Of a DNA stretch of 64,000 nt, positions 1 through 64,000 are shown in pieces (positions within the stretch are counted from its first letter, which is position 1; each line of letters starts with the position of its first letter). Source of the stretch: an uncultured Candidatus Saccharibacteria bacterium (GTDB lineage Bacteria; Patescibacteriota; Minisyncoccia; Phycocordibacterales; DATDWN01). The notes under the pieces are model-generated. The model saw only the letters and a list, made by a program, of their open reading frames with translations. It made no database searches and was not told the origin of the DNA. The translations under genes were made by a program, and so were the position numbers. The DNA is taken from the NCBI GenBank assembly GCA_964551495.1, contig CAZKCA010000002.1, positions 19,648 to 83,647 of the forward strand. The letters run 5' to 3'.

Positions 1-795
1 TAGTTTCCAAGCATCCACATTGGCTTGAGCAGCCATCATTCTATCTACTAGTTGTTGAGAACTCATTTCAAGAGAAAATATTCCAACAGGAGTTTTGTGG
101 TTGACTGAAGCTTGTCTGGCAATATCTAAAGCTAATGATGTTTTACCAACAGATGGCCTAGCAGCCAAAATAATTAGATCTGATTTTTGTAAACCTGAAA
201 GTTTTTTATCTATATCTACAAAACCAGTTGGTATTCCTCTCATTCCTTGTCCTTCTGTATGGATTCTATCCAACCTTTCCCAAGCTTCATTTAATTCATC
301 TTTAATAGGAACAAATTTATGAGTTGTGTCGTAGTTTGTAACTTCAAATATTTTTTTCTCGGCACCCTCCAAAAGATCTTCTAGTTCTTTACTTTCATCA
401 TAACCCATCTGACTTATATGATCAGAAGCTTCTATAAGTCTTCGCATCATGTATTTCTTTTGAACTATCTCTGCATAATAAGAAATGTTTGATGCAGAGG
501 GAACGGAATGAATAATTTCGGTTAGATATGTGTTTCCGCCTATTTGATCAATCCATCCTTTTTCGGTTAGTTTGCTAGAAACAGAAAGAAGATCTATTGG
601 TTGGTGTTTGGAAAATAGCTCCATCATAGAATCAAAAATTATTCTATGTTTTTCTGAATAAAAAGAATCTTTAGAAATAATGTCTATAATCTCGTATAGA
701 GATTCTGGTCTGAGCATTATAGATCCCAAAAGTGCCATTTCTGCTTCCAAGTTTTGGGGAGGTATTCTCATTGCTTTTGGTTTTATTTCTGCCAT
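1..795 (-). CDS. dnaB: replicative DNA helicase DnaB, N-terminal ~265 codons (gene runs off the window start)
   Basis: Reverse translation from ATG at 793-795 gives MAEIKPKAMRIPPQNLEAEMALLGS..., then GLQKSDLIILAARPSVGKTSLALDIA (DnaB Walker A) and FSLEMSSQQLVDRMM. No stop before position 1, so it is absent from the ORF track. Confidence 0.85.
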   Translation of the reverse strand, partial: MAEIKPKAMRIPPQNLEAEMALLGSIMLRPESLYEIIDIISKDSFYSEKHRIIFDSMMELFSKHQPIDLLSVSSKLTEKGWIDQIGGNTYLTEIIHSVPSASNISYYAEIVQKKYMMRRLIEASDHISQMGYDESKELEDLLEGAEKKIFEVTNYDTTHKFVPIKDELNEAWERLDRIHTEGQGMRGIPTGFVDIDKKLSGLQKSDLIILAARPSVGKTSLALDIARQASVNHKTPVGIFSLEMSSQQLVDRMMAAQANVDAWKL

Positions 796-872
796 AAGAA
801 GAATTCTAACATTTTAAAAAGGAGCTGGGCTACTTTACAATGTGTCTATACTGTTTGTAAGTTGGGGAAATC

Positions 873-2279
873 TTATTTTTTGGAGATTTTTGGGCCGTTT
901 TCAGTATCTTTTACAGAAAAACCTAGATTTTCTATCTTTTTTCTTATTTCATCAGATTTTTGCCAATCCTTTTCTGCTCGAGATTTTTCTCTTTCGTCGA
1001 TTAGTTTTTTGACTTCTTCTGGTATTTCTACAATTTCAATTGAATCAAGATTTAAACCAAACACTTTATCAAAATCTAAAATTAGGTGTTTTTTTTGGGA
1101 GTTGTCTAATGAATCATCTTTTATTATATCCCAAGTTAAGGCGAGTGCTTTTGGTGTATCTAAATCATTATTTATAAATTCTTTGAATTTTTCTTTGTAG
1201 GTTTCTGTTTGGTTACTGTCTGTTTCTGGACCAAATTCTAAAACTTTTTCTTTTAGTCTTTCCAGGGCATTTTTAGAAGCTTCTAATGATTGCCAGCTAA
1301 AAAGTAGTGGGGAAGAGTAGTGGGCTGTCAGTATTAAATATCTAAAAGAAAGAGGATCAAAACCTTTGTCTAAAATCGTTTGTAGTCTGATGAAATTTTC
1401 TTCAGATTTGGCCATCTTACCAGACTCCACATTTAAAAAAGCATTGTGTATCCAAAAATTAGCTAAAGGTTTTTCGTTTGCACAAGTTGATTGAGCTATT
1501 TCATTTGTGTGGTGCACTGGTATATGATCTATTCCTCCAGTGTGGACATCTATTGTTTCTCCCAAAATCTCTTTTATCATTGCTGAACATTCTATGTGCC
1601 AACCAGGAAAACCCATCTTGTCACTTCTTGGACTTTTCCATTCTTGAAGTCTGTGTTCTCCAGGTTTTGAAAATTTCCATAATGCAAAATCTTGTATATC
1701 TTCTTTTTCTCCTGTTGGTATAACTCTAGCGAATTCTTCCTCCATATTACTTCTGTCTATACCAAAAAGTTTTTGATATTCTGGAAATTTTGAAGTTTTG
1801 AAATATATTGCGTCATCTGTAATATAAGCGAAATCTTTATCCAGCAGTTTTTCGATCATATTTTTTTGAGATTCTATATGTTCAGTAGCTTTAGGAAAAA
1901 TTATTTTTTCTCTATGTATATTTAATCTATCTAAATCTTCAAAAAATTTTTCTGTATAAAACTTAGTTATCTCTTCTGCATCTTTTCCTTCTTTTTTGGC
2001 TTCTTTTTCTATTTTGTCTTCGCCAAAATCCGCATCTGAAGTTAGATGCCCAACATCAGTTATATTTATTACCTGTTTTACAGAAAAATCATTATACTCA
2101 AACATTCTACGTAGGGTGTCTGCAAAAATATAACTTCTCAGATTTCCTAAGTGTGCATAGTTGTAAACAGTTGGACCACAGTTATACATTAATACTTCTC
2201 CTTCTTTTATAGGTCTAAAAGTTTCTTTTTTGCCAGTAAGACTGTTTTGTAGTTTTATTTCCATTTTATTTACATCCAT
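873..2279 (-). CDS. cysS: cysteinyl-tRNA synthetase
   Basis: 468 aa with class I motifs [13 protein letters not shown] (HIGH-like) and KMAKSEEN (KMSKS) and overall CysRS architecture. Confidence 0.95.
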
Positions 2280-3184
2280 TTTTTGTTTTTAGCATATATG
2301 ATGGCTATGACAACAGATAATAACATTATTGTTATAGCCATCCAAAATCCATTTGGATTATTGGCAAAAGGAATATTTGACATACTCATTCCAAAAACTT
2401 GTCCAATAACAGTAAGAGGTAGGATTATAAATCCCATAATAGTTAACTGCTTCATTATTTCATTTTGTTTTGAAGACAAAAGAGAATCATTAGTTTCTCT
2501 TAGTTGTTGCAATATCTCCAGGTTGCTGATTATAGTGCTATGTATTTTTGAATATTCAAGATAAACAGATTCCATATCTTTAACAAATTCTTTACCCAAA
2601 AGATCTTTACCGTTTATTATTATTGACTCAAGGATTTCTTTGTGAAGATCTGTTGTTTTTTTGAAGTCCAAAAGAATTCTGGTTATCTCAGAAATTTTTA
2701 TAACCATTTCTTTTTCTTTGCCTTCAAATATTCTATTAGTGATTTGTTTAGTTGTATCTTCCATGTATAACAACTCATCAAAAATACCCTTGTATAGTGA
2801 TTTAAGCATTGAAACAAAAATGGAGTGACCATTTAGTTCTTCTTCTCTGTCTGTTATCTCTTTTACTTCTAGTTCTTTGGCAAATTTGTGTAGAGGATCT
2901 ATTGTATCGTATCTAGCCGTTATGAGAATATTTTTACCAAGAATAAAATCAATCTCTTGGTCGGGCATATTTTTTTTGTGAGTATGCTTAAACGCTGGGA
3001 AATGAATTATTGTATAAACATAACCATCCCTAAATTCTATTCGTGGTTTTGGGGTTGTAGAAGTTAGTTCTTTTGCAACCAGAGGGTGTACAGAGTATTC
3101 TTCCATTATCTGACTAATTTCTTCTGGTGTTGGATCGTTTAGATCAACCCAGGTCTCTTTTTTATAGGTGTATTTATTTATCAT
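2270..3184 (-). CDS. corA: CorA-family Mg2+/Co2+ transporter (signature reads GMS instead of GMN)
   Basis: 304 aa with a cytoplasmic N-domain and two C-terminal TM helices. Motif QVFGMSMSNIPF sits where CorA proteins carry YGMNF. Confidence 0.8.
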   Translation of the reverse strand: MINKYTYKKETWVDLNDPTPEEISQIMEEYSVHPLVAKELTSTTPKPRIEFRDGYVYTIIHFPAFKHTHKKNMPDQEIDFILGKNILITARYDTIDPLHKFAKELEVKEITDREEELNGHSIFVSMLKSLYKGIFDELLYMEDTTKQITNRIFEGKEKEMVIKISEITRILLDFKKTTDLHKEILESIIINGKDLLGKEFVKDMESVYLEYSKIHSTIISNLEILQQLRETNDSLLSSKQNEIMKQLTIMGFIILPLTVIGQVFGMSMSNIPFANNPNGFWMAITIMLLSVVIAIIYAKNKKWM

Positions 3185-3264
3185 ATAAGATAATTATATA
3201 AATCTTTATAAATAAACACAAAATTATTTGACCTCTTAAAAGTTATTTGCGATAATTTTTTCAG

Positions 3265-4491
3265 ATGGATAAATTAATTTCTAATAAAAAGCATTTAACA
3301 GTTGGACTCCTTATTATATTAGGAGTGTTTTTTTCTGGATTTTTTATAGGTAAAGCCAATCAGTCTGATAAAAGTAAAATACTAAATGTAACAAACAAGG
3401 ATCCGGAAGGTAATGTTTCTGTTGATTTTTCTCCATTTTGGAAAGCTTGGAATACTATAAATGAAAAATATATACCTACTTCTACTACAACTTCTGAAAT
3501 AGATGATCAAAAAAGACTTTATGGTGCTATAGCTGGTATGACAAAAGCATTGGGTGACCCGTATACTGTATTTTTCCCACCAGTTGAGTCAAAAAGTTTT
3601 GAAGAAGAAATAAGTGGAAACTTTGAAGGGGTTGGAATGGAAATTGGTATAAGAGATGGTGTTTTGACTGTTGTAGCGCCACTTAAAAACACTCCAGCCT
3701 ATAGAGCAGGTATCCTTTCTGGTGATAAAATAATACAAATCAACAACGTTTCCACAAATGATCTAAGTACAGAAGAAGCTGTCTCTATGATAAGAGGTAA
3801 AAGAGGAACAGAGGTTGAATTTACAATGCTAAGAGACGGAGAGGAAGAACCTATTAAAATAAAAGTTATAAGAGATGTTATAGATATTCCTACTATAGAT
3901 ACAGAAATAAAAGGTGATGTTTTTATAATCAGACTTTATAATTTTTCAGCTATTTCACAAAATCTTTTCAGGCAAGCACTACGAGAATTCGTAGAGTCTG
4001 GAAGGTATAAGTTGGTATTGGATTTGAGGGGAAATCCTGGTGGATATTTGGAGGCATCTATAGATATGGCTAGCTGGTTTTTACCACCAGGAAAAGTAGT
4101 GGTTAAAGAAGATTTTAAAGATATATCAAAAAACCAGTCTTTTAGAAGTAAAGGGTATAATATTTTTAATGATTCTTTGAAGATGGTCATTTTGATAGAT
4201 GGTGGTTCTGCTTCAGCTTCTGAAATATTAGCAGGTGCTTTAAATGAACATGGTGTAGCAAAACTTATAGGAACCAAATCTTTTGGAAAAGGATCTGTTC
4301 AAGAGTTGGTAAAAATAACAGACGATACTTCACTAAAAATTACAGTGGCTAGATGGCTTACTCCAAATGGTCATTCTATATCAGATGGAGGATTAACTCC
4401 TGATATAGAAGTTGCTCTAGATATCGAGGCTTTTAAAGAAGGGAAAGATAATCAATTGGAAAAAGCCTTAGAATACTTAAAAGAGTTCTAG
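3265..4491 (+). CDS. ctpA: carboxy-terminal processing protease (S41, PDZ domain)
   Basis: N-terminal TM, PDZ segment GILSGDKIIQIN, S41 catalytic region ILIDGGSASASEILAGAL, and a following Lys-containing region. Confidence 0.85.
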   Translation: MDKLISNKKHLTVGLLIILGVFFSGFFIGKANQSDKSKILNVTNKDPEGNVSVDFSPFWKAWNTINEKYIPTSTTTSEIDDQKRLYGAIAGMTKALGDPYTVFFPPVESKSFEEEISGNFEGVGMEIGIRDGVLTVVAPLKNTPAYRAGILSGDKIIQINNVSTNDLSTEEAVSMIRGKRGTEVEFTMLRDGEEEPIKIKVIRDVIDIPTIDTEIKGDVFIIRLYNFSAISQNLFRQALREFVESGRYKLVLDLRGNPGGYLEASIDMASWFLPPGKVVVKEDFKDISKNQSFRSKGYNIFNDSLKMVILIDGGSASASEILAGALNEHGVAKLIGTKSFGKGSVQELVKITDDTSLKITVARWLTPNGHSISDGGLTPDIEVALDIEAFKEGKDNQLEKALEYLKEF

Positions 4492-4588
4492 ATTTTGATT
4501 TAATCTTGTGATAGAGTGTTTTCACTAAATTTTATTAATTAATAAACAAAATAATCTTCTTTTATTTGCGAGATTATTTACAAATAGG

Positions 4589-5032
4589 ATGAAAGTCATA
4601 TTACTTAAAGATGTTGCTAAAATAGGAAAAAAGTTTGATATAAAAAATGTTGCTGATGGTTATGCTTTAAATTTTCTTATACCTAAGAAATTGGCTATAT
4701 TGGCTACAAAAGAAGCTGTTTCTAAAATAGAGGAATCCAAAAAACTCCAAACAGCAGAAAAAAATATCCAAGCAGAGCTTCTACTCAAGAACTTAGAGAC
4801 TTTGGCTTCATCTAACGTTGTTATTAAAAGTAAAGCTAATGAGAAAGGGCATCTTTTTGCAGGGGTAGATAAAAAAGAATTAATTGCAGAGATAAAAAAA
4901 CAAGTTAGGTTAGACATTCCAGAAGATTTAATTGAATTAGAAAAACCAATTAAAGAGGTAGGGGATCATAAAATAAAAATGTCATTTGAAAAAAAGAAAT
5001 TTGAGATGACTGTAAAAATAGAAAATATATAA
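4589..5032 (+). CDS. rplI: ribosomal protein L9
   Basis: [36 protein letters not shown] is the canonical L9 N-terminus; length 147 aa. Confidence 0.9.
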
Positions 5033-5033
5033 C

Positions 5034-5060
5034 AAAAAACTCCCAGAAAGGGAGTTTTTT
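5034..5060. terminator. intrinsic terminator hairpin between convergent rplI and rpmA
   Basis: AAAAAACTCCC-AGAAA-GGGAGTTTTTT, a stem-loop with A/T runs on both sides (bidirectional). Confidence 0.6.
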
Positions 5061-5061
5061 G

Positions 5062-5334
5062 TTATATTACATTAACTACTTTTTTTATTACTGTTTTATT
5101 ATTGAAGTGAGTTTTTCTTTTTGTTCCAAACTCTATTTTACCTTCTTTTAGAGCATAAAGAGTGTGGTCTTTACCCATACCAACATTTTTACCTGGTAAA
5201 ACATCTGTTCCTCTTTGTCTTACAATAATAGAACCAGCAAAAGCTTTATCACCTGATGTGACTTTTACACCCAAATACTTTGGATTTGAATCTCTACCGT
5301 TTTTACTTACACCGGCTGATTTTTTATGTGCCAT
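5062..5334 (-). CDS. rpmA: ribosomal protein L27
   Basis: [24 protein letters not shown]...[10 protein letters not shown] is the L27 signature. Confidence 0.9.
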
Positions 5335-5375
5335 ACTGTTTTAATTCTAAATTTTTGCTGATAAAATAATGTTGT

Positions 5376-5768
5376 ATGAGTATAAAAGAATTTGTGGAAA
5401 AAATCAAGCCTTTATACACCCTTTTTCTTATAATTGTAATAGCTAGTATTTTCTTTGCTCTAGGTAGGCTTTCAGCCCTAGAAGATAGAAAAACACCACT
5501 TAAGATAATAAATCAAGATATAGGCCAAAATAAGCCTTTAGAAGGGCAGAATACAGCAAATGTCATAGATTCTGTTGTTTTAGAGAGTCAAATTAGCAAT
5601 CAAAACTCTGGTGAAGTGGTAGCTTCTAAATCGGGTAGTAAATATCATTTTCCATGGTGTTCTGGTGCAAAGTCTATAAAACCAGAAAATCTTATAACTT
5701 TTGGTTCTATTGAAGAGGCCAGAAAGGCTGGCTACGAGCCAGCTAAGAATTGTAAGGGCTTGAAATAG
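5376..5768 (+). CDS. membrane-anchored protein with C-terminal Ada-like metal-binding domain (degenerate)
   Basis: N-terminal TM helix. C-terminal KYHFPWCSGAKSIKPENLITFGSIEEARKAGYEPAKNC resembles the Ada N-terminal Zn-binding domain pattern (F/Y-C-x-P-x-C ... EN ... EA..AG..PCK.C) with two Cys replaced. Confidence 0.4.
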   Translation: MSIKEFVEKIKPLYTLFLIIVIASIFFALGRLSALEDRKTPLKIINQDIGQNKPLEGQNTANVIDSVVLESQISNQNSGEVVASKSGSKYHFPWCSGAKSIKPENLITFGSIEEARKAGYEPAKNCKGLK

Positions 5769-5775
5769 AGTAATA

Positions 5776-5808
5776 GAAAAACCCGCGCCAAGGTGGGAGG
5801 CGCGGGTT
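5776..5808. terminator. GC-rich hairpin, terminator for the minus-strand gene 5822-6412
   Basis: CCCGCGCC-AAGGTGGGAG-GCGCGGG. On the minus strand it is followed by TTTTTCTATT. Confidence 0.5.
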
Positions 5809-5821
5809 GCGAAGAATCCTT

Positions 5822-6412
5822 TCATTCTTCAGTGTTGGTCTTGCATGGCAAGACCGGACAGATCCCGAAGGGGCGATCAGGGAACTTCTTGCAAAACCTT
5901 TTCAAGGTGGTCACAGTGATTCCTTTCTCGTCACTGTAGACTGTGAGGAATTCTCCTCGATGTTTTTGCGGACAAACAAGTCCGCTTTCGGCGTATCGAA
6001 TTCGTGGAGATTTCACTCCTCTGGATCTTTGGATTGCAAAGGATGCAGTTTCTGAAAACAGATACTGCATAACAGTTTGACATTTGAAAGAATGAAATTG
6101 TTCAGGAGTCCCTCTGAACTCAGGATGAATTTCAAATCCGAAAGGAAAACAAACTATTTCCTCTTCGGAAGAAGGGTCAACCTCGATTCCGTTGTCAACA
6201 TTTATGATGACGCCGAAATTTATCAGAAACAGGTCCAGCGCATCAGCAAAATGAAGCCTGGATGTCACAACTGGCTCTGCTTTGTCAAAGTAGGCCAGGG
6301 TATGGTTTCTCACAGAGATCGAATGGGGAACTCGTAGATTTTCCCCAAATAGATCAAGAATGCTTGTAATTCTTGTTGGCCATCCACCAACTAAGGCGAC
6401 AGCAGCTGACAT
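5822..6412 (-). CDS. hypothetical protein, GC-anomalous (about 47% GC versus about 30% in flanks)
   Basis: 196-aa uninterrupted ORF in a locally GC-rich block. It has its own upstream -35/-10-like sequences (TTGACA..17..GTAAAT, minus sense) and a downstream hairpin. No family recognised by eye. Confidence 0.5.
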   Translation of the reverse strand: MSAAVALVGGWPTRITSILDLFGENLRVPHSISVRNHTLAYFDKAEPVVTSRLHFADALDLFLINFGVIINVDNGIEVDPSSEEEIVCFPFGFEIHPEFRGTPEQFHSFKCQTVMQYLFSETASFAIQRSRGVKSPRIRYAESGLVCPQKHRGEFLTVYSDEKGITVTTLKRFCKKFPDRPFGICPVLPCKTNTEE

Positions 6413-6481
6413 TGTTGTTTCCTTTCTTTTTCCCTGCTATCAGGGAATTCTTATTAAAATTTACAATTTTTTGTCTGTATG

Positions 6482-6506
6482 TGTCAACACTTATCCACTG
6501 TTGACT
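6482..6506. promoter_or_regulatory. imperfect palindrome TGTCAACA-N9-TGTTGACT in the divergent region between the GC-rich gene and the ABC efflux operon
   Basis: 8-bp arms with 7/8 complementarity. It overlaps the TTGACA -35-like hexamer (minus sense) and lies 40 bp upstream of the ABC permease start. A MarR gene ends the operon downstream. Confidence 0.4.
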
Positions 6507-6542
6507 TGTTAACTATAAAAATGTAAACTTTTAGGAGTATTT

Positions 6543-7835
6543 ATGAAATCGGCAGAATTGACTAAAAAGAGAGAGAAAAGATTTGATAAATTTAAAACCT
6601 CCATATCTCTTGGTTTCTTTTTGGCTATAAGACAAATAAAAAGAAGTAGTATTGGAACTACTGCGCTTATTGTTTTTGTGATGACACTAACATTTCTAAA
6701 CCTTGTCGTTGTTTATGGTATTTTGGTTGGACTAATACAGGGTTCTGTTGATGTTTACAAAGAAAAATTTTATGGAGATGTAAATATTTCGTCTTTGCCC
6801 AGAAAAGAATACATAGAAAAAAGCCCTGAAATAATTGAAATAGTTAAAGGTTTGCCTTGGCTGGAATCATATTCTGCAAGATACACAAAAAGTGGAACAG
6901 TAGAAGGGACTTATAAAGAAAGAATAGACTATACAGAAAAAGCAAATATAGCAGGAGGAATATTGACTGGGATTGATCCAGAAAAAGAAGATGCCACAAC
7001 TGAAATATCAAAATTTGTTGTAGAAGGACGATATCTAACTCGAGAAGATTCTGACGGGGTTATTTTGGGAGCCAATACACTCAAAAAATATTTAGATATT
7101 GATGCACCAGAACTTCCTCTTTTGGAAAACGTAGAAGTTGGGGACAAAGTTAGGATTATTGTTGGTGATTATACAAAAGAAGTTACGGTTATTGGTGTCA
7201 TAAAAAGTAAAGCAGATTTCGATCAGAGAATTGTAATGCTTGATACTACACTTAGAAATCTTATAGGAAGAACAGATTATAACGTAAATGAAATAGCTAT
7301 CAGAACAAAACCTTTTACTGATCCTTATTTGGTAAAAAATGCATTGATGCAAAGTGGAGTAGGGGAAACAGCTTTGGTTCAAACTTTTGAGGAAGGTTTG
7401 CCAAAATTTTTGAAAGATATTCAAGCAACTTTTGGACTTTTGGGTAATGTAGTTGGATCTATTGGTTTAGTAGTCGCCTCCATTACAATATTTATTGTTA
7501 TTTATATAAACGCTATTACTCGCAGAAAGTTTATTGGTATTTTGAAAGGTATAGGTATAGATTCAATAGCAATAGAATTTTCCTACATACTACAATCTCT
7601 ATTTTATGCAGTCATGGGTATTCTTTTAGGAATGACTATTCTATACGGATTTTTGGTTCCTTATATAGACGCAAATCCTATAAACTTCCCATTTAGTGAT
7701 GGTATTTTGGTTGCAAATTTGGGAGAAACTTTGATTAGAGCCGGACTTTTGCTTATCGCAACAATATTTGCTGGATTTATACCTGCGCGATTGGTCGTAA
7801 AACAAAATACATTAGATGCTATTTTAGGAAGATAA
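6543..7835 (+). CDS. ABC transporter permease, FtsX/MacB-like
   Basis: 430 aa with N-terminal TM, a large extracytoplasmic domain and three C-terminal TMs (FtsX fold). Co-operonic with the ATPase and HlyD adaptor. Confidence 0.85.
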   Translation: MKSAELTKKREKRFDKFKTSISLGFFLAIRQIKRSSIGTTALIVFVMTLTFLNLVVVYGILVGLIQGSVDVYKEKFYGDVNISSLPRKEYIEKSPEIIEIVKGLPWLESYSARYTKSGTVEGTYKERIDYTEKANIAGGILTGIDPEKEDATTEISKFVVEGRYLTREDSDGVILGANTLKKYLDIDAPELPLLENVEVGDKVRIIVGDYTKEVTVIGVIKSKADFDQRIVMLDTTLRNLIGRTDYNVNEIAIRTKPFTDPYLVKNALMQSGVGETALVQTFEEGLPKFLKDIQATFGLLGNVVGSIGLVVASITIFIVIYINAITRRKFIGILKGIGIDSIAIEFSYILQSLFYAVMGILLGMTILYGFLVPYIDANPINFPFSDGILVANLGETLIRAGLLLIATIFAGFIPARLVVKQNTLDAILGR

Positions 7836-7840
7836 AATTT

Positions 7841-8530
7841 ATGGAAGAAATAATAAAAGTAAAAGGATTGGTTAAATCATATAAAAGCGGAGATTCAGAG
7901 CTGGTTGTTTTGAAAGATTTAGATTTGTCTGTTCCAAAAGGCCAATTTATCTCTATCACCGGTAAATCTGGTTCTGGTAAGTCAACTCTTCTTTATCAGT
8001 TGGGTCTTTTGGATCATCCAAATAAAGGTCTGATAATAATAGATGGTGTTGATATTAGTGATTTGGATGCAGAAGATAGGACAGATTTTAGACTTTCAGA
8101 ATTGGGCTATGTTTTCCAAGACTATGCCTTGATACCGGAATTAACTTCTATGGAAAATGTTATGCTACCTCTACTTATGCAAGGATTAACAATCAAAGAA
8201 GCCACAAAAAAAGCAAAAGACTCTTTAGAAAGAATTGGGCTTGGTGATAAAGTTAATAACTTACCAAGTCAGCTTTCTGGAGGACAACAACAGAGAGTTT
8301 CTATAGCTAGAGCCATAGCCCATGATCCAAAAATAATTTTTGCAGATGAACCTACTGCAAATTTGGATACTGAAACCTCAAAATCTGTCTTGGATGCTTT
8401 TTTGGATTTACATAAACAAGGACAAACTATAGTTATGGTAACTCACGAAAAAGAATATGCAGATTTAACAGATAGGGTTGTGTTGTTAAGTGATGGAAAA
8501 ATTATGTCAGATTTAATGAATAAAAAATAA
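7841..8530 (+). CDS. ABC transporter ATP-binding protein (MacB/LolD-like)
   Basis: Walker A GKSGSGKSTLL, signature LSGGQQQRVSIARA, Walker B IIFADEPTANLD. Confidence 0.9.
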   Translation: MEEIIKVKGLVKSYKSGDSELVVLKDLDLSVPKGQFISITGKSGSGKSTLLYQLGLLDHPNKGLIIIDGVDISDLDAEDRTDFRLSELGYVFQDYALIPELTSMENVMLPLLMQGLTIKEATKKAKDSLERIGLGDKVNNLPSQLSGGQQQRVSIARAIAHDPKIIFADEPTANLDTETSKSVLDAFLDLHKQGQTIVMVTHEKEYADLTDRVVLLSDGKIMSDLMNKK

Positions 8531-8532
8531 TT

Positions 8533-10071
8533 ATGAAAAAGACAATTAATTTTATAAAAACAAGATATATTTTAAGTAGTATTATAGGTTTAGTTATTAT
8601 TTTAATCGTTGTTTTTGCTGTAAAATCTGGTAATGGTAAATATGAAATATTTGAAGTAACTAGAGGTGATGTGGTCCAAAAAGTTGTTGTTTTAGGAAAA
8701 ACTAAATCTGCTCAAGTAGTAGATCTTGGATTTGAAGTATCTGGTAGAGTAAGTCAGGTAAATGTTTCTGTTGGTGATAAGGTTTTTGTTGGACAAAATC
8801 TGGTTTCACTCGATCAGGGGACCGCCTATGCTGAACTTCTTAAGGCACAAGCAAACCTAGCTTCAGAAGAAGCTAACCTGTCTGAGTTAAAAAATGGAGC
8901 AAGATCTGAAGAAATAAGTATCTCTGAAGCAGAAGTTTCCAAGGCTCAAATTGCTGTTGTTGATTCAAAAGACGAGGTTTCTTCTAAAACAAGAGAAGCT
9001 TATATAAAATCTGACGATGTTATATATAATACAGTCGATAGTTTTTTCTCAAATCCTAGAAGTCAAAACCCGCAAATAAACTTAACTTTGTCTGATCTTC
9101 AATTGAGAAATAACCTAAATAATACCAGACTTTTGATAGAACCTTTGATGCAAGATTGGCGAGACAGTTCTTTTGATGGTTCAAGAGAATCAGTCTCTTT
9201 GGCTAAAAAAAACTTAAACTACCTAAAAAACTTTCTTGATCTTATGGCTAATGCTGTTAATAGCCAATCTGCAAACTCATCTCTTTCGCAAACAACCATT
9301 GATTCATATAAAGCATCTATTTCTGCTGCTAGAACAACCCTTATAAATTCTCTAAGTGGCGTTACAACAGCTGAAGAAAAACTTAATACTTCTGAATCTA
9401 ATTTGGTAGTAGCAGAAAGAAATTTAACTTTGAAAAAAGTTGGTGCGACAGAGGAAACAATAAAATCTGGAGAGGCTAGGGTGTTACAAGCACAGGCATC
9501 TGTTCAAAGTGCACAGGCTTCTCTATCTAAACTATCACTTAGATCACCTTTAAATGGAGTTGTGACTGTAAAAAATATAAATCCTGGTGAAATTGTAACT
9601 CCTGGATCAGTTGCTGTGTCACTTATATCTGAAAGTGACTTAGAAATAGAGGCTAATGTTTCTGAGATAAGCATAGGCAAAGTTACAGTAGGAAATGAAG
9701 TTGATATAACTTTTGATGCTTTTCCTGGTAGAGTTTTCAAAGGAGCTGTTGTCTATATAGACCCAGCTGAAACAGTTGTTAACGGTGTTGTAAACTACAA
9801 AGTAACAATTCAGTTTAATGAAAATTATCCAGAAGTAAGGAGTGGTTTAACTGCTAATCTAGATATTAAAACATCTATTAAACCTTCTGTCTTAAAAATT
9901 CCTCAGTATGGAATTATAAACAAAGATGATGGCAAATACGTTTCTGTTAAAAAAGGTAATTCTTTTGAAGAAGTCAAAATAGAAACTGGCTTGGTTGGCC
10001 AAGATGGTTTTGTTGAAGTATTGAGTGGACTAGAAGAGGGACAGGAAATAAATTTGGTTATAAAACCATAA
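8533..10071 (+). CDS. HlyD/MacA-family periplasmic adaptor (membrane fusion protein) with long coiled-coil
   Basis: N-terminal TM, lipoyl-like VSGRVSQVNVSVGDKVFVGQNLVSLD, a long coiled-coil, and a beta-barrel segment VTPGS...EVDITFDAFPGRVFKG. Confidence 0.8.
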   Translation: MKKTINFIKTRYILSSIIGLVIILIVVFAVKSGNGKYEIFEVTRGDVVQKVVVLGKTKSAQVVDLGFEVSGRVSQVNVSVGDKVFVGQNLVSLDQGTAYAELLKAQANLASEEANLSELKNGARSEEISISEAEVSKAQIAVVDSKDEVSSKTREAYIKSDDVIYNTVDSFFSNPRSQNPQINLTLSDLQLRNNLNNTRLLIEPLMQDWRDSSFDGSRESVSLAKKNLNYLKNFLDLMANAVNSQSANSSLSQTTIDSYKASISAARTTLINSLSGVTTAEEKLNTSESNLVVAERNLTLKKVGATEETIKSGEARVLQAQASVQSAQASLSKLSLRSPLNGVVTVKNINPGEIVTPGSVAVSLISESDLEIEANVSEISIGKVTVGNEVDITFDAFPGRVFKGAVVYIDPAETVVNGVVNYKVTIQFNENYPEVRSGLTANLDIKTSIKPSVLKIPQYGIINKDDGKYVSVKKGNSFEEVKIETGLVGQDGFVEVLSGLEEGQEINLVIKP

Positions 10072-10096
10072 ATTTTTTGTCTCTATTTTTAAAATT

Positions 10097-10543
10097 ATGA
10101 AAAATTTAAGATTAAATCATCCTCATATTTTAAAAATACACAAGTTTATGTTTCTGGCCTCTAAGTCCATTGATAAAATACTGGATGAAATGTTAGATAT
10201 TGGATTTTCTCAATCTATGATACTTATGTATATACATTCTCATCCAAAAACTTCCCAAAGAGATATTTCATCTAGTAGAAATATAACTCCAGCAGCAGTC
10301 AGTCGCCATGTCGATATACTTATCCAAAAAGACTATATTAAGTTAAAAGAAAATGAGTTAAACAAAAGAGAACATATACTAGAAATTTCGCCCAGAGGAG
10401 AAGAGGTTTTGTTTCAAGTGATAGGTATCATAAATAGAGAGCTTGATACGATATGTCACGATTTAGAAAAAAAAGAAATTGAAGAAGTTGATAAAATTTT
10501 TTCTAAATTACTAAATTCTTTTGATGATAAAGACGTTTGTTAA
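10097..10543 (+). CDS. MarR-family transcriptional regulator
   Basis: Winged-helix region QSMILMYIHSHPKTSQRDISSSRNITPAAVSRHVDILIQKDYIK is typical of MarR. The true start may be the internal Met at about 10148. Confidence 0.75.
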   Translation: MKNLRLNHPHILKIHKFMFLASKSIDKILDEMLDIGFSQSMILMYIHSHPKTSQRDISSSRNITPAAVSRHVDILIQKDYIKLKENELNKREHILEISPRGEEVLFQVIGIINRELDTICHDLEKKEIEEVDKIFSKLLNSFDDKDVC

Positions 10544-10583
10544 CTATACAAAAAATTTTTTTCTTAATATAATATAACCAGTT

Positions 10584-11462
10584 ATGAACGAAAGTGAGAT
10601 TAAAGACTATACAATAATCCTATTTTACAACTACGTAAACATTTCAAATCCAGAAGAATTGAAAGAACAACAATTGAAAATTTGTAAGGATTTAGATCTA
10701 AAAGGTAGAGTAATTGTTGCAAATGAGGGAATTAACGCTACTTTAGAAGGAGAAACAACTAACATAAATAAATATTTAGAAAATCTTTTGGCAGATTCAA
10801 GATTTTCTAATACTCATATAAAAAAAAGCAAAGGTACAGGGGAAGCTTTTCCAAAACTTTCTGTAAAAGTTAGAAAAGAAATAGTTTCATTACATCTAGA
10901 GGAAGATATAAACCCAAAAGAAATTACAGGTAAAAGATTAAAACCAGAAGAGCTGAAACAATGGTATGAGTCTGGAAAAGAATTTTATGTTGTAGATATG
11001 AGAAATGATTACGAGTTTAAAGTTGGGAGATTTAAGGATTCTATCTATATGCCAGTTCAAAACTTTAGAGATATTCCAAAAGCCTTATCTTATATAGAAC
11101 ATTTAAAAGACAAAACTGTTGTTCCTGTTTGCACGGGTGGAGTCAGATGTGAAAAAGCATCTGGTCTTTTGGTTAGAGAAGGCTTTAAAGATGTCTACCA
11201 GTTGGACGGAGGTATTGTTACTTACATGGAAAAATATCCAGCATCTGAATTCTTAGGAACACTTTATGTTTTTGATAAAAGAATAACAATGGATTTTGAC
11301 CCAAAAGATAAGCATGTTGTCGTGGGTAAATGTGATATATGTCAAAAATCTTCGGAAAGGTATGTGAATTGCAAAAATAAAATGTGCAATAAACATTTCA
11401 TCTGTTGTCTTGACTGTAGCCCAGATGGAGAAAGTCCTTATTGTGAAAGTTGTAGGAAATAA
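10584..11462 (+). CDS. trhO: rhodanese-domain tRNA U34 hydroxylase TrhO (YceA/UPF0176 family)
   Basis: FYNYVNISNP...GRVIVANEGINATLEG, rhodanese active-site loop VCTGGVRCEKASG, and a Cys-rich C-terminal tail, as in E. coli YceA. Confidence 0.8.
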   Translation: MNESEIKDYTIILFYNYVNISNPEELKEQQLKICKDLDLKGRVIVANEGINATLEGETTNINKYLENLLADSRFSNTHIKKSKGTGEAFPKLSVKVRKEIVSLHLEEDINPKEITGKRLKPEELKQWYESGKEFYVVDMRNDYEFKVGRFKDSIYMPVQNFRDIPKALSYIEHLKDKTVVPVCTGGVRCEKASGLLVREGFKDVYQLDGGIVTYMEKYPASEFLGTLYVFDKRITMDFDPKDKHVVVGKCDICQKSSERYVNCKNKMCNKHFICCLDCSPDGESPYCESCRK

Positions 11463-11466
11463 AAAC

Positions 11467-12147
11467 ATGAAAAAACATCTAAAATTTTTTACACCTTTCA
11501 TATTGCAAAAAATTGGATATATAATTTTCTTTCTCTTCCACAAAATATTTGTAAAAATTGAGATCATAGGAAAAGAAAATTTGAAAGAATTGATCAGACC
11601 TGTAATTTTAGCTGCCAATCATACAAGTGAATTAGACCCAACGGCCATACCATTAGTATTGCCGTTGTTTTCTTATATTTCACCTATATATTTCGTGACA
11701 AACCCAACAGAAAAGTATAAAACTTTTGGTTGGAGAAGTTATATATATGGAGGAAAATTTTTTGAATGTTTAGGTGGCTATCCTGTTTATTCTGGAAATA
11801 GGGATTATGCAGTAGCACTAGAAGATCACGAACTTATCTTAAAATTAGGTAGAACAGTTTGTATTTTTCCAGAGGGGAAAAGAACACCTGATGGCAACTT
11901 AAGTCCTGCCAGGGGAGGTATTGGGTATTTGATTTATGCAACAAACGCCATGGTTATACCAATTTCTATAAATACTTTCTATAACATGACCTTTTGGGAT
12001 TATTTTACAAGAAAAAGAAAAGTTTATATTAAAATAGGAAAACCTATGATAAAATCAGATTTGTTTAACACAACCGAACCGTCTGTCGAAGACTTTCGCG
12101 GAGCAGCCCAAAAGGTCTTAGATAGGATAAGTGAGGGTATTAGGTAA
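11467..12147 (+). CDS. plsC: 1-acyl-sn-glycerol-3-phosphate acyltransferase
   Basis: HXXXXD motif ANHTSELD and FPEGKRTPDG motif. The start is taken at MKKHLKFF to avoid overlap with trhO. Confidence 0.8.
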   Translation: MKKHLKFFTPFILQKIGYIIFFLFHKIFVKIEIIGKENLKELIRPVILAANHTSELDPTAIPLVLPLFSYISPIYFVTNPTEKYKTFGWRSYIYGGKFFECLGGYPVYSGNRDYAVALEDHELILKLGRTVCIFPEGKRTPDGNLSPARGGIGYLIYATNAMVIPISINTFYNMTFWDYFTRKRKVYIKIGKPMIKSDLFNTTEPSVEDFRGAAQKVLDRISEGIR

Positions 12148-12172
12148 TTTAAATTAACATTTTGCATAGATT

Positions 12173-13072
12173 ATGTATTCAAAAAATCAAATAGAATTTT
12201 CTGTTTTTGTAGAGAATAATAAAAAATTAGAATTAGAGACAAATAGTATTTTTAGAAAAATTTTTAATTTATTTTTTATACCTATATTAAATAATTTACC
12301 AAGAAATTTTAAACACAAAATAAAAAAAACAAATAAAGCTGCTGCTGAGGTAATAAATAATGCAACAAACCACAATGCTTTAGAGGTTTTATACAGTAAA
12401 GGGGATATGTTTTCATCCGATAAAATTTTGAAAAAAATATTTCAATATGTATGGTTTAATCTTAATAACTCTAAGGCTGTTAGAAATAGATTAAAAATTG
12501 TCAGAGATGAATTACATAAACATCTAGAATCTATAGCAAGGCATGATCGAGAAATAAATATAATAAGTATAGCTTCTGGATCCTCTAGGGCTATAATAGA
12601 AACAGTTAATCAAAGTAGGTATCTAGATAACACTAAATTATCTATAACTTTTCTAGATAAAAACCCGGATGCTATAGAGTATAGTAAAAAACTAGCTGAA
12701 ACCATAAATCATGAATCTATAAAATTAGAATGGATAAATGATAGTGTTGGAAACTATTTAAGAAGCAATCCAAATAAAAAATATGACGTGGTAGAAATTG
12801 TTGGATTACTAGATTATTTTAACGATGAAAAAGTTATAGAAACTTTCAAAGGAATACACAATCTTTTACAAGAAGGGGGAGTAGTTATTACTGCTAATAT
12901 AAATTTCAATAGAGAACAAAAATTCATAACAAAGGTTATAGACTGGCCCATGATATACAGGAAAGTGGAAAATTTAGCAGGTTTGGTCAATTTAGCAGGT
13001 TTTGATTATAATAAAATAAAGGCTTTCTATGAGCCATTGAAAGTTCACGGGATAGTTGTGGCAAAAAAATAA
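12173..13072 (+). CDS. class I SAM-dependent methyltransferase
   Basis: Rossmann motif I-like IISIASGSSRAIIE and post-I acidic VVEIVGLLDYF. Specificity unknown. Confidence 0.55.
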   Translation: MYSKNQIEFSVFVENNKKLELETNSIFRKIFNLFFIPILNNLPRNFKHKIKKTNKAAAEVINNATNHNALEVLYSKGDMFSSDKILKKIFQYVWFNLNNSKAVRNRLKIVRDELHKHLESIARHDREINIISIASGSSRAIIETVNQSRYLDNTKLSITFLDKNPDAIEYSKKLAETINHESIKLEWINDSVGNYLRSNPNKKYDVVEIVGLLDYFNDEKVIETFKGIHNLLQEGGVVITANINFNREQKFITKVIDWPMIYRKVENLAGLVNLAGFDYNKIKAFYEPLKVHGIVVAKK

Positions 13073-14650
13073 ATGAATATTCAAACCACATTATTATTGA
13101 TAACAGCTTGCGTTAATTCTTTATTGAGTCTTTTTGTATTATTTGGCAAAAAAGACAAAATTAATATCATATATTCTCTCTTTGTTTTATTTGCGTCATT
13201 TTGGTCAATAGGATTAGGTTTTTTTATCTGGGAAACCGATCTAGAAAGATCTTTATATATAGCTAACTTTTATTACTTTGCTGCCGCAGGCATACCTCTA
13301 TTTTTCTTGTATTTTTCTATCTTTTTTTTGAGAAAAAATGAAAAATTAACATTTGGAAAATATTTACTATCATTACCTTTCTTAATAATAAGTTTTTTTA
13401 TTTTTTATGATAAAAATTTTCTAATAAAAGAAGTATTTTTTACTGAGTGGGGCAAAGATGTAATTATAAATTATAAAAATTATATTATTTATACTTTTTA
13501 TTTCGTCTTACCTGTTTTATTTTCTTATTATCAATTATTTAAAACATATAAATCTGTTTCATCACCAGAAGAGAAGGAACAACTAAAATTTATAATAGTC
13601 GGAACAACGATAGGTTTTATTTTCGGCATGATTTTTGATTTGTTCTTACCTCTTTTTGGTAATTATAAATATATTTTCATTGGACCTTTGTTTTCTTTAT
13701 TTATGGTTTTTTCTATTGCATATTCCATAACAAAACACCATCTTTTTGATATGAAAGTTGTTGCAACAGAAACTTTAATGTTTTTGTTATGGATATCTCT
13801 ATTGGTAAGAACTTTTGTATCAGCCTCTGCAGAAGAACAAATTATTAATGGTGTAACTTTTTTGGTAACTGTGGTAGTTGGAATTTTCCTAATAAAAAGT
13901 GTTATAAAAGAAGTTGCTTTGAGACAAAAAATTCAAAAAATTGATGAACAATTAAGATTAGCTAATCAAGGTCAAACAAATCTTATTCGTTTTATGAATC
14001 ACCAGGTTAAAGGACGTTTGGGTAATGTAAAAAACATTTTTGCAGAGCTTTTAACAAACGATTATGGTGTTATGCCAGAAGACTCAAAATTTCTTTTGAA
14101 GAAAGGATTGGAAGAAGCAAATCTTGGTGTTAATTATGTTCAGGGAATATTAAAAGGATCAAGTGCAGAAAATGGAACCTTAAATTATCAAATGAACGAA
14201 ATAGACTTAGGAGAATTGGTAGGTAAAGTATTTGAAGAACAAAAAACTTTTGCAGAAGAAAAAGGTTTAAAAATAAATTTAGATAAAAAAGAAGGTGAGT
14301 ATAGATTAATGGGGGATTCTACCCATCTTTCAGAAGCAGTAAAAAATTTGATAGATAATTCTATTCATTATACATTGGAAGGTAGTATAAACTTAGAATT
14401 AAGTTCAGACGAACATAAGGTTACATTTAAAATAAAGGATACTGGTATAGGTCTTTCTGATAGTGATAAATCTAAATTGTTTAAATCTGGTGGTAGAGGA
14501 GAGGACTCTCTGAAAATAAATGTAAACTCTACAGGATATGGATTGGCCTTTGTAAAAGGTGTAATAATTGCTCATAAAGGTAGAGTTTGGGCAGAGTCAG
14601 AAGGTAAAGGAAAAGGTTCAACTTTTGTGATAGAATTGCCAAAAAAATAA
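13073..14650 (+). CDS. sensor histidine kinase with polytopic N-terminal membrane domain (orphan, no adjacent response regulator)
   Basis: About 7 predicted TM helices, H-box FMNHQVKGRLGNV, and HATPase_c motifs IKDTGIGLSD and GYGLAFVKGVIIAHKGRVWAES. Confidence 0.8.
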   Translation: MNIQTTLLLITACVNSLLSLFVLFGKKDKINIIYSLFVLFASFWSIGLGFFIWETDLERSLYIANFYYFAAAGIPLFFLYFSIFFLRKNEKLTFGKYLLSLPFLIISFFIFYDKNFLIKEVFFTEWGKDVIINYKNYIIYTFYFVLPVLFSYYQLFKTYKSVSSPEEKEQLKFIIVGTTIGFIFGMIFDLFLPLFGNYKYIFIGPLFSLFMVFSIAYSITKHHLFDMKVVATETLMFLLWISLLVRTFVSASAEEQIINGVTFLVTVVVGIFLIKSVIKEVALRQKIQKIDEQLRLANQGQTNLIRFMNHQVKGRLGNVKNIFAELLTNDYGVMPEDSKFLLKKGLEEANLGVNYVQGILKGSSAENGTLNYQMNEIDLGELVGKVFEEQKTFAEEKGLKINLDKKEGEYRLMGDSTHLSEAVKNLIDNSIHYTLEGSINLELSSDEHKVTFKIKDTGIGLSDSDKSKLFKSGGRGEDSLKINVNSTGYGLAFVKGVIIAHKGRVWAESEGKGKGSTFVIELPKK

Positions 14651-14730
14651 TAATATTGATCTAAATAACTAAATATGTTATGCTTATGTACAGGCAGATA
14701 AATCTGTACTTCTAGTTCAAAGGAGAAAGA

Positions 14731-14916
14731 ATGGGAGACTATTCTGAATGCCCTCGTTGTGGTAACACCGAAAGTGGTGGTGTTTATCGATGTAATGATT
14801 GTGGTTGTATCTCTTGTAAAGAATGTGACTTGCCCGGGAGTCGCTGCCCAAGTTGCAAGAGTGACGACTATGATCTTATCGGGTACATCGATAGCGATGA
14901 AGACGATGATGATTGA
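14731..14916 (+). CDS. small Cys-rich zinc-ribbon protein with poly-acidic C-terminal tail, GC-anomalous
   Basis: 61 aa: MGDYSECPRCGNTESGGVYRCNDCGCISCKECDLPGSRCPSCKSDDYDLIGYIDSDEDDDD, with 9 Cys in CxxC-type spacing. Strong SD AAGGAG 6 nt upstream and a perfect palindromic terminator downstream. About 46% GC. Confidence 0.55.
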   Translation: MGDYSECPRCGNTESGGVYRCNDCGCISCKECDLPGSRCPSCKSDDYDLIGYIDSDEDDDD

Positions 14917-14923
14917 ACCCAAC

Positions 14924-14955
14924 AAAATGCGTTTGAATTAATTCAAACGCATTTT
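14924..14955. terminator. perfect 16-bp palindrome, bidirectional terminator
   Basis: AAAATGCGTTTGAATT/AATTCAAACGCATTTT lies between the convergent Zn-ribbon gene and the methyltransferase 14954-15442. Confidence 0.6.
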
Positions 14956-15442
14956 AAATTTCATATATAAATAAATACTTTCCTCTATCTTTATTTTTAC
15001 TTAAACCTCTTATATCTATAACCTCTTTTGGCTCCAGGTTACTAAATTTAAAATCGCAAGAAACCAATCGAGTTCCTTTTTTACATTGGTTTAGTATTTT
15101 AGGTAATAACTTATCTATCACATCTGCATATAAATACAAAAATATATGTGTAGCTTCACCAAAATTAGATTTAAATATATTCTCTCTTCTTATTTCTATA
15201 TTTCTATATTTATTGGTATTTATTTTTGCCAATAAATAAGGTATAAAACCTATTTCTATTCCAACACATTTGACCGTAGGATTAAATCTAGATACTTCAA
15301 TAAGTATTTGCCCATCTCCGCACCCTAAGTCGTAAATTATACTGTCATTTTTTGGGTTAAGACTTTTTATAATTTCTTTATTTATTCCTTTTGGTATAGA
15401 AATAAATGGAGCATCCGCCAACAAAAAAGACACAATGCTCAT
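14954..15442 (-). CDS. membrane-anchored class I SAM-dependent methyltransferase
   Basis: Motif I IYDLGCGDGQILIEV. Start placed at MSIVSFLLADAPF, because the longer ORF extension runs through an extremely AT-rich non-coding stretch. Confidence 0.55.
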   Translation of the reverse strand: MSIVSFLLADAPFISIPKGINKEIIKSLNPKNDSIIYDLGCGDGQILIEVSRFNPTVKCVGIEIGFIPYLLAKINTNKYRNIEIRRENIFKSNFGEATHIFLYLYADVIDKLLPKILNQCKKGTRLVSCDFKFSNLEPKEVIDIRGLSKNKDRGKYLFIYEI

Positions 15443-15565
15443 TATCAAAAATAATCCTATTAAAAATAATATGAATATTGATATTATTATAATTATTAAA
15501 TATAGCAACATCTTTTTAATAAATAATACTTTACTTAATATAATTAAACAATATATCATTGTTGT

Positions 15566-16246
15566 ATGGCACAGGAAAATGTTTGGGATAGGGAATATAG
15601 AGACTCTACTTTTTTGACTAAGAAAAATGAGCCCCAAGCTGATGTTGTGAGGTTTCTTAAATTTCTAAAAAAAGAAGGTTTAGTTTTAGAAAATTTAAAT
15701 ATTTTAGATCTTGGCTCTGGCACAGGCAGAAATAGTTTTTATTTTGCAGAATTAGGGAACAATGTATGGGGTTTAGAAATTTCAAAAACTGCCATAGACA
15801 TAGCTACACAGAATGCAAAAGAAGCGGGGTTAAATATAAAATATAAAAAACAAAGTATTGGAGAAAAATTCCCATTTGAAGATAATTTTTTTGACATTAT
15901 TTTAGATGTTACTTCTTCAAACTCATTAAATGAAAAAGAAAGAGAAATTTATTTAATTGAATCAAAAAGAGTGCTAAAAAATAATGGGTACTTTTTTGTT
16001 AAGGCTCTTTGTAAAGAAGGGGATAATAACGCAAAGTTTTTATTAAAAAACAATCCTGGGAAAGAAAAAGATACTTATATAATGCCTGAAACAGAGATAA
16101 TTGAGAGAGTTTGGTCAAAAGAAGATTTAGTGGAAACTTATGGAAAGTATTTCAAAATAATAAAAATCGATAAAAAAACAAGTTATACAAAGATAAATAA
16201 TCGCTCTTATAAAAGAAACTTCTGGATTGTTTATGTGAAAAATTGA
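15566..16246 (+). CDS. class I SAM-dependent methyltransferase
   Basis: Motif I ILDLGSGTGRNSFYFAELGNNVWGLEIS and motif II FDIILD. Co-directional with and immediately upstream of the Pro-rich sORF and the prolyl oligopeptidase gene. Confidence 0.7.
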   Translation: MAQENVWDREYRDSTFLTKKNEPQADVVRFLKFLKKEGLVLENLNILDLGSGTGRNSFYFAELGNNVWGLEISKTAIDIATQNAKEAGLNIKYKKQSIGEKFPFEDNFFDIILDVTSSNSLNEKEREIYLIESKRVLKNNGYFFVKALCKEGDNNAKFLLKNNPGKEKDTYIMPETEIIERVWSKEDLVETYGKYFKIIKIDKKTSYTKINNRSYKRNFWIVYVKN

Positions 16247-16305
16247 CATTATAATGTTAAGATGTATAATTGATGTAGGTGTAAATTCTTGAGAAAGGAG
16301 GCGGT

Positions 16306-16353
16306 ATGACCGACAAACCCCCTCATCTTCCGAGACCGCGACCTACAAAGTAG
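16306..16353 (+). CDS. 15-codon proline-rich sORF MTDKPPHLPRPRPTK (candidate leader/arrest peptide or oncocin-like peptide)
   Basis: ATG preceded by AAAGGAGG with 6-nt spacing; 60% GC in a 30% GC genome. A stop codon is followed 4 nt later by a GC hairpin and T-run. Confidence 0.4.
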   Translation: MTDKPPHLPRPRPTK

Positions 16354-16357
16354 GTTA

Positions 16358-16386
16358 AGGGGGGACAACATGTCCCCCTTTTCAAA
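16358..16386 (+). terminator. intrinsic terminator / candidate attenuator hairpin
   Basis: AGGGGGGAC-AACAT-GTCCCCCTTTT begins 4 nt after the sORF stop and ends 4 nt before the ATG of the prolyl oligopeptidase gene. Confidence 0.6.
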
Positions 16387-16389
16387 TAT

Positions 16390-18354
16390 ATGAAAAAAAT
16401 AAAAGACGAATATATTTTTATAGAAAATCTAGATAATCAAAAAACAAAAGTATTTATACAAAAATTGAAATCAGAGAGTAAAAAATACTTTAAAGAAAGT
16501 AAGCTAAAACAACAAATACGAAAAAGATTAATAGAGATTCAAAACATAAATCATTTTTCAGTTCCATTCATATCAGATAATGGAATGTTTTATGCTTTAA
16601 AAAATAAAAAAAATAAAGTCTATTCAGTTTTATATCTAGCCAATGGTTTATTCTCTCCATTTATAATAATAGATGGTAATAAGATTTATAAAAAAGGCTT
16701 AATCCTTAAGGAATGGATACCTAATAAAAAAGGAGATTTAATATTTTATAATGCGTCAAAATCTGACAATGATCAAGCGATATTTTTTGTATTTTATCTA
16801 AATACAAAAAAATCAGTGAGACAAGATATACCAAGTAATTTATACCCTGTTTTTCTTTGTTGGGACAATACAAAAGATGGGTTTTTTTACTCAAGATCAG
16901 ACGATAATGAATCTACAAGAAAAATATACCACCATAGACTAAATGATCATTATAAAAATGATGTTTTAATTTATAATAAAAATTTTAACCCTAAAGGATG
17001 GCCATCCATAAACATCTCAGAAGATGGAGAATATCAAATAATCAATATTTTTAATTTTTCTGACAAAGAAGGTGAGTATAATGATTTTTTTATAAGAAGA
17101 TCACTAGATGGTAGTATTAAACAAATAAAAGAAAGCAAAAAAACTATAAACTACTTTAAGTTTTATAAAAATTATGTTTATCGACTAACTAATAAAGATG
17201 CTGATAAATGGAAAATACAAAAAGCGAAAATTTCTGATTTATTAGTAAAATCAAAAATAAAGTGGATAGATGTAATAAAAGAAAAAAAACAAATTGTTGT
17301 ATCTTTTAAGATGGTAAATGATTTATTAATATTGAACAGATTTAATATCAAAGAATCAATAATTGAATTTTATGATTTGAAAGGTAAACTAATAAATACA
17401 GTTAATACAAATGGAATTATTGAATCAATTTCCTCAAAAGAAAACCACGATTACATATATTTAGATAGATCTTCTTTTGTGGAAAAAAATAATATTATAA
17501 AATTGTCTTTACAAAACAAAAAGATTGATTTCCTTTTTAATTCTAATTTCATATCAAATAAAAATGAATTTACTCAAAAAACAATTTATGTTAAATCTAG
17601 AGATTCTGTAAAAATTCCAGTTAATATTATCTACAAAAAAAACACCAAACTTAACTCAAAAAATCCTCTACTTTGTTATGGGTATGGAGGTTTTGGGGAA
17701 ATAGTAAAACCTTCTTTTAATAATTTAATTATACCTTTTATAGAAAAAGGAGGGATTTATGCTGAAATTGGAGTTAGAGGTGGAGGTGAATTTGGTACTA
17801 ATTGGCACAAAAATGGTAGTTTACTTAAAAAACTTAATTCTTTTAATGATTTTATTGATTCTTTAAAATATTTACATGGTAAAAAATATAGTAATCCAAA
17901 AAAAACAGTTATTTATGGATGGAGTAATGGAGGTTTATTAGTTTCAACCGTAGCAATTTCTAATCCAAATATAATTAAGGCTGCTGTAATAGGAGCTCCT
18001 CTAACAGATATGGTTAGATTTCATCTTTTTGGAGTTGGTAGATATTGGATAAGTGAATATGGAGACCCTAATAATATAAAATACTTAAATTATATACTAA
18101 AATATAGTCCTTATCATAATATTAAAAAAAATATAGTTTATCCTAGTATGTTATTTTTAGTAGGTGAAAGTGATGATAGAGTAAATCCTATGCACACCTA
18201 TAAATTTTCGTATAAATTAAAAAATAACAAATCTGACAAAAAATATATAGTAAGAATAGAAGAGAAGTCGGGTCACTCTATTTCAGCTATTTCAAATAAA
18301 GAAATTCAACAAAACACTGACATTTTATACTTTATTTTCAATGAGATATTTTAA
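16390..18354 (+). CDS. prolyl oligopeptidase family serine peptidase (S9A)
   Basis: 654 aa with an N-terminal propeller-like region and C-terminal alpha/beta hydrolase domain. Nucleophile motif GWSNGGLLV; DRVNPMHT region carrying the catalytic Asp, followed by the catalytic-His region SGHS. Confidence 0.85.
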   Translation: MKKIKDEYIFIENLDNQKTKVFIQKLKSESKKYFKESKLKQQIRKRLIEIQNINHFSVPFISDNGMFYALKNKKNKVYSVLYLANGLFSPFIIIDGNKIYKKGLILKEWIPNKKGDLIFYNASKSDNDQAIFFVFYLNTKKSVRQDIPSNLYPVFLCWDNTKDGFFYSRSDDNESTRKIYHHRLNDHYKNDVLIYNKNFNPKGWPSINISEDGEYQIINIFNFSDKEGEYNDFFIRRSLDGSIKQIKESKKTINYFKFYKNYVYRLTNKDADKWKIQKAKISDLLVKSKIKWIDVIKEKKQIVVSFKMVNDLLILNRFNIKESIIEFYDLKGKLINTVNTNGIIESISSKENHDYIYLDRSSFVEKNNIIKLSLQNKKIDFLFNSNFISNKNEFTQKTIYVKSRDSVKIPVNIIYKKNTKLNSKNPLLCYGYGGFGEIVKPSFNNLIIPFIEKGGIYAEIGVRGGGEFGTNWHKNGSLLKKLNSFNDFIDSLKYLHGKKYSNPKKTVIYGWSNGGLLVSTVAISNPNIIKAAVIGAPLTDMVRFHLFGVGRYWISEYGDPNNIKYLNYILKYSPYHNIKKNIVYPSMLFLVGESDDRVNPMHTYKFSYKLKNNKSDKKYIVRIEEKSGHSISAISNKEIQQNTDILYFIFNEIF

Positions 18355-18384
18355 TTAAGATCTATTTCTGTTAATATGTAATAT

Positions 18385-19362
18385 ATGTCAAAGAAAATAT
18401 TACTATCTGGTGTAAAACCAACAGGTAGACCTCATATAGGAAACTATTTTGGGGCAATGAGGCAATTTGTCAGTATGCAAGAAGAATACCAAGCTTTTTA
18501 CATGATCGCTGATTATCACGCCTTAAACTTTATCCAAAACAAAGAGGAAATGTCTCAAAATATTTTGGATTTAACTTTAGATTATCTTGCTTTAGGATTA
18601 GACCCTCAAAAATCAACCATATTTAAACAATCAGATGTTTCTGAACATGCCGAACTAGCTTGGATTTTTGATACTATCACTACAATACCTTACTTAGAAA
18701 GAGCTCATGCTTTTAAAGATGCAGAAGCAAAAGGTAAAGAAATATCTGTTGGTACATTTAATTATCCTATGCTTATGGCTGCGGATATCTTGTTGTATGA
18801 CACAGATATTGTTCCTGTTGGTCAAGATCAAAAACAACATGTTGAGTATGCAAGAGATACGGCTGAAAAATTTAATAGAATATTCGGAGATACTTTTAAA
18901 CTTCCAGAAGCAAAAATCCTAGATTCTGTAGCCATTATTCCCGGAACAGATGGTCAAAAGATGTCAAAAAGCTATGGGAACACTATAGGTCTTTTTGCGA
19001 CTAAAGAAGAAATAACAAAAGCAGTAATGTCTATCCCAACAGACTCTAAAGGTGTCGAGGAGCCTAAAAATCCAGAAGAAGATAATGTTTTCAAACTCCA
19101 CAAACTTTTTGCAAAAGATGATCAGTTAGCGGAAATAAGGGATAAATATGAAAAAGGGGGTATGGGGTACAAAGAATCAAAAGAAATCCTTATAGAAAAT
19201 ATTGATAAATTTATAGCTCCTTTTAGAGAAAAAAGAGACTACTTATCTCATGACAAAGACTATATCCTAGATATATTGAAAGAAGGTGGTAAAGTGGCTA
19301 AAGAAAAGGCAATGAGAAAAATGGATGATATAAAAGAGGCTATAGGAACCAAAATATACTAA
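18385..19362 (+). CDS. trpS: tryptophanyl-tRNA synthetase
   Basis: GVKPTGRPHIGNYFGA (HIGH) and KMSKSYGN (KMSKS); 325 aa. Confidence 0.95.
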   Translation: MSKKILLSGVKPTGRPHIGNYFGAMRQFVSMQEEYQAFYMIADYHALNFIQNKEEMSQNILDLTLDYLALGLDPQKSTIFKQSDVSEHAELAWIFDTITTIPYLERAHAFKDAEAKGKEISVGTFNYPMLMAADILLYDTDIVPVGQDQKQHVEYARDTAEKFNRIFGDTFKLPEAKILDSVAIIPGTDGQKMSKSYGNTIGLFATKEEITKAVMSIPTDSKGVEEPKNPEEDNVFKLHKLFAKDDQLAEIRDKYEKGGMGYKESKEILIENIDKFIAPFREKRDYLSHDKDYILDILKEGGKVAKEKAMRKMDDIKEAIGTKIY

Positions 19363-19420
19363 GTGCAAAACTTTATTTACAACTATTTTTAGAAGAGTAT
19401 CATAAAACTGGAGGTGTACA

Positions 19421-19633
19421 ATGAATCTTCAACAAGGGGACATTGTCGAAGCCAGGATTCCGACAAATAACCATTTTGCGGGAGATGGATACACTAAAGC
19501 AAAAGTCTTGGAGGTCATCTCTCAAGATGAAGTTTTGCTCAGAATCTCAGCTTTTGGCGACACAGTCATTGCTCCAGAGAACAAATGTCACTTTGTTCTC
19601 CATGGATACGCTTACAACAAGCGCCCTGCCTAA
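19421..19633 (+). CDS. hypothetical 70-aa protein, GC-anomalous self-contained gene
   Basis: MNLQQGDIVEARIPTNNHFAGDGYTKAKVLEVISQDEVLLRISAFGDTVIAPENKCHFVLHGYAYNKRPA. Upstream TTTACA..16..TATCAT, SD GGAGG with 7-nt spacing; downstream hairpin GCGCCCTGCCTAAGGGCGC plus T-run. About 47% GC. Confidence 0.5.
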   Translation: MNLQQGDIVEARIPTNNHFAGDGYTKAKVLEVISQDEVLLRISAFGDTVIAPENKCHFVLHGYAYNKRPA

Positions 19634-19691
19634 GGGCGCTTTTACACTGTAATTTTTATTATAAATTTGATAGTATGGGGTAGATAAACAT

Positions 19692-21086
19692 ATGAAAAGA
19701 ACCTATATAAAAGATTTAACAAATTTTGTTGGTCAAGAAGTTATTATAAAAGGCTGGGTAGATGTTCGTCGTGATCAAGGTAAACTTGTTTTTATGGATA
19801 TGAGAGATATGACAGGTAAAGTCCAGTGTGTTGTTTTACCTAACCACACAGAAGCCATGGAGTCTGTAAAAGATGTCAGAACTGAATGGGTTTTAGAGAT
19901 TAAAGGTCTTGTAAATAAAAGACCAGAAAAAAATATAAAAGAAGGAATATTAAATGGTGATATAGAATTAGAAATATTAGAAATTGTTGTCTTGAATAAA
20001 TCAGAAACAACTCCTTTTGATATAGGACAGGATACAAAAAATGTTTCAGAGGATGTGAGACTGAAATATAGATACTTAGATTTGCGTTCAGATAGAATGC
20101 AAAAAAATATAAGAAATAGACATAGGGTTATAAAACATATAAGAGACTTTTTAGACAGAGAAGGTTTTGTGGAAGTAGAAACACCCCTTTTAACAAAGTC
20201 TACTCCAGAAGGCTCTCGCGATTATGTGGTTCCCGCTAGACTTTATCCCGGAACTTTTTACGCATTACCTCAATCTCCTCAACAATACAAACAACTTCTT
20301 ATGACTTCTGGTATCGAAAAATATTTTCAAATAGCTCGTTGCATGAGAGATGAAGACACAAGAGGGGATAGACAACCAGAATTTACTCAACTGGATTTAG
20401 AGATGAGCTTTGTAGAGAGAGAAGATGTCATGGAAATAAACGAAAGATTGATGATAGATCTGGTATCTAAAATCTACCCAGAGAAAAAGATTCAACAAAT
20501 TCCTTTTCCTAGGCTTACTTACAAAGAAGCTATGGAAAAATATAACTCAGACAAGCCAGACCTAAGAGAAAACAAAGAAGATCCAAATCTTTTGGCTTTT
20601 TGTTGGATAATAGATTTTCCTTTCTTTGAAAAAACAGATGAGGGCGGTTGGACATTTACACACAACCCTTTTTCAAAGCCAAAAAATGAACACATGGATC
20701 TTTTGATGAACAAAGAAAAAATAGATCAAATTTTAACAACTCAATACGATTTAGCTTTAAATGGCTATGAAGTTGGAGGAGGGAGTATAAGAAACCACAT
20801 ACCAGAAGCACTGGAAAAAGTTTTTGAAGTAATGGGACACAAAATAGAAAACATAAAGAAAAATTTTGGACACATGATGGAGGCATTTTCTTTTGGAACA
20901 CCTCCTCATGGAGGAATAGCTTGGGGTCTAGATAGACTTATGATGCTTCTCCAGAATGAACCAAACATAAGAGAAGTTATAGCATTTTCTAAGACTGGAG
21001 AAGGAAAAGATTTAATGATGAATTCACCTTCAGAAATTAGTCAGGAGCAACTAAACGAGTTGAATATTTCCCTTAAAAAGAAATAA
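19692..21086 (+). CDS. aspS: aspartyl-tRNA synthetase, short form lacking the bacterial GAD insertion
   Basis: Class II motifs FYALPQSPQQYKQLLM, GGGSIRNH and PPHGGIAWGLDRLMML; 464 aa. Confidence 0.85.
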   Translation: MKRTYIKDLTNFVGQEVIIKGWVDVRRDQGKLVFMDMRDMTGKVQCVVLPNHTEAMESVKDVRTEWVLEIKGLVNKRPEKNIKEGILNGDIELEILEIVVLNKSETTPFDIGQDTKNVSEDVRLKYRYLDLRSDRMQKNIRNRHRVIKHIRDFLDREGFVEVETPLLTKSTPEGSRDYVVPARLYPGTFYALPQSPQQYKQLLMTSGIEKYFQIARCMRDEDTRGDRQPEFTQLDLEMSFVEREDVMEINERLMIDLVSKIYPEKKIQQIPFPRLTYKEAMEKYNSDKPDLRENKEDPNLLAFCWIIDFPFFEKTDEGGWTFTHNPFSKPKNEHMDLLMNKEKIDQILTTQYDLALNGYEVGGGSIRNHIPEALEKVFEVMGHKIENIKKNFGHMMEAFSFGTPPHGGIAWGLDRLMMLLQNEPNIREVIAFSKTGEGKDLMMNSPSEISQEQLNELNISLKKK

Positions 21087-21105
21087 AAATTGATATAATG
21101 ATTCT

Positions 21106-21837
21106 GTGAACGAAAACTCATACACAGTTAAAACAGAGATATTTGAAGGTCCACTGGACACTTTGCTTGGTCTTATAGAAAAAAGAAAATTATTTATAAA
21201 TGATATATCTTTAGCTCAGGTGGCTGATGATTTTATAGCTTATGTTAAAAACTTAGGTGATTTTCCTATGGCAGAATCAGCCAATTTTATATTGATAGCA
21301 TCTACTTTGGTTTTAATTAAATCTAAATCTTTATTGCCCAATCTTACTTTATCTCAAGAAGAAGAACAAAGTATAGATGATCTACAAGATAGATTGAAAG
21401 AACACCAAAAATATAAAAGATTAGGAGAAAGTCTTTTAAAGATTTTCAATAAAAAAAATTTATATATAAAATTACCACCTAAACAAACAAAAGTTTTGTT
21501 TGTTCCAGACGAAAGAATTAATTTAAAAAGATTGTATGAAGGTATAATGGGGGTTATATCTCAAATACCTAAAGTTGAAAATTTACCAAAAACCGTGGTT
21601 CAAAAAGTTATCAGTTTAGAAGAAATGATAGAAAATCTCACAGACAGAATAACAAAAAGTTTCAAAATGAGTTTTAAAGATTTCTCTGGAATAGGCAAAG
21701 AAGACAAAGTAAATGTTATAGTAAGTTTTCTGGCTATGTTAGAATTAGTAAAACAGGGAATTATACAAGTTAAACAAGATAGAGCTTTAGACGATATAGA
21801 AATAGAAACAAACAGTGTTAGTGTTCCAAGATATTAA
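21106..21837 (+). CDS. scpA: segregation and condensation protein A
   Basis: FEGPLDTLLGLIEKRKLFINDISLAQVADDFIAYV is the ScpA N-terminal signature. Confidence 0.85.
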   Translation: MNENSYTVKTEIFEGPLDTLLGLIEKRKLFINDISLAQVADDFIAYVKNLGDFPMAESANFILIASTLVLIKSKSLLPNLTLSQEEEQSIDDLQDRLKEHQKYKRLGESLLKIFNKKNLYIKLPPKQTKVLFVPDERINLKRLYEGIMGVISQIPKVENLPKTVVQKVISLEEMIENLTDRITKSFKMSFKDFSGIGKEDKVNVIVSFLAMLELVKQGIIQVKQDRALDDIEIETNSVSVPRY

Positions 21838-21838
21838 T

Positions 21839-22378
21839 ATGGATATAAATTTAATTTCAAAAAAAATAGAGGCCGTTCTTTTTTATCTATCAGAACCAGT
21901 AGATATTAAAAGATTATCTAAAATACTAGAAGTTTCTACAGAACAAATAGTTGAGGCGGTTAAAATACTAAATGATTTATACCAAGACAGAGGGATAAGT
22001 CTTATCATTCACGGTAATGAAATATCTTTAGTCACATCAAATAGCGTAACTGAAACAATAGATAAACTAATCCAAGATGAACAAAAAAGAGATATTGGCA
22101 AAGCGGGAATAGAAACCTTGGCTATAATAGCTTATAAAGGAACGGTTTCAAGAAGAGAGATTGAGTATATAAGAGGAGTAAATTGCCAATTTGCCCTAAG
22201 AAACCTACTAATAAGAGGACTTATAGATAAAAAACCATCTGAAACAGATGAAAGAATAATGCTTTATACTATAACTATGGATGCCTTGATGCATTTGGGT
22301 ATAAAAAATATAGAAGAATTACCAGAATATGATAAAGTAAAAAGAGAGATCGATATTTCACCAGAAATAGAAGAATAA
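21839..22378 (+). CDS. scpB: segregation and condensation protein B
   Basis: IEAVLFYLSEPVDIKRLSKILEVSTEQIVEAVKILNDLYQ and a second winged-helix region. Start taken at the internal Met. Confidence 0.85.
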   Translation: MDINLISKKIEAVLFYLSEPVDIKRLSKILEVSTEQIVEAVKILNDLYQDRGISLIIHGNEISLVTSNSVTETIDKLIQDEQKRDIGKAGIETLAIIAYKGTVSRREIEYIRGVNCQFALRNLLIRGLIDKKPSETDERIMLYTITMDALMHLGIKNIEELPEYDKVKREIDISPEIEE

Positions 22379-22387
22379 AAATAATTT

Positions 22388-23338
22388 ATGGATACAGAAA
22401 ATAAAGAAAAATTACCCTTGTGGTTACTAATTTTAAATGCCTTTTTAATAATGGCCATAATTTGGTTGTTTTTCCTTATATACGGAAATATAAAAAGTTC
22501 TAAAGTTGTAGAAGCACAACAAACTGAAGAAATTGTAACTTCTCAGTTTTTTGAAAATATTGAAATAGAAGCAAAGTCTGCATACATTTTAGATATAAAA
22601 GAAAATAAAATTTTATACACAAAAAATGAAAATGCTCAATTACCTCTAGCTTCTATTACAAAATTGATGACTGCTATAGTTGCTCTAGAGTTGGTACCAA
22701 ATAATTCTAAAGTAACAATTAGGCCTGAATTTCTCTATGAATACGGGGATGAAGGGCTATTACCTGAAGAAAATTGGCAGTTAAAGGATCTTTTAGATTT
22801 TTCTTTGATTACCTCCTCAAATGATGGATCTCGTGCCATAGCTTCTGTTGTAGGATCAACTTTAGCTCAAACAGACGACTATAATTTGGGAAGGATAGAG
22901 TTTATAGAAAAAATGAACCAGAAAGCTAAAGATTTAGGTCTTGCCAATATGTATTTTGTAAATGAATCTGGGCTTGATATAAGTTCTTATCAAGCTGGAG
23001 CATATGGAACCTCAAAAGAAGTGGCTACACTTTTAAGTTACATAATAAAAAATAGACCAGAAATAGTAGAACTTACAAAATATAGCCAAAAAACAATAAA
23101 TTCAGAAACTGTTCGTCATAATGTTAGCAACACAAACAATCAAGTAGGGGAAATACCAAATTTAATACTTTCCAAAACTGGATATACAAATTTAGCTGGA
23201 GGAAACCTGGCTATAGTATTTGATGTTGAAATAGGCAGACCAGTTGCTATAGTTGTTTTAGGCTCCAGTTTAGATGGTAGGTTTAAAGATGTTTACAAAT
23301 TAAAAGAAGCTACATTTGATTACATTAGATCTCTATAA
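22388..23338 (+). CDS. D-alanyl-D-alanine carboxypeptidase (S11, PBP5/6-like)
   Basis: N-terminal TM; SxxK ASITKLMT, SxN SSNDGS, KTG SKTGYT. Confidence 0.8.
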   Translation: MDTENKEKLPLWLLILNAFLIMAIIWLFFLIYGNIKSSKVVEAQQTEEIVTSQFFENIEIEAKSAYILDIKENKILYTKNENAQLPLASITKLMTAIVALELVPNNSKVTIRPEFLYEYGDEGLLPEENWQLKDLLDFSLITSSNDGSRAIASVVGSTLAQTDDYNLGRIEFIEKMNQKAKDLGLANMYFVNESGLDISSYQAGAYGTSKEVATLLSYIIKNRPEIVELTKYSQKTINSETVRHNVSNTNNQVGEIPNLILSKTGYTNLAGGNLAIVFDVEIGRPVAIVVLGSSLDGRFKDVYKLKEATFDYIRSL

Positions 23339-23341
23339 ATT

Positions 23342-25189
23342 ATGTGTGGAATATCTGGAATAATTGATAAATCTGTATTAAATAAAGATTCTGTTATAAA
23401 AAAAATGACAGAAAGTATTCATCATAGAGGACCAGATCAAGATGGATTTTTTGTTGATGATTTGGTTGGTCTTGGAATGAGAAGACTTTCTATTATAGAT
23501 CTTTCTACAGGCAAGCAACCTATTTTTTCAGAGGATGGAGAAATATGTATATTTTTTAATGGTGAAATATATAACTACAAAGAATTAAGAGAAGATCTGG
23601 TCAAAGAGGGTGTTTTGTTTAGTACAAAAACAGACACCGAAGTCATTCTTCAAATGTACAGACTGTATGGAGAGTCATCATTAACAAAACTTAGAGGAAT
23701 GTTTGCTTTTTGCATATATAACACAAAAAATAAAACATTGTTTTTAGCTAGAGATTTTTTTGGTATTAAACCTTTGTATTATTTAAAAGAAGAAAACACA
23801 ATAAGAGCGTTCTCCTCAGAAATAAAAAGTTTTTTAGAAATAGATAATTTTAAAGTGGAAATAAATGAAAATGCTGTATATAACTATTTATCTTTTCAAT
23901 ATAATCCGCTAAATGAAACTTTTTTCAAAAACGTATACAAATTGCCTCCCGCTCACTTTATGCATATAAATCTAGAAACAGGTGAAAGTCAAATAAAAAA
24001 ATATTGGTCATTTGAATTTGAGCAAAATAATAAATTAGAAAAAGAAGAAACCAAAAAGAAAATTTTAGAAACAATTGAAGATTCTGTGGCCCACCATATG
24101 ATAGCAGATGTGGCAGTAGGGTCGTTTTTATCTGGTGGGATAGATAGTAGTATCATAGCTACACTAATGCAAAAAATAAGTGGAACTAAAAAAATAAAAA
24201 CTTTTACTGTTGGATTTAGTTCTCTTTCTGAAGGAAATGAAGCCAAAGAAACATCAAGTTTTTTGGAAACAGATCATAGGGAAATTATTATAGGTCCAGA
24301 AGAATACTTTAATATTTTACCAAAAGCAGTATGGCACTTTGACGAGCCTGTTGCTGATCCATCGGCTATTGGTTTGTATTTTGTGGCAAGAGAAGCAAGA
24401 AAACATGTTACAGTTGTATTATCTGGGGAAGGATCAGATGAATTTTTTGGGGGTTACAATATTTATTTAGAACCTTTTGCCAGAAAAAAAGCATCTTGGA
24501 TACCAAAAAAAATATTAGATTTTGTTATATCTTTACCTTTTGAATTTTTTGGTAAAAATTATTTAAAAAGAGCCTCTAAAAATTTGTCTGACTGGTATAT
24601 AGGAAATGCCTCTGTATTTACAAAAGAAGAAATAGCTAAGCTTTGGAAAGGAGATGCAGGAGAACATCATTCTATTCTTCCTCTGTATAGTCATACAGCT
24701 GGACTGAGCCAATCTACACAAATGCAATACATAGATATAAATACCTGGCTAATAGGGGATATACTAGCTAAAGCTGATAAGATGACAATGGCTAATTCTT
24801 TAGAATTAAGGGTCCCATTTTTAGATAAAGAAGTTGCTCTACTAGCTAGAACTTTACCGGACAATTTTAAATGGCATAGGGGTGTAACTAAGTATTTACT
24901 GAGAGAAGCTTTCAAAAAAATCATTCCAGAAAATACAAGAAATAGAAGAAAGTTAGGTTTTCCTACACCGGTCCAAAATTGGTTTACTAAAGATAAAGAC
25001 GAATTATATAATACAATTCTGGAAAATGATTTTATCAAGAAAAAAATGAATATTTCTTATATAAAAGAAATTATAGAAGAACATACAAATCAAAAGAAAA
25101 ATAATTCTAGAAAAATTTATTTACTACTTATCTTGGCCTTGTGGTACGATATTTTTGTTCAAAAAAAGAAGATTTATCAACATATTTAA
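23342..25189 (+). CDS. asnB: asparagine synthase (glutamine-hydrolysing)
   Basis: MCGISGII N-terminal nucleophile Cys and PP-loop SGGIDSS; 615 aa. Confidence 0.9.
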   Translation: MCGISGIIDKSVLNKDSVIKKMTESIHHRGPDQDGFFVDDLVGLGMRRLSIIDLSTGKQPIFSEDGEICIFFNGEIYNYKELREDLVKEGVLFSTKTDTEVILQMYRLYGESSLTKLRGMFAFCIYNTKNKTLFLARDFFGIKPLYYLKEENTIRAFSSEIKSFLEIDNFKVEINENAVYNYLSFQYNPLNETFFKNVYKLPPAHFMHINLETGESQIKKYWSFEFEQNNKLEKEETKKKILETIEDSVAHHMIADVAVGSFLSGGIDSSIIATLMQKISGTKKIKTFTVGFSSLSEGNEAKETSSFLETDHREIIIGPEEYFNILPKAVWHFDEPVADPSAIGLYFVAREARKHVTVVLSGEGSDEFFGGYNIYLEPFARKKASWIPKKILDFVISLPFEFFGKNYLKRASKNLSDWYIGNASVFTKEEIAKLWKGDAGEHHSILPLYSHTAGLSQSTQMQYIDINTWLIGDILAKADKMTMANSLELRVPFLDKEVALLARTLPDNFKWHRGVTKYLLREAFKKIIPENTRNRRKLGFPTPVQNWFTKDKDELYNTILENDFIKKKMNISYIKEIIEEHTNQKKNNSRKIYLLLILALWYDIFVQKKKIYQHI

Positions 25190-25221
25190 GTATAGATAAT
25201 ATTTTGCTATAATAGTATTCA

Positions 25222-26277
25222 ATGATAGATATACTGAAAATAGTAATACCTTCTGTTTTAACATTTTTTCTGGGTATATTTATTACTCCTTTTTTCACTA
25301 ATATATTCTATAAATATAAAATGTGGAAGAAAAATCCACGTACTGAAACAGGAGATATAACCTCTGAAGATTTTAATAGAATTCATAACACAAAAGGAGA
25401 ACTTTCTACACCCCGAATTGGCGGTGTTATTATTTGGATTTCAGTCCTACTAACAGTAGCAATCATATACTTAACTTCAGTTATATTTCCAACAGACCTA
25501 ACTTTAAAATTAAACTTTTTTAGTAGAAGCCAAACACTGATTCCTTTGTCCACACTTATCTTGGCGGCATGTATCGGATTGTTTGATGATATGATGCATA
25601 TTTTAGGGAAAGGAGCTTTTGCAAAAGACAATATAATATATAGAAAATTTAAAATTATACTAGTAACAATAATTGGTCTAGCTATATCTTTGTGGTTTTA
25701 TTTTAAACTAGATATGTCAACGGTCCATATTCCTTTCTGGGGAGAGTTCGATATATATTTATGGTTTATACCTTTCTTTATAATAGTTATGCTGGCTGTT
25801 TTTTCAACTTCTGTAATAGACGGAATGGACGGCCTTTCTGGAGGTGTATTGGTTACAATATTTACATCATATTCAATAATTGCTTTTGTAAACAACCAAA
25901 TAGATATTGCTGCATTTTGCGCTGTTTTGGCTGGGGGCATTTTAGCATTTCTTTGGTTTAATATACCACCTGCTAGATTTTATATGGGAGAAACTGGAAT
26001 GTTAGCCTTAACAACTACTTTAGCTGTTATAGCATTTCTAACTAATTCTGTAATACTGCTTATTATTATAGCTTTTCCTCTGGTTGCAACATCTGCTTCC
26101 GTTATAATTCAAATAATATCTTACAAGTTTTTTAATAAACATCGAGTCTTCAGAGTGGCACCACTTCATCACCATTTTGAAGCTATAGGATGGACTAGAG
26201 AAAAAGTAGTAATGAGATATTGGATTATTTCAGTTGTGTCAGCAATAACGGGAACAATCTTGGTTTTAATAAGCTAG
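25222..26277 (+). CDS. mraY: phospho-N-acetylmuramoyl-pentapeptide transferase
   Basis: Polytopic membrane protein with DDMMHILGKG, IDGMDGL and HHHFEAIGW motifs of MraY. Confidence 0.9.
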   Translation: MIDILKIVIPSVLTFFLGIFITPFFTNIFYKYKMWKKNPRTETGDITSEDFNRIHNTKGELSTPRIGGVIIWISVLLTVAIIYLTSVIFPTDLTLKLNFFSRSQTLIPLSTLILAACIGLFDDMMHILGKGAFAKDNIIYRKFKIILVTIIGLAISLWFYFKLDMSTVHIPFWGEFDIYLWFIPFFIIVMLAVFSTSVIDGMDGLSGGVLVTIFTSYSIIAFVNNQIDIAAFCAVLAGGILAFLWFNIPPARFYMGETGMLALTTTLAVIAFLTNSVILLIIIAFPLVATSASVIIQIISYKFFNKHRVFRVAPLHHHFEAIGWTREKVVMRYWIISVVSAITGTILVLIS

Positions 26278-26283
26278 ATTTTA

Positions 26284-27384
26284 ATGAAAAAAATAAAAGT
26301 TGATATTCCTTTTTTAATATCGGTAATTATTCTTGTACTAGGTGGATTTTTGATATTCTCCTCAGCCTCCTTAGGACTACTTTCAAAACACGGGATAAAG
26401 TATGCCAATGTAGCCTTTAATCAGACTATATTTGGCTTATTTTTGGGCTCTATTGCTTGTTTCGCCACCTCTCATATAAATTATACTTTTTGGAAAAAAC
26501 ATGCTTTTTACATATTTTTGGCTGGTATAATAGCTACTTTACTTGTTTTTATACCAGGCATAGGTGTAGAACATGGTGGAGCCAAAAGATGGATATACTT
26601 AGGTTTTGTATCTTTTCAACCATCAGAATTACTAAAAATAGCTTTTATTATTTATCTTTCTGCTTGGCTTTCAAGTGTTAAAAACAAAATAGAAACTATC
26701 TCATATGGATTCGTTCCTGTATTCATAATGCTTTGCTTGGTTGGTTTAATTTTACTTTCACAACCAGATACCGACACTTTTATAGTCATATGCGCAGCAG
26801 CTCTATCAATATTTTTAATTGGGGGAGGAAAATGGAGACATATTATTATATTTGGAATTATAGGTATAATCGGTCTTGCAACTATTGCTTATTTTAGACC
26901 ATATATAAAAACAAGAATAGAAACTTTTATAAACCCAGGATCAAATATTCAAACTAGTGGTTATCAAATAGAACAGTCTCTTATAGCCATAGGTTCGGGA
27001 GGTATGTTTGGAAGAGGTTTCGGACAAAGTATACAAAAATTTAATTTCTTACCAGAACCAATAGGAGATTCTATATTTGCAGTGGCCGGAGAAGAGTTCG
27101 GTTTTATAGGATCCAGTTTAATCATACTTTTATTTATTTTCTTTACCTTAAGGGGACTTAAAATATCTATAAATGCACCTGATAGCTTTAGTAGACTTCT
27201 AACTGCTGGAATTGTTATAATGATAATGACTCAAGCATTTATAAATATAAGTTCGATGGTTGGAATACTACCTGTTTCTGGTATTCCTTTGCCTTTTATT
27301 AGCCATGGAGGAACAGCTTTATTTTTTGCTTTAGCTCAAGTCGGTATTATTCTTAATATTTCTAAATACGCAAAAAAGAAATGA
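26284..27384 (+). CDS. ftsW: SEDS-family peptidoglycan glycosyltransferase FtsW/RodA
   Basis: 366 aa, about 10 TM helices, between mraY and murG. Conserved PISHGGTALF C-terminal motif. Confidence 0.85.
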   Translation: MKKIKVDIPFLISVIILVLGGFLIFSSASLGLLSKHGIKYANVAFNQTIFGLFLGSIACFATSHINYTFWKKHAFYIFLAGIIATLLVFIPGIGVEHGGAKRWIYLGFVSFQPSELLKIAFIIYLSAWLSSVKNKIETISYGFVPVFIMLCLVGLILLSQPDTDTFIVICAAALSIFLIGGGKWRHIIIFGIIGIIGLATIAYFRPYIKTRIETFINPGSNIQTSGYQIEQSLIAIGSGGMFGRGFGQSIQKFNFLPEPIGDSIFAVAGEEFGFIGSSLIILLFIFFTLRGLKISINAPDSFSRLLTAGIVIMIMTQAFINISSMVGILPVSGIPLPFISHGGTALFFALAQVGIILNISKYAKKK

Positions 27385-28508
27385 AAATATTGCTCACAGG
27401 AGGAGGATCAGGTGGACACTTTTATCCGATTATAGCCATAGCCCAAGAAATACACTCTTTAGTAAAAGAAAATAAATTGGTTAAACCCGAAATTTATTTT
27501 ATGTCTACAGATCCTTACAACGAAGGATTACTTTATGAAAATGACATAATATTTAAAAAGGTTACTTCTGGAAAAATAAGAAGATATTTTTCTTTGATGA
27601 ATTTTTTTGACCTATTCAAAATATTTTGGGGAAGTCTTAAAGCCCTGTGGCTTGTTTTTAGAATCTATCCTGATGTGGTTTTTGGAAAAGGTGGATTTGC
27701 CAGTTTTCCGGCGTTATTTTCTGCTTGGATATTAGGTATACCAATTGTTATCCATGAGTCAGATATAGTTCCAGGTAAAGTAAATGCATGGGTTGGAAAA
27801 TTTGCAAAAAGAATAGCTGTCTCGTATCCAGAATCTGTTGATTATTTCCCAAAAAACAAAACTGCTTATACGGGCAATCCAATAAGAAAAGAAATTATGG
27901 AACCCCAAAATACTGGCTCACATGAATTCTTACAACTAAACGAAACAATACCTACAATACTAGTCTTAGGAGGCTCCCAAGGTGCCCAAAAAATAAATGA
28001 TCTAATAATAGATGCTCTTCCATATTTGGTAAAAAATTATCAAGTTATACATCAAACAGGTAAAAACAACATAAAAATAATTAAAGAAACTGCAGATGTT
28101 GTGCTTTTAAACAACCCAAACAAAGACAGATACAGACCTTATGATTACTTAGACTTGTTAACCATTAGAATGGCCGCTGGGGCTTCAGATATAATCGTAT
28201 CTAGGGCTGGATCTACTATATTTGAAATAGCTAGTTGGGCCAAACCGAGTATATTGATACCTATCACTAAATCAAATGGAGATCACCAGAGAAAAAATGC
28301 ATACTCTTATGCTAGAGCCGGTGGATGTGTTGTTATAGAAGAAAAAAACCTAACATCAAATATACTTCTAGCTGAAATAAATAGAATTTTACAAAACCCA
28401 AATGAAAAAGACAAAATGATAGAGTCGGCCAAGAAATTTTCTAGAAGAGATGCTGCTAAACTAATAGCTAAAGAAATACTATCAATTGGATTAAAGCACG
28501 AAGAATAA
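27381..28508 (+). CDS. murG: UDP-GlcNAc:lipid I N-acetylglucosaminyltransferase MurG
   Basis: MKILLTGGGSGGHFYPIIAIA G-loop and C-terminal GT-B domain. Confidence 0.9.
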   Translation: MKILLTGGGSGGHFYPIIAIAQEIHSLVKENKLVKPEIYFMSTDPYNEGLLYENDIIFKKVTSGKIRRYFSLMNFFDLFKIFWGSLKALWLVFRIYPDVVFGKGGFASFPALFSAWILGIPIVIHESDIVPGKVNAWVGKFAKRIAVSYPESVDYFPKNKTAYTGNPIRKEIMEPQNTGSHEFLQLNETIPTILVLGGSQGAQKINDLIIDALPYLVKNYQVIHQTGKNNIKIIKETADVVLLNNPNKDRYRPYDYLDLLTIRMAAGASDIIVSRAGSTIFEIASWAKPSILIPITKSNGDHQRKNAYSYARAGGCVVIEEKNLTSNILLAEINRILQNPNEKDKMIESAKKFSRRDAAKLIAKEILSIGLKHEE

Positions 28509-28510
28509 CC

Positions 28511-29968
28511 ATGTCCGAAAAAAATAAAATTGTAACAAGATTTGCCCCTTCACCAACTGGATTTATGCACGTTGGCGGTGTTAGAACTGCATTATATGCA
28601 TGGCTTTTAGCTAAAAAAAATAATGGTCATTTTATATTAAGAATAGAAGATACTGATAAAGAAAGGGAAGTACCTGGGTCTATAGAACACATAAAAGAGT
28701 CTTTGCGATGGTTAAAACTTGATTGGGACAAAGGACCAGATAAAGAAGATCAAATTTCTTATATTCAATCAGAAAGATTGGATTTATACAAAAAATATGC
28801 CGAACAATTAATAGAAAAAGGGCTGGCTTTTGCGGATCCATATTCTCCAGAAGAGTTGGATAATTTAAGAAAAAAAGCAGAAGAAAATAAACTACCTTTT
28901 TTGTATAGAAATCATAGACCAGAAAATCCTCCAAAATGGGATGGCTCACAACCTTTAAGATTTAAAATATCGGACATAGAAAAAACTGAATGGAAAGATT
29001 TGGTATGGGGTGAACTATCTGCTGGACCTGATGCTTTGGATGATTTTATTATTATAAAAAGTGATGGCTATCCTACTTATAATTTTGCTCATATAGTCGA
29101 TGATATAGAAATGGGTGTCACACATGTTGTTAGAGGCCAAGAATTCATCTCTTCCGTCCCAAAGTTTTTAGCACTTTATAAGGCTTTAGATATTGACCCT
29201 CCTTACTTTGTAACAACTCCACCAATCATGGCGGCAGATGGAAAAAAGAAATTAGGCAAAAGAGATGGAGCAAAAGATATACTTGAATATAAAAAAGAAG
29301 GTTATTTACCAGAGGCCATGATAAACTTTCTTGCTCTTTTGGGTTGGAATCCAGGAGATGACAGAGAAATATTCTCAATAGAAGAATTGATACAAACATT
29401 CAGTGTAGATGGGATACAAAGATCTGGAGCACGATGGAACGATCAAAAATTAAATTGGATAAACAAAGAGTTTTTGAAAAAACTTCCACAAGAAGAGATC
29501 CAAAAAGAAATTCAAGATAAATTATTGGAAAATAATAAAACCAAAAATTTTGAACTAGTAAAAGATAAGGAATTCATTTCAAAAATTTCCTCAATAATTT
29601 TTGACCGAATAGATAAATGGTCAGATATAAATAACCTGATTGAAGAAGGGGAGTTACAGTATTTCTTTGATAAACCAAGCTATAGTATTGATAAACTCAT
29701 ATGGAAGGAGTCTAACAAAGAGGACACTAAAAAATATTTACTAAAAATTTCTGAGCTTTTGAATAATTCAAATAATTTTTCTAATATAGAAGATATAAAA
29801 AATATCATATTTGATTATGCCACAGAACAGGGTAGGGGATCTGTTTTATGGCCTTTAAGATTTGCTTTATCAGGAAAAGAAAAAAGTCCAGATCCATTTA
29901 CTTTGATATATATATTAGGAAAAGAAGAATCCTTAGATAGAGTAGCTAAAGCTATAGAAAGTTTGTAA
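28511..29968 (+). CDS. gltX: glutamyl-tRNA synthetase
   Basis: RFAPSPTGFMHVGGVRTALY (HIGH region) with class I GluRS architecture. Confidence 0.9.
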   Translation: MSEKNKIVTRFAPSPTGFMHVGGVRTALYAWLLAKKNNGHFILRIEDTDKEREVPGSIEHIKESLRWLKLDWDKGPDKEDQISYIQSERLDLYKKYAEQLIEKGLAFADPYSPEELDNLRKKAEENKLPFLYRNHRPENPPKWDGSQPLRFKISDIEKTEWKDLVWGELSAGPDALDDFIIIKSDGYPTYNFAHIVDDIEMGVTHVVRGQEFISSVPKFLALYKALDIDPPYFVTTPPIMAADGKKKLGKRDGAKDILEYKKEGYLPEAMINFLALLGWNPGDDREIFSIEELIQTFSVDGIQRSGARWNDQKLNWINKEFLKKLPQEEIQKEIQDKLLENNKTKNFELVKDKEFISKISSIIFDRIDKWSDINNLIEEGELQYFFDKPSYSIDKLIWKESNKEDTKKYLLKISELLNNSNNFSNIEDIKNIIFDYATEQGRGSVLWPLRFALSGKEKSPDPFTLIYILGKEESLDRVAKAIESL

Positions 29969-31233
29969 TGAATAAATATGTACTTACATTTATAATTTTA
30001 ATAATATTTTTTGGATTCAGGTATTCTTTTGCTGATACTGTTTCTGAATTACAAAATAAAATAGAAGATAGATCAAAACAAATACAAGAAATAGAAGAGG
30101 AAATAAAACAATACACCGAGGAGGTAAATAGAATAAATAAACAATCTAAAACACTATCTAACGCAATAAAAAGTTTAGATACTACTCAAAAGAAAATAAG
30201 TGCTGATTTAAACTTAACCACTCAAAAAATAAACCGAGCAGAATTAACCATAGAACAACTTAACAACGAAATATATAATACTGGAATCAAACTATCTAAA
30301 AATAGAGAAATTGTAGCTAATACAATAAGAACAATAAACCAAGCTGATGAACTAAGTTTAATTTCGCTTGTTTTTTCAGGAAAAAGCATAACTGAAGTTT
30401 GGGAAGATTTAGATTCAATTAAAAAACTTCAATATGAAGTAAGAAACCAATCTAACGAGTTAACCATGATAAAAAAAGAAATGGAAGACAAAAATTTAAG
30501 TTTGGTTAATCAAAAAAGAGAACTGACAAATTATCAAGGTGATCTTGTTGGCCAAAGACAAGTAATTGAGGAGAATAAAAAAGAAAAAAGTAACTTATTG
30601 AATCAGACAAAAAATCAGGAACAAGCATACCGAACACTAATTGAAGAAAAAGAAAGAGAAAAGGATCAATTTGAAAAAGAATTATTTGAATATGAGTCTC
30701 AATTAAAGATATTTATAGACCCAACAGGATACCCTAGTCCAAGAAATGGAATTTTATCTTGGCCGTTAGACAATGTCTACATAACTCAATCTTTTGGTAG
30801 AACAGTTGCTGCTCAAAGACTTTATGTTTCTGGATCACACAACGGAGTAGATTTTAGAGCTAGTATTGGAACAAAGGTTAAATCTGTTTTAGATGGAGTA
30901 GTAGTTGGCACAGGAAATACAGATGCTTATCGCGGATGCTACTCTTTCGGTAAATGGGTAATGGTAAAACATCCTAATGGTCTTTCTACTATATATGCAC
31001 ACCTCTCTGTTATATCAGTATCTCCTGGGGTAGAAGTTAGAACTGGAGATACAATAGGTTTTACTGGTAATACAGGATACTCTACTGGCCCACACCTACA
31101 CCTAGGACTTTATGCTACCCAAGGAGTAAGAATTGAAAAACATGCAACCAGTAGGGGATGTAAGGAGGCAACAATGCCACTGGCAGATATAAAAGCATAC
31201 TTAGATCCTCTACCTTATTTACCTGCACTATAA
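29968..31233 (+). CDS. M23 (LytM) peptidase with N-terminal coiled-coil (EnvC-like)
   Basis: Signal/TM, a long coiled-coil, and C-terminal LytM motifs HNGVDF and GYSTGPHLHLGLY. Confidence 0.8.
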   Translation: MNKYVLTFIILIIFFGFRYSFADTVSELQNKIEDRSKQIQEIEEEIKQYTEEVNRINKQSKTLSNAIKSLDTTQKKISADLNLTTQKINRAELTIEQLNNEIYNTGIKLSKNREIVANTIRTINQADELSLISLVFSGKSITEVWEDLDSIKKLQYEVRNQSNELTMIKKEMEDKNLSLVNQKRELTNYQGDLVGQRQVIEENKKEKSNLLNQTKNQEQAYRTLIEEKEREKDQFEKELFEYESQLKIFIDPTGYPSPRNGILSWPLDNVYITQSFGRTVAAQRLYVSGSHNGVDFRASIGTKVKSVLDGVVVGTGNTDAYRGCYSFGKWVMVKHPNGLSTIYAHLSVISVSPGVEVRTGDTIGFTGNTGYSTGPHLHLGLYATQGVRIEKHATSRGCKEATMPLADIKAYLDPLPYLPAL

Positions 31234-31268
31234 AACCCTCCCTACTTTTTCAAGTGGGAGGGTTTTGT
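31234..31268 (+). terminator. intrinsic terminator after the M23 peptidase gene
   Basis: CCCTCCC-TACTTTTTCAAGT-GGGAGGG followed by TTTTGTTCTTT. Confidence 0.55.
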
Positions 31269-31359
31269 TCTTTATCATCTTTTAATGCTACGTAGTATAA
31301 AGCAAGAACCGTTATAAAAAGACAAAATAGAGCTGTTAACACTAAGGCCATATCAGGAT

Positions 31360-31803
31360 TCATTTTCTCACCTTCAATAAAAAGTCGAGAGCGTCCATTA
31401 CGGCCTTGAATTTTTCAAGTGAACAAGACCTTACAAAATCACCCTGTTCTATATTTTCAAAAAAAGATAAAACTTTACTTATAGAATACAGATGATTATC
31501 ATAAAAACCTTCTTTGTTCCTAATGTTCATATTCTTATGAATACTTTTTAGTTTTTTATGATAGATTTTAATTAGTCTAACAAGACATTTATATTCTTCT
31601 CCTCCGTGGATAAAATAAGGTTTATTGCCTATAATAAAATCCACCTCTGCTTCATTTCTAATAAACAAGATTAGAAGCTTTATCTTTTTTAGATCTTCCT
31701 TAGATTCTGTTATCTTTTTCAGCGGATCATAATTAGAATCTCTAATCATTACTAACATTAAAAGACAGAGAACTAAAACAAAGAAAACCACAATGAAGAA
31801 CAT
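31360..31803 (-). CDS. hypothetical membrane-anchored protein
   Basis: 147-aa ORF with an N-terminal hydrophobic helix and AT-rich native codon usage. Confidence 0.45.
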   Translation of the reverse strand: MFFIVVFFVLVLCLLMLVMIRDSNYDPLKKITESKEDLKKIKLLILFIRNEAEVDFIIGNKPYFIHGGEEYKCLVRLIKIYHKKLKSIHKNMNIRNKEGFYDNHLYSISKVLSFFENIEQGDFVRSCSLEKFKAVMDALDFLLKVRK

Positions 31804-31924
31804 CTCAAACCCTCCTAAGCGAAAGATTATAATAAAAAAGCAATTAAGTCAATTTCATTATTTTATCTTTTTTAATAAAAATTGTTATAATATAAACATA
31901 TTTAATTAGTTAAAAAATAAAAAT

Positions 31925-32179
31925 ATGAAAAGAAATGTTGGTTCTTTAGATAGAGCAATTAGAATAGTTTTGGGACTACTTTTTATATGGTGGAGCACAA
32001 GCCTTTCAGGACTTCTCTCTGGGCTAACGCTTATTATAGGAACTATATTGTTTATTACAGGAGTAGTAGGAAGATGTTTGATGTATAAACTACTAAAAAT
32101 GAAAACTAATAAATGTGAACACTGCGGTAAAGGAGAATGTGACTGCAATAATATCCAAACTAATACAAACAACCAATAA
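31925..32179 (+). CDS. DUF2892-like small membrane protein with Cys-rich tail
   Basis: MKRNVGSLDRAIRIVLGLLFIWW matches the NVGxxDRxxR N-terminus of the YgaP-like DUF2892 family. C-terminal CEHCGKGECDC. Confidence 0.55.
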   Translation: MKRNVGSLDRAIRIVLGLLFIWWSTSLSGLLSGLTLIIGTILFITGVVGRCLMYKLLKMKTNKCEHCGKGECDCNNIQTNTNNQ

Positions 32180-32202
32180 TAAAATAAGTAAGATGCCCAA
32201 TA

Positions 32203-32241
32203 AAAAATAAACACAGCATATTTTTGCTGTGTTTATTTTTT
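32203..32241 (+). terminator. perfect palindromic terminator
   Basis: AAAAATAAACACAGCA-TATTTT-TGCTGTGTTTATTTTTT. Confidence 0.6.
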
Positions 32242-32763
32242 GATACCTAAAATAAAGGGTAGGGGACTTCCCTATTGGGAATAGAAAATTAGTCACTAAA
32301 TCTTTTTATGAGATAAAAGATATTTGACGTATTAGGGGAATAGATAAATATACACGATAAACTAATAATCATAATAAAAATAAACAAATTACATTGAACA
32401 AATTGTTTAAAAGATCAATAAATTATTTTAATAGATTTAAAGAACTTTCTCTCTTATATAGAGTGACCAAAGATATATTGTGCGACGTATAATGTATTTA
32501 TTCCCCTCTGTAAATAAAGACCTTAAATGCAAACTTGAAAATAAAAAATAAATGGAAAAACTCCCTACCCTGTGGTAGTATGGTCCTCGGAGGAATGGAG
32601 AAATGCAGAACAACTACTTTGATCCCCTGGAATTTGAAAAAGGCGGCCGACTTATATCAAATTAATGATTGTTATAATTATTATTTCAATAATACCCCTA
32701 ATGATCTTCGTACAATCTTCTATGAAGTCACTTAGGCAAGACCAGAACAAAGTAAGTTGGATA

Positions 32764-33027
32764 ATGGAAACTAAATTAGAACAAATTGGGCCCTACCACT
32801 ACGTAGGATATGCCAAAGAAAACGGAAAAGAAGGTATCCGAGTTGTTACAATCAACTTAGTAGATTGTCCTAAAGAGTTTAAGTTTCGATTTCCTAAAAA
32901 AGGAGATTTTGTCCGTGTTGAACTTTACAAACAAGAAGAAATAGCAGAGACAAAATCTGGAGACCTTATACTCACCCTTCCTAAAGATTTTATAAAAATG
33001 GGAATACTAGATCCTCAATGTAAATGA
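32764..33027 (+). CDS. hypothetical 87-aa protein (weak AbrB/MazE-like swapped-hairpin motif near C-terminus); longer ORF from 32665 possible
   Basis: METKLEQIGPYHYVGYAKENGKEGIRVVTINLVD...SGDLILTLPKDFIKMGILDPQCK. The motif G-x-hydrophobic-I/L-P-K-x-hydrophobic-x-x-x-G-I resembles AbrB-N. This is low-confidence pattern recognition only. Confidence 0.3.
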   Translation: METKLEQIGPYHYVGYAKENGKEGIRVVTINLVDCPKEFKFRFPKKGDFVRVELYKQEEIAETKSGDLILTLPKDFIKMGILDPQCK

Positions 33028-33037
33028 CACCAAACTC

Positions 33038-33060
33038 AAAGCCCCTAATCGGGGCTTTTC
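33038..33060 (+). terminator. intrinsic terminator
   Basis: AAAGCCCC-TAAT-CGGGGCTTTTCTTT. Confidence 0.6.
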
Positions 33061-33101
33061 TTTATTCAAAAAATGTGATAATTTTTTGTTTGGAGGCGCC
33101 G

Positions 33102-33200
33102 GTGACATTAAAAGAATTGGCGATCGGTTGTCTGACTGGTCTTGCTGTTTTTTCAATAATGACAGCGGCTAGCATAATGTTTTTTCTGAAATGGAGGTGA
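33102..33200 (+). CDS. tiny hydrophobic peptide ORF (32 codons, GTG start)
   Basis: GGAGG 5 nt upstream of GTG. Translates to (M/V)TLKELAIGCLTGLAVFSIMTAASIMFFLKWR, a single predicted TM helix. An extended -10-like TGTGATAAT sits 20 nt upstream of the SD. Confidence 0.4.
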   Translation: MTLKELAIGCLTGLAVFSIMTAASIMFFLKWR

Positions 33201-33205
33201 CAGGC

Positions 33206-33274
33206 ATGTTTTCCAACGAACAAACCGTTTATGCACTCATTGTCCTTGCCTGGGCAATAACATTTCTTTTCTAA
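33206..33274 (+). CDS. tiny hydrophobic peptide ORF (22 codons)
   Basis: ATG 8 nt after GGAGG, which overlaps the stop of the preceding sORF. Translates to MFSNEQTVYALIVLAWAITFLF. An intrinsic terminator follows immediately. Confidence 0.4.
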   Translation: MFSNEQTVYALIVLAWAITFLF

Positions 33275-33284
33275 CCCACAACAA

Positions 33285-33304
33285 AAGCCCCTTTCGGGGC
33301 TTTT
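33285..33304 (+). terminator. intrinsic terminator
   Basis: AAAAGCCCC-TTTC-GGGGCTTTT. Confidence 0.6.
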
Positions 33305-33314
33305 ATCGTGAATA

Positions 33315-33755
33315 TTATTTATTCATAGCAAGAGCGGACTCATATTTACCCCAACAAGCTTTGGATGAAATCCAAGGCTGAGTTCCCTGCTTTTCATACA
33401 ATTTTCTTGCATAAGCAGTGTTACCTTCTATGGAATAAATATTATAATTCTCTTTTTCTGCTGTCTCTAAGTGGTAATACTCGTTTATTTGCATTACACC
33501 CACGTCAGCATTATTTACTTTTCCTCTATGAACTTCTCCTTTGGAGTCTAGATGTCTAAATGTTGATTCACATTTAGCAATCTCAATCATAATCGGAATA
33601 TCTGAGAAGTACTGTCTAATATACTGTTCAGTACTCATTAATTTTTCAACGTCCTTCTTTGAAACTTCTCTCACTAACTGAGGCTTTTGTTCTGGTATTT
33701 CGGTTACAGTAACTGGACTGTTAATACCTGATATACTTCCCAAAGCCATAAACAA
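33315..33755 (-). CDS. lysozyme-like / lytic-transglycosylase-like peptidoglycan hydrolase (secreted; N-terminus probably extends a few codons upstream)
   Basis: IAKCESTFRHLD...NNADVGVMQINEYYH...GTQPWISSKACW matches the CES...D.G.MQIN...PW...C pattern of lysozyme-like/SLT-like domains. The in-frame upstream sequence encodes a hydrophobic LILQFTVVSLF segment resembling a signal peptide, but no canonical start was found. Confidence 0.55.
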   Translation of the reverse strand: MFMALGSISGINSPVTVTEIPEQKPQLVREVSKKDVEKLMSTEQYIRQYFSDIPIMIEIAKCESTFRHLDSKGEVHRGKVNNADVGVMQINEYYHLETAEKENYNIYSIEGNTAYARKLYEKQGTQPWISSKACWGKYESALAMNK

Positions 33756-33966
33756 ACTAACTACTGTAAATTGTAAAATAAGACTTCTGTTAAGTTATAA
33801 TTCTGAAATTTACTCGGAGAAATGAAAACTCAGTAAATTACTGAGTATGTATATATTATAGCACCTTATGATTTATTTGTCAAAGCAAAACACACAAATT
33901 GGACCTTGAAAAGGGTTATAAAACCTATATTTTAAGCCATTTATTATCTTTTTTTATATAAACAAT

Positions 33967-33990
33967 AAAACTTGCTTTTTAGCAAGTTTT
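33967..33990. terminator. hairpin terminator downstream of the giant surface-protein gene
   Basis: AAAACTTGCT-TTTT-AGCAAGTTTT. Confidence 0.55.
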
Positions 33991-34017
33991 ATAAGTTATG
34001 CACTAATTCCCTACCCT

Positions 34018-37000
34018 TTAGAACTCCCTGTATATCAAAGGCTTGAGAGAAAATACAGCTGTGACAGTTTTAGGTGAATTTATTGTCAAAACACAGTTTC
34101 CAGTACCAGAACAATCCCCTTGCCAACCAACAAATCTCCAAGCGGAAGAATCTGGATAAGGAGTTAAGGTAACAACAGTACCAGAAGCATAATTTCTAGA
34201 ACAATTTGATCCACAGTCTATCAATGTATCAACACTTTTAACAGTTCCACCATAAGTTTTGAAAACTTCCAAGTTATGAGTTGTATTAGGAGTAATAGTT
34301 ACAGAGTCACTATCCCCTCCTTCAGTATTTGAACAGGTTAAAGTATAAGTTGTATTGTTTATTATTCCATTTATATCCTCACTACCTCCCAATACAGATT
34401 TTGATCCACTCCAACCACCAGATGCTGTACAACTAGTTGGATTTCCCGTTGTAGACCAAGAAATAGTTGTGGATAGAGGAGCATTACCTGTTGTTGGATT
34501 ACCACTTATTGTTACAGTAGGAACTGTTCCTTGTTTTTGCCAAGTCAATCCATACCCAGCCCCACCTCCATTTTCATACATTTCATAAACAAGAGTTCTC
34601 TGGCCAGCAGATAATACAACAGGAGAACCTGAGGTGCTTCTTATTGCATGGTCAGACCAATCATTTACCAAATATCCACTATCTGGAACACCATCGTTGT
34701 TATCATCAAAATATGCACGAGAACCATCATCTGACGCCGTAGTAAATACATATGTTCCAGCTGTAAAATTGAATCTTCCTTTCCATCTTACAGAATAAGT
34801 ATCTGTCAAAGTTCCTGGACCAGCAGATCCCCAGTCAACATTCGGCAGAGGTGAAGCTGTATTTGGTACAGGAGAAGCTAGGACAGGTCCAGTTATTGGA
34901 TTTATAGCAGCTAAAGTATTAAATGCAGTTCCTGTATAAGCACAACCATACATTTGATTTGTCCCTACTGTGGCAGGGTTACAAGAACCACCTGAGGCAG
35001 CTCCGACAGTAACTGAAGCATACCTTGTTACAGATGCTGGAGAAGCGTCAGCTCTATCACACCTTATACCAAAAGTATAATTTGAGCTTGGAGATACATC
35101 TGTATAACCACCACTTACACTCTTTGATCCGCTCCAACCAAACCCAGTTCCATTATACGCATAACAAGAAGTTGGGTTTCCCGTTGTAGACCATGTCAAT
35201 CTTGAACTATTTCCGGTTGTTATAGAAGAAGGTGTTGCTGTAAATGTTAATCCTATAGTAGGAGAAGATATAACAGGTACGGATACGGAAGTCGCACAAC
35301 CAGCATCTTTTCTTATTTCTATAGTATAAGTTCCTGTTCCAGAAAGAGGATAAACGTTTATTTGATTTGGTCCTCTATAAGTTGTAGGAACATTAAAACC
35401 ACTAGGACTATAAGTTATAGAGGCATTGTCTATTTCTGATTGTGTCCCGAAATTACCATAAATTATAAGGTAGCCGTTCATGTAAACTTCTGGAGTGTAC
35501 ACACCTGTACTAGCATTATAACCGTTATATCCGCTGACACTAAAGTTACAAGCATTAGGATTTACTTTGACAGCAACAGAATCCACAACATCAGCAGTCC
35601 CAGATTTACTACAAATTATATTGTAAGTATAAGTTCCAGCGGTTAAACTAGATCTTAATTCAGAACCACTAGGTACTGATTTGGATCCAGACCAATAACC
35701 AGAAGCTGTACAACTAGATGGACTCCCAGTTGTAGACCAACTAAGTGTTGTTGAGTTTGTAGGTAGGGTCATATTTGTTCTAGAAGCAGAAAGGTCCACA
35801 GTTATAGGAGAAGTTGCCCCAACTGTTACTGTGGCATTTGCAGAAACAGGAGAAAGACCTGCTTTGCTACATGTAATACTGTATGTATATGTCCCTGCGC
35901 TAGGAATAGAAACACCCTGACTTCCGCCGGATGTAGACCTAGACCCAGTCCATGCTCCACTAGCTGTACAACTATCTGGAGCACCTGTTGTTGTCCAAGT
36001 AAGTGTAGAAGAGTTTGAAGGCCATGTCATAGATGTTGGGCTAGCAGACAAAGTCACTCCTATAGAAGCTGGAGCAGATAGATTTACTGTAAGAGTAGCC
36101 AGCGTTCCTCCAGCTGTTGTATCTCCTCTTCTTTGCAAATAAAATACAGTTCCATTGGAAACATTGGACACAGCAACACTTCTACTACCTGAAAGATGCT
36201 GAGCCTCTAGTGTTCCAGAAGTACTTCCCCTTCTTACATCGTGATCACAATTTACATCAGAATATATAGTTGTAGCACCAGTTGCATTTGAAGTAACTAT
36301 TGGATTTGGGTTAGCATAAAAATTTGTAACAGAACAAGTTGGCTGAGTAACAACAACAGTGGCTTCTTTGTAATAATCCGCAACACCAGTCTTTGTACAA
36401 GTTATTCCATATGTATAAGTTCCAACAGTCAGACTAGATCTTACCTCTGAACCACCCGCTGTACTTTTTGCCCCACTCCAAGCTCCACTAGCTGTACAAC
36501 TTTCAGGATTTCCTGTTGTAGACCAAGTAAGTGTTGTAGAGTTTGTGGGTAGTGTCATAGATGTTGGAGTAGCTGAAAAATCTACAGTAATAGGTTCTGG
36601 TGGGACAGGACCAACTCTTGTAGCCATTGTCACTGGTCCAACGTCTCCATCGTTTGCCAAAGACATACCAATAGAAACAATAACTGTTCCAGCAGGGGCT
36701 CTTAGAACTCTTTTTAATGAGCTAATTGATGGATATCCATGTAACCTACAACTCCCTATATAAGGATCCTCCCAGCCTTTATATCCTGCGGTGTTATTAT
36801 TCCCAATATCAACAAGACTTGCATATTCTTGATAATAACAAGGTTTTTCTGGTGAATCATCTATATATGGACTAGCACTACCCATACCTCCAGAAGTAGG
36901 CCTTCCGGATCTTGTTCCCCATGTCCAACCAACAGCATATCTTCCTGTTTGATATGGAGCTCCTGGGTTTGCCGGGTCATTTCCTGGACCATTTGTACAA

Positions 37001-37239
37001 GTTATACTTGTAGATCCTATAGAATTAAAATTTATAGTTCCATCTGGATTCACTGGGGCGTATAAAATAGACAAAGTACAAGCCTTGTCGTCTGAACCAT
37101 ATCCTATAGCAGTTAGCCCACTACCCTCGGGAACAGTCATAAGTGCTCCAGAGTCATAATAATTTTCGGCATTGACTGATGATAGCCCCGCAAAAAATAA
37201 AATTGATGCTAATAAACAAATTTTTAATAATCTTTTCAT
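34018..37239 (-). CDS. giant secreted surface protein: signal peptide, five Ig-like Cys-pair repeats, PA14 domain, C-terminal InlB-B-repeat-like domain
   Basis: 1073 aa. Signal MKRLLKICLLASILFFAGLSSVNA. About 85-aa repeats of the form TLTWSTTGNPxSCTASGxWSGSKSxxGGSE...GTYTYxIxCSK, four in tandem and a fifth after PA14. PA14-like YSVRWKGRFNFTAGTYVFTTASDDGSRAYFDDN...YEMYENGGGAGYGLTWQ. Terminal GTVVTLTPYPDSSAWRFVGWQGDCSGTGNCVLTINSPKTVTAVF. Confidence 0.8.
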   Translation of the reverse strand: MKRLLKICLLASILFFAGLSSVNAENYYDSGALMTVPEGSGLTAIGYGSDDKACTLSILYAPVNPDGTINFNSIGSTSITCTNGPGNDPANPGAPYQTGRYAVGWTWGTRSGRPTSGGMGSASPYIDDSPEKPCYYQEYASLVDIGNNNTAGYKGWEDPYIGSCRLHGYPSISSLKRVLRAPAGTVIVSIGMSLANDGDVGPVTMATRVGPVPPEPITVDFSATPTSMTLPTNSTTLTWSTTGNPESCTASGAWSGAKSTAGGSEVRSSLTVGTYTYGITCTKTGVADYYKEATVVVTQPTCSVTNFYANPNPIVTSNATGATTIYSDVNCDHDVRRGSTSGTLEAQHLSGSRSVAVSNVSNGTVFYLQRRGDTTAGGTLATLTVNLSAPASIGVTLSASPTSMTWPSNSSTLTWTTTGAPDSCTASGAWTGSRSTSGGSQGVSIPSAGTYTYSITCSKAGLSPVSANATVTVGATSPITVDLSASRTNMTLPTNSTTLSWSTTGSPSSCTASGYWSGSKSVPSGSELRSSLTAGTYTYNIICSKSGTADVVDSVAVKVNPNACNFSVSGYNGYNASTGVYTPEVYMNGYLIIYGNFGTQSEIDNASITYSPSGFNVPTTYRGPNQINVYPLSGTGTYTIEIRKDAGCATSVSVPVISSPTIGLTFTATPSSITTGNSSRLTWSTTGNPTSCYAYNGTGFGWSGSKSVSGGYTDVSPSSNYTFGIRCDRADASPASVTRYASVTVGAASGGSCNPATVGTNQMYGCAYTGTAFNTLAAINPITGPVLASPVPNTASPLPNVDWGSAGPGTLTDTYSVRWKGRFNFTAGTYVFTTASDDGSRAYFDDNNDGVPDSGYLVNDWSDHAIRSTSGSPVVLSAGQRTLVYEMYENGGGAGYGLTWQKQGTVPTVTISGNPTTGNAPLSTTISWSTTGNPTSCTASGGWSGSKSVLGGSEDINGIINNTTYTLTCSNTEGGDSDSVTITPNTTHNLEVFKTYGGTVKSVDTLIDCGSNCSRNYASGTVVTLTPYPDSSAWRFVGWQGDCSGTGNCVLTINSPKTVTAVFSLKPLIYREF

Positions 37240-37240
37240 G

Positions 37241-37783
37241 TTATTTTATTGTTAAGGATATTGTTACATAAGAAAGACCTCCGTCTATAGAAGAAACAGT
37301 GATAGAAAAACGATCGTTTTCTTTTGAAGCAGATAGGAAATCATACTTTGATTCATTGACTTCTTCTAAGAGATAATCTTCTCTAGAAAAAAAATCTTTA
37401 AAAGAACCTACTATTTGATTTCTGGATAAAATAGAATAATAGACATAATTTACAAAAGTCACTTCTCTCTCTGTCCCAGCAAAATTTGTTACTGCCTTGC
37501 TCAGCTCTATATCTACTGGGTTTGTTTCTACAGGCAAACCAAGTAGATACCCAGTAGGAGCTTTGTCTTTTTCTTCAAATAATACAGTTTCTTGTTCTGC
37601 CTTTAGTCGAGCATTTTCTTCTGCCATTTCTGGGTCAGAAACATAAACCTGCTCTCCTCCTACTACTGGCTTATTGTTAAAGTAGTATTTAACAAAGAAA
37701 AACCCTCCTACCAACACAACTAAAAGAACTAATAAAATTATTAAATTACTTTTTTTAAAAGTATTATTTGTAGTTTCGTCCAT
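37241..37783 (-). CDS. hypothetical membrane-anchored protein, co-operonic with the giant surface protein
   Basis: 180 aa with N-terminal TM LIILLVLLVVLVGGFFFV and an extracytoplasmic domain. It ends 1 nt before the start of the surface-protein gene. Confidence 0.5.
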   Translation of the reverse strand: MDETTNNTFKKSNLIILLVLLVVLVGGFFFVKYYFNNKPVVGGEQVYVSDPEMAEENARLKAEQETVLFEEKDKAPTGYLLGLPVETNPVDIELSKAVTNFAGTEREVTFVNYVYYSILSRNQIVGSFKDFFSREDYLLEEVNESKYDFLSASKENDRFSITVSSIDGGLSYVTISLTIK

Positions 37784-37886
37784 AATAAAATTATATATTG
37801 TTTCTAGCTAGTTAGCCAATTATAGCTATGTAAAACTGTGTAAAACTGAAGACCACAAAAATACAAAAAGTAAACCTGTGGAAAAC

Positions 37887-37915
37887 TTGACTTTTTTTAA
37901 AAAATAGTCTATGGT
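37887..37915 (+). promoter_or_regulatory. sigma70-like promoter for the beta-barrel-like gene
   Basis: TTGACT, a 17-nt spacer, then TATGGT; about 50 nt upstream of a GGAGG SD. Confidence 0.45.
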
Positions 37916-37964
37916 GGAGTCAGACAGCCTTGCTGTTCTATCTTTTAGATTCGGAGGCTTCGAG

Positions 37965-38612
37965 GTGAAAAAGTTTGTCTCGCTCTTTGCAATCCTTTTG
38001 GCGATCGTACTCGCGACCGCCTCCATGAACGCTCAAGAAAACCGCAAGGTTGCCTTTTATGCTATCGGTGCTGGTAGCATCGATAGTGGATCTTCTTCCA
38101 GCAACATCAGCGGACTTGGCACCCAAGTGGGTGCTGGTGTCGACATCAATCCTGAGGGCTTTGGCCTTGGACTACGGTTTACCAACGGCTCCCCTGTGGA
38201 CCAAAGCTTCAGTCGAGGCTTTGATAACCTTCCTCCGTGGTATACGGGGCAAGTTCCTCAAGCCAACTATAGGACCGAAAACAGAAGCCGAGTCTTCTCA
38301 GCAATGTTCCAGAAAGGGTTCGGCAACCAAAAAGCCAAACTTATTCTGGGTGCTGGACCAGGAGTTCTGCTAACCCGTTCAAACATCACGGAAAGTTACA
38401 CCGGTGTACCGGCAAACTTTCCTTTTGGAGACACTTCCACAAGAAGTTTCTCTAACAAGCAGAACACTTTTGTCGGCACCTTCGGCGCCACAATTGTCGT
38501 CCGAGGAGGAAAAAACTTCGACTTTCGGTTCGGGGTTCAATATCTCCGAGGATTTACCGGAGAAAAACAGTCTTTCATTATGCCCGTTGGCGGTGCCGGC
38601 GTTGGCTTCTAG
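37965..38612 (+). CDS. outer-membrane-protein-type beta-barrel-like protein (OMP_b-brl-like), GC-anomalous
   Basis: GTG start 7 nt after GGAGG. Signal peptide VKKFVSLFAILLAIVLATASMNAQ. Alternating hydrophobic beta-strand patterns (KVAFYAIGAGSI, FGLGLRFTN, KLILGAGPGVLLT, TFVGTFGATIVVRG, FDFRFGVQYLRGF) and a C-terminal GAGVGF ending in Phe. About 50% GC. Confidence 0.5.
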   Translation: MKKFVSLFAILLAIVLATASMNAQENRKVAFYAIGAGSIDSGSSSSNISGLGTQVGAGVDINPEGFGLGLRFTNGSPVDQSFSRGFDNLPPWYTGQVPQANYRTENRSRVFSAMFQKGFGNQKAKLILGAGPGVLLTRSNITESYTGVPANFPFGDTSTRSFSNKQNTFVGTFGATIVVRGGKNFDFRFGVQYLRGFTGEKQSFIMPVGGAGVGF

Positions 38613-38617
38613 TTCTT

Positions 38618-38733
38618 CCCGCCCCTTGGGGCGGACAAAGAAATCCCATAATTTGGGCTTCCACGTGGAAGCTCCAGATTATGGGATTTTTCTATTACAC
38701 TAAGTGTCAAGGGGCATCCTTGACATATTTTTT
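38618..38733. terminator. three consecutive stem-loops ending in a T-rich terminator
   Basis: Hairpin 1: CCGCCCC-TTGG-GGCGG. Hairpin 2: a long AAATCCCATAAT...ATTATGGGATTT stem enclosing the perfect palindrome GCTTCCACGTGGAAGC. Hairpin 3: TGTCAAGG-GGCAT-CCTTGACA followed by TATTTTTT. The cluster lies between convergent genes. Confidence 0.5.
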
Positions 38734-39211
38734 ACAAAAACAAAAGAATAGCCAAAGGAACCAAAGTTAACCAGAACATATAATCATTTGAGAAAATGTT
38801 ATCCACACTACTTCCAAAGTTGTAAAAAGAATCTAGTGACACAACAGAATAGCTAAAGACTAATACCAAGACAACTAAAGCAAGTGAGTAAGCTATGATT
38901 TTCAGATATTTTGACCCGCCATATCCAACAGAAGAAACATACCTGCCAATTATTATATCTAGTGGTATTAGGAATATTAGAAATAAGACCACTTTATTTA
39001 TAAGCAAAGCTACACCCCCATCCATAAACAAAAGTTTATCTGTAAAAGGAAAACTACTAAAAAGATAAAGTGCTGGATAGAAAGAAAGAATAAGAGAAAT
39101 CATTCTGTTCTTTCCAAAGTAAAGAGCGTAAGAAAAAAATATAATGAATAAAACTAATAAAGCGATTATATCAGTTGAAACAAAAGAACCATTTAAAAGA
39201 TTTGAGAACAT
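38732..39211 (-). CDS. hypothetical polytopic membrane protein
   Basis: 159 aa with 4-5 predicted TM helices. No recognisable family. Confidence 0.45.
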   Translation of the reverse strand: MFSNLLNGSFVSTDIIALLVLFIIFFSYALYFGKNRMISLILSFYPALYLFSSFPFTDKLLFMDGGVALLINKVVLFLIFLIPLDIIIGRYVSSVGYGGSKYLKIIAYSLALVVLVLVFSYSVVSLDSFYNFGSSVDNIFSNDYMFWLTLVPLAILLFL

Positions 39212-39252
39212 ATAAATATATTATACAGACAAAACAAAAAGAAAAAAGGAGG

Positions 39253-40335
39253 TTATACCCCCTCTTTTCTTAACTCCTCTACTATTTTCTTTGCACTTTT
39301 GGAAAGTTTGTTTGGAAGAACAATCTTTATATTTACCAATATGTCCCCTCGTCTGTTTTTGTCATAAGGTACACCTTTATTTTTTATCTTCAAGATTTCT
39401 CCGTGAGAAATACCCTCTGGAATTTTTAGAGAAATATCACCATCTAGTGTTTTGATACTATACTCTGCACCAAGCAAAGCATCTGAAAGTTTTACACCCA
39501 AATCCATCACAAGATTTTCTCCAACTTTCTTGAAAGTAGAATGTTTTTTGACATAAATCTTTATATACAAGTCCCCTGGTTGTCCATGAGATATTGCCTC
39601 TCCTGCACCAGAAAGACGGATCATCTCTCCATTTTCTATACCAGCTGGAATATGGACTTTAATTTCACTTTCTTTTTTGTTTATACCTGCACCTTTACAT
39701 ACAGAACACTTAGTCTTTGGAACCTTCCCAGATCCTCCACAAGTAGAACAAGTGACAATATTTTCAAAACTACCAAAGAAAGATTGTTTTACTTCACGTA
39801 TGCTTCCATTTCCATTACAAGTAGTACAAGTAACCATCTCAGAACCTTTTTCTGCTCCTGTACCAGAACAATGACCACATTCAGAAGCTTTGTTTAGAAG
39901 AATTTTTCTTTCAACTCCAAAAATAGATTCTTCAAAAGAAACTTCTAGGTCAATAGAAATATCTCTTCCTCTTTTTACTTTCTGTCTTCTTCCGCCACCA
40001 AACACATCTCCGAATATGTCTCCTAGATCAAACTCAAAGCCTCCCGCACTTCCCTGATTGAACCCAGAAAAGTCAAAACCTCCAAATCCACCGAAGCCTT
40101 GGCCAGCCCCTGGACCTCCTCCGCCAGCAAAAGTCCTACCATAAGCATCGTATTCTGCTCTTTTCTTATCATCAGACAGGACAGAATAAGCCTCATTTAC
40201 TTCTTTGAATTTAGCATCATCTCCATCTTTTTTATCCGGATGATACTTATGAGCCAAAGTTCTGAAGGCTTTTTTTATTTCATCTTTGGAAGCCTTTTTT
40301 GGGACTCCCAATACTTCATAGTAATCTTTTGACAT
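39253..40335 (-). CDS. dnaJ: chaperone DnaJ
   Basis: J-domain with HPD (KYHPDKK), a Gly/Phe-rich region, and four CxxCxGxG zinc-finger repeats ([32 protein letters not shown]). Confidence 0.9.
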
Positions 40336-40414
40336 ATTTTTATTATAGTTTTTTTGGTTGATTAGTATACTTGACTAGAGCCAATTTTCTGGTAATGTTT
40401 GGTCTGGAGGAAAA

Positions 40415-40663
40415 ATGTTCACAATCATTTTGGATAGAAATAGAACCATTGAATTTGGTGAATTTGAATCTATAGAAAAGGCACAGGAACTTTTAAAAGA
40501 TAAGGGGTGGGAACAAATCAATCTTAATAACTTTATTGTAAGAACACGATATCGTTCTTATTCTGCTCAGATCATAAGAGCAAACGAAAGGAAACCTCAC
40601 ACAGACTTGCCAACCAGATCAAACTATAGTTCAAATCCCCACGACAGTGAAATGATAATTTGA
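40415..40663 (+). CDS. hypothetical 82-aa protein encoded divergently between dnaJ and dnaK
   Basis: Own promoter-like TTGACT..17..TAATGT, SD GGAGG, and an imperfect hairpin plus T-run downstream. No family recognised. Confidence 0.4.
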   Translation: MFTIILDRNRTIEFGEFESIEKAQELLKDKGWEQINLNNFIVRTRYRSYSAQIIRANERKPHTDLPTRSNYSSNPHDSEMII

Positions 40664-40768
40664 ATCTAGGATTTCCTACAAAAGCCACGGTAACCACCGC
40701 TGGCTTTTTCTTTTATCCAACTTCCAACTTTAGATCAAAATAATTCTAACAAAAAAATAATTGAGTTT

Positions 40769-40896
40769 AAATGAAATCTCGTTGAGGCACTGTATTTTTG
40801 GAGACTTCGCAAGCGCGACGGCGCGAGACCGAGCAAAATTTCAGCAGAAATTTATGCGTGCTCCAAAAATACAGTGCCGAGAAAGAGATTTCATTT
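40769..40896 (+). repeat. nested-palindromic repeat element, family 1, copy A (3' of dnaK)
   Basis: Outer IR AAATGAAATCTC/GAGATTTCATTT and inner IR TTTTGGAG/CTCCAAAA. Core is ACTTCGCAAGCGCGACGGCGCGAGACCGAGCAAAATTTCAGCAGAAATTTATGCGTG. Near-identical to copy C and to copy B in reverse orientation. Confidence 0.85.
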
Positions 40897-40915
40897 ATCA
40901 AAAATTTAGTAATCC

Positions 40916-42829
40916 TTACTTCTGATCTTCATTCTTTTTTTCTTCAAACTCCGCATCCCTTACATTCCCCTCTTTATTCTCTTCTGCTTTATTCTCAGAA
41001 GAATTCTCTTGAGTTTGCTTGTTTAGGATTTCACCGATTTTTGATATTTCAGATGAAAGTGTTTCTGTGGCTTTCTTTATAGTTTCCAAATCTTCACCTT
41101 CTTTAGCTTTCTTCAAATCCGCTACTTTTGTTTCTATAGAAGTTTTTAGATCTGCTGGTACTTTATCTCCTGCATCTTTCAAAGACTTCTCAGATGTGTA
41201 TATAAGCTGTTCAGCCAAGTTTTTGACCTCTGCCAAGTCTTTCTTCTTTTTATCTTCTGTAGCATGAGCTTCTGCATCTTTTTGCATTTTCTCAATATCT
41301 TCTTTAGACAAACCAGAACGAGCCTCTATCCTGATGGATTGTTCTTTTCCTGTCGCTTTATCTTTTGCTTTAACAGAAAGAATTCCATTTGCATCTACAT
41401 CAAAAGTAACTTCAACTTGTGGCATACCACGAGGAGCTGGCGGAATACCGTCTAGGATAAATCTTCCAAGAGATTTGTTATCACTTGCCATTGCTCTTTC
41501 ACCTTGGACTATATGAATCTCTACAGAAGTTTGATTATCTGCTGCAGTAGAGAACACTTGAGATTTAGAAGCTGGGATTGTTGTATTTCTTTCAATAAGA
41601 TGTGTTGCAACTCCTCCCATTGTTTCTATACCAAGAGAAAGTGGAATAACATCCAAAAGCAAAACATCTTTGACGTCCCCTGACATAATACCCCCTTGAA
41701 TAGCAGCGCCTAGAGCAACAACTTCATCTGGGTTAATAGACTTGTTTGGTTCTTTTCCAAAATATTCTTTAACTCTTTCTACCATTTTTGGCATTCTTGT
41801 TTGTCCTCCAACCAGTATAACTTCATTTATATCACCCACAGAGAAGCCAGAAGCCTCCATAGCTCTCTTTGTGATAGACATAGCCCTATCTATGAATTCT
41901 TCTGTAAGTTCCTCTAATTTAGCCCTTGTAAGCTTTATAAGAAGGTGTTTTGGTCCAGAAGCGTCAGATGTAATGAAAGGAATATTTACCTCTGTCTCAA
42001 CTGCAGAAGAAAGCTCAATCTTTGCCTTCTCAGCTGCTTCATCTAACCTTTGCAAAGCCAAGTTATCAGATCTTAAATCAATTCCATTTTCTTTTTTAAA
42101 TTCATCAGCAAGGTAGTTTATTATTTTCTGATCAATATCTTTTCCTCCCAAGTGACTGTCTCCATCTGTAGATTTTACTTTGATATCTCCACCAACTTCG
42201 TCCACATCAACCTCCAAAACAGAAACATCAAAAGTTCCACCTCCAAAGTCAAAAACGACTATCTTTTCATCTTTTCTGTTTTTATCAAATCCATACGCAA
42301 GAGCCGCTGCAGTAGGTTCGTTTATAATTCTTTTTACATCTAGGCCAGCGATGGCTCCGGCGTCTTTTGTGGCTTGTCTTTGAGAGTCGTTAAAGTATGC
42401 GGGTACTGTAATAATCGCTTCTGTAACTTTTTCACCGATTTTAGCTTCAACATCTGCTTTGATTTTAGAAATAATCATGGCAGAAATTTCTTCCGGAGTA
42501 TATTCCTTATCATTCATTTTTACTTTTACTCCACCATTTGAAGCTTTTATCATTTCGTAAGGCACAATACCTTTATCTTTTTGGACTGGAGCATCTTCAA
42601 ATTGATGTCCGATAAATCTTTTTATTCCAAAAATTGTGTTTTTTGGATTTGTTACTGCTTGCCTTTTAGCCAAAAGGCCTACAAGTCTTTCTCCTGTTTT
42701 TGATACAGCAACAATAGAAGGGGTAGTTCTAGCGCCTTCTGCATTTTCCAATATTTTTGGCTGTCCAACTTCCATAACTGCCACAGCCGAGTTTGTTGTT
42801 CCAAGATCAATTCCAATTATTTTAGACAT
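40916..42829 (-). CDS. dnaK: chaperone DnaK (Hsp70)
   Basis: [22 protein letters not shown] and [11 protein letters not shown] motifs; 637 aa. Confidence 0.95.
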
Positions 42830-42852
42830 AGTTTTTAGATTAAGTTAGGAAT

Positions 42853-42979
42853 CAATAAATCCTTGCCTTGCCATACCTTTTGTGGAGCACGCATAAATTT
42901 CTGCTGAAATTTTGCTCGGTCTCGTGCCGTCGCACTTGCGAAGTCTCCACAAAAGGTACGACTTCGACGTGATTTATTG
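42853..42979 (-). repeat. nested-palindromic repeat element, family 1, copy B (inverted, 24 bp upstream of the dnaK start codon)
   Basis: Its reverse complement matches copy A's core with 2 substitutions. Own outer IR CAATAAATC/GATTTATTG. Confidence 0.85.
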
Positions 42980-43005
42980 ATAACAAATTTTTAAGATCGA
43001 ATAAT

Positions 43006-43142
43006 TTAAGTAGATAAATTAAATAATTCAAAACATTCGCAGGTTTTTGGCTGAAATAAAAGCGAGAAGCGCCAGCCGGAGACACTGTCTGAGCGTAGCG
43101 AGTTTGGCGAGAGGCCAGCTTTGAGTGCTTTATTTCACAAAA
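43006..43142. repeat. nested-palindromic element, family 2, copy a
   Basis: Terminal IR AATTCAAAACATTCGCAGGTTTTTG / CAAAAACCGAGGACGTTTTGAATT. Inner IR TGAAATAAAAGC/GCTTTATTTCA. GC-rich core. Confidence 0.7.
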
Positions 43143-43169
43143 ACCGAGGACGTTTTGAATTGTTTACAT

Positions 43170-43490
43170 TTAGCTGATCTTATAGGATGGAGCGCGAGGT
43201 TTTGAACCTAAGAAAGATAGAATATTAAAATCAAAATATGGAGAAAGTATTTTATGATCTTTTTCTTTTTCTACCTCAAACTCAAAATTATCTTTAAGTG
43301 TCTCAAGACACAAAACTTCTTTATTTTCCAAACTTTCATCTAAGTAAACCACATTTAAAAGTCTAGCTTTTACTCTCCCGGATTCTTGGTACACACAAAA
43401 AGAGGCCCTGACAAGTCTTCCATCCTTGTCCCTCAAAACTTTTTCTATTAGATTGCCTCTAGGAGTTGTTATTTTCATAATAGTTAACAA
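43170..43490 (-). CDS. hypothetical protein
   Basis: 106-aa ORF with native codon usage. No family recognised. Confidence 0.4.
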   Translation of the reverse strand: MLTIMKITTPRGNLIEKVLRDKDGRLVRASFCVYQESGRVKARLLNVVYLDESLENKEVLCLETLKDNFEFEVEKEKDHKILSPYFDFNILSFLGSKPRAPSYKIS

Positions 43491-43570
43491 GTAAATTATA
43501 CCAAAGACTTCCCTATTGTGTAGTTGATTATAATATCAAAATGTGATATAATTAATAATGGAGGTCCGAA

Positions 43571-43876
43571 ATGGCTCTGAAAAAGAGATTGAAAGATATT
43601 GAGGCTTTACTTGCAATTTTAACACAAGGTTGGAGTGATCAAAAAATATTCCAAGAATCTATACCTCAATATTCAGCTCTTGATGATACTCACGAGTACA
43701 CATTAAACTACGGGTGGGCAGGTATTATTAACAACTTAGCAAAGTTACTAGGTTTTGAACCTTATATCAAAAAAGCTCATGAACCAACCATCACTTCAAG
43801 CAAATTAGATTCTCTAATAAGTGAAGCAGAATGTTTTATTGATTTTTTTGAGGAGAATACCAAAAGCGGCCAATAG
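43571..43876 (+). CDS. hypothetical protein
   Basis: 101-aa ORF with SD GGAGG 7 nt upstream and a hairpin downstream. Confidence 0.45.
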   Translation: MALKKRLKDIEALLAILTQGWSDQKIFQESIPQYSALDDTHEYTLNYGWAGIINNLAKLLGFEPYIKKAHEPTITSSKLDSLISEAECFIDFFEENTKSGQ

Positions 43877-43885
43877 GTCGCTTTT

Positions 43886-44527
43886 CTATTTCTTAAACTC
43901 CCCTACTTTTACCTTTGGAGGACGAATTATTTTATCATTTAGTTTGTAACCAAGACTTAAGACTTCCACTACCTTATGGTCGTCTTCTTTTTTATCTACT
44001 TCTACATTTTCTATGGCTTCGTCTCTATTTGGATCAAAAATCTCTCCTATTGGATTTATTTGAGATACTCCATGATTTACTAAAACATTTAAAAGTTGTG
44101 AGTGAATATACTCTACTCCCACACGCCAGTTTTTATCTACTTTTTCCCAAGCTTCTTTATTTTTAAAGGCAGACTCAAAAGAGTCTAATACTGGAATAAG
44201 TTCATTTACAATATCTTCTTTAGCAAATTTTATAAAATTATCTCGTTCTGAAGCGTCTTGTTTTCTAGCATTTATAAAGTCAGCTTTGTCTCTTTGCCAA
44301 TTGTTCAAAAGGTCAGCTTTTTCTTTTTCAAGCTCTTTTATGCGCTTTTTAAGCTTTGCCAGTTTTGCATTTGCATCAACAGAAGTAACTTCTGTGTTTT
44401 CTTCAAACACAACATCATCAGAGTCAATTTCTGTTTCTTCTATCTCATCTTGAGATATCTCTTCTTCTTTTTTTAGATCGTCGTTCATAGAAAGAATACT
44501 ACCAAAAGTTACTAAATTTTCAAACAA
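43886..44527 (-). CDS. grpE: nucleotide exchange factor GrpE
   Basis: Coiled-coil KLKKRIKELEKEKADLLNNWQRDKADFINARKQ followed by the GrpE beta-domain GEIFDPNRDEAI. Start codon uncertain: TTG at 44525-27 or ATG at about 44486-88. Confidence 0.85.
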   Translation of the reverse strand: MFENLVTFGSILSMNDDLKKEEEISQDEIEETEIDSDDVVFEENTEVTSVDANAKLAKLKKRIKELEKEKADLLNNWQRDKADFINARKQDASERDNFIKFAKEDIVNELIPVLDSFESAFKNKEAWEKVDKNWRVGVEYIHSQLLNVLVNHGVSQINPIGEIFDPNRDEAIENVEVDKKEDDHKVVEVLSLGYKLNDKIIRPPKVKVGEFKK

Positions 44528-44650
44528 TTAAATCTTATTGAGGTATGGTATTTTTGGAGACTTCGCAAGCGCGACGGCGCGAGACCGAGCAAAATTTCAG
44601 CAGAAATTTATGCGTGCTCCAAAAATACTATACTGAAAAAGAGATTTAAT
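44528..44650 (+). repeat. nested-palindromic repeat element, family 1, copy C (abuts the grpE 5' end)
   Basis: Core identical to copy A. Outer IR TTAAATCT/AGATTTAA. Confidence 0.85.
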
Positions 44651-44667
44651 GATAAATATAAACCAAA

Positions 44668-44692
44668 AATCTCCCGAAGGAGATTTTTTAAT
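44668..44692. terminator. bidirectional hairpin terminator
   Basis: AAAAATCTCC-CGAA-GGAGATTTTTT. Confidence 0.6.
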
Positions 44693-44728
44693 TAACGTTT
44701 TGACCACTGTGGAGCCTTATTGCCGAAG
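44693..44728 (-). pseudogene. duplicated, recoded 3'-terminal fragment of rpsI (encodes FGNKAPQWSKR-stop)
   Basis: Reverse-strand reading TTC GGC AAT AAG GCT CCA CAG TGG TCA AAA CGT TAA reproduces the last residues of S9 (KAPQWSKR) with different codons for SKR and the stop. It lies 81 bp downstream of the real rpsI stop and shares the 14-nt string CCACTGTGGAGCCT with the gene end. Confidence 0.5.
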
Positions 44729-44809
44729 CACTGAAGCAAAGCTTAGTACTCGACTGCGGAAGACTAACGTAATTTGAAATAATTACAGACTACCGAATAG
44801 ACAGTAAAA

Positions 44810-45208
44810 CTATCTCTTACTCCACTGTGGAGCCTTTCTTGCCTTCTTTAGACCGAATTTTCTTCTCTCTTTCATTCTTCCATCTCTCTTTAGAAAACCT
44901 TCTCCTTTTAGAGTTTTTCTAAAATCTGCATTAAATTTAACGATGGCTCTTGCTATACCGTGTCTTAGTGCCTCTGATTGTGAGTGAATACCCCCACCTA
45001 CTATTTTGGCTGTTATTTTAAATCTTTCATCTACTTTTGTAAGAGGCATTTTAGAGATAAGTTCCATCTCACTTGTAGGAAAATAGTCTTTTATATCTTT
45101 ATCATTTACTGAAATGGTTGTTTTTGAAGAAGGAGAAATTCTAACTCTGGCAACAGATGTCTTTCTTCTTCCAACGGCTCCTGTATATTTTGTATTTTTA
45201 TCTTCCAT
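44810..45208 (-). CDS. rpsI: ribosomal protein S9
   Basis: GGGIHSQSEALRHGIARAI...KAPQWSKR C-terminus. Confidence 0.9.
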   Translation of the reverse strand: MEDKNTKYTGAVGRRKTSVARVRISPSSKTTISVNDKDIKDYFPTSEMELISKMPLTKVDERFKITAKIVGGGIHSQSEALRHGIARAIVKFNADFRKTLKGEGFLKRDGRMKERRKFGLKKARKAPQWSKR

Positions 45209-45213
45209 AATAT

Positions 45214-45558
45214 TTATTCTGAAATCTTAAGGTTAAGGATCATTTTTGATCTTAGTTTGTTTTTAGGAAGCATCCCCCAAACAGCATTTTTAAAAATTTC
45301 ACTATATCCTTTCTTTTCTACAACCTGCTTCATTGTTGGTTGTTTCAACCCTCCTGGATATCCTGAGTATCTACTATATTTTTTTTGATCCATTTTCTTT
45401 TCGTCTATCAAAGCTTTTGAAGTGTTTTTTATTTCAACTGTGACATTAGGAATAGCATTCCTTTTAAAATCAGGATTATTTTTACCCATTAGATAAACCG
45501 CTGCTTGTGTAGCGATTCTTCCAACTCTTTTGTTTTCTGCATCTAATACGTATTTCAT
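45214..45558 (-). CDS. rplM: ribosomal protein L13
   Basis: RIATQAAVYLMGKNNPDF...GMLPKNKL are L13 signatures. Confidence 0.9.
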   Translation of the reverse strand: MKYVLDAENKRVGRIATQAAVYLMGKNNPDFKRNAIPNVTVEIKNTSKALIDEKKMDQKKYSRYSGYPGGLKQPTMKQVVEKKGYSEIFKNAVWGMLPKNKLRSKMILNLKISE

Positions 45559-45563
45559 ATCTT

Positions 45564-45911
45564 TTATACAAATTCTATTACTGCCATTTTACTTCCATCT
45601 GAAAGTCTCTGAGGAAGTTTAGTGATTCTAGTATAACCACCAACCCTTTCTGCATATTTAGGAGATATTTCTTTTATTATCTTTTTTGCACCTGCAGGAC
45701 CAATTTTGGCTGCCAAAAGTCTCATTGAAGTTAGATTATTTTTTCTTCCTTGAGTAACCATTTTTTCTACATAAGGTCTTAGTTCACGAGCCTTTGCATC
45801 TGTTGTCTTTATTTTGTTGTTTGTAACCAACGCCAAAGCTAAAGACTTTAGAAGTGCATTTCTAACTTTTCTTACTCTACCAAATTTTCTGTTTGCATTG
45901 TGGTGCCTCAT
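45564..45911 (-). CDS. rplQ: ribosomal protein L17
   Basis: MRHHNANRKFGRVRKVRNALLKSLALALV is the L17 N-terminus. Confidence 0.9.
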   Translation of the reverse strand: MRHHNANRKFGRVRKVRNALLKSLALALVTNNKIKTTDAKARELRPYVEKMVTQGRKNNLTSMRLLAAKIGPAGAKKIIKEISPKYAERVGGYTRITKLPQRLSDGSKMAVIEFV

Positions 45912-45920
45912 CTCTCTTTT

Positions 45921-46880
45921 TTATTTCAGTGTTATATTGAAAGCTTCTAGAACTGACTTGATTTCTGTAAGTCCTTTTGCTCCAAGACCTTCTATTTCTA
46001 GAATGTCTTTTTCTCTTTTTCTAGCCAATCCTCCTATTGTTCTTATATTGGCGTTAGAAAGAGCATTCAATGTTCTTGAAGAAAGATCTAGACTCTCAAT
46101 TCTTGTCTTCAAAACATCGTCGTCTACACTATCATTTTTTTCAGAAAAGTCCAAATCTTTTGATTCACTTGATGAAAGAATAACATCCTCCTCCTTAAAA
46201 CCTACAATCGCTTTAAGTTGATTTATCATTATTTCTATAGATCTTTCCAAAGCCTCTCTAGGAGTGATTGTTCCATCAGTTTCTATGAAAATTTTCAACC
46301 TATTGAAATCTGTTCTATCACCAACACGCATATTTTCAACTTCATAACTAACTCTTCTAACAGGAGTAAATATAGCATCCAAAGCTATACTTCCTATATC
46401 AACTCTGTTTTTTTGCAAAACATCCTTTGGAACAAAACCAAGTCCTGTTTCAGCTGTAATTTCCATATCTAATTCAGCATTTTTATCTGTAAGATTTGCG
46501 ATAACCAATTCAGGATTAAGTATTTCAACCCCTCCAGGTACTTTTATGTCTCCAGCTGTTACCTCTTTTACTCCTTTAACTTTTAGAGTTAATTTTTGAG
46601 ACTCATCTCCAACAAGTCTTATTCTTACTTTCTTCAAATTTAGAAGAATAGTTATGGCGTCTTCTTTAACACCAGATATTGTAGAAAACTCATGCTCTAC
46701 TCCTGAAATTTTAACAGAAGTTATAGCAGAACCCGGCAACGAAGAAAGAATTATTCTTCTAAGAGAATTACCTAAAGTGTTTCCGTAGCCAGGATAAAGA
46801 CCATCTATTTCATAGTGGCCACTGAAATTATCTTCTGATATTATTTGTGGTTTTGATGGTAATACTATTGAGTCAGACAT
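45921..46880 (-). CDS. rpoA: DNA-directed RNA polymerase alpha subunit
   Basis: GYGNTLGNSLRRIILSSLPGSAIT (alpha NTD) and the C-terminal domain LDLSSRTLNALSNANIRTIGGL. Confidence 0.9.
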   Translation of the reverse strand: MSDSIVLPSKPQIISEDNFSGHYEIDGLYPGYGNTLGNSLRRIILSSLPGSAITSVKISGVEHEFSTISGVKEDAITILLNLKKVRIRLVGDESQKLTLKVKGVKEVTAGDIKVPGGVEILNPELVIANLTDKNAELDMEITAETGLGFVPKDVLQKNRVDIGSIALDAIFTPVRRVSYEVENMRVGDRTDFNRLKIFIETDGTITPREALERSIEIMINQLKAIVGFKEEDVILSSSESKDLDFSEKNDSVDDDVLKTRIESLDLSSRTLNALSNANIRTIGGLARKREKDILEIEGLGAKGLTEIKSVLEAFNITLK

Positions 46881-46945
46881 AAATTTATTATTTTATTTAA
46901 ATTTAACTTGTAAATTATACACTATTTATCCAATAAAATCAATGA

Positions 46946-47548
46946 TTATCTACTATAAAACTCAATAACAGCATTTAAATCAAACATTACATCAGAACCA
47001 GCGAGCTGTGGACTACCTACTATCTCAGCAGTTTTCTTGTTTATATCAAATTTTATCCAAGAAGGAGTAGATACATTTTTTATAGTTTCATCTACTTTAG
47101 CAAAAAGAGGTTTGTTTATAGAAGCAGGTCTTATAGATATAACGTCTCCTGTTTTTATTTTTCTTGAAGGAATAGTTGTTCTTTTGTTGTTAACCATAAT
47201 ATGACCATGAGAAACCATTTGTCTAGCCCCTAGTCTTGTAGAAGAAAGACCTATCCTAGCAATAACATTATCTAATCTAGATTCAAGTATCCCAAAAAGA
47301 ATTTGTGCTGGATGATTACTTTTTTTAGACAAAGCCTCTTTAACATAGTTACGGAACTGTTTTTCTGAAACTGCATATGTAAATCTAGCTTTTTGTTTTT
47401 CATTAAGCTGAAGACCAAACTCAGATTTTGGCTTAGTCATTCTAACTTTTTTTCTTTCGCTTCTAAGCACGTACTTTTGTGTTTGAGTTTTCTCAAATAC
47501 AGGTGCTCCTAATCTTCTTGCTATTTTATATTTTGGACCTATTTTCAT
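46946..47548 (-). CDS. rpsD: ribosomal protein S4
   Basis: S4 domain RLDNVIARIGLSSTRLGARQMVSHGHIMVNNKRTTIPS. Confidence 0.9.
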   Translation of the reverse strand: MKIGPKYKIARRLGAPVFEKTQTQKYVLRSERKKVRMTKPKSEFGLQLNEKQKARFTYAVSEKQFRNYVKEALSKKSNHPAQILFGILESRLDNVIARIGLSSTRLGARQMVSHGHIMVNNKRTTIPSRKIKTGDVISIRPASINKPLFAKVDETIKNVSTPSWIKFDINKKTAEIVGSPQLAGSDVMFDLNAVIEFYSR

Positions 47549-47559
47549 AAATTATAAAA

Positions 47560-47994
47560 TTATACTCTTCTTGGTTTTTTAGGTTTTGGACCGTTATGAG
47601 GAACCGCTGTCATATCTTTTATAGAAGTTAGATTAACTCCTTTAGATATAAAACCTCTAATTCCTGATTCTCTCCCAGATCCTACTCCTTTTACAAAGAC
47701 AGCTACTTCCTTCATACCCATAGCAGAAGCCTTTGTTCCGATAATTTCCCCAACTTTGGCTGCAGCAAAAGGAGTTCCTTTTTTAGCACCTTTAAATCCT
47801 ATTGAACCAGATGAAGAAGTAGCTAAAACATTACCTTTATTGTCAGTTAAAACAATCTTAGTATTGTTATAAGTAGACTGAACAAAAAGAAGACCAGTAT
47901 CCGCCTTTCTTTTAGACACAGCAACAACTGAAGAAGGTTTTAATACCTCTCCTTCGCTTGTTCCTCCTGTAGTTACGATTCTTTTCTTTCCCAT
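47560..47994 (-). CDS. rpsK: ribosomal protein S11
   Basis: TTGGTSEGEVLKPSSVVAV... and the C-terminal PHNGPKPKKPRRV. Confidence 0.9.
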   Translation of the reverse strand: MGKKRIVTTGGTSEGEVLKPSSVVAVSKRKADTGLLFVQSTYNNTKIVLTDNKGNVLATSSSGSIGFKGAKKGTPFAAAKVGEIIGTKASAMGMKEVAVFVKGVGSGRESGIRGFISKGVNLTSIKDMTAVPHNGPKPKKPRRV

Positions 47995-48002
47995 ATTATT
48001 TA

Positions 48003-48383
48003 TTATTTCTTATCAGCCGCCTTTCTTCCAGTTCCCATAGTCTTTCTAACATTACCTCTACGAGTACGAGAATTTGTTTTTGTTCTTTGTCCTCTAGAAG
48101 GCAAACCTCTTTGGTGCCTAGAACCTCTATATGAACTAATATCTTTTAATCTTTTTATATTACCAGCCACCTCTCTTTTCAAATCACCTTCAATCTTGTG
48201 ATTTTCAACAATTTTCCTAATAGCATTTTCTTCGTCTATAGTCAGGTCTTTTGATTTCTTATCAAAAGGAACTTTAGCTTCTTTTAGTATTTTTTGAGCC
48301 AAAGGACGACCTATACCATAAAGGATAGTTAGGCCAATTTCAATTCTTTTTTCTTCTGGTATTGTTATTCCTAGTATACGCAT
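48003..48383 (-). CDS. rpsM: ribosomal protein S13 (start at internal Met; the longer ORF extension overlaps rpmJ)
   Basis: MRILGITIPEEKRIEIGLTILYGIGRPLAQKIL is the canonical S13 start. Confidence 0.9.
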   Translation of the reverse strand: MRILGITIPEEKRIEIGLTILYGIGRPLAQKILKEAKVPFDKKSKDLTIDEENAIRKIVENHKIEGDLKREVAGNIKRLKDISSYRGSRHQRGLPSRGQRTKTNSRTRRGNVRKTMGTGRKAADKK

Positions 48384-48387
48384 AATT

Positions 48388-48504
48388 TTAACCTTGTCTC
48401 TGTTTGTGTCTTGCGTTAGCTTTACATACAACATAAACATAGCCCTTTCTTCGGACTACCTGACACTTTGGACAAATTTTTTTAACTGAAGATTTTACTT
48501 TCAT
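48388..48504 (-). CDS. rpmJ: ribosomal protein L36
   Basis: Reverse-strand translation gives [38 protein letters not shown], 38 aa with the L36 zinc ribbon. Not in the ORF track because it is too short. Confidence 0.85.
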
Positions 48505-48505
48505 T

Positions 48506-48727
48506 TTATACTCTTTTAACTATTCTACCCTTTCCTCCGTAAGGATCTATTTCCACTATAACCTTATCCCCAACAAGGACACGGATTCTATGCAAGCGCA
48601 TTTTACCTGAAAGATAGGTCAACATCTCTTCGCCATTATCATCACGCTTCACCTTGAAAAATGTGTTCGGCAAAGCCTCAGTAACAACCCCAGATATTGA
48701 AATATCTTTTTTATTCTGTTCTTGCAT
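48506..48727 (-). CDS. infA: translation initiation factor IF-1
   Basis: [51 protein letters not shown] is the S1-like IF-1 fold. Confidence 0.9.
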
Positions 48728-48791
48728 TACAATTTAATCAATGGGTTACATACTAGCAGAATAGAGCCTAGTTAGTCAAGTCTTTATTTGG

Positions 48792-50198
48792 CTAAATCTC
48801 TAGGGTATTTACAAGTTTGACCTTTTCTTCATTTTTAGGTACAGACATAAACCAAAAAGGTTTGATCTCTATAGTGGCTTCTTTTATGGCTGGATACCTT
48901 GATATAGCCTCCTTTACATCATTTTTTGATAAACCTGTTATTTCCGATACTAGAGAATTCTGGTCAAAAAGCCAGACTAATTGAGGTTGTCCTTCTAATT
49001 TAAAGCTTAAATTGCCTGTATTTTGTATATCAGAGATATTTCCTGTAAATGAAAAGTTGAGCTCATCCAAGTTAGAAATTTTAATATTCTGATCAGCAAT
49101 ATTTGGAGAAGTTGCCTCAATAATTTCTCTTGTAAGAGTAACTCTATCAAAAATAAATGCTGTTGCTGTGGCTTTTTTATTAATTATAGCTTTATCTCCT
49201 GATCCGCCCACTTGAGTCGGCGAAGAAAAAGAATAATTTACACTGTTTTTATACATCACAAAATTAGCAGGTATTTGACCTTCTATTTCAGAAGAAAGTA
49301 GATTTTTTAGTTCTTCTTCTAATTCTTTACTTGCTGTTCCAAGATTCTCTTCAGATACAACCCTCCTCTCTCCAACAAAACCACCTGTCATATCAGTTTT
49401 TGAGCGAGCATATACTTGCTCATATTTAGCAGTACCTTTAAAGCCAGGAACAGTAAAATCTTTAAGTCCTATGTTATATCTGTCCCCAGTCTGGTCAGCT
49501 TCTACTTGAGTATCAATACTTCCGGGAACTGTTTTACCATCTTTTACTGTTCTGGCGGGAACTGTTATTGCATTTGGGATCCTATAAACTAGACCTTCTG
49601 GTGTTTCAAATCTTGTAGTAGCAATGAGTCTTTGCGATTCGGCTGTGTTATTAAAAACAGTTATTGTTCCTTTAGCCTTAACACTGACATTTTCTGAACC
49701 AGAAGCGGAAACCTCTTTAGAGACCTCTTTAGAAACACTTACTATTTGAAAACCCAAAGTTGTTCCTACAGCATCCTTTCGTGCTGTAAAAGATGAATCC
49801 AAAGCCACAACCTGACTATGAGGAGTTATTGTTATAACAGCTTGTTTAAATAATGCTGAAATAGCAAATCCTATAATTAGGATAGCAACAATAACAGCAA
49901 CATACAGTATTTTTTTGCTTGGTTTTTTTACTTCATCTTCATATTCATAATGATAGGTGTTTTCTTTTGTTTCTGATTGTTTAGAAGGCTTAACAGGTGT
50001 GTTTACATCAACATCTTTTTTTATTGAAACTGGCCTAGAAAACTCCTGCTCATCATAATCATCTTTTGTGCTAACCCTAGAAACATCATTTGATATAGAA
50101 GATCTTCTAGATCTATTTGGTAACTCTATGTTTCGTATAGATCTTTTTGATGGCAAAACATCTTGAACTAGATTTTTTTTATTTGATTCGTTTTTCAT
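48792..50198 (-). CDS. hypothetical bitopic membrane protein (about 105-aa basic cytoplasmic N-terminus, one TM, about 340-aa extracytoplasmic domain)
   Basis: 468 aa with TM ILYVAVIVAILIIGFAISALF. Immediately downstream of the FtsA/PilM-like gene; possibly a PilN/O- or FtsQ-like partner, but no motif support. Confidence 0.4.
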   Translation of the reverse strand: MKNESNKKNLVQDVLPSKRSIRNIELPNRSRRSSISNDVSRVSTKDDYDEQEFSRPVSIKKDVDVNTPVKPSKQSETKENTYHYEYEDEVKKPSKKILYVAVIVAILIIGFAISALFKQAVITITPHSQVVALDSSFTARKDAVGTTLGFQIVSVSKEVSKEVSASGSENVSVKAKGTITVFNNTAESQRLIATTRFETPEGLVYRIPNAITVPARTVKDGKTVPGSIDTQVEADQTGDRYNIGLKDFTVPGFKGTAKYEQVYARSKTDMTGGFVGERRVVSEENLGTASKELEEELKNLLSSEIEGQIPANFVMYKNSVNYSFSSPTQVGGSGDKAIINKKATATAFIFDRVTLTREIIEATSPNIADQNIKISNLDELNFSFTGNISDIQNTGNLSFKLEGQPQLVWLFDQNSLVSEITGLSKNDVKEAISRYPAIKEATIEIKPFWFMSVPKNEEKVKLVNTLEI

Positions 50199-50244
50199 AT
50201 TTCTTATGAAATTTTAACTCATTATTTGCCAATTGAAAAGAAAA

Positions 50245-51465
50245 CTACCTGTGAATAGTGTACTTATGGAACAAAGACAGTATAGCAATAAATTCACTAT
50301 GTTTGGCATCTGATTTAAAACTGACTAATCTATTTAATAAATCCTTAGATAAACCTATCTTGTTTAAATTTTTTCTAAAACTTGCGGTACTATCACTTTT
50401 CGATAAATTAAAAAAATCCATATATATAGGAGCAACATCTTCTTCCGAAGTTATATATAGAGTTGTGGGCAAAAGCATTTCTGGTGATAATTTCATAAGT
50501 GAATCTTCTAAATATATGGCCCATTCTTTTTCTACATCAGAAAATATATCAACCATTCTTTCTGTCATATTGGTATCGGTTTTCTTTTTATTAAACATAT
50601 GCATAAAAGATTCTGCTATTTCAAAAGAAACACCAAAAACCTTGGCTATCTGTTTTATAATAAAATTTCTACCAATAGGAAAAGAAGATGTTGATACTAT
50701 TGTTCCATTTCTAACTAAAGCAAAACAAGTCATCTCTGAAGTTATATCCATTAAAATATAATTGATTGTTTTTGGATAAAGAAAACCTAAAACATTAAAT
50801 GAAACAAAAGGAAAAGTGTGTATATAAATATCATTATCGTCCAAATGTGTATGGGTTTTTATTATTTTTCTGACACTAGAAACCATCTGATCTAGAACGA
50901 GACTCATGTAAACACTTAATTCTAGATTTTTGGTTTTTTTGCCTATACTTTTTTCTACAAAATACCCGTTTACTTTTGTCCTAGTTATAGCTTTTTCTAC
51001 ATAAGAGTTATCTCCTTTATGGAAAAAATCATCAGATTCTGAAACTTCTTTTATAAAAACTTCTGATTCTTTTTCCAAAACACTTTTCAAAAAATTTTCA
51101 GTAATCAAAAATTCTTTTTCTTGGTTTATCTTTATTTCTTTTGTTTTAGATAAAAACCAAGGAGAAGAAAAAGAAACCAATACATTGTCTACTCTTTTGT
51201 TGTGTTTCTTTTTGTTAAAATACTGACTTGTAAAAGTTTTCTTGATTGACTCTACAACAACCCTGTTCAACATTTTTTCAAAATGGGAAATTATTGTTTC
51301 TATATCAGAATCTAAACCAATTGAAATAGGAAAAACAGTGTTGGTTAAAATATAAGGAGAGCTGTTACCTTTGTAAATAGCAGAAGCAACAGAAATGCTT
51401 CCATTACCTATATCTATAAGTAGGGATATTTCATCTTTTTTACTAAAAAGACTTTTAAGAAACAT
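50245..51465 (-). CDS. actin-fold ATPase of the FtsA/PilM family
   Basis: N-terminal phosphate-1 motif LLIDIGNGSISVASAI, matching the DIG motif of FtsA/PilM/MreB. 406 aa with no TM. Confidence 0.45.
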   Translation of the reverse strand: MFLKSLFSKKDEISLLIDIGNGSISVASAIYKGNSSPYILTNTVFPISIGLDSDIETIISHFEKMLNRVVVESIKKTFTSQYFNKKKHNKRVDNVLVSFSSPWFLSKTKEIKINQEKEFLITENFLKSVLEKESEVFIKEVSESDDFFHKGDNSYVEKAITRTKVNGYFVEKSIGKKTKNLELSVYMSLVLDQMVSSVRKIIKTHTHLDDNDIYIHTFPFVSFNVLGFLYPKTINYILMDITSEMTCFALVRNGTIVSTSSFPIGRNFIIKQIAKVFGVSFEIAESFMHMFNKKKTDTNMTERMVDIFSDVEKEWAIYLEDSLMKLSPEMLLPTTLYITSEEDVAPIYMDFFNLSKSDSTASFRKNLNKIGLSKDLLNRLVSFKSDAKHSEFIAILSLFHKYTIHR

Positions 51466-51469
51466 GACT

Positions 51470-53314
51470 TTATTGTAACACAGCTTTAATTCTTCTTACT
51501 CCTGTGGAAATCCCCTCCTCTTTGGAAATTTTAAATTTTCCCAAAACGCCCGTATTTTCTACATGTGGACCACCACAAAATTCTTTTGAATAAGCAGTAT
51601 CTATAGAATCTCCTATGAAATAAACGCTGACTTCATCTCCATAAGTATCATTGAAAAAATGTAGTGCTCCAGTTTTTTCAGCATCTTCTTTTTTCATAAC
51701 AACTCTATTTACGGGCAGATTTTCTTTTATTTTCTGATTTACAATTTCCTCTACTTTTTGTTTTTGTTCATCTGTCATTTTTTCAGGATGAGAAAAATCA
51801 AAACGAAGTCTTTCGGCTGTTATGTTGCTTCCTTTTTGTGAGACATGGTCACCCAAAACATCCCTAAGAGCTTGGTGGAGCAAATGTGTAGCTGTGTGGT
51901 ATTTTGTTTCCATTTCTCCGTGTCCACCCAGTCCCCCTTTGAATTTTTGTTCTGCCCCAGCACGAGAAAGCTCTTGATGCTTTTTGAATAAATCGTTAAA
52001 TTCGTTTTCTGCAATCAATATATTTTTCTTGAGTGCAATTTCTTTAGTTAATTCAGGAGGAAAACCATAGGTTTGATAAAGATCAAAAACAACTTCTCCT
52101 GGCAAAAATTTATTTTTTTCTAAATGTTCAGCTAAATCATAATGCTCACCATTTAAACTGTTTTTATTCTCTACAATAAAATCTACTGCCTTATTAAACT
52201 GAAGCAAACCTTTATTAAGAGTTTTATCAAACTTTTCTGATTCTTTATTTATTACATCAACAATCTCTTCTCTTTTTTCTTTTATATTTTGATAAACATT
52301 CCCATACACAGAAACAATAGAATCTACAATTTTTTCTATTTCTATTTTTTCTAATTTCCTATCTTTTGTATTAAATACAGCTCTTCTTATAAGTCTTCGC
52401 AAGATATACCCTTGATCTGTGTTACTTGGCAAAACTCCATCTGAAATCATAAATACCGAAGCTCTCATGTGATCAGAAATAATTCTCTGAGATTTTAAAT
52501 TATCTGATATCTCTTTTGTAGTTTCCATTATCGGCTCAAACAAATCTGTATCGAAAATATTATCTCTACCTTGCATCACAGCAACAACTCTTTCAAAACC
52601 AGAACCAGTATCTACATTTTTATTTTCCAATTTTCCAATAACCTTTCCGTCTTTTTTGACATACTCCATAAAAACATCATTCCAGATCTCAACAACTCTT
52701 TGTTCATCATCTGCTTTTAGGTACTCTTCCAAAGTCATACCCTCTGTAAGTTTTCCTGTAAGATCATAAAACATTTCTGTATCTGGACCACAAGGACCAT
52801 TGTCTCCCGGAGACCACCAGTTTTTATCTGCTGGCCTAAAATAAATTCTTTCTCCTTCTATATTATTTTTTTCAAAAATTTCTTTCCAGATTTTGTAAGA
52901 CTCTTCATCTCTTGGAGCATTTTCATCCCCTTCAAAGCAAGTAACATAAAGCCTTCTAGGATCAAGCTCTAGACCTTCTTCTTTTGAAGTTAGAAACTCA
53001 AAACTCCATTCTATGGCCTCTTTTTTGAAATAATCCCCCAAAGACCAGTTTCCCATCATCTCAAAGAAAGTAGCGTGAGTATTGTCTCCTATTTCGTCTA
53101 TATCCCCCGTCCTAACACACTTTTGAATATTAGCCAGACGAGTTCCTTTTGGATGTTTTTCACCTAAAAGATATGGGGCTAGAGGTTGCATACCGGCAGT
53201 AGTAAAAAGGACAGAAGGATCATTTTCTGGTACAAGTGAATATGAAGGAATTATGGCATGTCCTCTATTTTCGAAAAATTTTAAAAACCGCTTTCGTATT
53301 TCTTCAGATTTCAT
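51470..53314 (-). CDS. alaS: alanyl-tRNA synthetase, short form (catalytic + editing domains, no C-Ala domain)
   Basis: FTTAGMQPLAPY...FEMMGNWSLGDYFK class II core; editing-domain HxxxH HTATHLLHQALRDVLGDHVSQKGS and CGGPH. Only 614 aa. Confidence 0.9.
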   Translation of the reverse strand: MKSEEIRKRFLKFFENRGHAIIPSYSLVPENDPSVLFTTAGMQPLAPYLLGEKHPKGTRLANIQKCVRTGDIDEIGDNTHATFFEMMGNWSLGDYFKKEAIEWSFEFLTSKEEGLELDPRRLYVTCFEGDENAPRDEESYKIWKEIFEKNNIEGERIYFRPADKNWWSPGDNGPCGPDTEMFYDLTGKLTEGMTLEEYLKADDEQRVVEIWNDVFMEYVKKDGKVIGKLENKNVDTGSGFERVVAVMQGRDNIFDTDLFEPIMETTKEISDNLKSQRIISDHMRASVFMISDGVLPSNTDQGYILRRLIRRAVFNTKDRKLEKIEIEKIVDSIVSVYGNVYQNIKEKREEIVDVINKESEKFDKTLNKGLLQFNKAVDFIVENKNSLNGEHYDLAEHLEKNKFLPGEVVFDLYQTYGFPPELTKEIALKKNILIAENEFNDLFKKHQELSRAGAEQKFKGGLGGHGEMETKYHTATHLLHQALRDVLGDHVSQKGSNITAERLRFDFSHPEKMTDEQKQKVEEIVNQKIKENLPVNRVVMKKEDAEKTGALHFFNDTYGDEVSVYFIGDSIDTAYSKEFCGGPHVENTGVLGKFKISKEEGISTGVRRIKAVLQ

Positions 53315-53369
53315 ATATAGATTATATTTACATAAAATAAGCCTTTTTGGAAGATTATCGTGTACAAAA

Positions 53370-53491
53370 AAACAAACTCGTTGAGTTGATATGATTTTGG
53401 AGACTTCGCAGTCGGGTAGACGAGACCGAGCGATTTTTCAGCAGAAAAATACGCGTGCTCCAAAATTATATCAATGAAAAAGAGTTTGTTT
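53370..53491 (+). repeat. nested-palindromic repeat element, family 1, copy D (between alaS 5' end and the EamA gene)
   Basis: Outer IR AAACAAACTCGTTGAGTTGATATGA / TATATCAATGAAAAAGAGTTTGTTT; inner TTTTGGAG/CTCCAAAA. Conserved core segment ...GAGACCGAGCGATTTTTCAGCAGAAAAATACGCGTG. Confidence 0.8.
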
Positions 53492-53498
53492 AAAAATT

Positions 53499-53921
53499 TT
53501 ATTTCAAAATAGTCAAAAAGGCTCCAGTTGCAATCATAGCAACTCCGACTATTTTATAAACAGTAAACCCTTCTGACAAAAATAGTCCAGCCAAAATTGC
53601 TACAAAAACAATACTTAACCTATCTATAGCAGAAACAGTTGTTGCATCCCCATTTTTTAGAGCAAAAAAATAGAAAAGCCAAGATAAAGCTCCTGCAACT
53701 CCAGAAAAAACAATAAACAAAAACTCTCTTGACCCAAAAAAGTCTGTAGAAAAACCATTAAATTTTTTAAGTGAAAAAGAAACCAATATTAGAAACAAAG
53801 CCATTACAACAGAACGAATTGTTGTCGCCAAAGTTGAATCAATATCTTTTAATCCTATTTTTCCAAAAATAGCAACAAGAGAAGCAAAAACAGCTGATAA
53901 AATTGCAAATAATATCCACAT
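53499..53921 (-). CDS. EamA-domain (DMT superfamily) small transporter, single 4-TM repeat
   Basis: 140 aa, 4 TM helices. Conserved FGKIGLK and ALKNGDATTVSAIDRLS of EamA. Confidence 0.6.
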   Translation of the reverse strand: MWILFAILSAVFASLVAIFGKIGLKDIDSTLATTIRSVVMALFLILVSFSLKKFNGFSTDFFGSREFLFIVFSGVAGALSWLFYFFALKNGDATTVSAIDRLSIVFVAILAGLFLSEGFTVYKIVGVAMIATGAFLTILK

Positions 53922-53926
53922 AAGTT

Positions 53927-54532
53927 TTAAATATATTTTTTAAGTATTTGAAAATCTTTTAATAAACTTTCTTTGTTCTTACCATTATACAGTGCTACAG
54001 CTGGATGATACAAAGGAACAATAGAAACTTTTCCATAACCCCACTGACCTACGAACTCTTTTCCATGAGCTTCTGTTATTGAATATTTCTCTTTTATTCC
54101 AAACTTTTCTATTATATAAACCATAGAAAATCTACCTAGAGTAGCTATTACTTTTGGTTGTATTATGTCTATCTGTCTATCTAAAAAAGAGGAATAGAGT
54201 CTTATTTCTTGGGGGGACGGATCTCTATTTTCTGGGGGTCTGTCTTTAACAACATTTGTTATATAAACATCTTCCCTTTTCAAATTTATAGAAGATAGCA
54301 TTTCATCTAAAAATTTTCCTGACCTTCCACAAAAAGGTCTTGCTGTTTCAGCTTCATTTTTTCCCGGAGCCTCGCCTATAAACATTACACTTGCAAAATG
54401 ACTTCCTTCTCCTACTACAGGAAAATATTTATTTTTTATCCTATATTCATACAAAGGAGATTCTTTAAAAGAAAGAAGTTCATCTCTAATTTCTTTCATC
54501 TTTTCAAATCTTTCTTCCTTTGAAAGTGACAT
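53927..54532 (-). CDS. uracil-DNA glycosylase, family 4
   Basis: MFIGEAPG (GEAPG motif), FCGRSG, and C-terminal PLYHPAVALYN, which is HPSPLN-like. Confidence 0.8.
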   Translation of the reverse strand: MSLSKEERFEKMKEIRDELLSFKESPLYEYRIKNKYFPVVGEGSHFASVMFIGEAPGKNEAETARPFCGRSGKFLDEMLSSINLKREDVYITNVVKDRPPENRDPSPQEIRLYSSFLDRQIDIIQPKVIATLGRFSMVYIIEKFGIKEKYSITEAHGKEFVGQWGYGKVSIVPLYHPAVALYNGKNKESLLKDFQILKKYI

Positions 54533-54533
54533 T

Positions 54534-55151
54534 TTATTTTTTGTTTCTATTTACCCACCAATTACTCTTTTGACTTTTCTTGTCATACCACCAATCATTT
54601 GAATCTGTCTTCATTATTTCCTTGGCTATTGTTTTAGCGGTATCTGTTTTTAATCTTTTTATTGCAGAATCAATCCAAGTTAACGCTCTTGTATTACCAG
54701 TATCAATTTCTTCTTTCAAAGAAAGTATCCACTCCAAGTTATCTGCATCTTTTACAAGAATTGATTCTGGACTTTTTCTTTCTTCATACTCTTCAATTAA
54801 ATTATAAAATGTTTCTCCAAAAGGCACAGAGGCGGCAATATCTTTATGGGCTTCGTGTTCTTTTCTTTCTACATATTTTTGATGAACATAATTTAAGTCA
54901 GATATTCTTGTTTCTGAAATATCATGAAGAAGTGCCATCTGCAACACCTTAGAAATATCCACTTTACCATCCATAAGCGCTAGAACGTAAGCAATAAAAC
55001 ATGCTCTATTTACATGTTCTGCAACAGTCTGATCTCCTGTGCCCAAAAAATGAAAACCGCTTCTTGGTGTTTTAGCCAAAATTCCTACTTCAAAAAGGAA
55101 ATTCGTTATTTTCTTTATGTCCCCCTTTCCTTTTTTCATATTTTTTTTCAT
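54534..55151 (-). CDS. HD-domain phosphohydrolase (YfbR-like 5'-deoxynucleotidase family)
   Basis: H...HD...D arrangement: VAEHVNRACFIAYV, LLHDISETRISDL, KDADNLEW. Confidence 0.7.
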   Translation of the reverse strand: MKKNMKKGKGDIKKITNFLFEVGILAKTPRSGFHFLGTGDQTVAEHVNRACFIAYVLALMDGKVDISKVLQMALLHDISETRISDLNYVHQKYVERKEHEAHKDIAASVPFGETFYNLIEEYEERKSPESILVKDADNLEWILSLKEEIDTGNTRALTWIDSAIKRLKTDTAKTIAKEIMKTDSNDWWYDKKSQKSNWWVNRNKK

Positions 55152-55155
55152 ATTT

Positions 55156-56001
55156 TTATAACAAACTTATCTCCATTAAAACTTTGTTTATTTTTTCTTT
55201 CGGAACACCTATATCTTCCAATAGTTCTGTATTTTCTTCTATTGTTTTACACAACACAATACCTTTATCTAATAGTTCTTTTTTCTCTCTTCCATCCAAA
55301 GTTCCTAAGCAGGTTAAAGGATGAAGTTTTGCCTTGACTATCATATCCCGCAAATTTCCTTCTGGTGGATAATTCCAACCAATAAGTTTAAGTCCTCCTT
55401 GGCAGGAGCCGTATTCAATAGCTGTGGTAGTAAATTTTGTATTTGTGACAATCCAACCTTCATCCAATTTTCTTTCTCTTCCACCATAGTTAAAACTGAC
55501 ACTATTTAAATCATCAAAACGAGCTTTTACATACAAAGCCACTTTTAAATCTGATTTTACGCCAAGTTGATTGTGGAACTTTGCCTCCACCATTATTAGT
55601 TTTTCTTCATTCCAAGCAACAACATCTATCTCATGTTCAACACAATGACCTTTAACAGTCTGACCTGTTAAAGTCTCATACCCCATTCTATTAAAAATCT
55701 CCGCAACAAATTTCTCAAACGGAAAACCTGAGGGTCCAAGTTCCATTATGGCCCTTTTCAAAGAATACTTTAAAGCAACTGGTTGATCTTTTTTATACAA
55801 AAGCTCAAAAGCATGATTATAAATATCATGAGTAGTCATTCCATCTTTTATATAGTATGAAGTCTGAGAAACAATATCTAAAACCTCTTCTTCTGTTGCT
55901 CCAGATTTTCTTAAAGAATCTTCTAATTTTGAATTATCAAATAGTTCTTTTGTTCCATCTGCCTTTAATATGTATTTTGGTTCTGTATTCATAAAAACCA
56001 T
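55156..56001 (-). CDS. ATP-cone domain fused to Mrr-type PD-(D/E)xK restriction-endonuclease-like domain
   Basis: N-terminal KYILKADGTKELFDNSKLEDSLRKSGATEEEV matches the ATP-cone pattern of NrdR/RNR. Central HEIDVVAWNEEKLIMVEAKFH has D...E-x-K spacing, as in the Mrr catalytic domain. Confidence 0.5.
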   Translation of the reverse strand: MVFMNTEPKYILKADGTKELFDNSKLEDSLRKSGATEEEVLDIVSQTSYYIKDGMTTHDIYNHAFELLYKKDQPVALKYSLKRAIMELGPSGFPFEKFVAEIFNRMGYETLTGQTVKGHCVEHEIDVVAWNEEKLIMVEAKFHNQLGVKSDLKVALYVKARFDDLNSVSFNYGGRERKLDEGWIVTNTKFTTTAIEYGSCQGGLKLIGWNYPPEGNLRDMIVKAKLHPLTCLGTLDGREKKELLDKGIVLCKTIEENTELLEDIGVPKEKINKVLMEISLL

Positions 56002-56029
56002 TATCTCATAAAGGTATTGCTATTTCCAA

Positions 56030-57238
56030 TTAAATTATAGTTTCCATTATTCCTCCTCCGAGACATTTTTCTCCTTGGTAGAATACAGCGGACTGACCTT
56101 TTGCTACTCCATTTTGGGGTTTTTCAAAAGAGATTTTATAACCTAATTCTAACTTTTCTACCTTACAATTTTGTTTTTCTTGTCTGTATCTTATCCTAAC
56201 CTGACAATTTAAAGGAAATTCTGGCTCTACCCCATCTATAAAATGAATATCTTTTATAAAAATCTCTTTTGTATTGAAAACTAAATCTAGCTGATTTTCT
56301 TTGTCTGCTACAGTTATAGTATTTTTTTCTAGGTCTTTTGACACAACAAAAAAACTTGGGTCATTTGGAGTCTTTTTGGTAATAGTAAATCCATGTCTTT
56401 GACCTATGGTATAAAACAGTGCCCCATCGTGAATCCCAACAACCTCTCCTTTGGAATTTAAAACATCTCCTTTTTTAGTTTCAATGAAGTGTTCAAGAAA
56501 ATCTTTCATATCTACTTTTCCAATAAAACAAAGTCCTTGGCTATCTTTTTTTGTGGCCGTAGGAAGACTAAACTTCTCTGCCAGTTTTCTAACTTCTGGT
56601 TTTGTTAAGTGTCCTACAGGGAAAAGTGTTTTTGAAAGCTGTTCTTGGTTTAAAGTGTAAAGAAAATAACTTTGATCTTTATTTTTATCATTTGATTCAT
56701 GAAGTTCAAACCTATAGTTTGATAAATCTTGTTGAGACAAGAGGTTTCTGAAACATTGCGAGCGCGACGGCGCGAACACGAGGAATTTTTCAGCAGAAAA
56801 ATATCCGTTTTCAGAAACCTCTTGAGGAGAAAGAGATTTATCAAATACCAAATTCTGAGCATAGTGTCCTGTGGCTATAAAATCAGCCCCCATCTCTTTG
56901 GCTTTATCTAGAAAAACTCCAAATTTTACATACTTATTACAAAAAACATCTGGATTTGGAGTCCTACCGGCTTTGTATTCAGAAATCATATAGTCAACTA
57001 CTTCTTTTTTATATTCCTTCTCACAATCAATAGTTAAAAATGGGACATCCAAAATGGCACAAACTCTCATAGCACTTCTCCTTTCTTCTTTCCAGTCACA
57101 AGGTAAAAACTCTGGATGCCAAACTTTTAGAAAAACCCCCATGACGTCAAAACCGGCTTCTTTAAGCAAAGCCAAAGAGACAGAAGAGTCCACTCCGCCT
57201 GATAGACCAACAAAAACCTTTGGCTTTCTATTTTCCAT
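56030..57238 (-). CDS. mnmA: tRNA 2-thiouridine(34) synthase MnmA, carrying a 40-aa in-frame insertion
   Basis: PP-loop VGLSGGVDSSV, catalytic-Cys regions, KDQSYFLYTL and the C-terminal GQSAVFYQGEKCLGGGII. Between GHYAQ and KDQSYFL there are about 58 aa where E. coli MnmA has about 20. Confidence 0.9.
   Translation of the reverse strand: MENRKPKVFVGLSGGVDSSVSLALLKEAGFDVMGVFLKVWHPEFLPCDWKEERRSAMRVCAILDVPFLTIDCEKEYKKEVVDYMISEYKAGRTPNPDVFCNKYVKFGVFLDKAKEMGADFIATGHYAQNLVFDKSLSPQEVSENGYFSAEKFLVFAPSRSQCFRNLLSQQDLSNYRFELHESNDKNKDQSYFLYTLNQEQLSKTLFPVGHLTKPEVRKLAEKFSLPTATKKDSQGLCFIGKVDMKDFLEHFIETKKGDVLNSKGEVVGIHDGALFYTIGQRHGFTITKKTPNDPSFFVVSKDLEKNTITVADKENQLDLVFNTKEIFIKDIHFIDGVEPEFPLNCQVRIRYRQEKQNCKVEKLELGYKISFEKPQNGVAKGQSAVFYQGEKCLGGGIMETII
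56722..56843 (+). repeat. nested-palindromic repeat element, family 1, copy E, inserted in frame inside mnmA
   Basis: Outer IR GATAAATC/GATTTATC and inner IR AGGTTTCTGAAA/TTTCAGAAACCT. Core GCGAGCGCGACGGCGCGAACACGAGGAATTTTTCAGCAGAAAAATA. The element is about 120 bp and translates (minus strand) to DKSLSPQEVSENGYFSAEKFLVFAPSRSQCFRNLLSQQDLS within MnmA. Confidence 0.8.
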
Positions 57239-57295
57239 TGCTGTATTTATAACACAAATCCATTACAAAACACATCCTAATCAAAAACATACACG

Positions 57296-57449
57296 AGAAA
57301 ACCATTCGCAGACTTTTGTTTAAGATAACAACAATTTTTTCTAGCCGTGAGCACTAACCCCTATGAAATAAGGGGCGACCGAAGGGAGTTTGCGGTAAGG
57401 CAGAAAAAATTGTGCTTTATCTTACAAAAGACGAGGACGGTTTTGGAGG
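57296..57449. repeat. nested-palindromic element, family 2, copy b (between mnmA 5' end and mltG)
   Basis: Terminal IR AAAACCATTCGCAGACTTTTG / CAAAAGACGAGGACGGTTTT, related to the termini of copy 2a. Inner IR TAAGATAA/TTATCTTA and hairpin CCCCT-ATGAAATA-AGGGG. Confidence 0.6.
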
Positions 57450-57464
57450 TATGTTTTTGATTTT

Positions 57465-58460
57465 TTAACTACTCAAATAAAGTTCTTTATTTCTCTTATG
57501 CTCATCAAAAGTTTTAGCGTAATACATAATACCATCATGACCTGTTAGAAAATATAAATAATTTGTTTTCTCTGGATTTAAAGCGGCCATTATAGAATCT
57601 AATCCAGGATTTGAGATAGGTGTAGGAGGAAGACCTTTGTATTTGTATGTATTATAAGGAGAATCTATTTGTAGATCATCCAAGGTTAAATCAAAAGTTG
57701 TTTTACCATTTACATAAATAAAAGCAGTATCAACCTGAAGTGGCATATTTATAGAAATTCTTTTCCATAAAATACCTGCAATGAGAGGTCTATCTTTTGG
57801 TTTGGCCTCACCTTCCAAAATCGAAGCCATTATTATTATCTCCTCTAAAGTTTTATCGCTATTTTTAAATTCATCTATTTTTGAAATTTTCAATTCAAAG
57901 TTTCTTTTCATTATTTCAACCAAATCTTTCTCTCTTATTGTTGGAGAAACAAAATAAGTATCAGGGAAAAGATATCCTTCATATTTTTTAGCAATATCTA
58001 AAAAATTATCCCTATCAAATCTTACTAAATTTTTCTCAAGATAATCAGCCATTTGATAAACATTCCAACCTTCAGGTATTGTTACCCTAACATCATCCAA
58101 TTCAAAAACACCGTTTATAAAACGCTCAGCCAAAAAGATGGCTCCTTGTTTTCTACTTATAAAATAATCCCCCGCTTTTATTTTATTTTCGCCTCCTCTT
58201 AAAATAGTATACGTTCTAAATATAAATTTAGATCTTATTAATCCATCTTCATACATCTGATTTGTTATTTGTTGCAAAGAATCCCCTGAATTAATAGTGA
58301 TTATTTGTTGTGTCTGAAAATTTGGACTACTTATAAAAATCCCGGAAAAAATATAAACAGACAAAAAAACCACACCAACTAAAATTGATTGAATCATTAT
58401 TTCCTTTTTGTTTTCCTTACAAAAGGAATGTATGTATTTCATTTTATCTTTTAAAAACAT
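57465..58460 (-). CDS. mltG: endolytic murein transglycosylase MltG (YceG family)
   Basis: N-terminal TM; C-terminal YLYFLTGHDGIMYYAKTFDEHKRN, matching the YceG family end motif. Confidence 0.8.
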   Translation of the reverse strand: MFLKDKMKYIHSFCKENKKEIMIQSILVGVVFLSVYIFSGIFISSPNFQTQQIITINSGDSLQQITNQMYEDGLIRSKFIFRTYTILRGGENKIKAGDYFISRKQGAIFLAERFINGVFELDDVRVTIPEGWNVYQMADYLEKNLVRFDRDNFLDIAKKYEGYLFPDTYFVSPTIREKDLVEIMKRNFELKISKIDEFKNSDKTLEEIIIMASILEGEAKPKDRPLIAGILWKRISINMPLQVDTAFIYVNGKTTFDLTLDDLQIDSPYNTYKYKGLPPTPISNPGLDSIMAALNPEKTNYLYFLTGHDGIMYYAKTFDEHKRNKELYLSS

Positions 58461-58472
58461 TGTTTTTATTTT

Positions 58473-59738
58473 TTACATAGGTAAATTAGAAGGGGCTTCA
58501 GATTTCTTTGAAGAAATCCTAGACAATGTTGGTGTTTGAGCAACATTACCAGGTATATGAAATATACTAGCCAATTCTTCTGTATTCAAAACAAAGAATT
58601 TTCTCCTGTGTTCATTCCAAAAATATCCTCTAGCTTTATAAGCATCCAGAAGAATTGATTTTTCTAAATCAATATCTGCTTTTGGCCTGTCTTTCCAAGG
58701 AAACCACTTTCTTTTTGGGGCTGGAATATTTGTTGGTTTAAACCCGTTTAAGTTAGAAGAATTGAAATGAGTAATACCCCCAACAACACCCCCAACATTA
58801 TCCATACTGAAAATATCCTTTGGAGCTGTGTAAACAACCCTAATACCAGTGTCAAAACCTACTTTAGAAATACTTCTCTCCAAAGCTTTTATTGTTTCAG
58901 TTTCTCCATCTGTTAAAAATCTTCCTGTACCTGGAACTGTTTTGCCTGTTTCTTTGTCTTTTTCACCTTTAGCTTTTTCTTGAATTTTTTTGATGGCCTC
59001 TTCAGCAGCTTTTTTCCATCTAAGATCAACCATCTTTACTTCTCCAGTTTCTTTATTTTTCTCTTTATCCTCTGCTTTATGAGCTCTAACGATTATTTGA
59101 ACCCATGCTTGATGACCCTGACCCAAAGAACCCATAAATTCTAAAAGAGGTGTTAATGGATCTATTTTATATTCTTCTTTTGGATCCTTATCTAAACCAT
59201 AATCAACATAGGTTTTTATAGGGTAAGCATCTTCTTTGGTAAGCTCGAACTCACAGGCCCACAATCCAGTTTTTTCTGGATCATAACTAACAGGTAAAGT
59301 GTAGTCTGGCACTTCATATATTTCTATACCTGGATATTGTGAATAAAGTCTTGATTCTATTAAATTTTTATAACCTTTTTTGGTATAAACAAAAAAGTGC
59401 ACAGCTCCACCAATGGAAACAATTTCCAAAGAAAAATGTGCTCTAACTGACCCCTGCCAATACTTTTGATACCAATTTGCCTCTCCAAAAGTCTGGTATA
59501 GACTTTCTAAAAAGAATTCCATGGCTTTGGGAGATTTAAAAACATCTTTAGGTATTTTTATTTCCAACAAAATATAACTTTGTTTAGCCAAAAACTGAGA
59601 TCTTCTATATGTTATCCAGAGATCCCAAACTAGATAAAAGAAAAACACTGGCAGCCAAAAGAATGAGGTAAAATAAAGAATTCTTAAAACTGTTTGAACG
59701 GTTTCTAAATTTAAAATATTTGAATAAATTTCAAACAT
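58473..59738 (-). CDS. hypothetical membrane-anchored protein
   Basis: 421 aa with N-terminal TM VLRILYFTSFFWLPVFFFYLVW and a charged coiled-coil-like central region. No family recognised. Confidence 0.45.
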   Translation of the reverse strand: MFEIYSNILNLETVQTVLRILYFTSFFWLPVFFFYLVWDLWITYRRSQFLAKQSYILLEIKIPKDVFKSPKAMEFFLESLYQTFGEANWYQKYWQGSVRAHFSLEIVSIGGAVHFFVYTKKGYKNLIESRLYSQYPGIEIYEVPDYTLPVSYDPEKTGLWACEFELTKEDAYPIKTYVDYGLDKDPKEEYKIDPLTPLLEFMGSLGQGHQAWVQIIVRAHKAEDKEKNKETGEVKMVDLRWKKAAEEAIKKIQEKAKGEKDKETGKTVPGTGRFLTDGETETIKALERSISKVGFDTGIRVVYTAPKDIFSMDNVGGVVGGITHFNSSNLNGFKPTNIPAPKRKWFPWKDRPKADIDLEKSILLDAYKARGYFWNEHRRKFFVLNTEELASIFHIPGNVAQTPTLSRISSKKSEAPSNLPM

Positions 59739-59773
59739 ATGTGTTTATATAATTATACAAAATAATAAACAAA

Positions 59774-59795
59774 AAACCACCCGAAGGTGGTCTTT
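59774..59795. terminator. hairpin terminator
   Basis: AAAACCACC-CGAA-GGTGGTCTTTTGTTT. Confidence 0.55.
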
Positions 59796-59798
59796 TGT

Positions 59799-60917
59799 TT
59801 AAACTAGAGTATATTTACCGTCTTTTAATTTTTTAAATACTTTTGAATTTTGAAGATTGACCATAATAGTATTCTCTTTAACATATCTCTCTTTCAAAAC
59901 TTTTTCGACAATTTCTTCTTTTGTTAAAGGTCCATTTTTCTTTAATATATCCTTTATAACATCTTTAACAACACCAGACATATAGCCCCACTCTGCAAGA
60001 GCGTAAAGACCTCTTCCCACCAAAACAAAACGAGGGTCTTTAATCAACTCATTGTGGGTAGTAGCAACATGAGCTTTTTTCTTAAATATTTCAGTAATTA
60101 ATTTAGCAACTTCTTTAAAGTGTATAGGGGAACCATGTCTTCTTATCACTAGGTAAGAATAATCTCTCATTCCCTTAGCATTGATATTTGGAGAAGTCGA
60201 TTTACCCCATTCACCAAGAGGATTTTTACCTATAAGTTTTGACAAAGCCAACCATCTTTTAGCAACTTCTTCTGTTTTGTATTTTTCAGAAACATCTTTT
60301 AGGTGTTCTAAAAACTTCTCTATCATATCTGATTCAAGCATTATCTCGTCATCAGACAAAGTTGAATAAAGAGTTTTTATTGCCTCATGAATTTTTTTTG
60401 AAAGATCCTTATCTACATGCCATCTATGTTTGAATTCTGCATCTTCTTTTTCTTTGAAGAAAGCGTCTCCTACAACAAAAAGAAAATGAACATGATTTTG
60501 AGTAGATTTGTTTTTTGATATATAACTCAAAAGATCTTCTTCAGAAATTACAACACCCAAATCATGAATTAAATTTTTTAATTCTTCAAATACAGATTTC
60601 TCCTTTTCGTATTCTTTTGACTTTCTAATGTTGGTTATAGAATAATTTTCTATTTGTCTTATTCTTTCTCTGGTAATTTTGTATTTTTTACCAATAGACT
60701 CTAAGGTCATTCTTTTTGGATCACTGCCCAAACCAAAACGACCGATTATAACATCTCTTGACCTAGGAGAAAGCACAGAAAGAAGTCTTTTGGTTACTTG
60801 CTCTGGTTTAAAATTTATAGGTAATTTTTCACTCATAATTTTAATTTTTTTAATTAAGTTGCTTTTGAAGGACAACGAATGTTTACTATTTTTATCATTA
60901 TTATCAAATATAGTCAA
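59799..60917 (-). CDS. DNA-binding protein with N-terminal sigma-70 region-4-like HTH and C-terminal HARE-HTH-like domain
   Basis: VIIGRFGLGSDPKRMTLESIGKKYKITRERIRQIENYSI resembles sigma70 region 4. C-terminal FVLVGRGLYALAEWGY resembles HARE-HTH (RNAP delta-like). True start possibly at the internal MSEKLPI. Confidence 0.45.
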   Translation of the reverse strand: MTIFDNNDKNSKHSLSFKSNLIKKIKIMSEKLPINFKPEQVTKRLLSVLSPRSRDVIIGRFGLGSDPKRMTLESIGKKYKITRERIRQIENYSITNIRKSKEYEKEKSVFEELKNLIHDLGVVISEEDLLSYISKNKSTQNHVHFLFVVGDAFFKEKEDAEFKHRWHVDKDLSKKIHEAIKTLYSTLSDDEIMLESDMIEKFLEHLKDVSEKYKTEEVAKRWLALSKLIGKNPLGEWGKSTSPNINAKGMRDYSYLVIRRHGSPIHFKEVAKLITEIFKKKAHVATTHNELIKDPRFVLVGRGLYALAEWGYMSGVVKDVIKDILKKNGPLTKEEIVEKVLKERYVKENTIMVNLQNSKVFKKLKDGKYTLV

Positions 60918-60926
60918 GTGGAAAAA

Positions 60927-63335
60927 TTAGACCACAACAAAATTGATTAATTTGTCTGGAATATGAACTATTTTAATGATTTTCTTGCCATCTAGCCATT
61001 TTGAAACCTCTGTTATACTCTTGACCAAATCTTCCAATTTAGCTTGCTCCATACCCTTTTCTGTCTCAAAAGTAGTCCTTACTTTACCATTAACTTGAAC
61101 AACTAAAGAGACAACTGAAACCTCCATTTTCTTTTTATCTGCAACTGGCCACTTTTCAAAAATTATAGATTTTTTATTACCTAATTTACCCCATAATTCC
61201 TCGGCCAAATGAGGAACAAAAGGAGAAAGGATTCTCAAAAACATTTCAAAATCTTTTTTAGATATGAATTTATGTTTTTCTAAATCATTAATAAATATCA
61301 TCATAGAAGATATTGCTGTATTAAATGACATTGACTCTATATCTTTTGAAACTTTATCTATAGTTTGATGCAATAATGTTTCTATTTCTTTTGGTGTTTT
61401 AGATTTAAAATCATATGTTTGTCCTATCTTGTAAACCCTTTCAATAAACCTTCTAACACCTATTATATTTTCATCAGCCCAAGAAATAGACTGATCAAAA
61501 GGCCCCATAAACATCTGATAAAGCCTTAGAGTGTCTGCACCATAAGTTTTTACTATGGTATCTGGATTTATAACATTACCCTTTGACTTGGACATCTTTT
61601 CCCCACCTTCAGCCAAAATCATTCCATGGGCAGTTCTCTTTTTGTAAGGTTCTTTTGTTGGAACAAGTTTCAAATCATATAAAAATTTGTGCCAAAATCT
61701 TGAATACAATAAGTGAAGGGTTGTGTGTTCCATTCCCCCGTTATACCAATCAACAGGAGTAAAGTATTTCAACGCTTTTGGATCGGCAAACTTTTTGGAA
61801 TTCATTGGATCTGCATATCTCAAATAATACCAAGAAGAACCGGCCCATTGTGGCATAGTGTCTGTTTCTCTTTTTGCTTTTCCTCCGCACTTTGGACATT
61901 TTACATTGACCCATTTGTCTATATTTGCCAAAGGAGATTCGCCTGTATCTGTTGGTTCATATTTATCTACTTTTGGAAGTTTTACTGGCAAATCTTTTTC
62001 TGCGACAGGCACGGTCCCACATTTATCACAGTGAATAAGAGGAATAGGTTCTCCCCAATATCTCTGCCTTGAAAAAACCCAATCACGAAGCTTAAACTTT
62101 GTAACCCACTTACCTCCTACAAATTTTGTAATGTCTTTTTTAACTTCTAGAGAATCTCTTCCGTTAAATTTTTCTGAATTAATCAATTTTCCTTGATCTG
62201 TATAAGCAGAATCCTTAACTCCGCCTTCAGAATTTATAACTTCCTTTATGGACAAATTATATTTTCTAGCAAATTCAAAATCTCTCTGGTCATGAGCAGG
62301 CACAGCCATAACAACTCCTGTTCCATAGTGGGCCAAAACATAGTCAGCAACCCATATAGGAATCTCCTCTCCATTTGCTGGATTTATAGCTTTTATTCCT
62401 TTCATTTCTACACCTGTTTTTTCTTTTCCTTCTGCTGTTCTTTCTATATCATCTTTTTTCTTGGCGTCTGAAACATACCTTGAAACTTCTTCAAAATTTT
62501 CTACTTTGTCTTTCAACTTTTCTACAAGCTCGTGCTCAGGAGAAAGGACTACATAGGTAGCACCAAAAATAGTATCTGGCCTTGTTGTAAAAACTTTAAT
62601 TTTTTCTTTGCTGTCTTTCATTTGAAAATCTATCTCTGCTCCTTCAGATTTTCCTATCCAATTTCTCTGACCAATTTTTATTCTTTCCAAATAATCAACA
62701 TCATCCAAGTCTTTGTCTAATCTCTCTGCATATTTTGTAATAGCAAGCATCCATTGTTCTTTTTCTCTTTTTTCCACTGGAGTACCGCACCTTTCGCAAC
62801 AACCATTTATAACTTCCTCATTTGCTAAACCTATCTTATCTTTTGGACACCAATTTATGGTCATTTTCTTTTTGTAAGCCAAACCTTTTTTATACATCTG
62901 CAAGAAAATCCATTGTGTCCATTTGTAATATTTTGGATCTGTAGTATTTATCTCCCTATCCCAATCAAAAGAAAAACCAATTGACTTTAATTGTCTTCTA
63001 AAATTATCTGTATTTCTTTTTGTTACAACTTCCGGAGGAGTACTTGTTTTTATGGCATAGTTTTCTGTAGGCAAACCAAAAGCATCCCAACCAATAGGAT
63101 ACAAAACATTAAACCCTTCCATCCTTCTCTTTCTAGAAATAATGTCCATAGCGGTGTTGCTTCTAACATGCCCGACATGTAGTCCTTCTCCAGATGGATA
63201 TGGAAATTCTATTAGAGAATAGAATTTTTTCTTTTTGGAATCTAATTTGGTTTTAAAAGTTTTGTTTTTGTCCCAAAATTTCTGCCATTTAGACTCTATT
63301 TTCGAGTGATCGTATTGATTCATACATGCAATCAT
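60927..63335 (-). CDS. leuS: leucyl-tRNA synthetase
   Basis: PYPSGEGLHVGHVRSNT (HIGH) and KMSKSKGN (KMSKS); 802 aa with CP1 editing domain. Confidence 0.95.
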   Translation of the reverse strand: MIACMNQYDHSKIESKWQKFWDKNKTFKTKLDSKKKKFYSLIEFPYPSGEGLHVGHVRSNTAMDIISRKRRMEGFNVLYPIGWDAFGLPTENYAIKTSTPPEVVTKRNTDNFRRQLKSIGFSFDWDREINTTDPKYYKWTQWIFLQMYKKGLAYKKKMTINWCPKDKIGLANEEVINGCCERCGTPVEKREKEQWMLAITKYAERLDKDLDDVDYLERIKIGQRNWIGKSEGAEIDFQMKDSKEKIKVFTTRPDTIFGATYVVLSPEHELVEKLKDKVENFEEVSRYVSDAKKKDDIERTAEGKEKTGVEMKGIKAINPANGEEIPIWVADYVLAHYGTGVVMAVPAHDQRDFEFARKYNLSIKEVINSEGGVKDSAYTDQGKLINSEKFNGRDSLEVKKDITKFVGGKWVTKFKLRDWVFSRQRYWGEPIPLIHCDKCGTVPVAEKDLPVKLPKVDKYEPTDTGESPLANIDKWVNVKCPKCGGKAKRETDTMPQWAGSSWYYLRYADPMNSKKFADPKALKYFTPVDWYNGGMEHTTLHLLYSRFWHKFLYDLKLVPTKEPYKKRTAHGMILAEGGEKMSKSKGNVINPDTIVKTYGADTLRLYQMFMGPFDQSISWADENIIGVRRFIERVYKIGQTYDFKSKTPKEIETLLHQTIDKVSKDIESMSFNTAISSMMIFINDLEKHKFISKKDFEMFLRILSPFVPHLAEELWGKLGNKKSIIFEKWPVADKKKMEVSVVSLVVQVNGKVRTTFETEKGMEQAKLEDLVKSITEVSKWLDGKKIIKIVHIPDKLINFVVV

Positions 63336-63339
63336 ACTA

Positions 63340-63372
63340 AAAAACCGCCCTTTTGGAAAGGCGGCTTTTTAG
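63340..63372. terminator. hairpin terminator between the upstream membrane-protein gene and leuS
   Basis: AAAACCGCCCTTTTGGAAAGGCGGCTTTTT. Confidence 0.55.
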
Positions 63373-63375
63373 TAT

Positions 63376-64000
63376 TTATCTTACGCTTGGTTTATATATT
63401 TGTTCATTTATAACATAAGTAAAACATGATCTACCTTCTTTATATGACCAATCTGAAGGAGTTGTGTAATTGTATTTTGGATCTATATAAGACCTACTGT
63501 ATGGATTGTTTTTTCCAGAATCAAAATTAAAATCAGCACAAATCTCAAATGAATTTGGAGATGCTACACTGTATTCGTAAGGTTTTTTACTATCAGGTTG
63601 ATTTAAATCAAAGTAACCATCCTGACCAGCAACTTCTGACAAATTTTGTGGCAGATTTCCATTTATCTGCCAAAATGATACAACTGAAGATTGTAATTGT
63701 TGAATATCATTTATTTTTTCTTGATCATAATTTTTTAACCTTTGACTTCTAGGTGAGCCGATAATTACAAAACCCAATACGATAGATAAAAGAATTATAA
63801 GTGAAGCGGACAAAAGCCAGACTTTCTTTGACCTTGAAGTCAGTATATTTCTTGCATCTGAAATATAATAACCAAAAACCAAAATTGAAATAGCAAAAAC
63901 AGAAAAGAATTTAAGTAAAAATCCTGTAGTTAAATCTCTACCGTCTAGAAAATAGTAAAGCACTGTAACTAAACTTCCAGCCACAACTAGACCTGATACA
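63376..64000 (-). CDS. hypothetical membrane protein (ORF continues past the window end)
   Basis: The ORF is open to the window edge. Two TM helices, then a Tyr/Asn/Ser-rich extracytoplasmic domain. Confidence 0.4.
   Translation of the reverse strand, partial: VSGLVVAGSLVTVLYYFLDGRDLTTGFLLKFFSVFAISILVFGYYISDARNILTSRSKKVWLLSASLIILLSIVLGFVIIGSPRSQRLKNYDQEKINDIQQLQSSVVSFWQINGNLPQNLSEVAGQDGYFDLNQPDSKKPYEYSVASPNSFEICADFNFDSGKNNPYSRSYIDPKYNYTTPSDWSYKEGRSCFTYVINEQIYKPSVR

Follow-up and report, generated by a model that had tools for sequence, protein, structure and literature searches.

Candidate independent accessory cassettes between housekeeping genes on an AT-rich Patescibacteria chromosome

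We propose, with a probability of roughly 0.6, that seven short modules lying between the housekeeping genes of an AT-rich chromosome are not parts of one system but accessory cassettes, each independent of the others, that strains exchange by recombination. The window, that is, the whole 64-kb stretch of DNA that was analysed (mean GC 32.5%), belongs to the chromosome of an ultra-small bacterium of the Parcubacteria type within the CPR (Patescibacteria), its DnaK being 81-84% identical to that of MAGs of Patescibacteria, Parcubacteria and Minisyncoccia. The proposal builds on composition, synteny, presence or absence in relatives and allele replacement, all of which are directly observed for the cassettes. 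Each cassette would be transcribed autonomously, with a promoter, an SD, a short ORF and an intrinsic terminator all part of the unit, and would occupy an intergenic junction flanked by conserved housekeeping genes. Of these cassettes, four or five (p196, the OMP-like gene, p70, zn61 and sORF15) would have been acquired outside the lineage or would reflect a non-native compositional regime; homologous recombination through the conserved flanks would then move or replace them among related strains, thus decoupling the history of a cassette from that of its neighbour genes. Such swapping of modules between strains is ordinary gene exchange. Ages would be unequal: p82 would belong to a long-resident family, p196 and the OMP-like gene would predate the split of the sampled genus-level relatives, and zn61 with its methyltransferase, sORF15 with its S9 peptidase, and p70 would be insertions at the species or strain level. 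Chimeric assembly as a source of the modules was ruled out, since the junctions recur in independent assemblies.

General features of the modules

The preliminary description had listed seven modules of 45-60% GC (the last, with p82, only mildly elevated at about 36%), each with promoter-like hexamers of its own. All seven lie where they had been placed, with a GGAGG/AGGAG-type SD and a G+C-rich hairpin with a T run downstream. The range of composition held for five (ORF GC: p196 44.5%, zn61 45.2%, sORF15 57%, p70 44.1%, OMP-like gene 50.5%) but not for those at 32.5-33.3 kb and 40.4 kb (p87 34.5%, micro-ORFs 39-40%, p82 34.2%). Terminator-like sites are enriched (14 vs 6; 22 vs 7.6), whereas promoter-like hexamers, given the AT-rich sequence, do not exceed chance (57 found vs 74 expected; 43 vs 41), the only individually persuasive one being the perfect TTGACA-16-TATAAT at 16243-16270. 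The modules had been said to lack a recognisable housekeeping role, and indeed none gave a significant match in Pfam, NCBIfam, PHROG or PADLOC. They are not core genes: relatives with 81-84% identical DnaK keep the surrounding synteny but lack the modules, and three of the modules have been inserted into a gene cluster found in compact form elsewhere.

Three consecutive insertions and an oncocin-like peptide

In L090, the genes for the kinase, MT226, TrpRS and AsxRS directly follow one another; the window carries a lineage-specific insertion at each of these three consecutive junctions, namely zn61 with a methyltransferase, sORF15 with an S9 peptidase, and p70. The first is strain-specific and measures 915 bp (14651..15565); in strain L168, a single nucleotide separates the histidine-kinase stop from the MT226 start. 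The zn61 ORF (14731-14916, plus strand; GC3 0.35) encodes 61 residues with nine Cys and a DEDDDD tail, and its zinc-ribbon matches are weak. It shares a terminator (~14925-14955) with the membrane-anchored methyltransferase (14954-15511, minus strand), a gene of native AT-rich composition whose match to NF041081 (1e-20) falls below cutoff. The p70 module (19363..19691, plus strand) comprises a promoter-like TTTACA-16-TATCAT (19376-19403), an ORF of 70 codons (19421-19633; GC3 0.435) and a terminator (~19620-19646). It is absent from L090 and L094, where TrpRS directly abuts AsxRS, and no homologues were found outside its own 90% cluster.

The sORF15 unit (16243..16389, plus strand) begins with the perfect sigma-70-type promoter, followed by an SD (GGAGG), an ORF (16306-16353) encoding MTDKPPHLPRPRPTK and a terminator hairpin (16358-16383). 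An identical copy is present in L172, and searches of viral contigs and of 2.44 Mb of related loci gave no further copy. Co-inserted with it is an S9A-family peptidase of the prolyl oligopeptidase/oligopeptidase-B-like type (16390..18354, plus strand; 654 aa, without signal peptide), which was not found after MT226 in L168 or L090. It contains the Peptidase_S9_N and Peptidase_S9 domains, its top NCBIfam match being oligopeptidase B (2e-42, below cutoff), and the gene is abnormally AT-rich (23.6% GC; GC3 z -3.7) and has no SD.

Without its Met, the predicted product (TDKPPHLPRPRPTK) and Onc14 (VDKPPYLPRPRPPR) of oncocin, an insect proline-rich antimicrobial peptide (Onc19, VDKPPYLPRPRPPRRIYNR), align from their first residues. 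Ten of 14 residues are identical in register (D2-K3-P4-P5, L7-P8-R9-P10-R11 and P12), a likeness equalled by 6 of 1,000,000 composition-preserving shuffles (p ~6e-6). Every ribosome-contacting residue of oncocin is matched except for the tolerated Y6H, a substitution that is active in Onc112, and residues 13-19 of oncocin are not visible on the ribosome, 14-15-mers still being active (PMC9306569, PMC12529121). This resemblance at the sequence level suggests an oncocin-like peptide. Unlike oncocin, it would be bacterial, encoded directly by a 15-codon ORF without prepro-sequence or signal peptide, and known from one lineage only; the product is also shorter, with a less cationic C-terminus (TK vs PRRIYNR), which matters for uptake. 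The adjoining oligopeptidase-B-like peptidase recalls OpB, reported as a bacterial protection from PrAMPs (PMC9917282), and could shield a producer of the peptide.

It can also be hypothesised, though we regard this as rather doubtful, that sORF15 serves only as a cis-acting leader, a translation-coupled attenuator of the S9 peptidase and TrpRS, the likeness to oncocin being irrelevant. As in leader-peptide attenuators of the trpL, hisL and pyrBI type, a small ORF enriched in a single amino acid (6 of 15 codons are Pro) is followed by an intrinsic terminator and by a gene without promoter or SD of its own, and a Pro-rich leader ahead of a proline-related peptidase would be a logical attenuation design. 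The stop codon lies 5 nt ahead of the terminator stem, so that the 5' arm would be covered by a ribosome terminating there, and the leader RNA folds strongly (z -5.0), its SD pairing with the CCCCCU Pro codons. Unlike in those leaders, however, no convincing antiterminator pairing could be drawn, and an in-register match of this quality to oncocin is unexpected in a mere stalling leader. PrAMPs sit in the orientation opposite to the nascent chain, and the match would therefore be of no help for stalling. The attenuator and the oncocin-like peptide are compatible roles and are not mutually exclusive.

Allele replacement and selection in p196 and the OMP-like gene

The p196 module (5776..6490, minus strand) consists of a promoter-like TTGACA-18-TAAATT (6487-6458), a 5'-UTR hairpin (6430-6447), an ORF of 196 codons (5822-6412; GC3 0.405) and a bidirectional terminator hairpin (~5781-5812) common to it and a 130-aa gene. 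Orthologues occur in L002 and L168-171 with synteny kept (FtsX, p196, 130-aa gene, L27), and the protein gave neither family nor fold match. The window and L168 are ~98-100% identical over 1.4-11.9 kb (FtsX dS 0.038), yet p196 differs between them at dN 0.42 and dS 1.68, a divergence restricted to the ORF: the whole ORF has been swapped for a divergent allele within ~99%-identical flanks. The gene is under purifying selection, with dN/dS of 0.12-0.25 in divergent pairs.

The OMP-like module (37887..38730, plus strand) has a promoter-like TTGACT-17-TATGGT (37887-37915), an SD (GGAGG), an ORF of 215 codons running from its true GTG start at 37965 to 38612 (GC3 0.51), and terminator hairpins at 38617-38726. 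Its orthologues are syntenic and GC-rich in relatives, the family being known from this clade only, in five clusters. Purifying selection acts on it (dN/dS ~0.1-0.26), and between L083 and L084 its dS reaches 1.7 against 0.4-0.8 in the flanks. The AF2 model, of moderate confidence (pLDDT 67.5), predicts an OmpA/OmpX-like barrel, with Foldseek matches to OmpA, Ail, OmpX, OprF, NspA and OmpW (best E 2e-6, probability 1.0); PF13505 matches four of six family members, the window's own sequence lying below Pfam thresholds. As in the small 8-stranded barrels (OmpA N-domain, OmpX/Ail, NspA, OmpW, PagL; OMP_b-brl PF13505), there is a Sec signal peptide (...SMNA, then QE), a predicted all-beta barrel, a C-terminal aromatic residue (...GVGF) and variation clustered in alternate loops. 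The predicted barrel stands out from these in belonging to a phylum that has been proposed to lack an outer membrane (PMC12102498). Divergent from it (34018..37783, minus strand) are a 180-aa membrane-anchored protein and a PA14-domain surface protein of 1073 aa with a signal peptide and internal repeats. L005 and L008 lack the block comprising m159, the OMP-like gene, p180 and PA14 (~33.8-39.2 kb) in the interval from dnaJ to the SLT gene. A secreted 8-stranded barrel beside an adhesin-like PA14 protein points to a cell-surface function, and more generally the cassettes may work on the surface of the cell or be directed against others; the host-interaction roles suggested beforehand are plausible.

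Codon usage and origin

Against an expectation of 0.16-0.19, GC3 reaches 0.35-0.51 in p196 (z 8.0), the OMP-like gene (12.3), p70 (5.1), zn61 (3.3) and sORF15 (2.8, from 14 codons); z spans -3.7 to +3.2 over the 56 genes of the background. For Arg and Leu, CGN and CTN codons stand in for AGA and TTA, the native choices. Expression bias does not account for this, the ribosomal-protein genes having GC3 <= 0.25. Composition and patchy distribution together suggest a foreign origin of the cassettes. We consider it unlikely, by contrast, that these are native genes in which an active process keeps the codons GC-rich, either selection on mRNA or translation speed or GC-biased gene conversion (gBGC) at recombination hot spots, without any donor. 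All orthologues of p196 and of the OMP-like gene retain a GC3 of 0.30-0.54 despite a 4-fold p/B of 0.76-0.81 in the flanks, and passive amelioration would require an ancestral GC4 of ~0.8-1.0. When substitutions in p196 are polarised, GC-to-AT changes are not in excess (6 vs 23 in reverse), in a test biased by an AT-richer, saturated outgroup. The persistent excess of GC3 without GC-to-AT excess is as compatible with GC upkeep, through selection or through biased gene conversion, as with xenology; both loci also show allele replacement, and searches for any module among 5.8 billion clustered proteins and 1.84 billion representatives returned same-clade matches only, with no donor or outside homologue. 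On the other hand, bacterial gBGC is known to shift GC3 by a few percent and not from 0.2 to 0.5, highly expressed genes here use AT3-rich codons, the non-native first-position choice (CGN vs AGA) and the Gly/Ala/Pro/Arg-rich make-up indicate a different compositional origin, and the OMP-like gene and p196 are missing from slightly more distant relatives.

That the GC spikes merely mirror which amino acids ordinary native genes encode, which the preliminary description had named as the explanation that would overturn its own, is very improbable: the GC3 test refutes it for p196, the OMP-like gene, p70 and zn61, synonymous choice is non-native in four to five modules, and the modules are not conserved core genes. 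It stands for the PA14 protein (40% GC; GC3 0.179 vs 0.194 expected), the G/F region of dnaJ (150-nt GC maximum 0.53), p87 (z 0.7) and p82 (z 2.3), the last two being compositionally native or borderline and not the anomalies they had been taken for. In sORF15, 0.449 GC is expected from the amino acids and 0.571 observed, Pro and Arg codons accounting for about half of the excess. Such amino-acid-explained segments aside, only 5652-6447 (maximum 0.54) and 37874-38747 (maximum 0.567) rise above shuffle level in 150-nt windows, 20 mononucleotide shuffles having given maxima of 0.447-0.473 in 19 cases and 0.527 in one.

G+C-rich islands in A+T-rich genomes are frequently RNAs, and p70 and zn61 might be structured non-coding RNAs with incidental ORFs, which we judge marginally less probable still. 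Their predicted folds, terminators included, surpass shuffled sequences in stability (z -4.4 and -5.5), and in p70 conservation does not differ between codon positions (5 non-synonymous and 2 synonymous changes), its dS of 0.045 lying far below the 0.43-0.67 of its flanks. Against this, neither has an Rfam match even at E<5, both have a strong, correctly spaced SD, an ATG start and an ORF filling the unit, and the CxxC pairs of zn61 are spaced regularly, as is typical of zinc ribbons; variants are too few for a covariation test. Together with sORF15, they are predicted proteins that vary too little for function to be proved by selection.

Phage morons, or prophage or plasmid remnants, are extremely improbable: the unit architecture, deviant GC and position between conserved genes are moron-like, but the flanks are all housekeeping genes (tRNA synthetases, chaperones, an ABC exporter), no integrase or phage structural gene lies nearby, and searches for phage, plasmid and defence families returned nothing beyond one marginal PHROG match for p82 (E 0.008). 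Of the earlier interpretation as moron-type insertions or recent transfers from a higher-GC donor, possibly a host, insertion retains the support of non-native codons and non-core status, whereas the phage sense of moron, the donor (homologues being known from the same clade only) and recency as a general claim are not supported, the OMP-like gene and p196 being syntenic in relatives with flank dS of ~1.0-1.3 or more.

The independent cassettes proposed here resemble the genomic islets and individually transferred genes of Patescibacteria, where hundreds of islands and single-gene transfers, mostly intra-phylum, have been described (PMC12455944): accessory, of atypical composition, patchy and exchanged mostly among related ultra-small bacteria. 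They differ in being single small orphan ORFs of 15-215 codons with their own promoter and terminator; two units hold their GC3 excess across lineages near synonymous saturation, and one was swapped ORF-for-ORF between ~99%-identical strains.

The p87 site and p82

R-M systems share hot spots with such islets (PMC12455944), and an R-M pair occupies the p87 site in L084. With an 88-aa ORF in its place in L085, this differing content marks the site as a variable hot spot, which coincides with a switch of GC skew and gene orientation. In the window, the module (32764..33310, plus strand) holds the p87 ORF (32764-33027), of native composition, a terminator (33038-33058), two SD-preceded hydrophobic micro-ORFs (33102-33200, 32 aa; 33206-33274, 22 aa) and a further terminator (~33284-33305); neither p87 nor the micro-ORFs have homologues in related loci. 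The p82 module (40350..40710, plus strand) has a promoter-like TTGACT (~40368), an ORF of 82 codons (40415-40663; GC3 0.30, borderline) and a terminator (~40683-40708). Recency does not hold for p82 either: its family occupies the interval from dnaK to dnaJ in more distant relatives as well, encoded antisense in L083-87, L004 and L006. It is fast-evolving, shares the motif G(P)F-x-s-x-x-EA-x-x-FL-x-x-x-GW and is under purifying selection (dN/dS 0.2).

Module architecture and base composition

The modules considered here are accessory, exchangeable cassettes; they are neither phage morons nor uniformly recent acquisitions. As a class they add one more case to the frequent gene exchange already reported in Patescibacteria (PMC12455944). 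All seven modules of the preliminary description were found where it had placed them, each with a strong Shine-Dalgarno (SD) sequence and, downstream, a G+C-rich hairpin followed by a T-run: p196 (ORF 5822-6412, minus strand) and, on the plus strand, the 61-aa zn61 (14731-14916), the Pro-rich 15-codon sORF15 (16306-16353), p70 (19421-19633), p87 (32764-33027) with two micro-ORFs after it, the 215-aa OMP-like gene (37965-38612) and p82 (40415-40663), between dnaJ and dnaK. The compositional anomaly ascribed to them, in p82 as a mild one only, holds for five. In the window, whose GC is 32.5%, whole-ORF GC is 44.5% for p196, 45% for zn61, 57% for sORF15, 44% for p70 and 50.5% for the OMP-like gene, and 34-35% for p87 and p82. 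When the GC3 of each gene was compared with the value that its encoded amino acids predict under window codon usage (56 genes), the z score was 12.3 for the OMP-like gene, 8.0 for p196, 5.1 for p70, 3.3 for zn61 and 2.8 for sORF15, the background genes ranging from -3.7 to +3.2 (n=56); p87 (0.7) and p82 (2.3, borderline) do not share the anomaly. An explanation by amino-acid content with native codons, which had been named as part of the refutation of a foreign origin, thus fails for four to five of the modules. In the anomalous genes, the non-native CGN and CTN also take the place of AGA and TTA as Arg and Leu codons. Nor is high expression the cause of the GC3 excess, since the ribosomal-protein genes have a GC3 of 0.25 or less.

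At the level of 150-nt windows, only the p196 island (maximum 0.54) and the OMP-like island (maximum 0.567) rise clearly above shuffled sequence, in which the maxima of 20 shuffles were 0.447-0.473 in 19 cases and 0.527 in the remaining one. Further strong GC spikes coincide with the Gly/Phe-rich part of dnaJ and with the gene of a PA14-domain surface protein (34018-37239, minus strand). The latter, with diverged internal repeats spaced at multiples of roughly 260 nt, attains 40-45% GC purely through its Gly/Ser/Thr/Ala/Pro-rich make-up, its GC3 being native (z -1.4). The promoter-like hexamers that each module was said to own are no commoner than chance and individually weak evidence, with the exception of one perfect match, TTGACA-16-TATAAT, at 16243-16270.

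None of the small proteins had a significant match in Pfam, NCBIfam, PHROGs or PADLOC, and PDB sequence searches returned no match for p70, zn61, p87, p82 or the OMP-like profile. Judged by the way their sequences diverge, the OMP-like gene, p196 and p82 are real protein genes, since dN/dS is ~0.1-0.26, 0.12-0.25 (divergent pairs) and 0.2, respectively. The possibility that the big GC islands are known structured RNAs was dropped: ARAGORN found no tRNA gene in the window (64 kb of a small genome), Rfam yielded no family in the window at gathering thresholds and none in the GC islands even at E<5, and the dN/dS values show p196 and the OMP-like gene to be coding. The protein genes p70, zn61 and sORF15 are kept as putative: the zn61 product is zinc-ribbon-like, with 9 Cys and a tail of acidic residues, and p70, for which no homologue was found beyond its own 90% cluster, shows 5 non-synonymous and 2 synonymous changes. 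The two micro-ORFs after p87 encode hydrophobic peptides, each preceded by an SD.

Distribution, age and exchange of the cassettes

The window carries a housekeeping set comprising ribosomal proteins, rpoA, infA, a secY-like gene, grpE-dnaK-dnaJ, several aminoacyl-tRNA synthetases, murG, ftsW and a MacB-type exporter, and its DnaK is 81-84% identical to that of MAGs labelled Patescibacteria, Parcubacteria or Minisyncoccia. Against this background the modules are accessory and patchy rather than conserved core genes; p82 departs from this, its family occurring in distant relatives as well. Loci L004-L008 are without modules despite conserved grpE-dnaK-dnaJ-SLT synteny (members of the p82 family in L004 and L006 excepted), and the relatives with 81-84% DnaK identity keep the order grpE-x106-dnaK-dnaJ-(m159)-SLT and have neither the OMP-like gene, p180 and PA14 nor any p82-like sequence similarity. 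In the closer relatives L083-L087, the block PA14-p180-OMP-m159-dnaJ-small ORF-dnaK is complete and in the same order as in the window. The p82 protein represents, at this locus, a family of small, fast-evolving proteins without a Pfam match, which has the motif G(P)F..s..EA..FL...GW and is encoded antisense between dnaK and dnaJ; further members lie at 12463-12756 in L083, at 4174-4644 in L087, where the gene is duplicated, and in the dnaK-dnaJ gaps of L004 and L006.

A uniformly recent transfer, as first supposed, is contradicted by the age of two of the loci. The OMP-like gene and p196 are syntenic in relatives whose flanking genes differ from those of the window by a dS of 1.0-1.3, with 4-fold sites at 76-81% of saturation, and these acquisitions therefore predate a long divergence. 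The p196 orthologues occupy the same position (FtsX, p196, 130-aa gene, L27) in L002 and L168-171, with GC3 of 0.43, 0.42 and 0.30, and the OMP-like orthologues of L083-L087, at 53-59% protein identity, have 48-52% GC and a GC3 of 0.44-0.54, next to neighbours of ~0.2.

The alleles have also moved separately from their surroundings. Over 1.4-11.9 kb, locus L168 and the window share 98-100% identity (FtsX dS 0.038), yet the p196 of L168 differs by a dN of 0.42 and a dS of 1.68; the divergence is bounded by the start and stop codons, and the flanks with promoter and terminator are 98-100% identical. A mosaic confined to the N-terminal half, suggested by blastn, was rejected, the identity profile showing the entire ORF to be replaced. 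The OMP-like gene has a dS of 1.7 between L083 and L084, where the flanks have 0.4-0.8. The opposite is seen between the window and L173, with a dS of 0.045 for p70 (TrpRS 0.43, AsxRS 0.67) and 0.21 for p82 (dnaJ 0.585). The dS of the cassettes is thus decoupled from that of the flanks, and it follows, on these sequence comparisons, that recombination replaces or spreads each cassette without regard to the genes beside it. In L090 the genes of the histidine kinase, MT226, TrpRS and AsxRS abut, and in the window one insert per junction separates them: a 915-bp insert with zn61 and a membrane-anchored methyltransferase at the kinase-MT226 junction (absent from L168) and, within the same cluster, sORF15 with its S9 peptidase and the 330-bp p70 unit. 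An assembly chimera is ruled out by the presence of the same junctions in independent assemblies.

The accessory genome of this roughly 1-Mb episymbiont includes gene-sized cassettes, predicted to be self-expressed, at fixed junctions, and their swapping between otherwise ~99% identical strains is a signature of loci under diversifying selection. Identity to L168 falls to 76-95% in the 4.3-kb patch 11900-16250, where a 7TM histidine kinase and two methyltransferases are encoded. The zn61 indel lies within this patch, whose end coincides with the sORF15/peptidase junction, and the patch accordingly resembles a recombination tract of imported DNA. Around 31200-33300, the cumulative GC skew reaches its maximum and gene orientation switches from plus to minus, as expected of a replication terminus; this spot varies among relatives, being occupied by p87 and the micro-ORFs in the window, by an N6/N4 methyltransferase and a 176-aa gene in L084, and by an 88-aa ORF in L085.

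Origin of the GC excess

Since nearly any DNA imported into a 32% GC genome looks GC-rich, xenology is the default reading. The higher-GC donor that had been postulated did not emerge among 5.8 billion clustered proteins, 1.84 billion representatives, plasmids and phages, and no outside homologue gave phylogenetic incongruence, homologues being found only within the same clade. For p196, a profile search of the 1.84 billion representatives produced no genuine outside homologue, the sole outside match (P0025) being a 2533-aa protein whose 15 identical repeats make the match an artefact.

How the excess has lasted can be approached with an F81-type decay calibrated on the 4-fold sites of the flanks. 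Under this model, a lineage still keeps ~0.43-0.49 of the GC deviation that it had when it separated from the window, so that the present GC4 of ~0.47 needs an ancestral value of ~0.8, or of ~1.0 when the calculation is based on the OMP alleles themselves, whose divergence is older. Passive amelioration is accordingly possible but strained; a first rough argument that passive decay is impossible was dropped, the 4-fold-site calibration making it borderline only. The GC may instead be kept by selection, by biased gene conversion at recombination-prone loci or by re-import from a GC-rich pool. Polarised substitutions in p196 run 23 AT-to-GC and 6 GC-to-AT, and this bias was not relied on, as control genes show the same. 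A GC3 anomaly held over near-saturated divergence makes these loci a test bed for base-composition maintenance. As to the phage morons invoked at the outset, the modules resemble them in a terminator and promoter of their own (the promoter motifs being mostly weak evidence) and in deviant GC, but they lie outside any prophage, are flanked by housekeeping genes and have no PHROG or phage matches; for the OMP-like gene, p196 and p70, tblastn found no phage or plasmid match either.

A candidate outer-membrane-type barrel

Two of the cassettes are candidate host-interaction factors that bear on how CPR cells deal with other bacteria, the first being a barrel of outer-membrane type, encoded by a presumed monoderm whose lineage is believed to have no outer membrane. 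The OMP-like gene starts at GTG 37965, preceded by GGAGG, and is divergent from the PA14-domain surface-protein gene. Its product has a Sec-type signal peptide (MKKFVSLFAILLAIVLATASMNA, followed by QE) and the C-terminal sequence GGAGVGF, both kept in all six homologues; the signal peptide and the C-terminal aromatic beta-signal were judged by eye. The AF2 model built from the six homologues is an all-beta barrel of moderate confidence (pLDDT 67.5), and its Foldseek matches are OmpA, Ail, OmpX, OprF-N, NspA and OmpW (E 2e-6 to 1e-3, probability 1.0, TM 0.4-0.7). PF13505 matches four of the six clade members (best E 3.2e-7), with precomputed matches on P0020 and P0021; the only Pfam match of the window protein is PagL (E 0.0055). 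With moderate model confidence, the protein is thus predicted to have an antiparallel transmembrane beta-barrel fold. The variable positions cluster in three long loops that separate conserved strands, a pattern also seen in the surface-exposed loops of OMPs. Because Patescibacteria have been proposed to be without an outer membrane (PMC12102498), such a gene is out of place here, and we hypothesise that the product may be a secreted OmpA/OmpX-like barrel made to insert into the outer membrane of a diderm host, the weaker of two readings.

A proline-rich peptide beside an S9 peptidase

The second candidate is a peptide with a pharmacophore nearly identical to that of a well-studied ribosome inhibitor of insects; its partner is a peptidase similar in type to enzymes that break down peptides of this kind. 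The product of sORF15 is MTDKPPHLPRPRPTK, in which Thr at position 2 should permit removal of the initiator Met. The resulting 14-mer, TDKPPHLPRPRPTK, aligns from residue 1 with oncocin, VDKPPYLPRPRPPRRIYNR, 10 of 14 residues being identical in register (D2, K3, P4, P5, L7, P8, R9, P10, R11 and P12); only 6 of 1,000,000 composition-preserving shuffles matched oncocin equally well. In the ribosome-bound structure of Onc112, residues 1-12 are seen in the exit tunnel and the peptidyl-transferase centre (PTC) and residues 13-19 are not modelled, and Tyr6His raised Onc112 activity against some E. coli strains (PMC9306569). From the alignment, this structure and the effect of Tyr6His, every ribosome-contacting residue would be either identical or a tolerated change. 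The truncations Onc14 and Onc15 still protect PTC nucleotides, inhibit growth and retain MIC activity (PMC12529121); they keep R14(R15), whereas the sORF15 peptide ends in TK rather than PRRIYNR and is less cationic in this C-terminal part, on whose charge uptake by target cells depends.

The S9 peptidase gene (16390-18354, plus strand) lies 36 nt downstream of sORF15, is co-inserted with it and encodes a cytoplasmic enzyme of S9A type (Peptidase_S9_N and S9), whose best NCBIfam match, below cutoff, is oligopeptidase B. Bacterial oligopeptidase B has been reported to confer resistance to PrAMPs (PMC9917282). It can be hypothesised that sORF15 is a bacterial, unmodified oncocin-type proline-rich peptide, to which we give a probability of about one in five: the Met-less TDKPPHLPRPRPTK would plug the PTC and exit tunnel of other bacteria's ribosomes, and the co-inserted oligopeptidase-B-like enzyme would shield the producer. 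If true, no earlier bacterial peptide of oncocin type would be on record, and an ultra-small episymbiont would have in it a weapon or a means of host control. Points that weigh against a strong claim are the narrow occurrence given below, the less cationic C-terminus and the absence of a signal peptide, leader or export signal from sORF15. A further such point is that the unit also looks like a leader or attenuator, the S9 peptidase gene being without SD or promoter, the terminator beginning 5 nt after the sORF15 stop and the leader folding with a z of -5.0, but its MFE fold consists of an SD:CCCCCU hairpin and the terminator, with no clear antiterminator. As regards the occurrence of the oncocin-like motif, a regex over 2.44 Mb of loci retrieved only the window and the identical L172, and a degenerate DNA pattern found it absent from viral contigs. 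The S9 peptidase gene, for which collection scans gave no relatives, is abnormally AT-rich for this genome (23.6% GC, GC3 z -3.7), a deviation opposite to that of sORF15.

The p196 neighbourhood and repeated elements

No fold could be assigned to p196 (AF2 pLDDT 63; no Foldseek match to PDB at E<0.4). This hypervariable gene directly adjoins the MacB-type tripartite exporter (6543-10071: FtsX permease, ABC ATPase and HlyD-like adaptor), the promoters of both diverging from one 130-nt spacer, and a functional link between the two is possible.

Upstream of dnaK, the region 43024-43224 is GC-rich (150-nt maximum 0.48), and its part 43029-43118 recurs at 96.7% identity at a different place in L175, downstream of the p82 gene; this part may thus be another small intergenic element that is mobile. 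The ORF at 42852-43085 (x77, GC3 z 4.6), which overlaps this region and a repeated intergenic element, is probably spurious as a gene. A structured element with a core of ~73 nt, for which Rfam has no family, is repeated in five copies, at 40770-40894, 42879-42953 (inverted), 44526-44650, 53393-53510 and 56745-56817, and also adjoins dnaK in L084 and L087. Its predicted fold is a three-way junction closed by a long stem (z -9.3), with compensatory changes among the copies (GGAG:CUCC to UGAA:UUCA; AAAUUU:AAAUUU to UUUUU:AAAAA). One copy lies inside an MnmA-like ORF (56030-57238) and recalls the in-frame palindromic elements of Rickettsia.

Follow-up and report, generated by a model that had tools for sequence, protein, structure and literature searches.

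An oncocin-like short open reading frame and a prolyl oligopeptidase gene form a candidate peptide–peptidase cassette in one clade of Patescibacteria

A two-gene peptide–peptidase cassette, in which a short open reading frame (sORF) for an oncocin-like peptide precedes a gene for an S9A prolyl oligopeptidase (POP), is inherited jointly in one clade of Patescibacteria, as judged from the loci compared and from the phylogeny of the POP. The cassette lies in a 64,000-nucleotide stretch of DNA from an uncultured Candidatus Saccharibacteria bacterium, the whole of which is called the window here. The reading we favor, at a rough probability of 0.45, is that the peptide would be a free binder of the ribosomal exit tunnel and the POP its cognate peptidase. 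The cassette is built from the following features.

16243..16270, + strand: sigma-70-type promoter; TTGACA at 16243–16248, a 16-nt spacer and TATAAT at 16265–16270, matching the consensus at 12/12 positions
16294..16301, + strand: Shine–Dalgarno sequence AAAGGAGG, separated by 4 nt from the ATG of the sORF
16306..16353, + strand: sORF of 15 codons, ATG at 16306 and TAG at 16351–16353, encoding MTDKPPHLPRPRPTK, which is oncocin-like (class I PrAMP-like)
16357..16382, + strand: intrinsic-terminator-like hairpin and U-run; stem AAGGGGGGACA/UGUCCCCCUU, 3-nt loop ACA, dG −17.6 kcal/mol
16370..16393, + strand: optional mini-ORF of 7 codons (MSPFSNI), starting in the hairpin loop, with a TGA that overlaps the POP ATG (ATGA); of uncertain significance
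16390..18354, + strand: S9A prolyl oligopeptidase, 654 aa, with Pfam domains PF02897 and PF00326 and intact GWSNGG, DDRV and SGHS motifs

An earlier note on this DNA had described the 15-codon oncocin-like sORF, and its presence at 16306–16353 is confirmed. The promoter, which went unmentioned there, is the best-scoring one of the scanned region, and transcription is predicted to start at about 16277. The Shine–Dalgarno (SD) sequence is as strong as was claimed but is spaced 4 nt, not 6 nt, from the ATG. Likewise, the sORF is indeed a GC patch, with figures of 54% against 32.5% for the window in place of 60% against 30%. Of the window's 45 long ORFs, only 1 has an SD-like motif. In a genome so nearly devoid of SDs, a POP gene without one is nothing special, and the anomaly is instead the strong SD of the sORF. 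The argument from the lack of a separate SD and promoter for the POP gene consequently fails, and the missing SD was rejected as evidence of coupling. The sORF holds the sole PRPRP/HLPRP motif within the window, and the rare codons CCC and CCG, each making up 5% of Pro codons, occupy three of its five Pro positions.

The hairpin itself spans 16357–16381, starting 3 nt past the sORF stop, and the U-run (16379–16382) is followed by CAAATAT and then by the POP ATG at 16390, a gap of 7 nt. A hairpin with a T-run between the two genes had been correctly recognized, while the distances of 4 nt given for both sides had not. A rule-based terminator scan missed the hairpin, the U-run of which consists of 4 U only, and termination here is probably partial. 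An arrangement like that of the MSPFSNI mini-ORF was also seen in L031, one of the further lineages introduced below, with an in-frame variant in L032 and an out-of-frame one in L030, and is absent from L001 and L002. A start codon in the hairpin loop, or a relay through the mini-ORF, was rejected as a mechanism given this inconsistency among loci.

The sORF–hairpin–POP cassette was read directly in five further Patescibacteria lineages (L001, L002, L030, L031 and L032), so that both sORF and hairpin are conserved at orthologous loci, a check that the earlier note had proposed. The cassette appears to be present in two more lineages, these additional members of the POP clade showing a PPxLPxPR footprint, out of frame and inside over-called N-termini. 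The POPs of cassette-bearing lineages share just 34–52% identity with one another. The core [DE]-[KRL]-P-P-[HYT]-L-P-x-P-R is kept in all six lineages, the window included. Each of its invariant residues (P, P, L, P, P and R) is encoded by three to four different codons across the six, the Arg by both AGR and CGN and the Leu by both CTN and TTG. Among the three closest lineages, codon differences are 6–7 synonymous versus 0–1 non-synonymous (P ≤ 1.5e-4 per pair under random placement). By these codon comparisons, the core is shown to be maintained by selection on its amino acids.

The surrounding anatomy is similarly kept. All six sORFs have an SD of the form AAAGGAG(G) or AAGGGGGTGA, and reading by eye revealed an exact TTGACA −35 box upstream of the sORF in L001, L002, L030 and L031. 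A hairpin occupies the equivalent place in 6/6 loci (−14.8 to −23.7 kcal/mol), differing in sequence and in several cases followed by a short U-run, with 2–13 nt between stop and stem. The peptides are 15–23 residues long, with 6 to 15 residues ahead of the H/Y/T-Leu pair, and each ends in Pro plus one or two residues (P-TK, P-KK, P-R, P-K). From core to stop there are 0, 2, 2, 2, 3 and 10 residues, that is, 0–3 codons in five of the six lineages.

The gene neighborhoods differ and have only the sORF–POP pair in common; no exporter, other immunity gene, modifying enzyme or transporter is conserved beside the cassette in the neighborhoods compared. A MacB-type ABC system lies upstream in L032 only. 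The L002-type locus, compared in all nine of its copies, does not vary in this region and is hence uninformative as to microdiversity. A strict DKPP[HY]LPxPRP scan of 185,579 species genomes gave one match, in L002's own species. A relaxed pattern gave 17 matches in JGI metagenomes, two of them real (L002 species) and 15 due to chance in GC-rich DNA, all of the latter without the SD–ATG–stop–hairpin anatomy. The pattern scan of viral contigs gave 0 matches, and tblastn with the L002 peptide against plasmid and phage records gave no meaningful match. Both patterns are too narrow for the ERPP[YT]L variants, which were found later through the POP phylogeny.

Comparison to proline-rich antimicrobial peptides (PrAMPs) gives the core a possible meaning. 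The oncocin sequence, VDKPPYLPRPRPPRRIYNR, was confirmed from the literature, and the window peptide minus its Met has 10 identities to it at offset 0, as the earlier note had stated; the L002 peptide has 11, over 12–13 positions. Oncocin VDKPPYLPRPRP, window TDKPPHLPRPRP and L002 VDKPPHLPRPRP share the same core. Only 1 of 300,000 composition-preserving shuffles equaled the window–oncocin score (1–17 across the peptides compared), which places the match beyond Pro/Arg composition, another check proposed earlier. Residues 5–13 of PR-39 are identical to RPPYLPRPR of L030 (9/9).

The class I consensus (R/K)XX(R/Y)LPRPR is "required for strong binding" (PMC11484942). L030 matches it exactly (R-P-P-Y-L-P-R-P-R), and the window and L002 have K-P-P-H-L-P-R-P-R. 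L001 deviates by having Q in place of R, L031 by T in place of Y, and L032 by both T in place of R and L in place of K. Compared to oncocin, Y6H is the sole core change of the window peptide. In rumicidin-2, His14 sits in the A-site cleft where Onc112 has Tyr6 (PMC11484942), Y6H is tolerated in deep mutational scanning of oncocin (PMC10862732), and [Tyr6His]-Onc112 shows equal or twofold activity (PMC9306569). The mutation-intolerant sites of metalnikowin, D2, Y6, P8 and P10 (PMC10862732), have their equivalents at conserved positions of the sORF peptides.

The sORF peptides come close in length to active oncocin 14–15-mers, and the 14-mer Onc14 is active intracellularly as well as from outside the cell (PMC12529121). 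The N-terminus of oncocin is critical, and an N-terminal linker has been used to keep oncocin inactive (PMC12529121). In the window and L001, the segment before the (R/Y)-Leu pair has 6 residues with Met and 5 without, in register with oncocin. The other four lineages have 9–15 residues there, which would need trimming or tolerance, given that the segment invading the peptidyl-transferase centre (PTC) in class I is ~5–8 residues long. Published criteria for PrAMPs (Box 1, PMC7736402) set Pro at ≥25% and charge at ≥ +1, take a PRP motif as indicative but not essential, and hold antimicrobial activity together with a 70S and/or DnaK target to be essential. Pro content is 33% in the window peptide and 26–41% over the six peptides, and net charge is +3 in the window and from +1 (L032) to +5 (L031) overall, all of which pass these thresholds; every peptide has one or two PRP motifs.

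With respect to animal host defence and a secreted precursor, the peptide derives from a bacterial sORF that has neither signal peptide nor pro-region, so it would be PrAMP-like in its working at most and not a PrAMP by origin. Unlike the class I PrAMPs oncocin, Bac7 and PR-39, which come from secreted animal precursors, the sORFs are bacterial, leaderless and 15–23 codons long. Their peptides have no cationic C-terminal tail to assist uptake, several bear acidic N-terminal extensions, and all are genetically coupled to a POP. PMC12056610, for one, describes PrAMPs as innate-immunity peptides of animals and plants, and no example of a bacterial PrAMP was found in the literature searched.

The best PDB match of the window POP is prolyl endopeptidase 2BKL (E 3e-81, full length). 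E-values to 2BKL and porcine PEP range from 3e-81 to 2e-70, versus ~1e-60 for the macrocyclases GmPOPB and PCY1; OphP is, like these two, a detectable relative. The enzyme is predicted to be of the cytoplasmic type with a short N-terminus, a canonical post-proline endopeptidase and not obviously a macrocyclase. In the phylogeny, it belongs to a sORF-linked clade with a bootstrap of 194/200. The sORF is carried by 6/6 POPs examined inside this clade and 0/5 outside it, a distribution that shows co-inheritance of the sORF with one POP clade. The S9A enzymes oligopeptidase B (OpB) of E. coli, GmPOPB, PCY1 and OphP share with the window POP their protease family, which has a β-propeller plus α/β-hydrolase build and acts on short peptides only, and POPB and PCY1 process dedicated ribosomal peptides. 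OpB, from which the window POP differs in that OpB is specific for basic residues, is reported to proteolyse PrAMPs (Mattiuzzo 2014, as cited in PMC8533160). No report of a dedicated co-inherited substrate gene for bacterial POPs was found in the literature searched.

In the mechanism that we propose, the strong promoter and rare strong SD would give abundant unmodified peptide of 15–23 residues, the conserved core of which, in the form [DE]-[KR]-P-P-[H/Y]-L-P-R-P-R, would be the ribosome-binding pharmacophore of class I PrAMPs (oncocin, PR-39, Bac7). Released peptide would enter the vacant exit tunnel and PTC of the 70S ribosome and keep initiated ribosomes from passing into elongation; the ribosomes affected would be those of the producer itself, with the peptide as a growth brake or a toxin, or those of a partner or host. 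The hairpin would end most transcripts, yielding an abundant peptide message, with POP made from read-through at a low ratio, as for mccA–mccB of microcin C. By cutting after Pro in short peptides, the POP would inactivate the peptide, for turnover or immunity, and it may also trim the longer N-terminal extensions of some lineages. Sequence comparison shows the anatomy, the selection on the peptide, its joint inheritance with one POP clade and its fit to the PrAMP consensus; that it binds ribosomes, in which cells it acts and what the POP does are what we infer. The earlier note had offered a leader peptide, a translation inhibitor and a RiPP precursor as non-exclusive readings, and these are supported in part: the inhibitor fits the sequence best, owing to the class I consensus, an acidic and a basic residue ahead of PP, and the tolerated Y6H. 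Somewhat more tentatively, Patescibacteria may have evolved independently the pharmacophore found in insects (oncocin) and mammals (PR-39, Bac7), deploying an unmodified class I PrAMP against host or competitor ribosomes or as a brake of their own, with the POP as antidote or turnover enzyme.

In microcin C, the mccA–terminator–mccB arrangement produces a plentiful short transcript along with a scarcer one that reads through the terminator (PMC4231749). The cassette is similar in that its tiny ORF, preceded by a strong ribosome-binding site, is followed first by an intrinsic terminator and next by a gene for a peptide-acting enzyme, although here the action of enzyme on peptide is presumed. 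It differs in encoding a peptidase, whereas MccB adenylates and the product is a peptide-nucleotide. The microcin C operon also holds export and immunity genes, none of which is conserved with the cassette, and its upstream anti-terminator sequence has no demonstrable counterpart there.

Several observations weigh against a free tunnel binder. With a net charge of only +1 to +2, the L032 and L030 peptides would be poorly taken up as external antimicrobials, and neither an exporter nor any other immunity gene consistently accompanies the cassette. N-terminal length varies from 6 to 15 even though the oncocin N-terminus is critical, and in five of the six lineages the core lies near the stop with the hairpin 2–13 nt on, a layout that would suit a cis-acting leader too. 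L001, L031 and L032 fall outside the strict consensus (Q/T for Arg9, T for Tyr6). By cutting within the pharmacophore (after PP, LP and RP), the POP would set up a futile cycle of synthesis and degradation that needs explaining, and the ribosomes of the producer would be at risk unless insensitive.

Should the peptide be a tunnel binder with a cognate peptidase, it would be the first prokaryotic PrAMP and would introduce a new peptide–peptidase toxin/antidote logic. It would represent a third independent invention of one bacterial-ribosome plug, informing which sequences block the tunnel and PTC, and would offer a first molecular handle on the manipulation of translation, their own or that of a host, by ultra-small episymbiotic CPR bacteria. 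The natural variants (H/Y/T at position 6, Q/T at 9, short C-termini) can be compared with deep-mutational data for antibiotic design. Prolyl oligopeptidases are also suggested as dedicated PrAMP-handling enzymes, with a bearing on resistance to PrAMP drugs. The system is small, comprising a 15-mer and one enzyme.

Alternatively, the sORF may encode a leader peptide acting in cis as a ribosome-dependent attenuator of the POP gene. We consider this less likely, yet it stays alive because the terminator and POP always follow the sORF. Contacts between nascent chain and tunnel would slow a ribosome down or arrest it, at PP/PRPR or on reaching the stop codon, and this ribosome, sitting 2–13 nt from the terminator stem, would prevent or permit the hairpin. 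POP transcription would thereby be tied to translation status, be it the supply of prolyl-tRNA or EF-P, release-factor activity or a tunnel-bound small ligand. The order of promoter, sORF, hairpin with U-run and POP in 6/6 loci is consistent with such a leader. The spacers, read by eye, contain no consistent separate POP promoter, so the POP is probably reliant on read-through. A conserved C-terminal stretch of 10–12 residues beside a variable N-terminal part is what arrest peptides typically show. Arg/Pro-rich sequences can lie in the tunnel both ways round, one of these being the orientation of a nascent chain (PMC13233979). Rare Pro codons would likewise favor pausing in the window sORF, but they are unconserved, with common codons in L001, and were rejected as a conserved pausing device.

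A starvation attenuator needs regulatory codons only, and here the identities of D/E, K/R, H/Y, L and R are kept; that conservation acts on residue identities and not on codon content makes a classical amino-acid-starvation attenuator unlikely. Arrest at a stop codon depends on exact spacing, but the core–stop register is unfixed. Pairing of the sORF with the 5′ arm of the terminator does not exceed the level of dinucleotide shuffles (combined p 0.13). A specific antiterminator was rejected accordingly: mononucleotide shuffles of the UTR plus sORF gave p 0.02–0.07, a signal lost with dinucleotide shuffles and the sORF alone. No alternative antiterminator RNA structure was detected in the loci compared, among which the upstream fold is unconserved. 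Lastly, it would take an unexplained coincidence for a leader to be nearly identical to the N-terminal, PTC-invading segment of class I PrAMPs, which bind in the orientation opposite to that of a nascent chain.

TnaC, SpeFL, ErmCL and the pyrBI leader are short ORFs, conserved in amino acids, that lie upstream of a gene in one transcription unit. The cassette resembles them in placing a short conserved ORF 5′ of a catabolic enzyme gene with a termination signal between. Unlike arrest and attenuator leaders, it has no fixed core–stop spacing and no detected alternative RNA structure, and its sequence copies a trans-acting inhibitor that binds opposite to a nascent chain. If cis-acting, the sORFs would make up a new family of arrest peptides mirroring a trans-acting inhibitor, of interest for ribosome mechanics.

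It is improbable that the peptide is a precursor or substrate from which the POP makes something else, such as a macrocyclic or trimmed RiPP-like product, a signalling or DnaK-binding product or one with a non-ribosomal target. S9A POPs do serve as macrocyclases in the amatoxin, orbitide and omphalotin pathways, where GmPOPB, PCY1 and OphP are the detectable relatives, and the Pro plus one or two basic residues ending each peptide could serve the POP as cleavage site or as leaving group. The POP macrocyclases GmPOPB and PCY1 use a C-terminal recognition (follower) sequence. Such a follower is absent here, with one or two residues past the last Pro in every lineage, and the POP is nearer to canonical prolyl endopeptidases than to macrocyclases, which together make the RiPP the weakest of the three earlier readings. 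An sORF–terminator–enzyme order is typical for peptide natural-product operons (PMC4231749), and DnaK too is bound by YLPRP-type motifs (PMC7736402). Even so, the neighborhoods have no further modifying enzyme and no transporter in common, and the conserved residues are those of the ribosome-binding consensus, unlike any known RiPP core.

A structured RNA that codes for nothing (riboswitch or sRNA), or an ORF arisen by chance with coincidental peptide likeness, would account for a GC-rich island that has a promoter and a terminator to itself, a good fold (z = −4.4) and GUAGGU/ACCUAC/GUAGGU repeats on either side of the window sORF, but Rfam 15 gave no match for the + strand at 16270–16392 at E up to 10 (nor for the whole window at gathering score), the window stems are unconserved in L001 and L002, and the chance metagenome motifs lack the cassette anatomy. 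A riboswitch or sRNA closed by a GUAGGU/ACCUAC stem was discarded on the Rfam nulls, the unconserved stems and the peptide-level conservation. Variation falls at synonymous positions while frame, SD and stop are kept in six lineages, and this codon-level conservation effectively refutes an RNA or chance-ORF origin.

The locus layout described in the earlier note was borne out with small corrections. A Shine-Dalgarno (SD) sequence and a small open reading frame (sORF) for an oncocin-like peptide are followed by a hairpin and an S9A prolyl oligopeptidase (POP) gene.

16243–16270, + strand: sigma-70-type promoter (TTGACA, 16 nt, TATAAT; 12/12 matches), upstream of the SD
16294–16301, + strand: SD, AAAGGAGG, 4 nt before the sORF
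16306–16353, + strand: sORF of 15 codons, translated as MTDKPPHLPRPRPTK
starting 3 nt past the sORF TAG, + strand: hairpin AAGGGGGGACA/UGUCCCCCUU, 11 bp, 4-U run, dG −17.6 kcal/mol
16390–18354, + strand: POP, 654 aa, its ATG (16390) 7 nt beyond the U-run; Pfam Peptidase_S9_N and Peptidase_S9

The three spacings replace values of 6, 4 and 4 nt, respectively. The GC contrast is real, at 54% for the sORF against 32.5% for the window rather than 60% against 30%. Judged from sequence, the sORF–POP pairing is real, conserved and unusual. It would constitute a new two-gene architecture, a sORF resembling proline-rich antimicrobial peptides (PrAMPs) with a dedicated POP clade, of putative function.

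Having its own promoter and terminator and a fold z of −4.4, the sORF patch was first suspected to be a riboswitch or small RNA. This was dropped, as no Rfam family matched the patch at any E up to 10 and conservation is at the peptide level. Rfam gave no match anywhere in the window, and ARAGORN found no tRNA or tmRNA. The decisive evidence for a peptide is that two related loci encode like peptides. Locus L001 is syntenic, with a POP 52% identical to that of the window, and encodes MTDKPPHLPQPRPQPRPQPPKK at the corresponding place. Locus L002, from the Parcubacteria GW2011 lineage, has different neighbouring genes and a POP 40% identical, and encodes MGYLYADKPGVDKPPHLPRPRPR. Each carries AAAGGAG(G), a U-run hairpin and then the POP start. 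Over an 11-codon core, pairs among the three differ by 6–7 synonymous and 0–1 non-synonymous codons, a bias with P ≤ 1.5e-4 per pair under random substitution placement. The window sORF is rich in codons rare in the genome, with CCC and CCG (5% each of Pro codons) at 3/5 Pro positions and CGA, ACC and GAC also present; the L001 sORF is built from common codons, so this usage is not conserved. GTAGGT, ACCTAC and GTAGGT at 16277–16282, 16343–16348 and 16352–16357 could form two mutually exclusive stems bracketing the sORF and its stop codon; these are absent from L001 and L002 and particular to the window.

Back-translated pattern scans of 185,579 species-representative genomes and JGI metagenomes recovered the L002 species only. 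The other 15 metagenome matches were chance occurrences in GC-rich DNA that lack the sORF anatomy, and a scan of viral contigs gave no matches. Searching via the POPs of other Patescibacteria was more productive than peptide patterns and yielded three further sORF loci, L030 (MENDKKPPERPPYLPRPR), L031 ((M)RGKPPERPPTLPRPRPK) and L032 (MREDKDLPPHLPTPRPR). Their POPs are ~34% identical to the window POP, and each has a strong SD and a pre-POP hairpin of −21 to −24 kcal/mol. The earlier note had proposed looking for conservation at orthologous loci; sORF and hairpin precede POP in five further loci. No sORF was found at five other POP loci, in CPR-type genomes (L026, L033, L034) or before secreted POPs (L028, L029). 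In a distance tree, 6/6 sORF-linked POPs form a single clade with all sORF-free POPs outside (bootstrap 194/200). Two more clade members with over-called N-termini, P0447 and P0458, one annotated as Patescibacteria group bacterium, show an out-of-frame PPxLPxPR footprint against a background of 2.8e-4 per scan window, and P0003, used as positive control, shows it too. The six directly read peptides share invariant P, P, L, P, P and R residues, each written with 3–4 codons (Arg as AGR and CGN, Leu as CTN and TTG). The family consensus is [DE]-[KRL]-P-P-[HYT]-L-P-[RQT]-P-R-(P)-(x)-[KR]-stop. Because of this residue-level conservation and the clade co-inheritance, we infer that the sORF is a real, translated and ancient partner of one POP clade. 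In several lineages it is hidden from annotation by over-extended POP calls: those of L002 (5001–5117; true start ATG 5118), P0003, P0447 and P0458 read across sORF and hairpin in another frame, adding ~40 surplus residues.

Comparison sequences were confirmed in the literature: oncocin VDKPPYLPRPRPPRRIYNR, natural Oncopeltus peptide 4 VDKPPYLPRPPPPRRIYNNR, pyrrhocoricin, metalnikowin, PR-39, Bac7 and Tur1A. Without its Met, the window peptide shares 10 identical residues with oncocin at offset 0, and the L002 peptide matches at 11/13. Against the published class I consensus for ribosome binding, (R/K)XX(R/Y)LPRPR (PMC11484942), the window peptide reads K-P-P-H-L-P-R-P-R. A chance match, a concern already raised for the window peptide, is not what we found: the similarity exceeds Pro/Arg composition, with 1 of 300,000 composition-preserving shuffles doing as well, and 17 and 6 for the other two peptides. 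PR-39 residues 5–13 are identical to RPPYLPRPR of L030. For histidine at the aromatic/cationic position, rumicidin-2 offers a structural parallel: its His14 fills the A-site cleft at the place taken by Tyr6 in Onc112 and by Arg9 in Bac7 (PMC11484942). Deep mutational scanning shows that oncocin tolerates Y6H (PMC10862732), and [Tyr6His]-Onc112 has its parent's activity or twice it (PMC9306569). The mutation-intolerant D2, Y6, P8 and P10 of metalnikowin are conserved positions of the sORF peptides, and the 14-mer Onc14 is active within cells and from outside (PMC12529121). All sequence features of a proposed PrAMP definition are present (Pro ≥ 25%, net charge ≥ +1, PRP motif). The literature searched held no paper on such peptides in bacteria or on a link to POP. 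By origin the peptide falls outside the animal families, yet by its residues it comes nearest to a bacterial class I (oncocin/Bac7/PR-39-type) PrAMP.

The closest solved relative of the window POP is Myxococcus xanthus prolyl endopeptidase (2BKL, E 3e-81, full length), while oligopeptidase B aligns in the catalytic domain only. Together with the Pfam domains and the motifs GWSNGG, DDRV and SGHS, this match shows the protein to be a genuine S9A prolyl oligopeptidase, as first proposed. According to Mattiuzzo 2014 (as cited in PMC8533160), PrAMPs are degraded by oligopeptidase B, an S9A relative.

SD motifs are near-absent, preceding 1/45 long ORFs in the window and 0/9, 1/12 and 0/11 genes in L001, L002 and L026. 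Many genes at these loci are suggested to be leaderless, and many have a TATAAT box 6–10 nt before the ATG (for example, the + strand start at 25222 and the − strand ends at 39211, 40335, 47548 and 59738). The POP gene was said to lack an SD and promoter of its own; the spacers indeed show neither an SD nor a consistent separate promoter, but the missing SD is normal because the genome hardly uses them. The perfect SD of the sORF is exceptional in the genome and conserved across loci. Hairpins occur at every sORF locus with differing sequences, and since several have short U-runs, partial termination is suggested. The layout matches the microcin C operon, where mccA, of 7 codons, is separated from mccB by an intrinsic terminator, so that the short mRNA for the peptide is abundant and the read-through transcript is minor (PMC4231749).

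The best-supported reading, with a rough probability of 0.45, is a peptide–peptidase cassette. Abundant free peptide would occupy the ribosomal tunnel and peptidyl-transferase centre in the class I PrAMP manner, and POP, produced at a low ratio, would hydrolyse it as its cognate enzyme, whether for turnover, for immunity or to trim the N-terminus. Against this, no exporter is conserved alongside, the peptide has low net charge in two lineages, its N-terminal extensions are variable and some long, and POP cuts would fall inside the pharmacophore. A cis-acting leader is the main alternative, less probable than the cassette but not mutually exclusive with it: the hairpin begins 2–13 nt past the sORF stop, the conserved part of the peptide is its C-terminal end, and a nascent-chain orientation in the tunnel is possible for Arg/Pro peptides (PMC13233979). 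However, antiterminator pairing is not above chance, the core-to-stop distance varies, and a leader leaves the copying of a trans-acting pharmacophore unexplained. A RiPP or macrocyclisation role is improbable, as the peptide has no follower sequence and POP is not macrocyclase-like. A non-coding or chance origin of the sORF is excluded by the codon pattern.

At several loci the terminator 5′ arm is itself SD-like (GGGGGG, GGAGGGTGA, ACGGGGTGA) with a start codon in the hairpin loop (window 16370–16393, L031 2448–2504, L032 2465, L030 2449). In the window and L031, the TGA of the resulting mini-ORF overlaps the POP ATG (ATGA); the loop start is in frame with POP in L032, out of frame in L030 and missing from L001 and L002. 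The arrangement is a hint that translation is relayed from the sORF to POP. Directly upstream of the L032 cassette (1–2047) lies a MacB-type export system (YknX/HlyD-like adaptor, FtsX permease, ABC ATPase), a possible peptide exporter that is not conserved at other loci. Upstream of the L030 cassette (1–2095), the region is flanked by two genes for M16 (pitrilysin-type) peptidases, suggesting a peptide-catabolism neighbourhood. At a contig end (L027, 1–50), the POP gene of another locus is directly preceded by a tRNA-like sequence, present as its 3′ end. Elsewhere in the window, the ORF at 14731–14916 (+) encodes 61 aa, rich in Cys and zinc-ribbon-like, that end in an acidic tail (MGDYSECPRCGNTESGGVYRCNDCGCISCKECDLPGSRCPSCKSDDYDLIGYIDSDEDDDD); it has a histidine kinase gene on one side and methyltransferase genes on the other.

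Follow-up and report, generated by a model that had tools for sequence, protein, structure and literature searches.

The window, as we call the whole 64,000-nucleotide stretch of DNA analysed here, carries a compact cassette of two small ORFs, pep1 and pep2, between the gene p120 and a convergent lysozyme-like gene. The initial annotation had described two tandem tiny hydrophobic ORFs, two GGAGG Shine-Dalgarno sequences (SDs), a -10-like box and flanking terminators, and all of these, namely T1, the box TGTGATAAT, both GGAGG motifs, the 32- and 22-codon ORFs and T2, were located in the sequence where they had been described. The GC anomaly ascribed to the segment was also recovered. The T1-to-T2 stretch, including both terminators (33030-33330), has a GC content of 0.40, compared with approximately 0.31 for the genome. 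The coordinates of the features are collected in Table 1.

Table 1. Features of the pep1/pep2 locus in the window, from the dif-like site to the convergent lysozyme-like gene.
Feature	Position	Strand	Description
Putative dif (Xer recombination) site, GAGTGACCAAA-GATATA-TTGTGCGACGT	32461..32488	+	Left border of the slot with p120 and the cassette
20-codon ORF	32603..32665	+	N-terminal fragment of p120, split off by a frameshift in the window strain
p120	32665..33027	+	N-terminal TM anchor and small beta-rich domain, two conserved Cys
T1, terminator of p120	33038..33058	+	GC-rich hairpin stem, then T-tail
-10-like box, TGTGATAAT	33074..33082	+	GATAAT hexamer kept in 4/4 lineages
Shine-Dalgarno GGAGG of pep1	33092..33096	+	5 nt before GTG 33102
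pep1, (M)TLKELAIGCLTGLAVFSIMTAASIMFFLKWR	33102..33200	+	32 aa, predicted single-pass membrane protein, a real coding gene
Shine-Dalgarno GGAGG of pep2	33193..33197	+	Within the last two pep1 codons, before the TGA stop
pep2, MFSNEQTVYALIVLAWAITFLF	33206..33274	+	22-aa hydrophobic ORF; constrained, coding unproven
T2, bidirectional terminator, AAAAGCCCC-TTTC-GGGGCTTTT	33283..33304		9-bp GC-rich stem, common with the convergent lysozyme-like gene
Lysozyme-like gene	33315..33755	-	Last gene of the right replichore; conserved across Parcubacteria

The hairpin AGCCCC-N3-8-GGGGCT occurs in the 64 kb only at T1 and T2, with zero occurrences expected, and the two terminators therefore form a related repeat pair 245 nt apart. 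T1 is a diverged direct-repeat partner of T2. T2 escaped a simple terminator scan, since its U-tract forms part of the stem; the element is visible by RNA folding and reads as a bidirectional terminator. Folding of the whole unit gives a z-score of -4.7, which is due to the two terminators, and the structure of the mRNA between them is not unusual (z = -1.18 in the window and +0.51 in the related contig L081). The GATAAT box lies approximately 10 nt before the pep1 SD, so that the leader would be short, and this SD is strong and unmasked. The extended TG of the box is restricted to the window strain among the four lineages compared. No -35 element was found upstream of the GATAAT box, and these promoter calls rest on an E. 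coli-type consensus that may not hold for CPR bacteria. The spacing between the pep2 SD and its ATG is 8 nt, and the location of this SD inside the last two codons of pep1 implies translational coupling of the two predicted cistrons.

Hydrophobic ORFs of 18-50 aa with a GGAGG 4-10 nt upstream number five in the window, compared with 0.57 +/- 0.72 in shuffled sequences (approximately 9-fold). Three of the five lie inside long genes, and pep1 and pep2 are the only intergenic ones. Both products had been described as single-helix membrane peptides. This description suits pep1, which has a Kyte-Doolittle maximum of 2.2 and one predicted transmembrane helix, and suits pep2 only in part, as its maximum is 2.5 but its hydrophobic run, at approximately 15 residues, is on the short side for crossing the membrane completely. 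The pep2 product is extremely hydrophobic and not cationic, with a net negative charge.

Genes encoding ScpAB, MraY, FtsW, MurG, GluRS and an M23 peptidase are located on one side of the cassette, and those encoding the PA14 protein, DnaJ, DnaK and GrpE on the other. Every annotated ORF of at least 90 aa in the +/-10 kb region is either a housekeeping gene or lacks a Pfam match at the thresholds applied, and no transporter, C39-peptidase or immunity gene was identified among these ORFs. Two neighbours named in the initial annotation, a lysozyme-like gene and a giant adhesin, are indeed present. The profile of the 146-aa lysozyme-like protein matches c-type lysozyme 2fbd (E = 0.021), and its invariant CES...GVMQINEYYH mirrors the lysozyme catalytic motif. 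All of its relatives are from Patescibacteria, of the Parcubacteria/Paceibacterota/Zambryskibacteria type, and the window itself belongs to the genome of an uncultured CPR bacterium of Parcubacteria type. The next gene encodes a 1073-aa PA14-domain protein. These hydrolase and adhesin genes are also conserved in relatives without the cassette.

The dif-like site is built on an 11-6-11 plan, in which the right arm is invariant and the left one variable and partly palindromic. Its 18-nt core AAAGATATATTGTGCGAC (window 32469-32486) has an exact copy at over 100 of the 160 related loci, even at loci where the lysozyme-like protein is only 45% identical. The site is unique in the window, with a PWM score of 40 out of 45.9, and nothing else reaches a score of 8. 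ORFs converge on it from the two sides in 50 of 50 and 49 of 50 loci, GC skew flips across it in 45 of 50 loci on each side, and the cumulative skew of the window peaks at 31-33 kb. A search of IMG/VR retrieved 27 contigs with the exact core, two of which contain two directly oriented copies 5.4 kb apart that bracket a Zot-type ATPase (PF05707) and a G2P-type rolling-circle Rep. Zot and Rep between two dif-like sites are hallmarks of a filamentous (inovirus-like) prophage, here apparently integrated as an IMEX. Inoviruses in CPR hosts have been reported earlier (PMC6813254). Based on the terminus signature (ORF orientation and skew) and the prophage flanks, the 28-mer is probably a dif site at the replication terminus. 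No paper describing this site was found in a literature search. A riboswitch or sRNA leader was also considered for the conserved upstream stretch and was rejected, as only about 28 nt are conserved, RNAalifold gave no consensus structure and Rfam returned nothing.

Across 113 loci, between 12 and 4,072 nt (median 174 nt) separate the dif-like site from the lysozyme-like gene, and the cargo in between is varied. The slot between the site and the last replichore gene is plastic, with p120 and the small-ORF module as one of its cargoes, and the module is an indel relative to most relatives. The position of the cassette in a plastic slot adjoining a dif-like terminus site adds a context that the initial annotation did not contain.

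The only gene linked to the cassette is p120, which is its upstream partner in both lineages that carry pep1. Only four homologues of p120 are known (P0002-P0005), and the version in L081 is 42% identical. At pLDDT 64, the AF2 model of p120 is of too low quality for a fold search to be worthwhile. In strains L161 and L162, the start of the 20-codon ORF gives one continuous p120 ORF of 146 or 141 aa; in the window copy an indel interrupts this frame, with a possible restart of translation at an overlapping TAATG. The state of p120 varies among strains, being intact in L161 and L162, frameshifted at the N-terminus in the window, shortened to 53 aa in L165 through a 52-nt deletion, and left as a 41-aa stump in L001. 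L001 is the closest species-level genome and is collinear with the window on both flanks. It is without most of the p120 ORF, T1 and both peptides, and after the stump it resumes at T2, which is identical to that of the window over 33 nt. The pep1 and pep2 ORFs are intact in every strain with the cassette, whatever the state of p120; the cassette is therefore retained in its own right, and p120 is dispensable. The cassette arrived together with p120, both being lineage-specific cargo of the dif-adjacent slot.

L081 is a metagenomic contig with a lysozyme-like protein 90% identical to that of the window. Its layout matches that of the window. The dif-like site is followed by a p120 homologue and a terminator; next come a GATAAT box and two tiny hydrophobic ORFs, each preceded by an SD and overlapping at an ATGA, and a further terminator closes the unit. 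The second of these small ORFs, pepB (MTVKEISIGCLIPTFVIVLALILARSIMYFLKQ), is the homologue of pep1. The two-sORF arrangement, whose conservation in relatives had been proposed as a check, recurs in L081 in its general layout but not in its parts, because the partner is pep2 downstream of pep1 in the window and pepA upstream of the pep1 homologue in L081. Since the partner ORF differs between the lineages, the pep1/pep2 pair is not conserved as such. The possibility that pep1, pep2, pepA, pepB and a peptide from L001 are paralogues was rejected, as only the pep1-pepB comparison is significant and the others give p = 0.02-0.5 against shuffles. Four additional contigs of the L081 lineage are 100% identical and so carry no information.

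The alignment of pep1 with pepB has a score of 78, compared with 19.2 +/- 3.9 in composition-preserving shuffles (z = 14.9). The homology begins at residue 1, where the L081 homologue has an ATG, which confirms the GTG start of pep1. Among the 17 conserved residues, 9 are encoded by different (synonymous) codons. In the pep1 frame, pS is 0.78 and pN is 0.34 (pN/pS = 0.43), whereas the two other frames give pS of 0.36-0.38 and pN of 0.44-0.45 (pN/pS > 1). Within the clade (L161, L162, L165 and L166), the pep1 changes comprise four synonymous substitutions and one conservative replacement (S-to-A; P = 0.013 for one non-synonymous change or none). Because of the L081 homology and this substitution pattern, pep1 is a real protein, and on this comparison it is under protein-level purifying selection. 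As pep1 is known from two diverged lineages only, the selection test amounts to one deep comparison and a few strain-level changes. The short polar N-terminus (MT-KE--IGCL) and the basic C-terminus (SIM-FLK) are conserved and the hydrophobic core is variable. Conservation at both ends of the helix suggests interfacial contacts and no specific core. The pep1 family is confined to a narrow CPR clade.

The closer strains L161, L162, L165 and L166 were found by searching with p120 and the lysozyme-like protein. L166 shares 92.4% identity with the window in intergenic sequence, 89.4% in the PA14 gene and 89.3% in p120, and neutral sites differ by approximately 7.5%. Against this background, three substitutions fall in pep1 and none in pep2, compared with 12.5 expected for the two together (P = 0.0015). 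The other L166 changes in the cassette affect the tail of T1, the promoter and SD spacer, the 5-nt spacer between the two ORFs, and T2, where the loop alone differs. A recombination mosaic was considered for the near-identical L161 cassette. In L166, whose sequence reaches further to the right, both flanks of the cassette and its non-coding parts carry substitutions, and constraint is therefore the better reading.

The evidence for pep2 is of a different kind. None of its 69 nt differs from L166, against 5.1 substitutions predicted by the neutral-proxy rate (P = 0.006), and its lack of synonymous changes is not significant alone (P = 0.13 at the synonymous rate of the lysozyme-like gene). Constraint and the geometry of a coupled cistron make pep2 probably coding. 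This remains a probable assignment because no diverged homologue was found in L081 or elsewhere and L081 has a different partner, pepA. The conservation of pep2 could instead reflect RNA-level or terminator-proximal constraint. It is rather unlikely, in our view, that pep1 is the only gene and pep2 a chance ORF in its 3'-UTR, conserved through terminator-proximal RNA or limited divergence. The missing homologue, the short hydrophobic run, the non-significant synonymous test and the weakening of the pep2 SD to GGAGA in L162 would all fit a chance ORF, but a GGAGG stands 8 nt before the ATG, the coupled geometry recurs in L081 (ATGA), and pep2 has no substitution while the 5-nt spacer and the T2 loop vary. 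Moreover, such ORFs are rare by chance. In L162, the same synonymous AGG-to-AGA change in pep1 that gives GGAGA also produces an ATGA overlap start, so that coupled geometry has been newly created there.

Searches of pep1, pep2, the L081 peptides and p120 against Pfam, NCBIfam, PADLOC and PHROGs gave no family match, and neither the peptides nor p120 matched any PDB sequence. A phmmer search of pep1 against 1.84 billion representative proteins returned one spurious multi-TM match only. An exact look-up of seven products in a 15-billion-protein collection found none on record, and neither pep1 nor pep2 with its true start is present in that collection. Rfam covariance models gave nothing at the gathering threshold in the window and 11 relatives, and only chance-level matches at E <= 10. 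The toxin and defence libraries likewise contained no match.

The best explanation, to which we give about even confidence, is that the cassette is a small self-contained operon of lineage-specific small membrane proteins. Transcription would start from the GATAAT box after T1, or arise by read-through of T1, and would end at the bidirectional T2. The pep1 product would be translated from its strong SD, and pep2 probably by coupling to pep1, because the pep2 SD lies in the last codons of pep1. pep1 would insert as a single-pass helix, most likely N-out/C-in according to the positive-inside rule. The peptides would act in the cell's own membrane, with neither a toxin-antitoxin pair nor an exported bacteriocin involved, and a role as small integral-membrane partner or modulator is the most likely one, at a probability that we place near one half. 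Small membrane proteins of at most 50 aa, such as AcrZ, KdpF, CydX and MgtS, resemble pep1 and pep2 in having 20-50 codons, one hydrophobic helix and their own SD and start, and they resemble pep1 in conservation at the helix ends and in purifying selection. Unlike these proteins, pep1 and pep2 have no sequence relationship to them and no adjacent gene for a large membrane complex, the pep1 family is confined to its narrow clade, and each lineage has a different partner ORF. The locus thus appears to be a selected small-protein locus without known relatives that belongs with the bacterial small membrane proteins and represents no new type of system. Among the three options initially offered, that of small membrane proteins, with any regulatory role only putative, agrees with the purifying selection on pep1 and with the good SDs, whereas the type I toxin and the bacteriocin fail on the features examined, as detailed below.

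The main functional rival is a type I toxin-antitoxin-like or addiction module, which we consider unlikely. Here pep1 and/or pep2 would be a membrane-depolarising toxin that stabilises the dif-adjacent segment, held in check by an antisense RNA derived from read-through of the convergent lysozyme-like gene or from an unrecognised promoter. The size, hydrophobicity and aromatic/basic C-terminus (FFLKWR) presumably recall Ldr, Fst and TisB-type toxins and were counted for this rival. The cassette shares with type I toxins (Ldr, Fst, TisB, Ibs, ShoB) its length, hydrophobic helix, type of C-terminus and location in a variable region; it also persists while the adjoining p120 decays, and it is convergent with another gene across the bidirectional T2. 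However, the antisense promoter sought on the opposite strand did not materialise. No antisense -10 box matching TATAAT at 5/6 or better is present in the window cassette and none is conserved in L161, L162 and L081, making four lineages in all, under a consensus that may not hold in CPR. The inter-terminator mRNA is not unusually structured in the two lineages folded. Where the class has a long structured 5'-UTR and a sequestered SD, the leader here would be short and its strong, ideally spaced GGAGG exposed. Two coupled ORFs are atypical of type I toxins, and the toxin and defence searches were negative. A membrane-damaging role of the peptides may still be compatible with their sequence. 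A different proposal, that the peptides are exported as membrane-active agents, either as a bacteriocin of the leaderless or two-peptide type or as effectors that an episymbiont directs at its host, strikes us as highly improbable. It draws on the likeness to class IIb two-peptide and leaderless bacteriocins, in which neighbouring genes for two peptides of about 20-35 aa share one transcription unit, on the G9xxxG13 motif of window pep1, and on the nearby peptidoglycan hydrolases (M23 peptidase and lysozyme-like protein) and PA14 adhesin-like protein. Yet neither peptide has a GG motif or a double-glycine leader, GxxxG is found only in window pep1 (G9xxxP13 in L081, none in pep2), cationic amphipathic character is lacking, with pep2 net negative, and no immunity, ABC-transporter or C39-peptidase gene occurs within +/-10 kb. 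The hydrolase and adhesin genes also occur in relatives without the cassette. The two-peptide bacteriocin suggested at the outset thus also fails on these features. A holin was rejected as well, on account of the insufficient size of the peptides and because the lysozyme-like gene, which runs towards the cassette, is also kept by relatives that lack the cassette. The AIGC of pep1 is not a lipoprotein signal, we infer, because only 9 residues precede the Cys and leave no real signal-peptide h-region. The MTLKE (Glu5) of pep1 is somewhat type IV pilin-like, but it has no leader and no Gly-1 and carries a Lys at position 4.

The remaining rival concerns origin. The cassette might be a remnant or domesticated cargo of a Xer-exploiting element (IMEX), e.g., a filamentous phage, with the coupled ORFs descending from virion-membrane or superinfection-exclusion genes, a reading that we regard as quite unlikely. 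The g7p and g9p proteins of phage Ff are 33 and 32 aa long. Like g7p/g9p and IMEX cargo, the cassette has two hydrophobic ORFs of some 30 aa that are arranged in tandem, are coupled, lack signal peptides and lie beside a dif-like site, and the module stands directly beside that site as an indel relative to most relatives. The inovirus-like prophages with Zot (PF05707) and G2P-type Rep use the same site in related hosts, with two flanking copies, and also encode small polar-TM-basic proteins. T1 and T2 form a unique repeat pair, and the cassette GC of 0.40 exceeds the 0.31 of the genome. Against these points, the 64-kb window contains no second or pseudo dif site, and the inovirus hallmark genes (Zot/pI ATPase, RCR Rep) are absent from the slot. 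None of pep1, pep2 and p120 showed similarity to the 27 viral contigs with the dif-like core, to GenBank phages or to plasmids, the small coat-like proteins of the examined CPR inovirus-like elements are unrelated to pep1 and pep2, and the L081 cassette has an ordinary GC content (0.31). The view of the module as an IMEX remnant is accordingly unsupported. An origin as mobile-element cargo, though quite unlikely, would be compatible with either a partner/modulator role or a toxin-like role. A more specific version, in which the dif-adjacent slot is a capture site for Xer-mobilised cargo, the cassette and p120 have been domesticated, and the peptides are retained because they block or modulate infection by filamentous phages that use this site in related Parcubacteria, as a kind of superinfection exclusion in a CPR bacterium, appears very unlikely.

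Small proteins are largely invisible in the annotations of uncultured bacteria, and gene callers routinely miss them. The locus described here offers a clean case, recognisable by comparison only, of a selected 32-aa membrane protein in a minimal CPR genome whose larger neighbour gene is decaying. CPR envelope biology is very sparsely known, and the function of the locus, if it could be established, would extend that knowledge. The dif-like site may be the more useful by-product, as a terminus marker across Parcubacteria that is used by inovirus-like prophages and as a handle to orient fragmented CPR assemblies and to link phages to hosts.

A 28-bp dif-like element was identified once in the window. 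The element is invariant, and among 160 Parcubacteria loci more than 100 carry its exact core. Because gene orientation and GC skew converge at the position of this element, it probably represents a dif (Xer) site and marks the terminus of replication. The element was not recognised by Rfam, and no description of it was found in a literature search.

Features at the dif-like site and in its surroundings (window coordinates unless a viral contig is named)
Feature	Position	Strand	Details
dif-like element, 28 bp	32461-32488 (core 32469-32486)		Consensus nnGTCGCAAAA-GATATA-TTGTGCGACRY; window copy GAGTGACCAAAGATATATTGTGCGACGT
Paired dif-like copies, contig L185	2201-7631		Directly oriented, 5.4 kb apart
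Paired dif-like copies, contig L189	2068-7517		Directly oriented, 5.4 kb apart
147-aa ORF	31360-31803	minus	Strain-specific segment 31433-31792
Candidate small RNA region	32205-32282	minus (Rfam match)	Weak RsaE/RoxS-like match
Motif left of dif-like site	32258-32272		GGTAGGGGACTTCCC
Leader element	32560-32581		ACTCCCTACCCTGTGGTAGTAT; 5' leader of p120; contains hairpin CTACC-CTGT-GGTAG
p120 gene, with N-terminal piece	32603-33027		Inactivating lesions
Loop of terminator T2	33292-33295		TTTC
Extended sigma-70-type promoter	33883-33855	minus	TTGACA-17-TATAAT with upstream TG, 12/12 matches

The exact core is also present in 27 viral contigs from IMG/VR (L167-L193), many of which carry a perfect TTGACA-N17-TAnAAT promoter after the site. 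In two of these contigs, L185 and L189, the paired dif-like copies enclose genes encoding a Zot-like ATPase, a G2P-type RCR Rep, a DUF2726 protein, and small coat-like proteins of 58 and 45 aa. The enclosed element is a filamentous prophage integrated IMEX-style at the dif-like site.

To the left of the dif-like site, the motif GGTAGGGGACTTCCC directly follows the bidirectional terminator of a YgaP-like (DUF2892) gene, and it was found again in approximately 25 loci, about 210 nt upstream of the site. The surrounding region shows a weak RsaE/RoxS-like Rfam match, scoring 33 bits where the gathering threshold is 79 (E = 0.0025), and could encode a C-rich small RNA. The 147-aa ORF on the same side has no family match. 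Its strain-specific segment is missing in the related strain L162 and also in the diverged lineage L081, where the YgaP-like gene comes immediately after that for the M23 peptidase; the segment is a second strain-specific indel, lying across the dif-like site from p120 and the two-peptide cassette. L029-L064 and other loci encode a conserved membrane protein of about 85 aa (containing GFIQIILIVVGALVLLKYVYDIDVVGFLTQGRFKELLDQFY), about 200-500 nt from the stop codon of the lysozyme-like gene. In many more distant Parcubacteria, the gene for this protein is the last one across the dif-like site.

The inactivating lesions in p120, the membrane-anchored-protein gene upstream of the two-peptide cassette, are polymorphic among near-identical strains. 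The window's copy has a frameshift at the N-terminus, that of L165 has a deletion of 52 nt, and a 41-aa stump is left in L001. The TM-anchor region is hypervariable, with indels. Despite only 42% amino acid identity of the p120 coding sequence, the leader element is identical in the window and L081; L001 has a similar sequence in which the hairpin pairing is lost.

The loop of T2, the bidirectional terminator shared by the cassette and the convergent lysozyme-like gene, reads GAAA in strain L166, the reverse complement of the window's loop, while the stem is the same. This difference looks like a hairpin-loop inversion. The lysozyme-like gene is preceded by the perfect extended sigma-70-type promoter, suggesting that E. 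coli-like promoter rules hold for at least some genes of this CPR genome.
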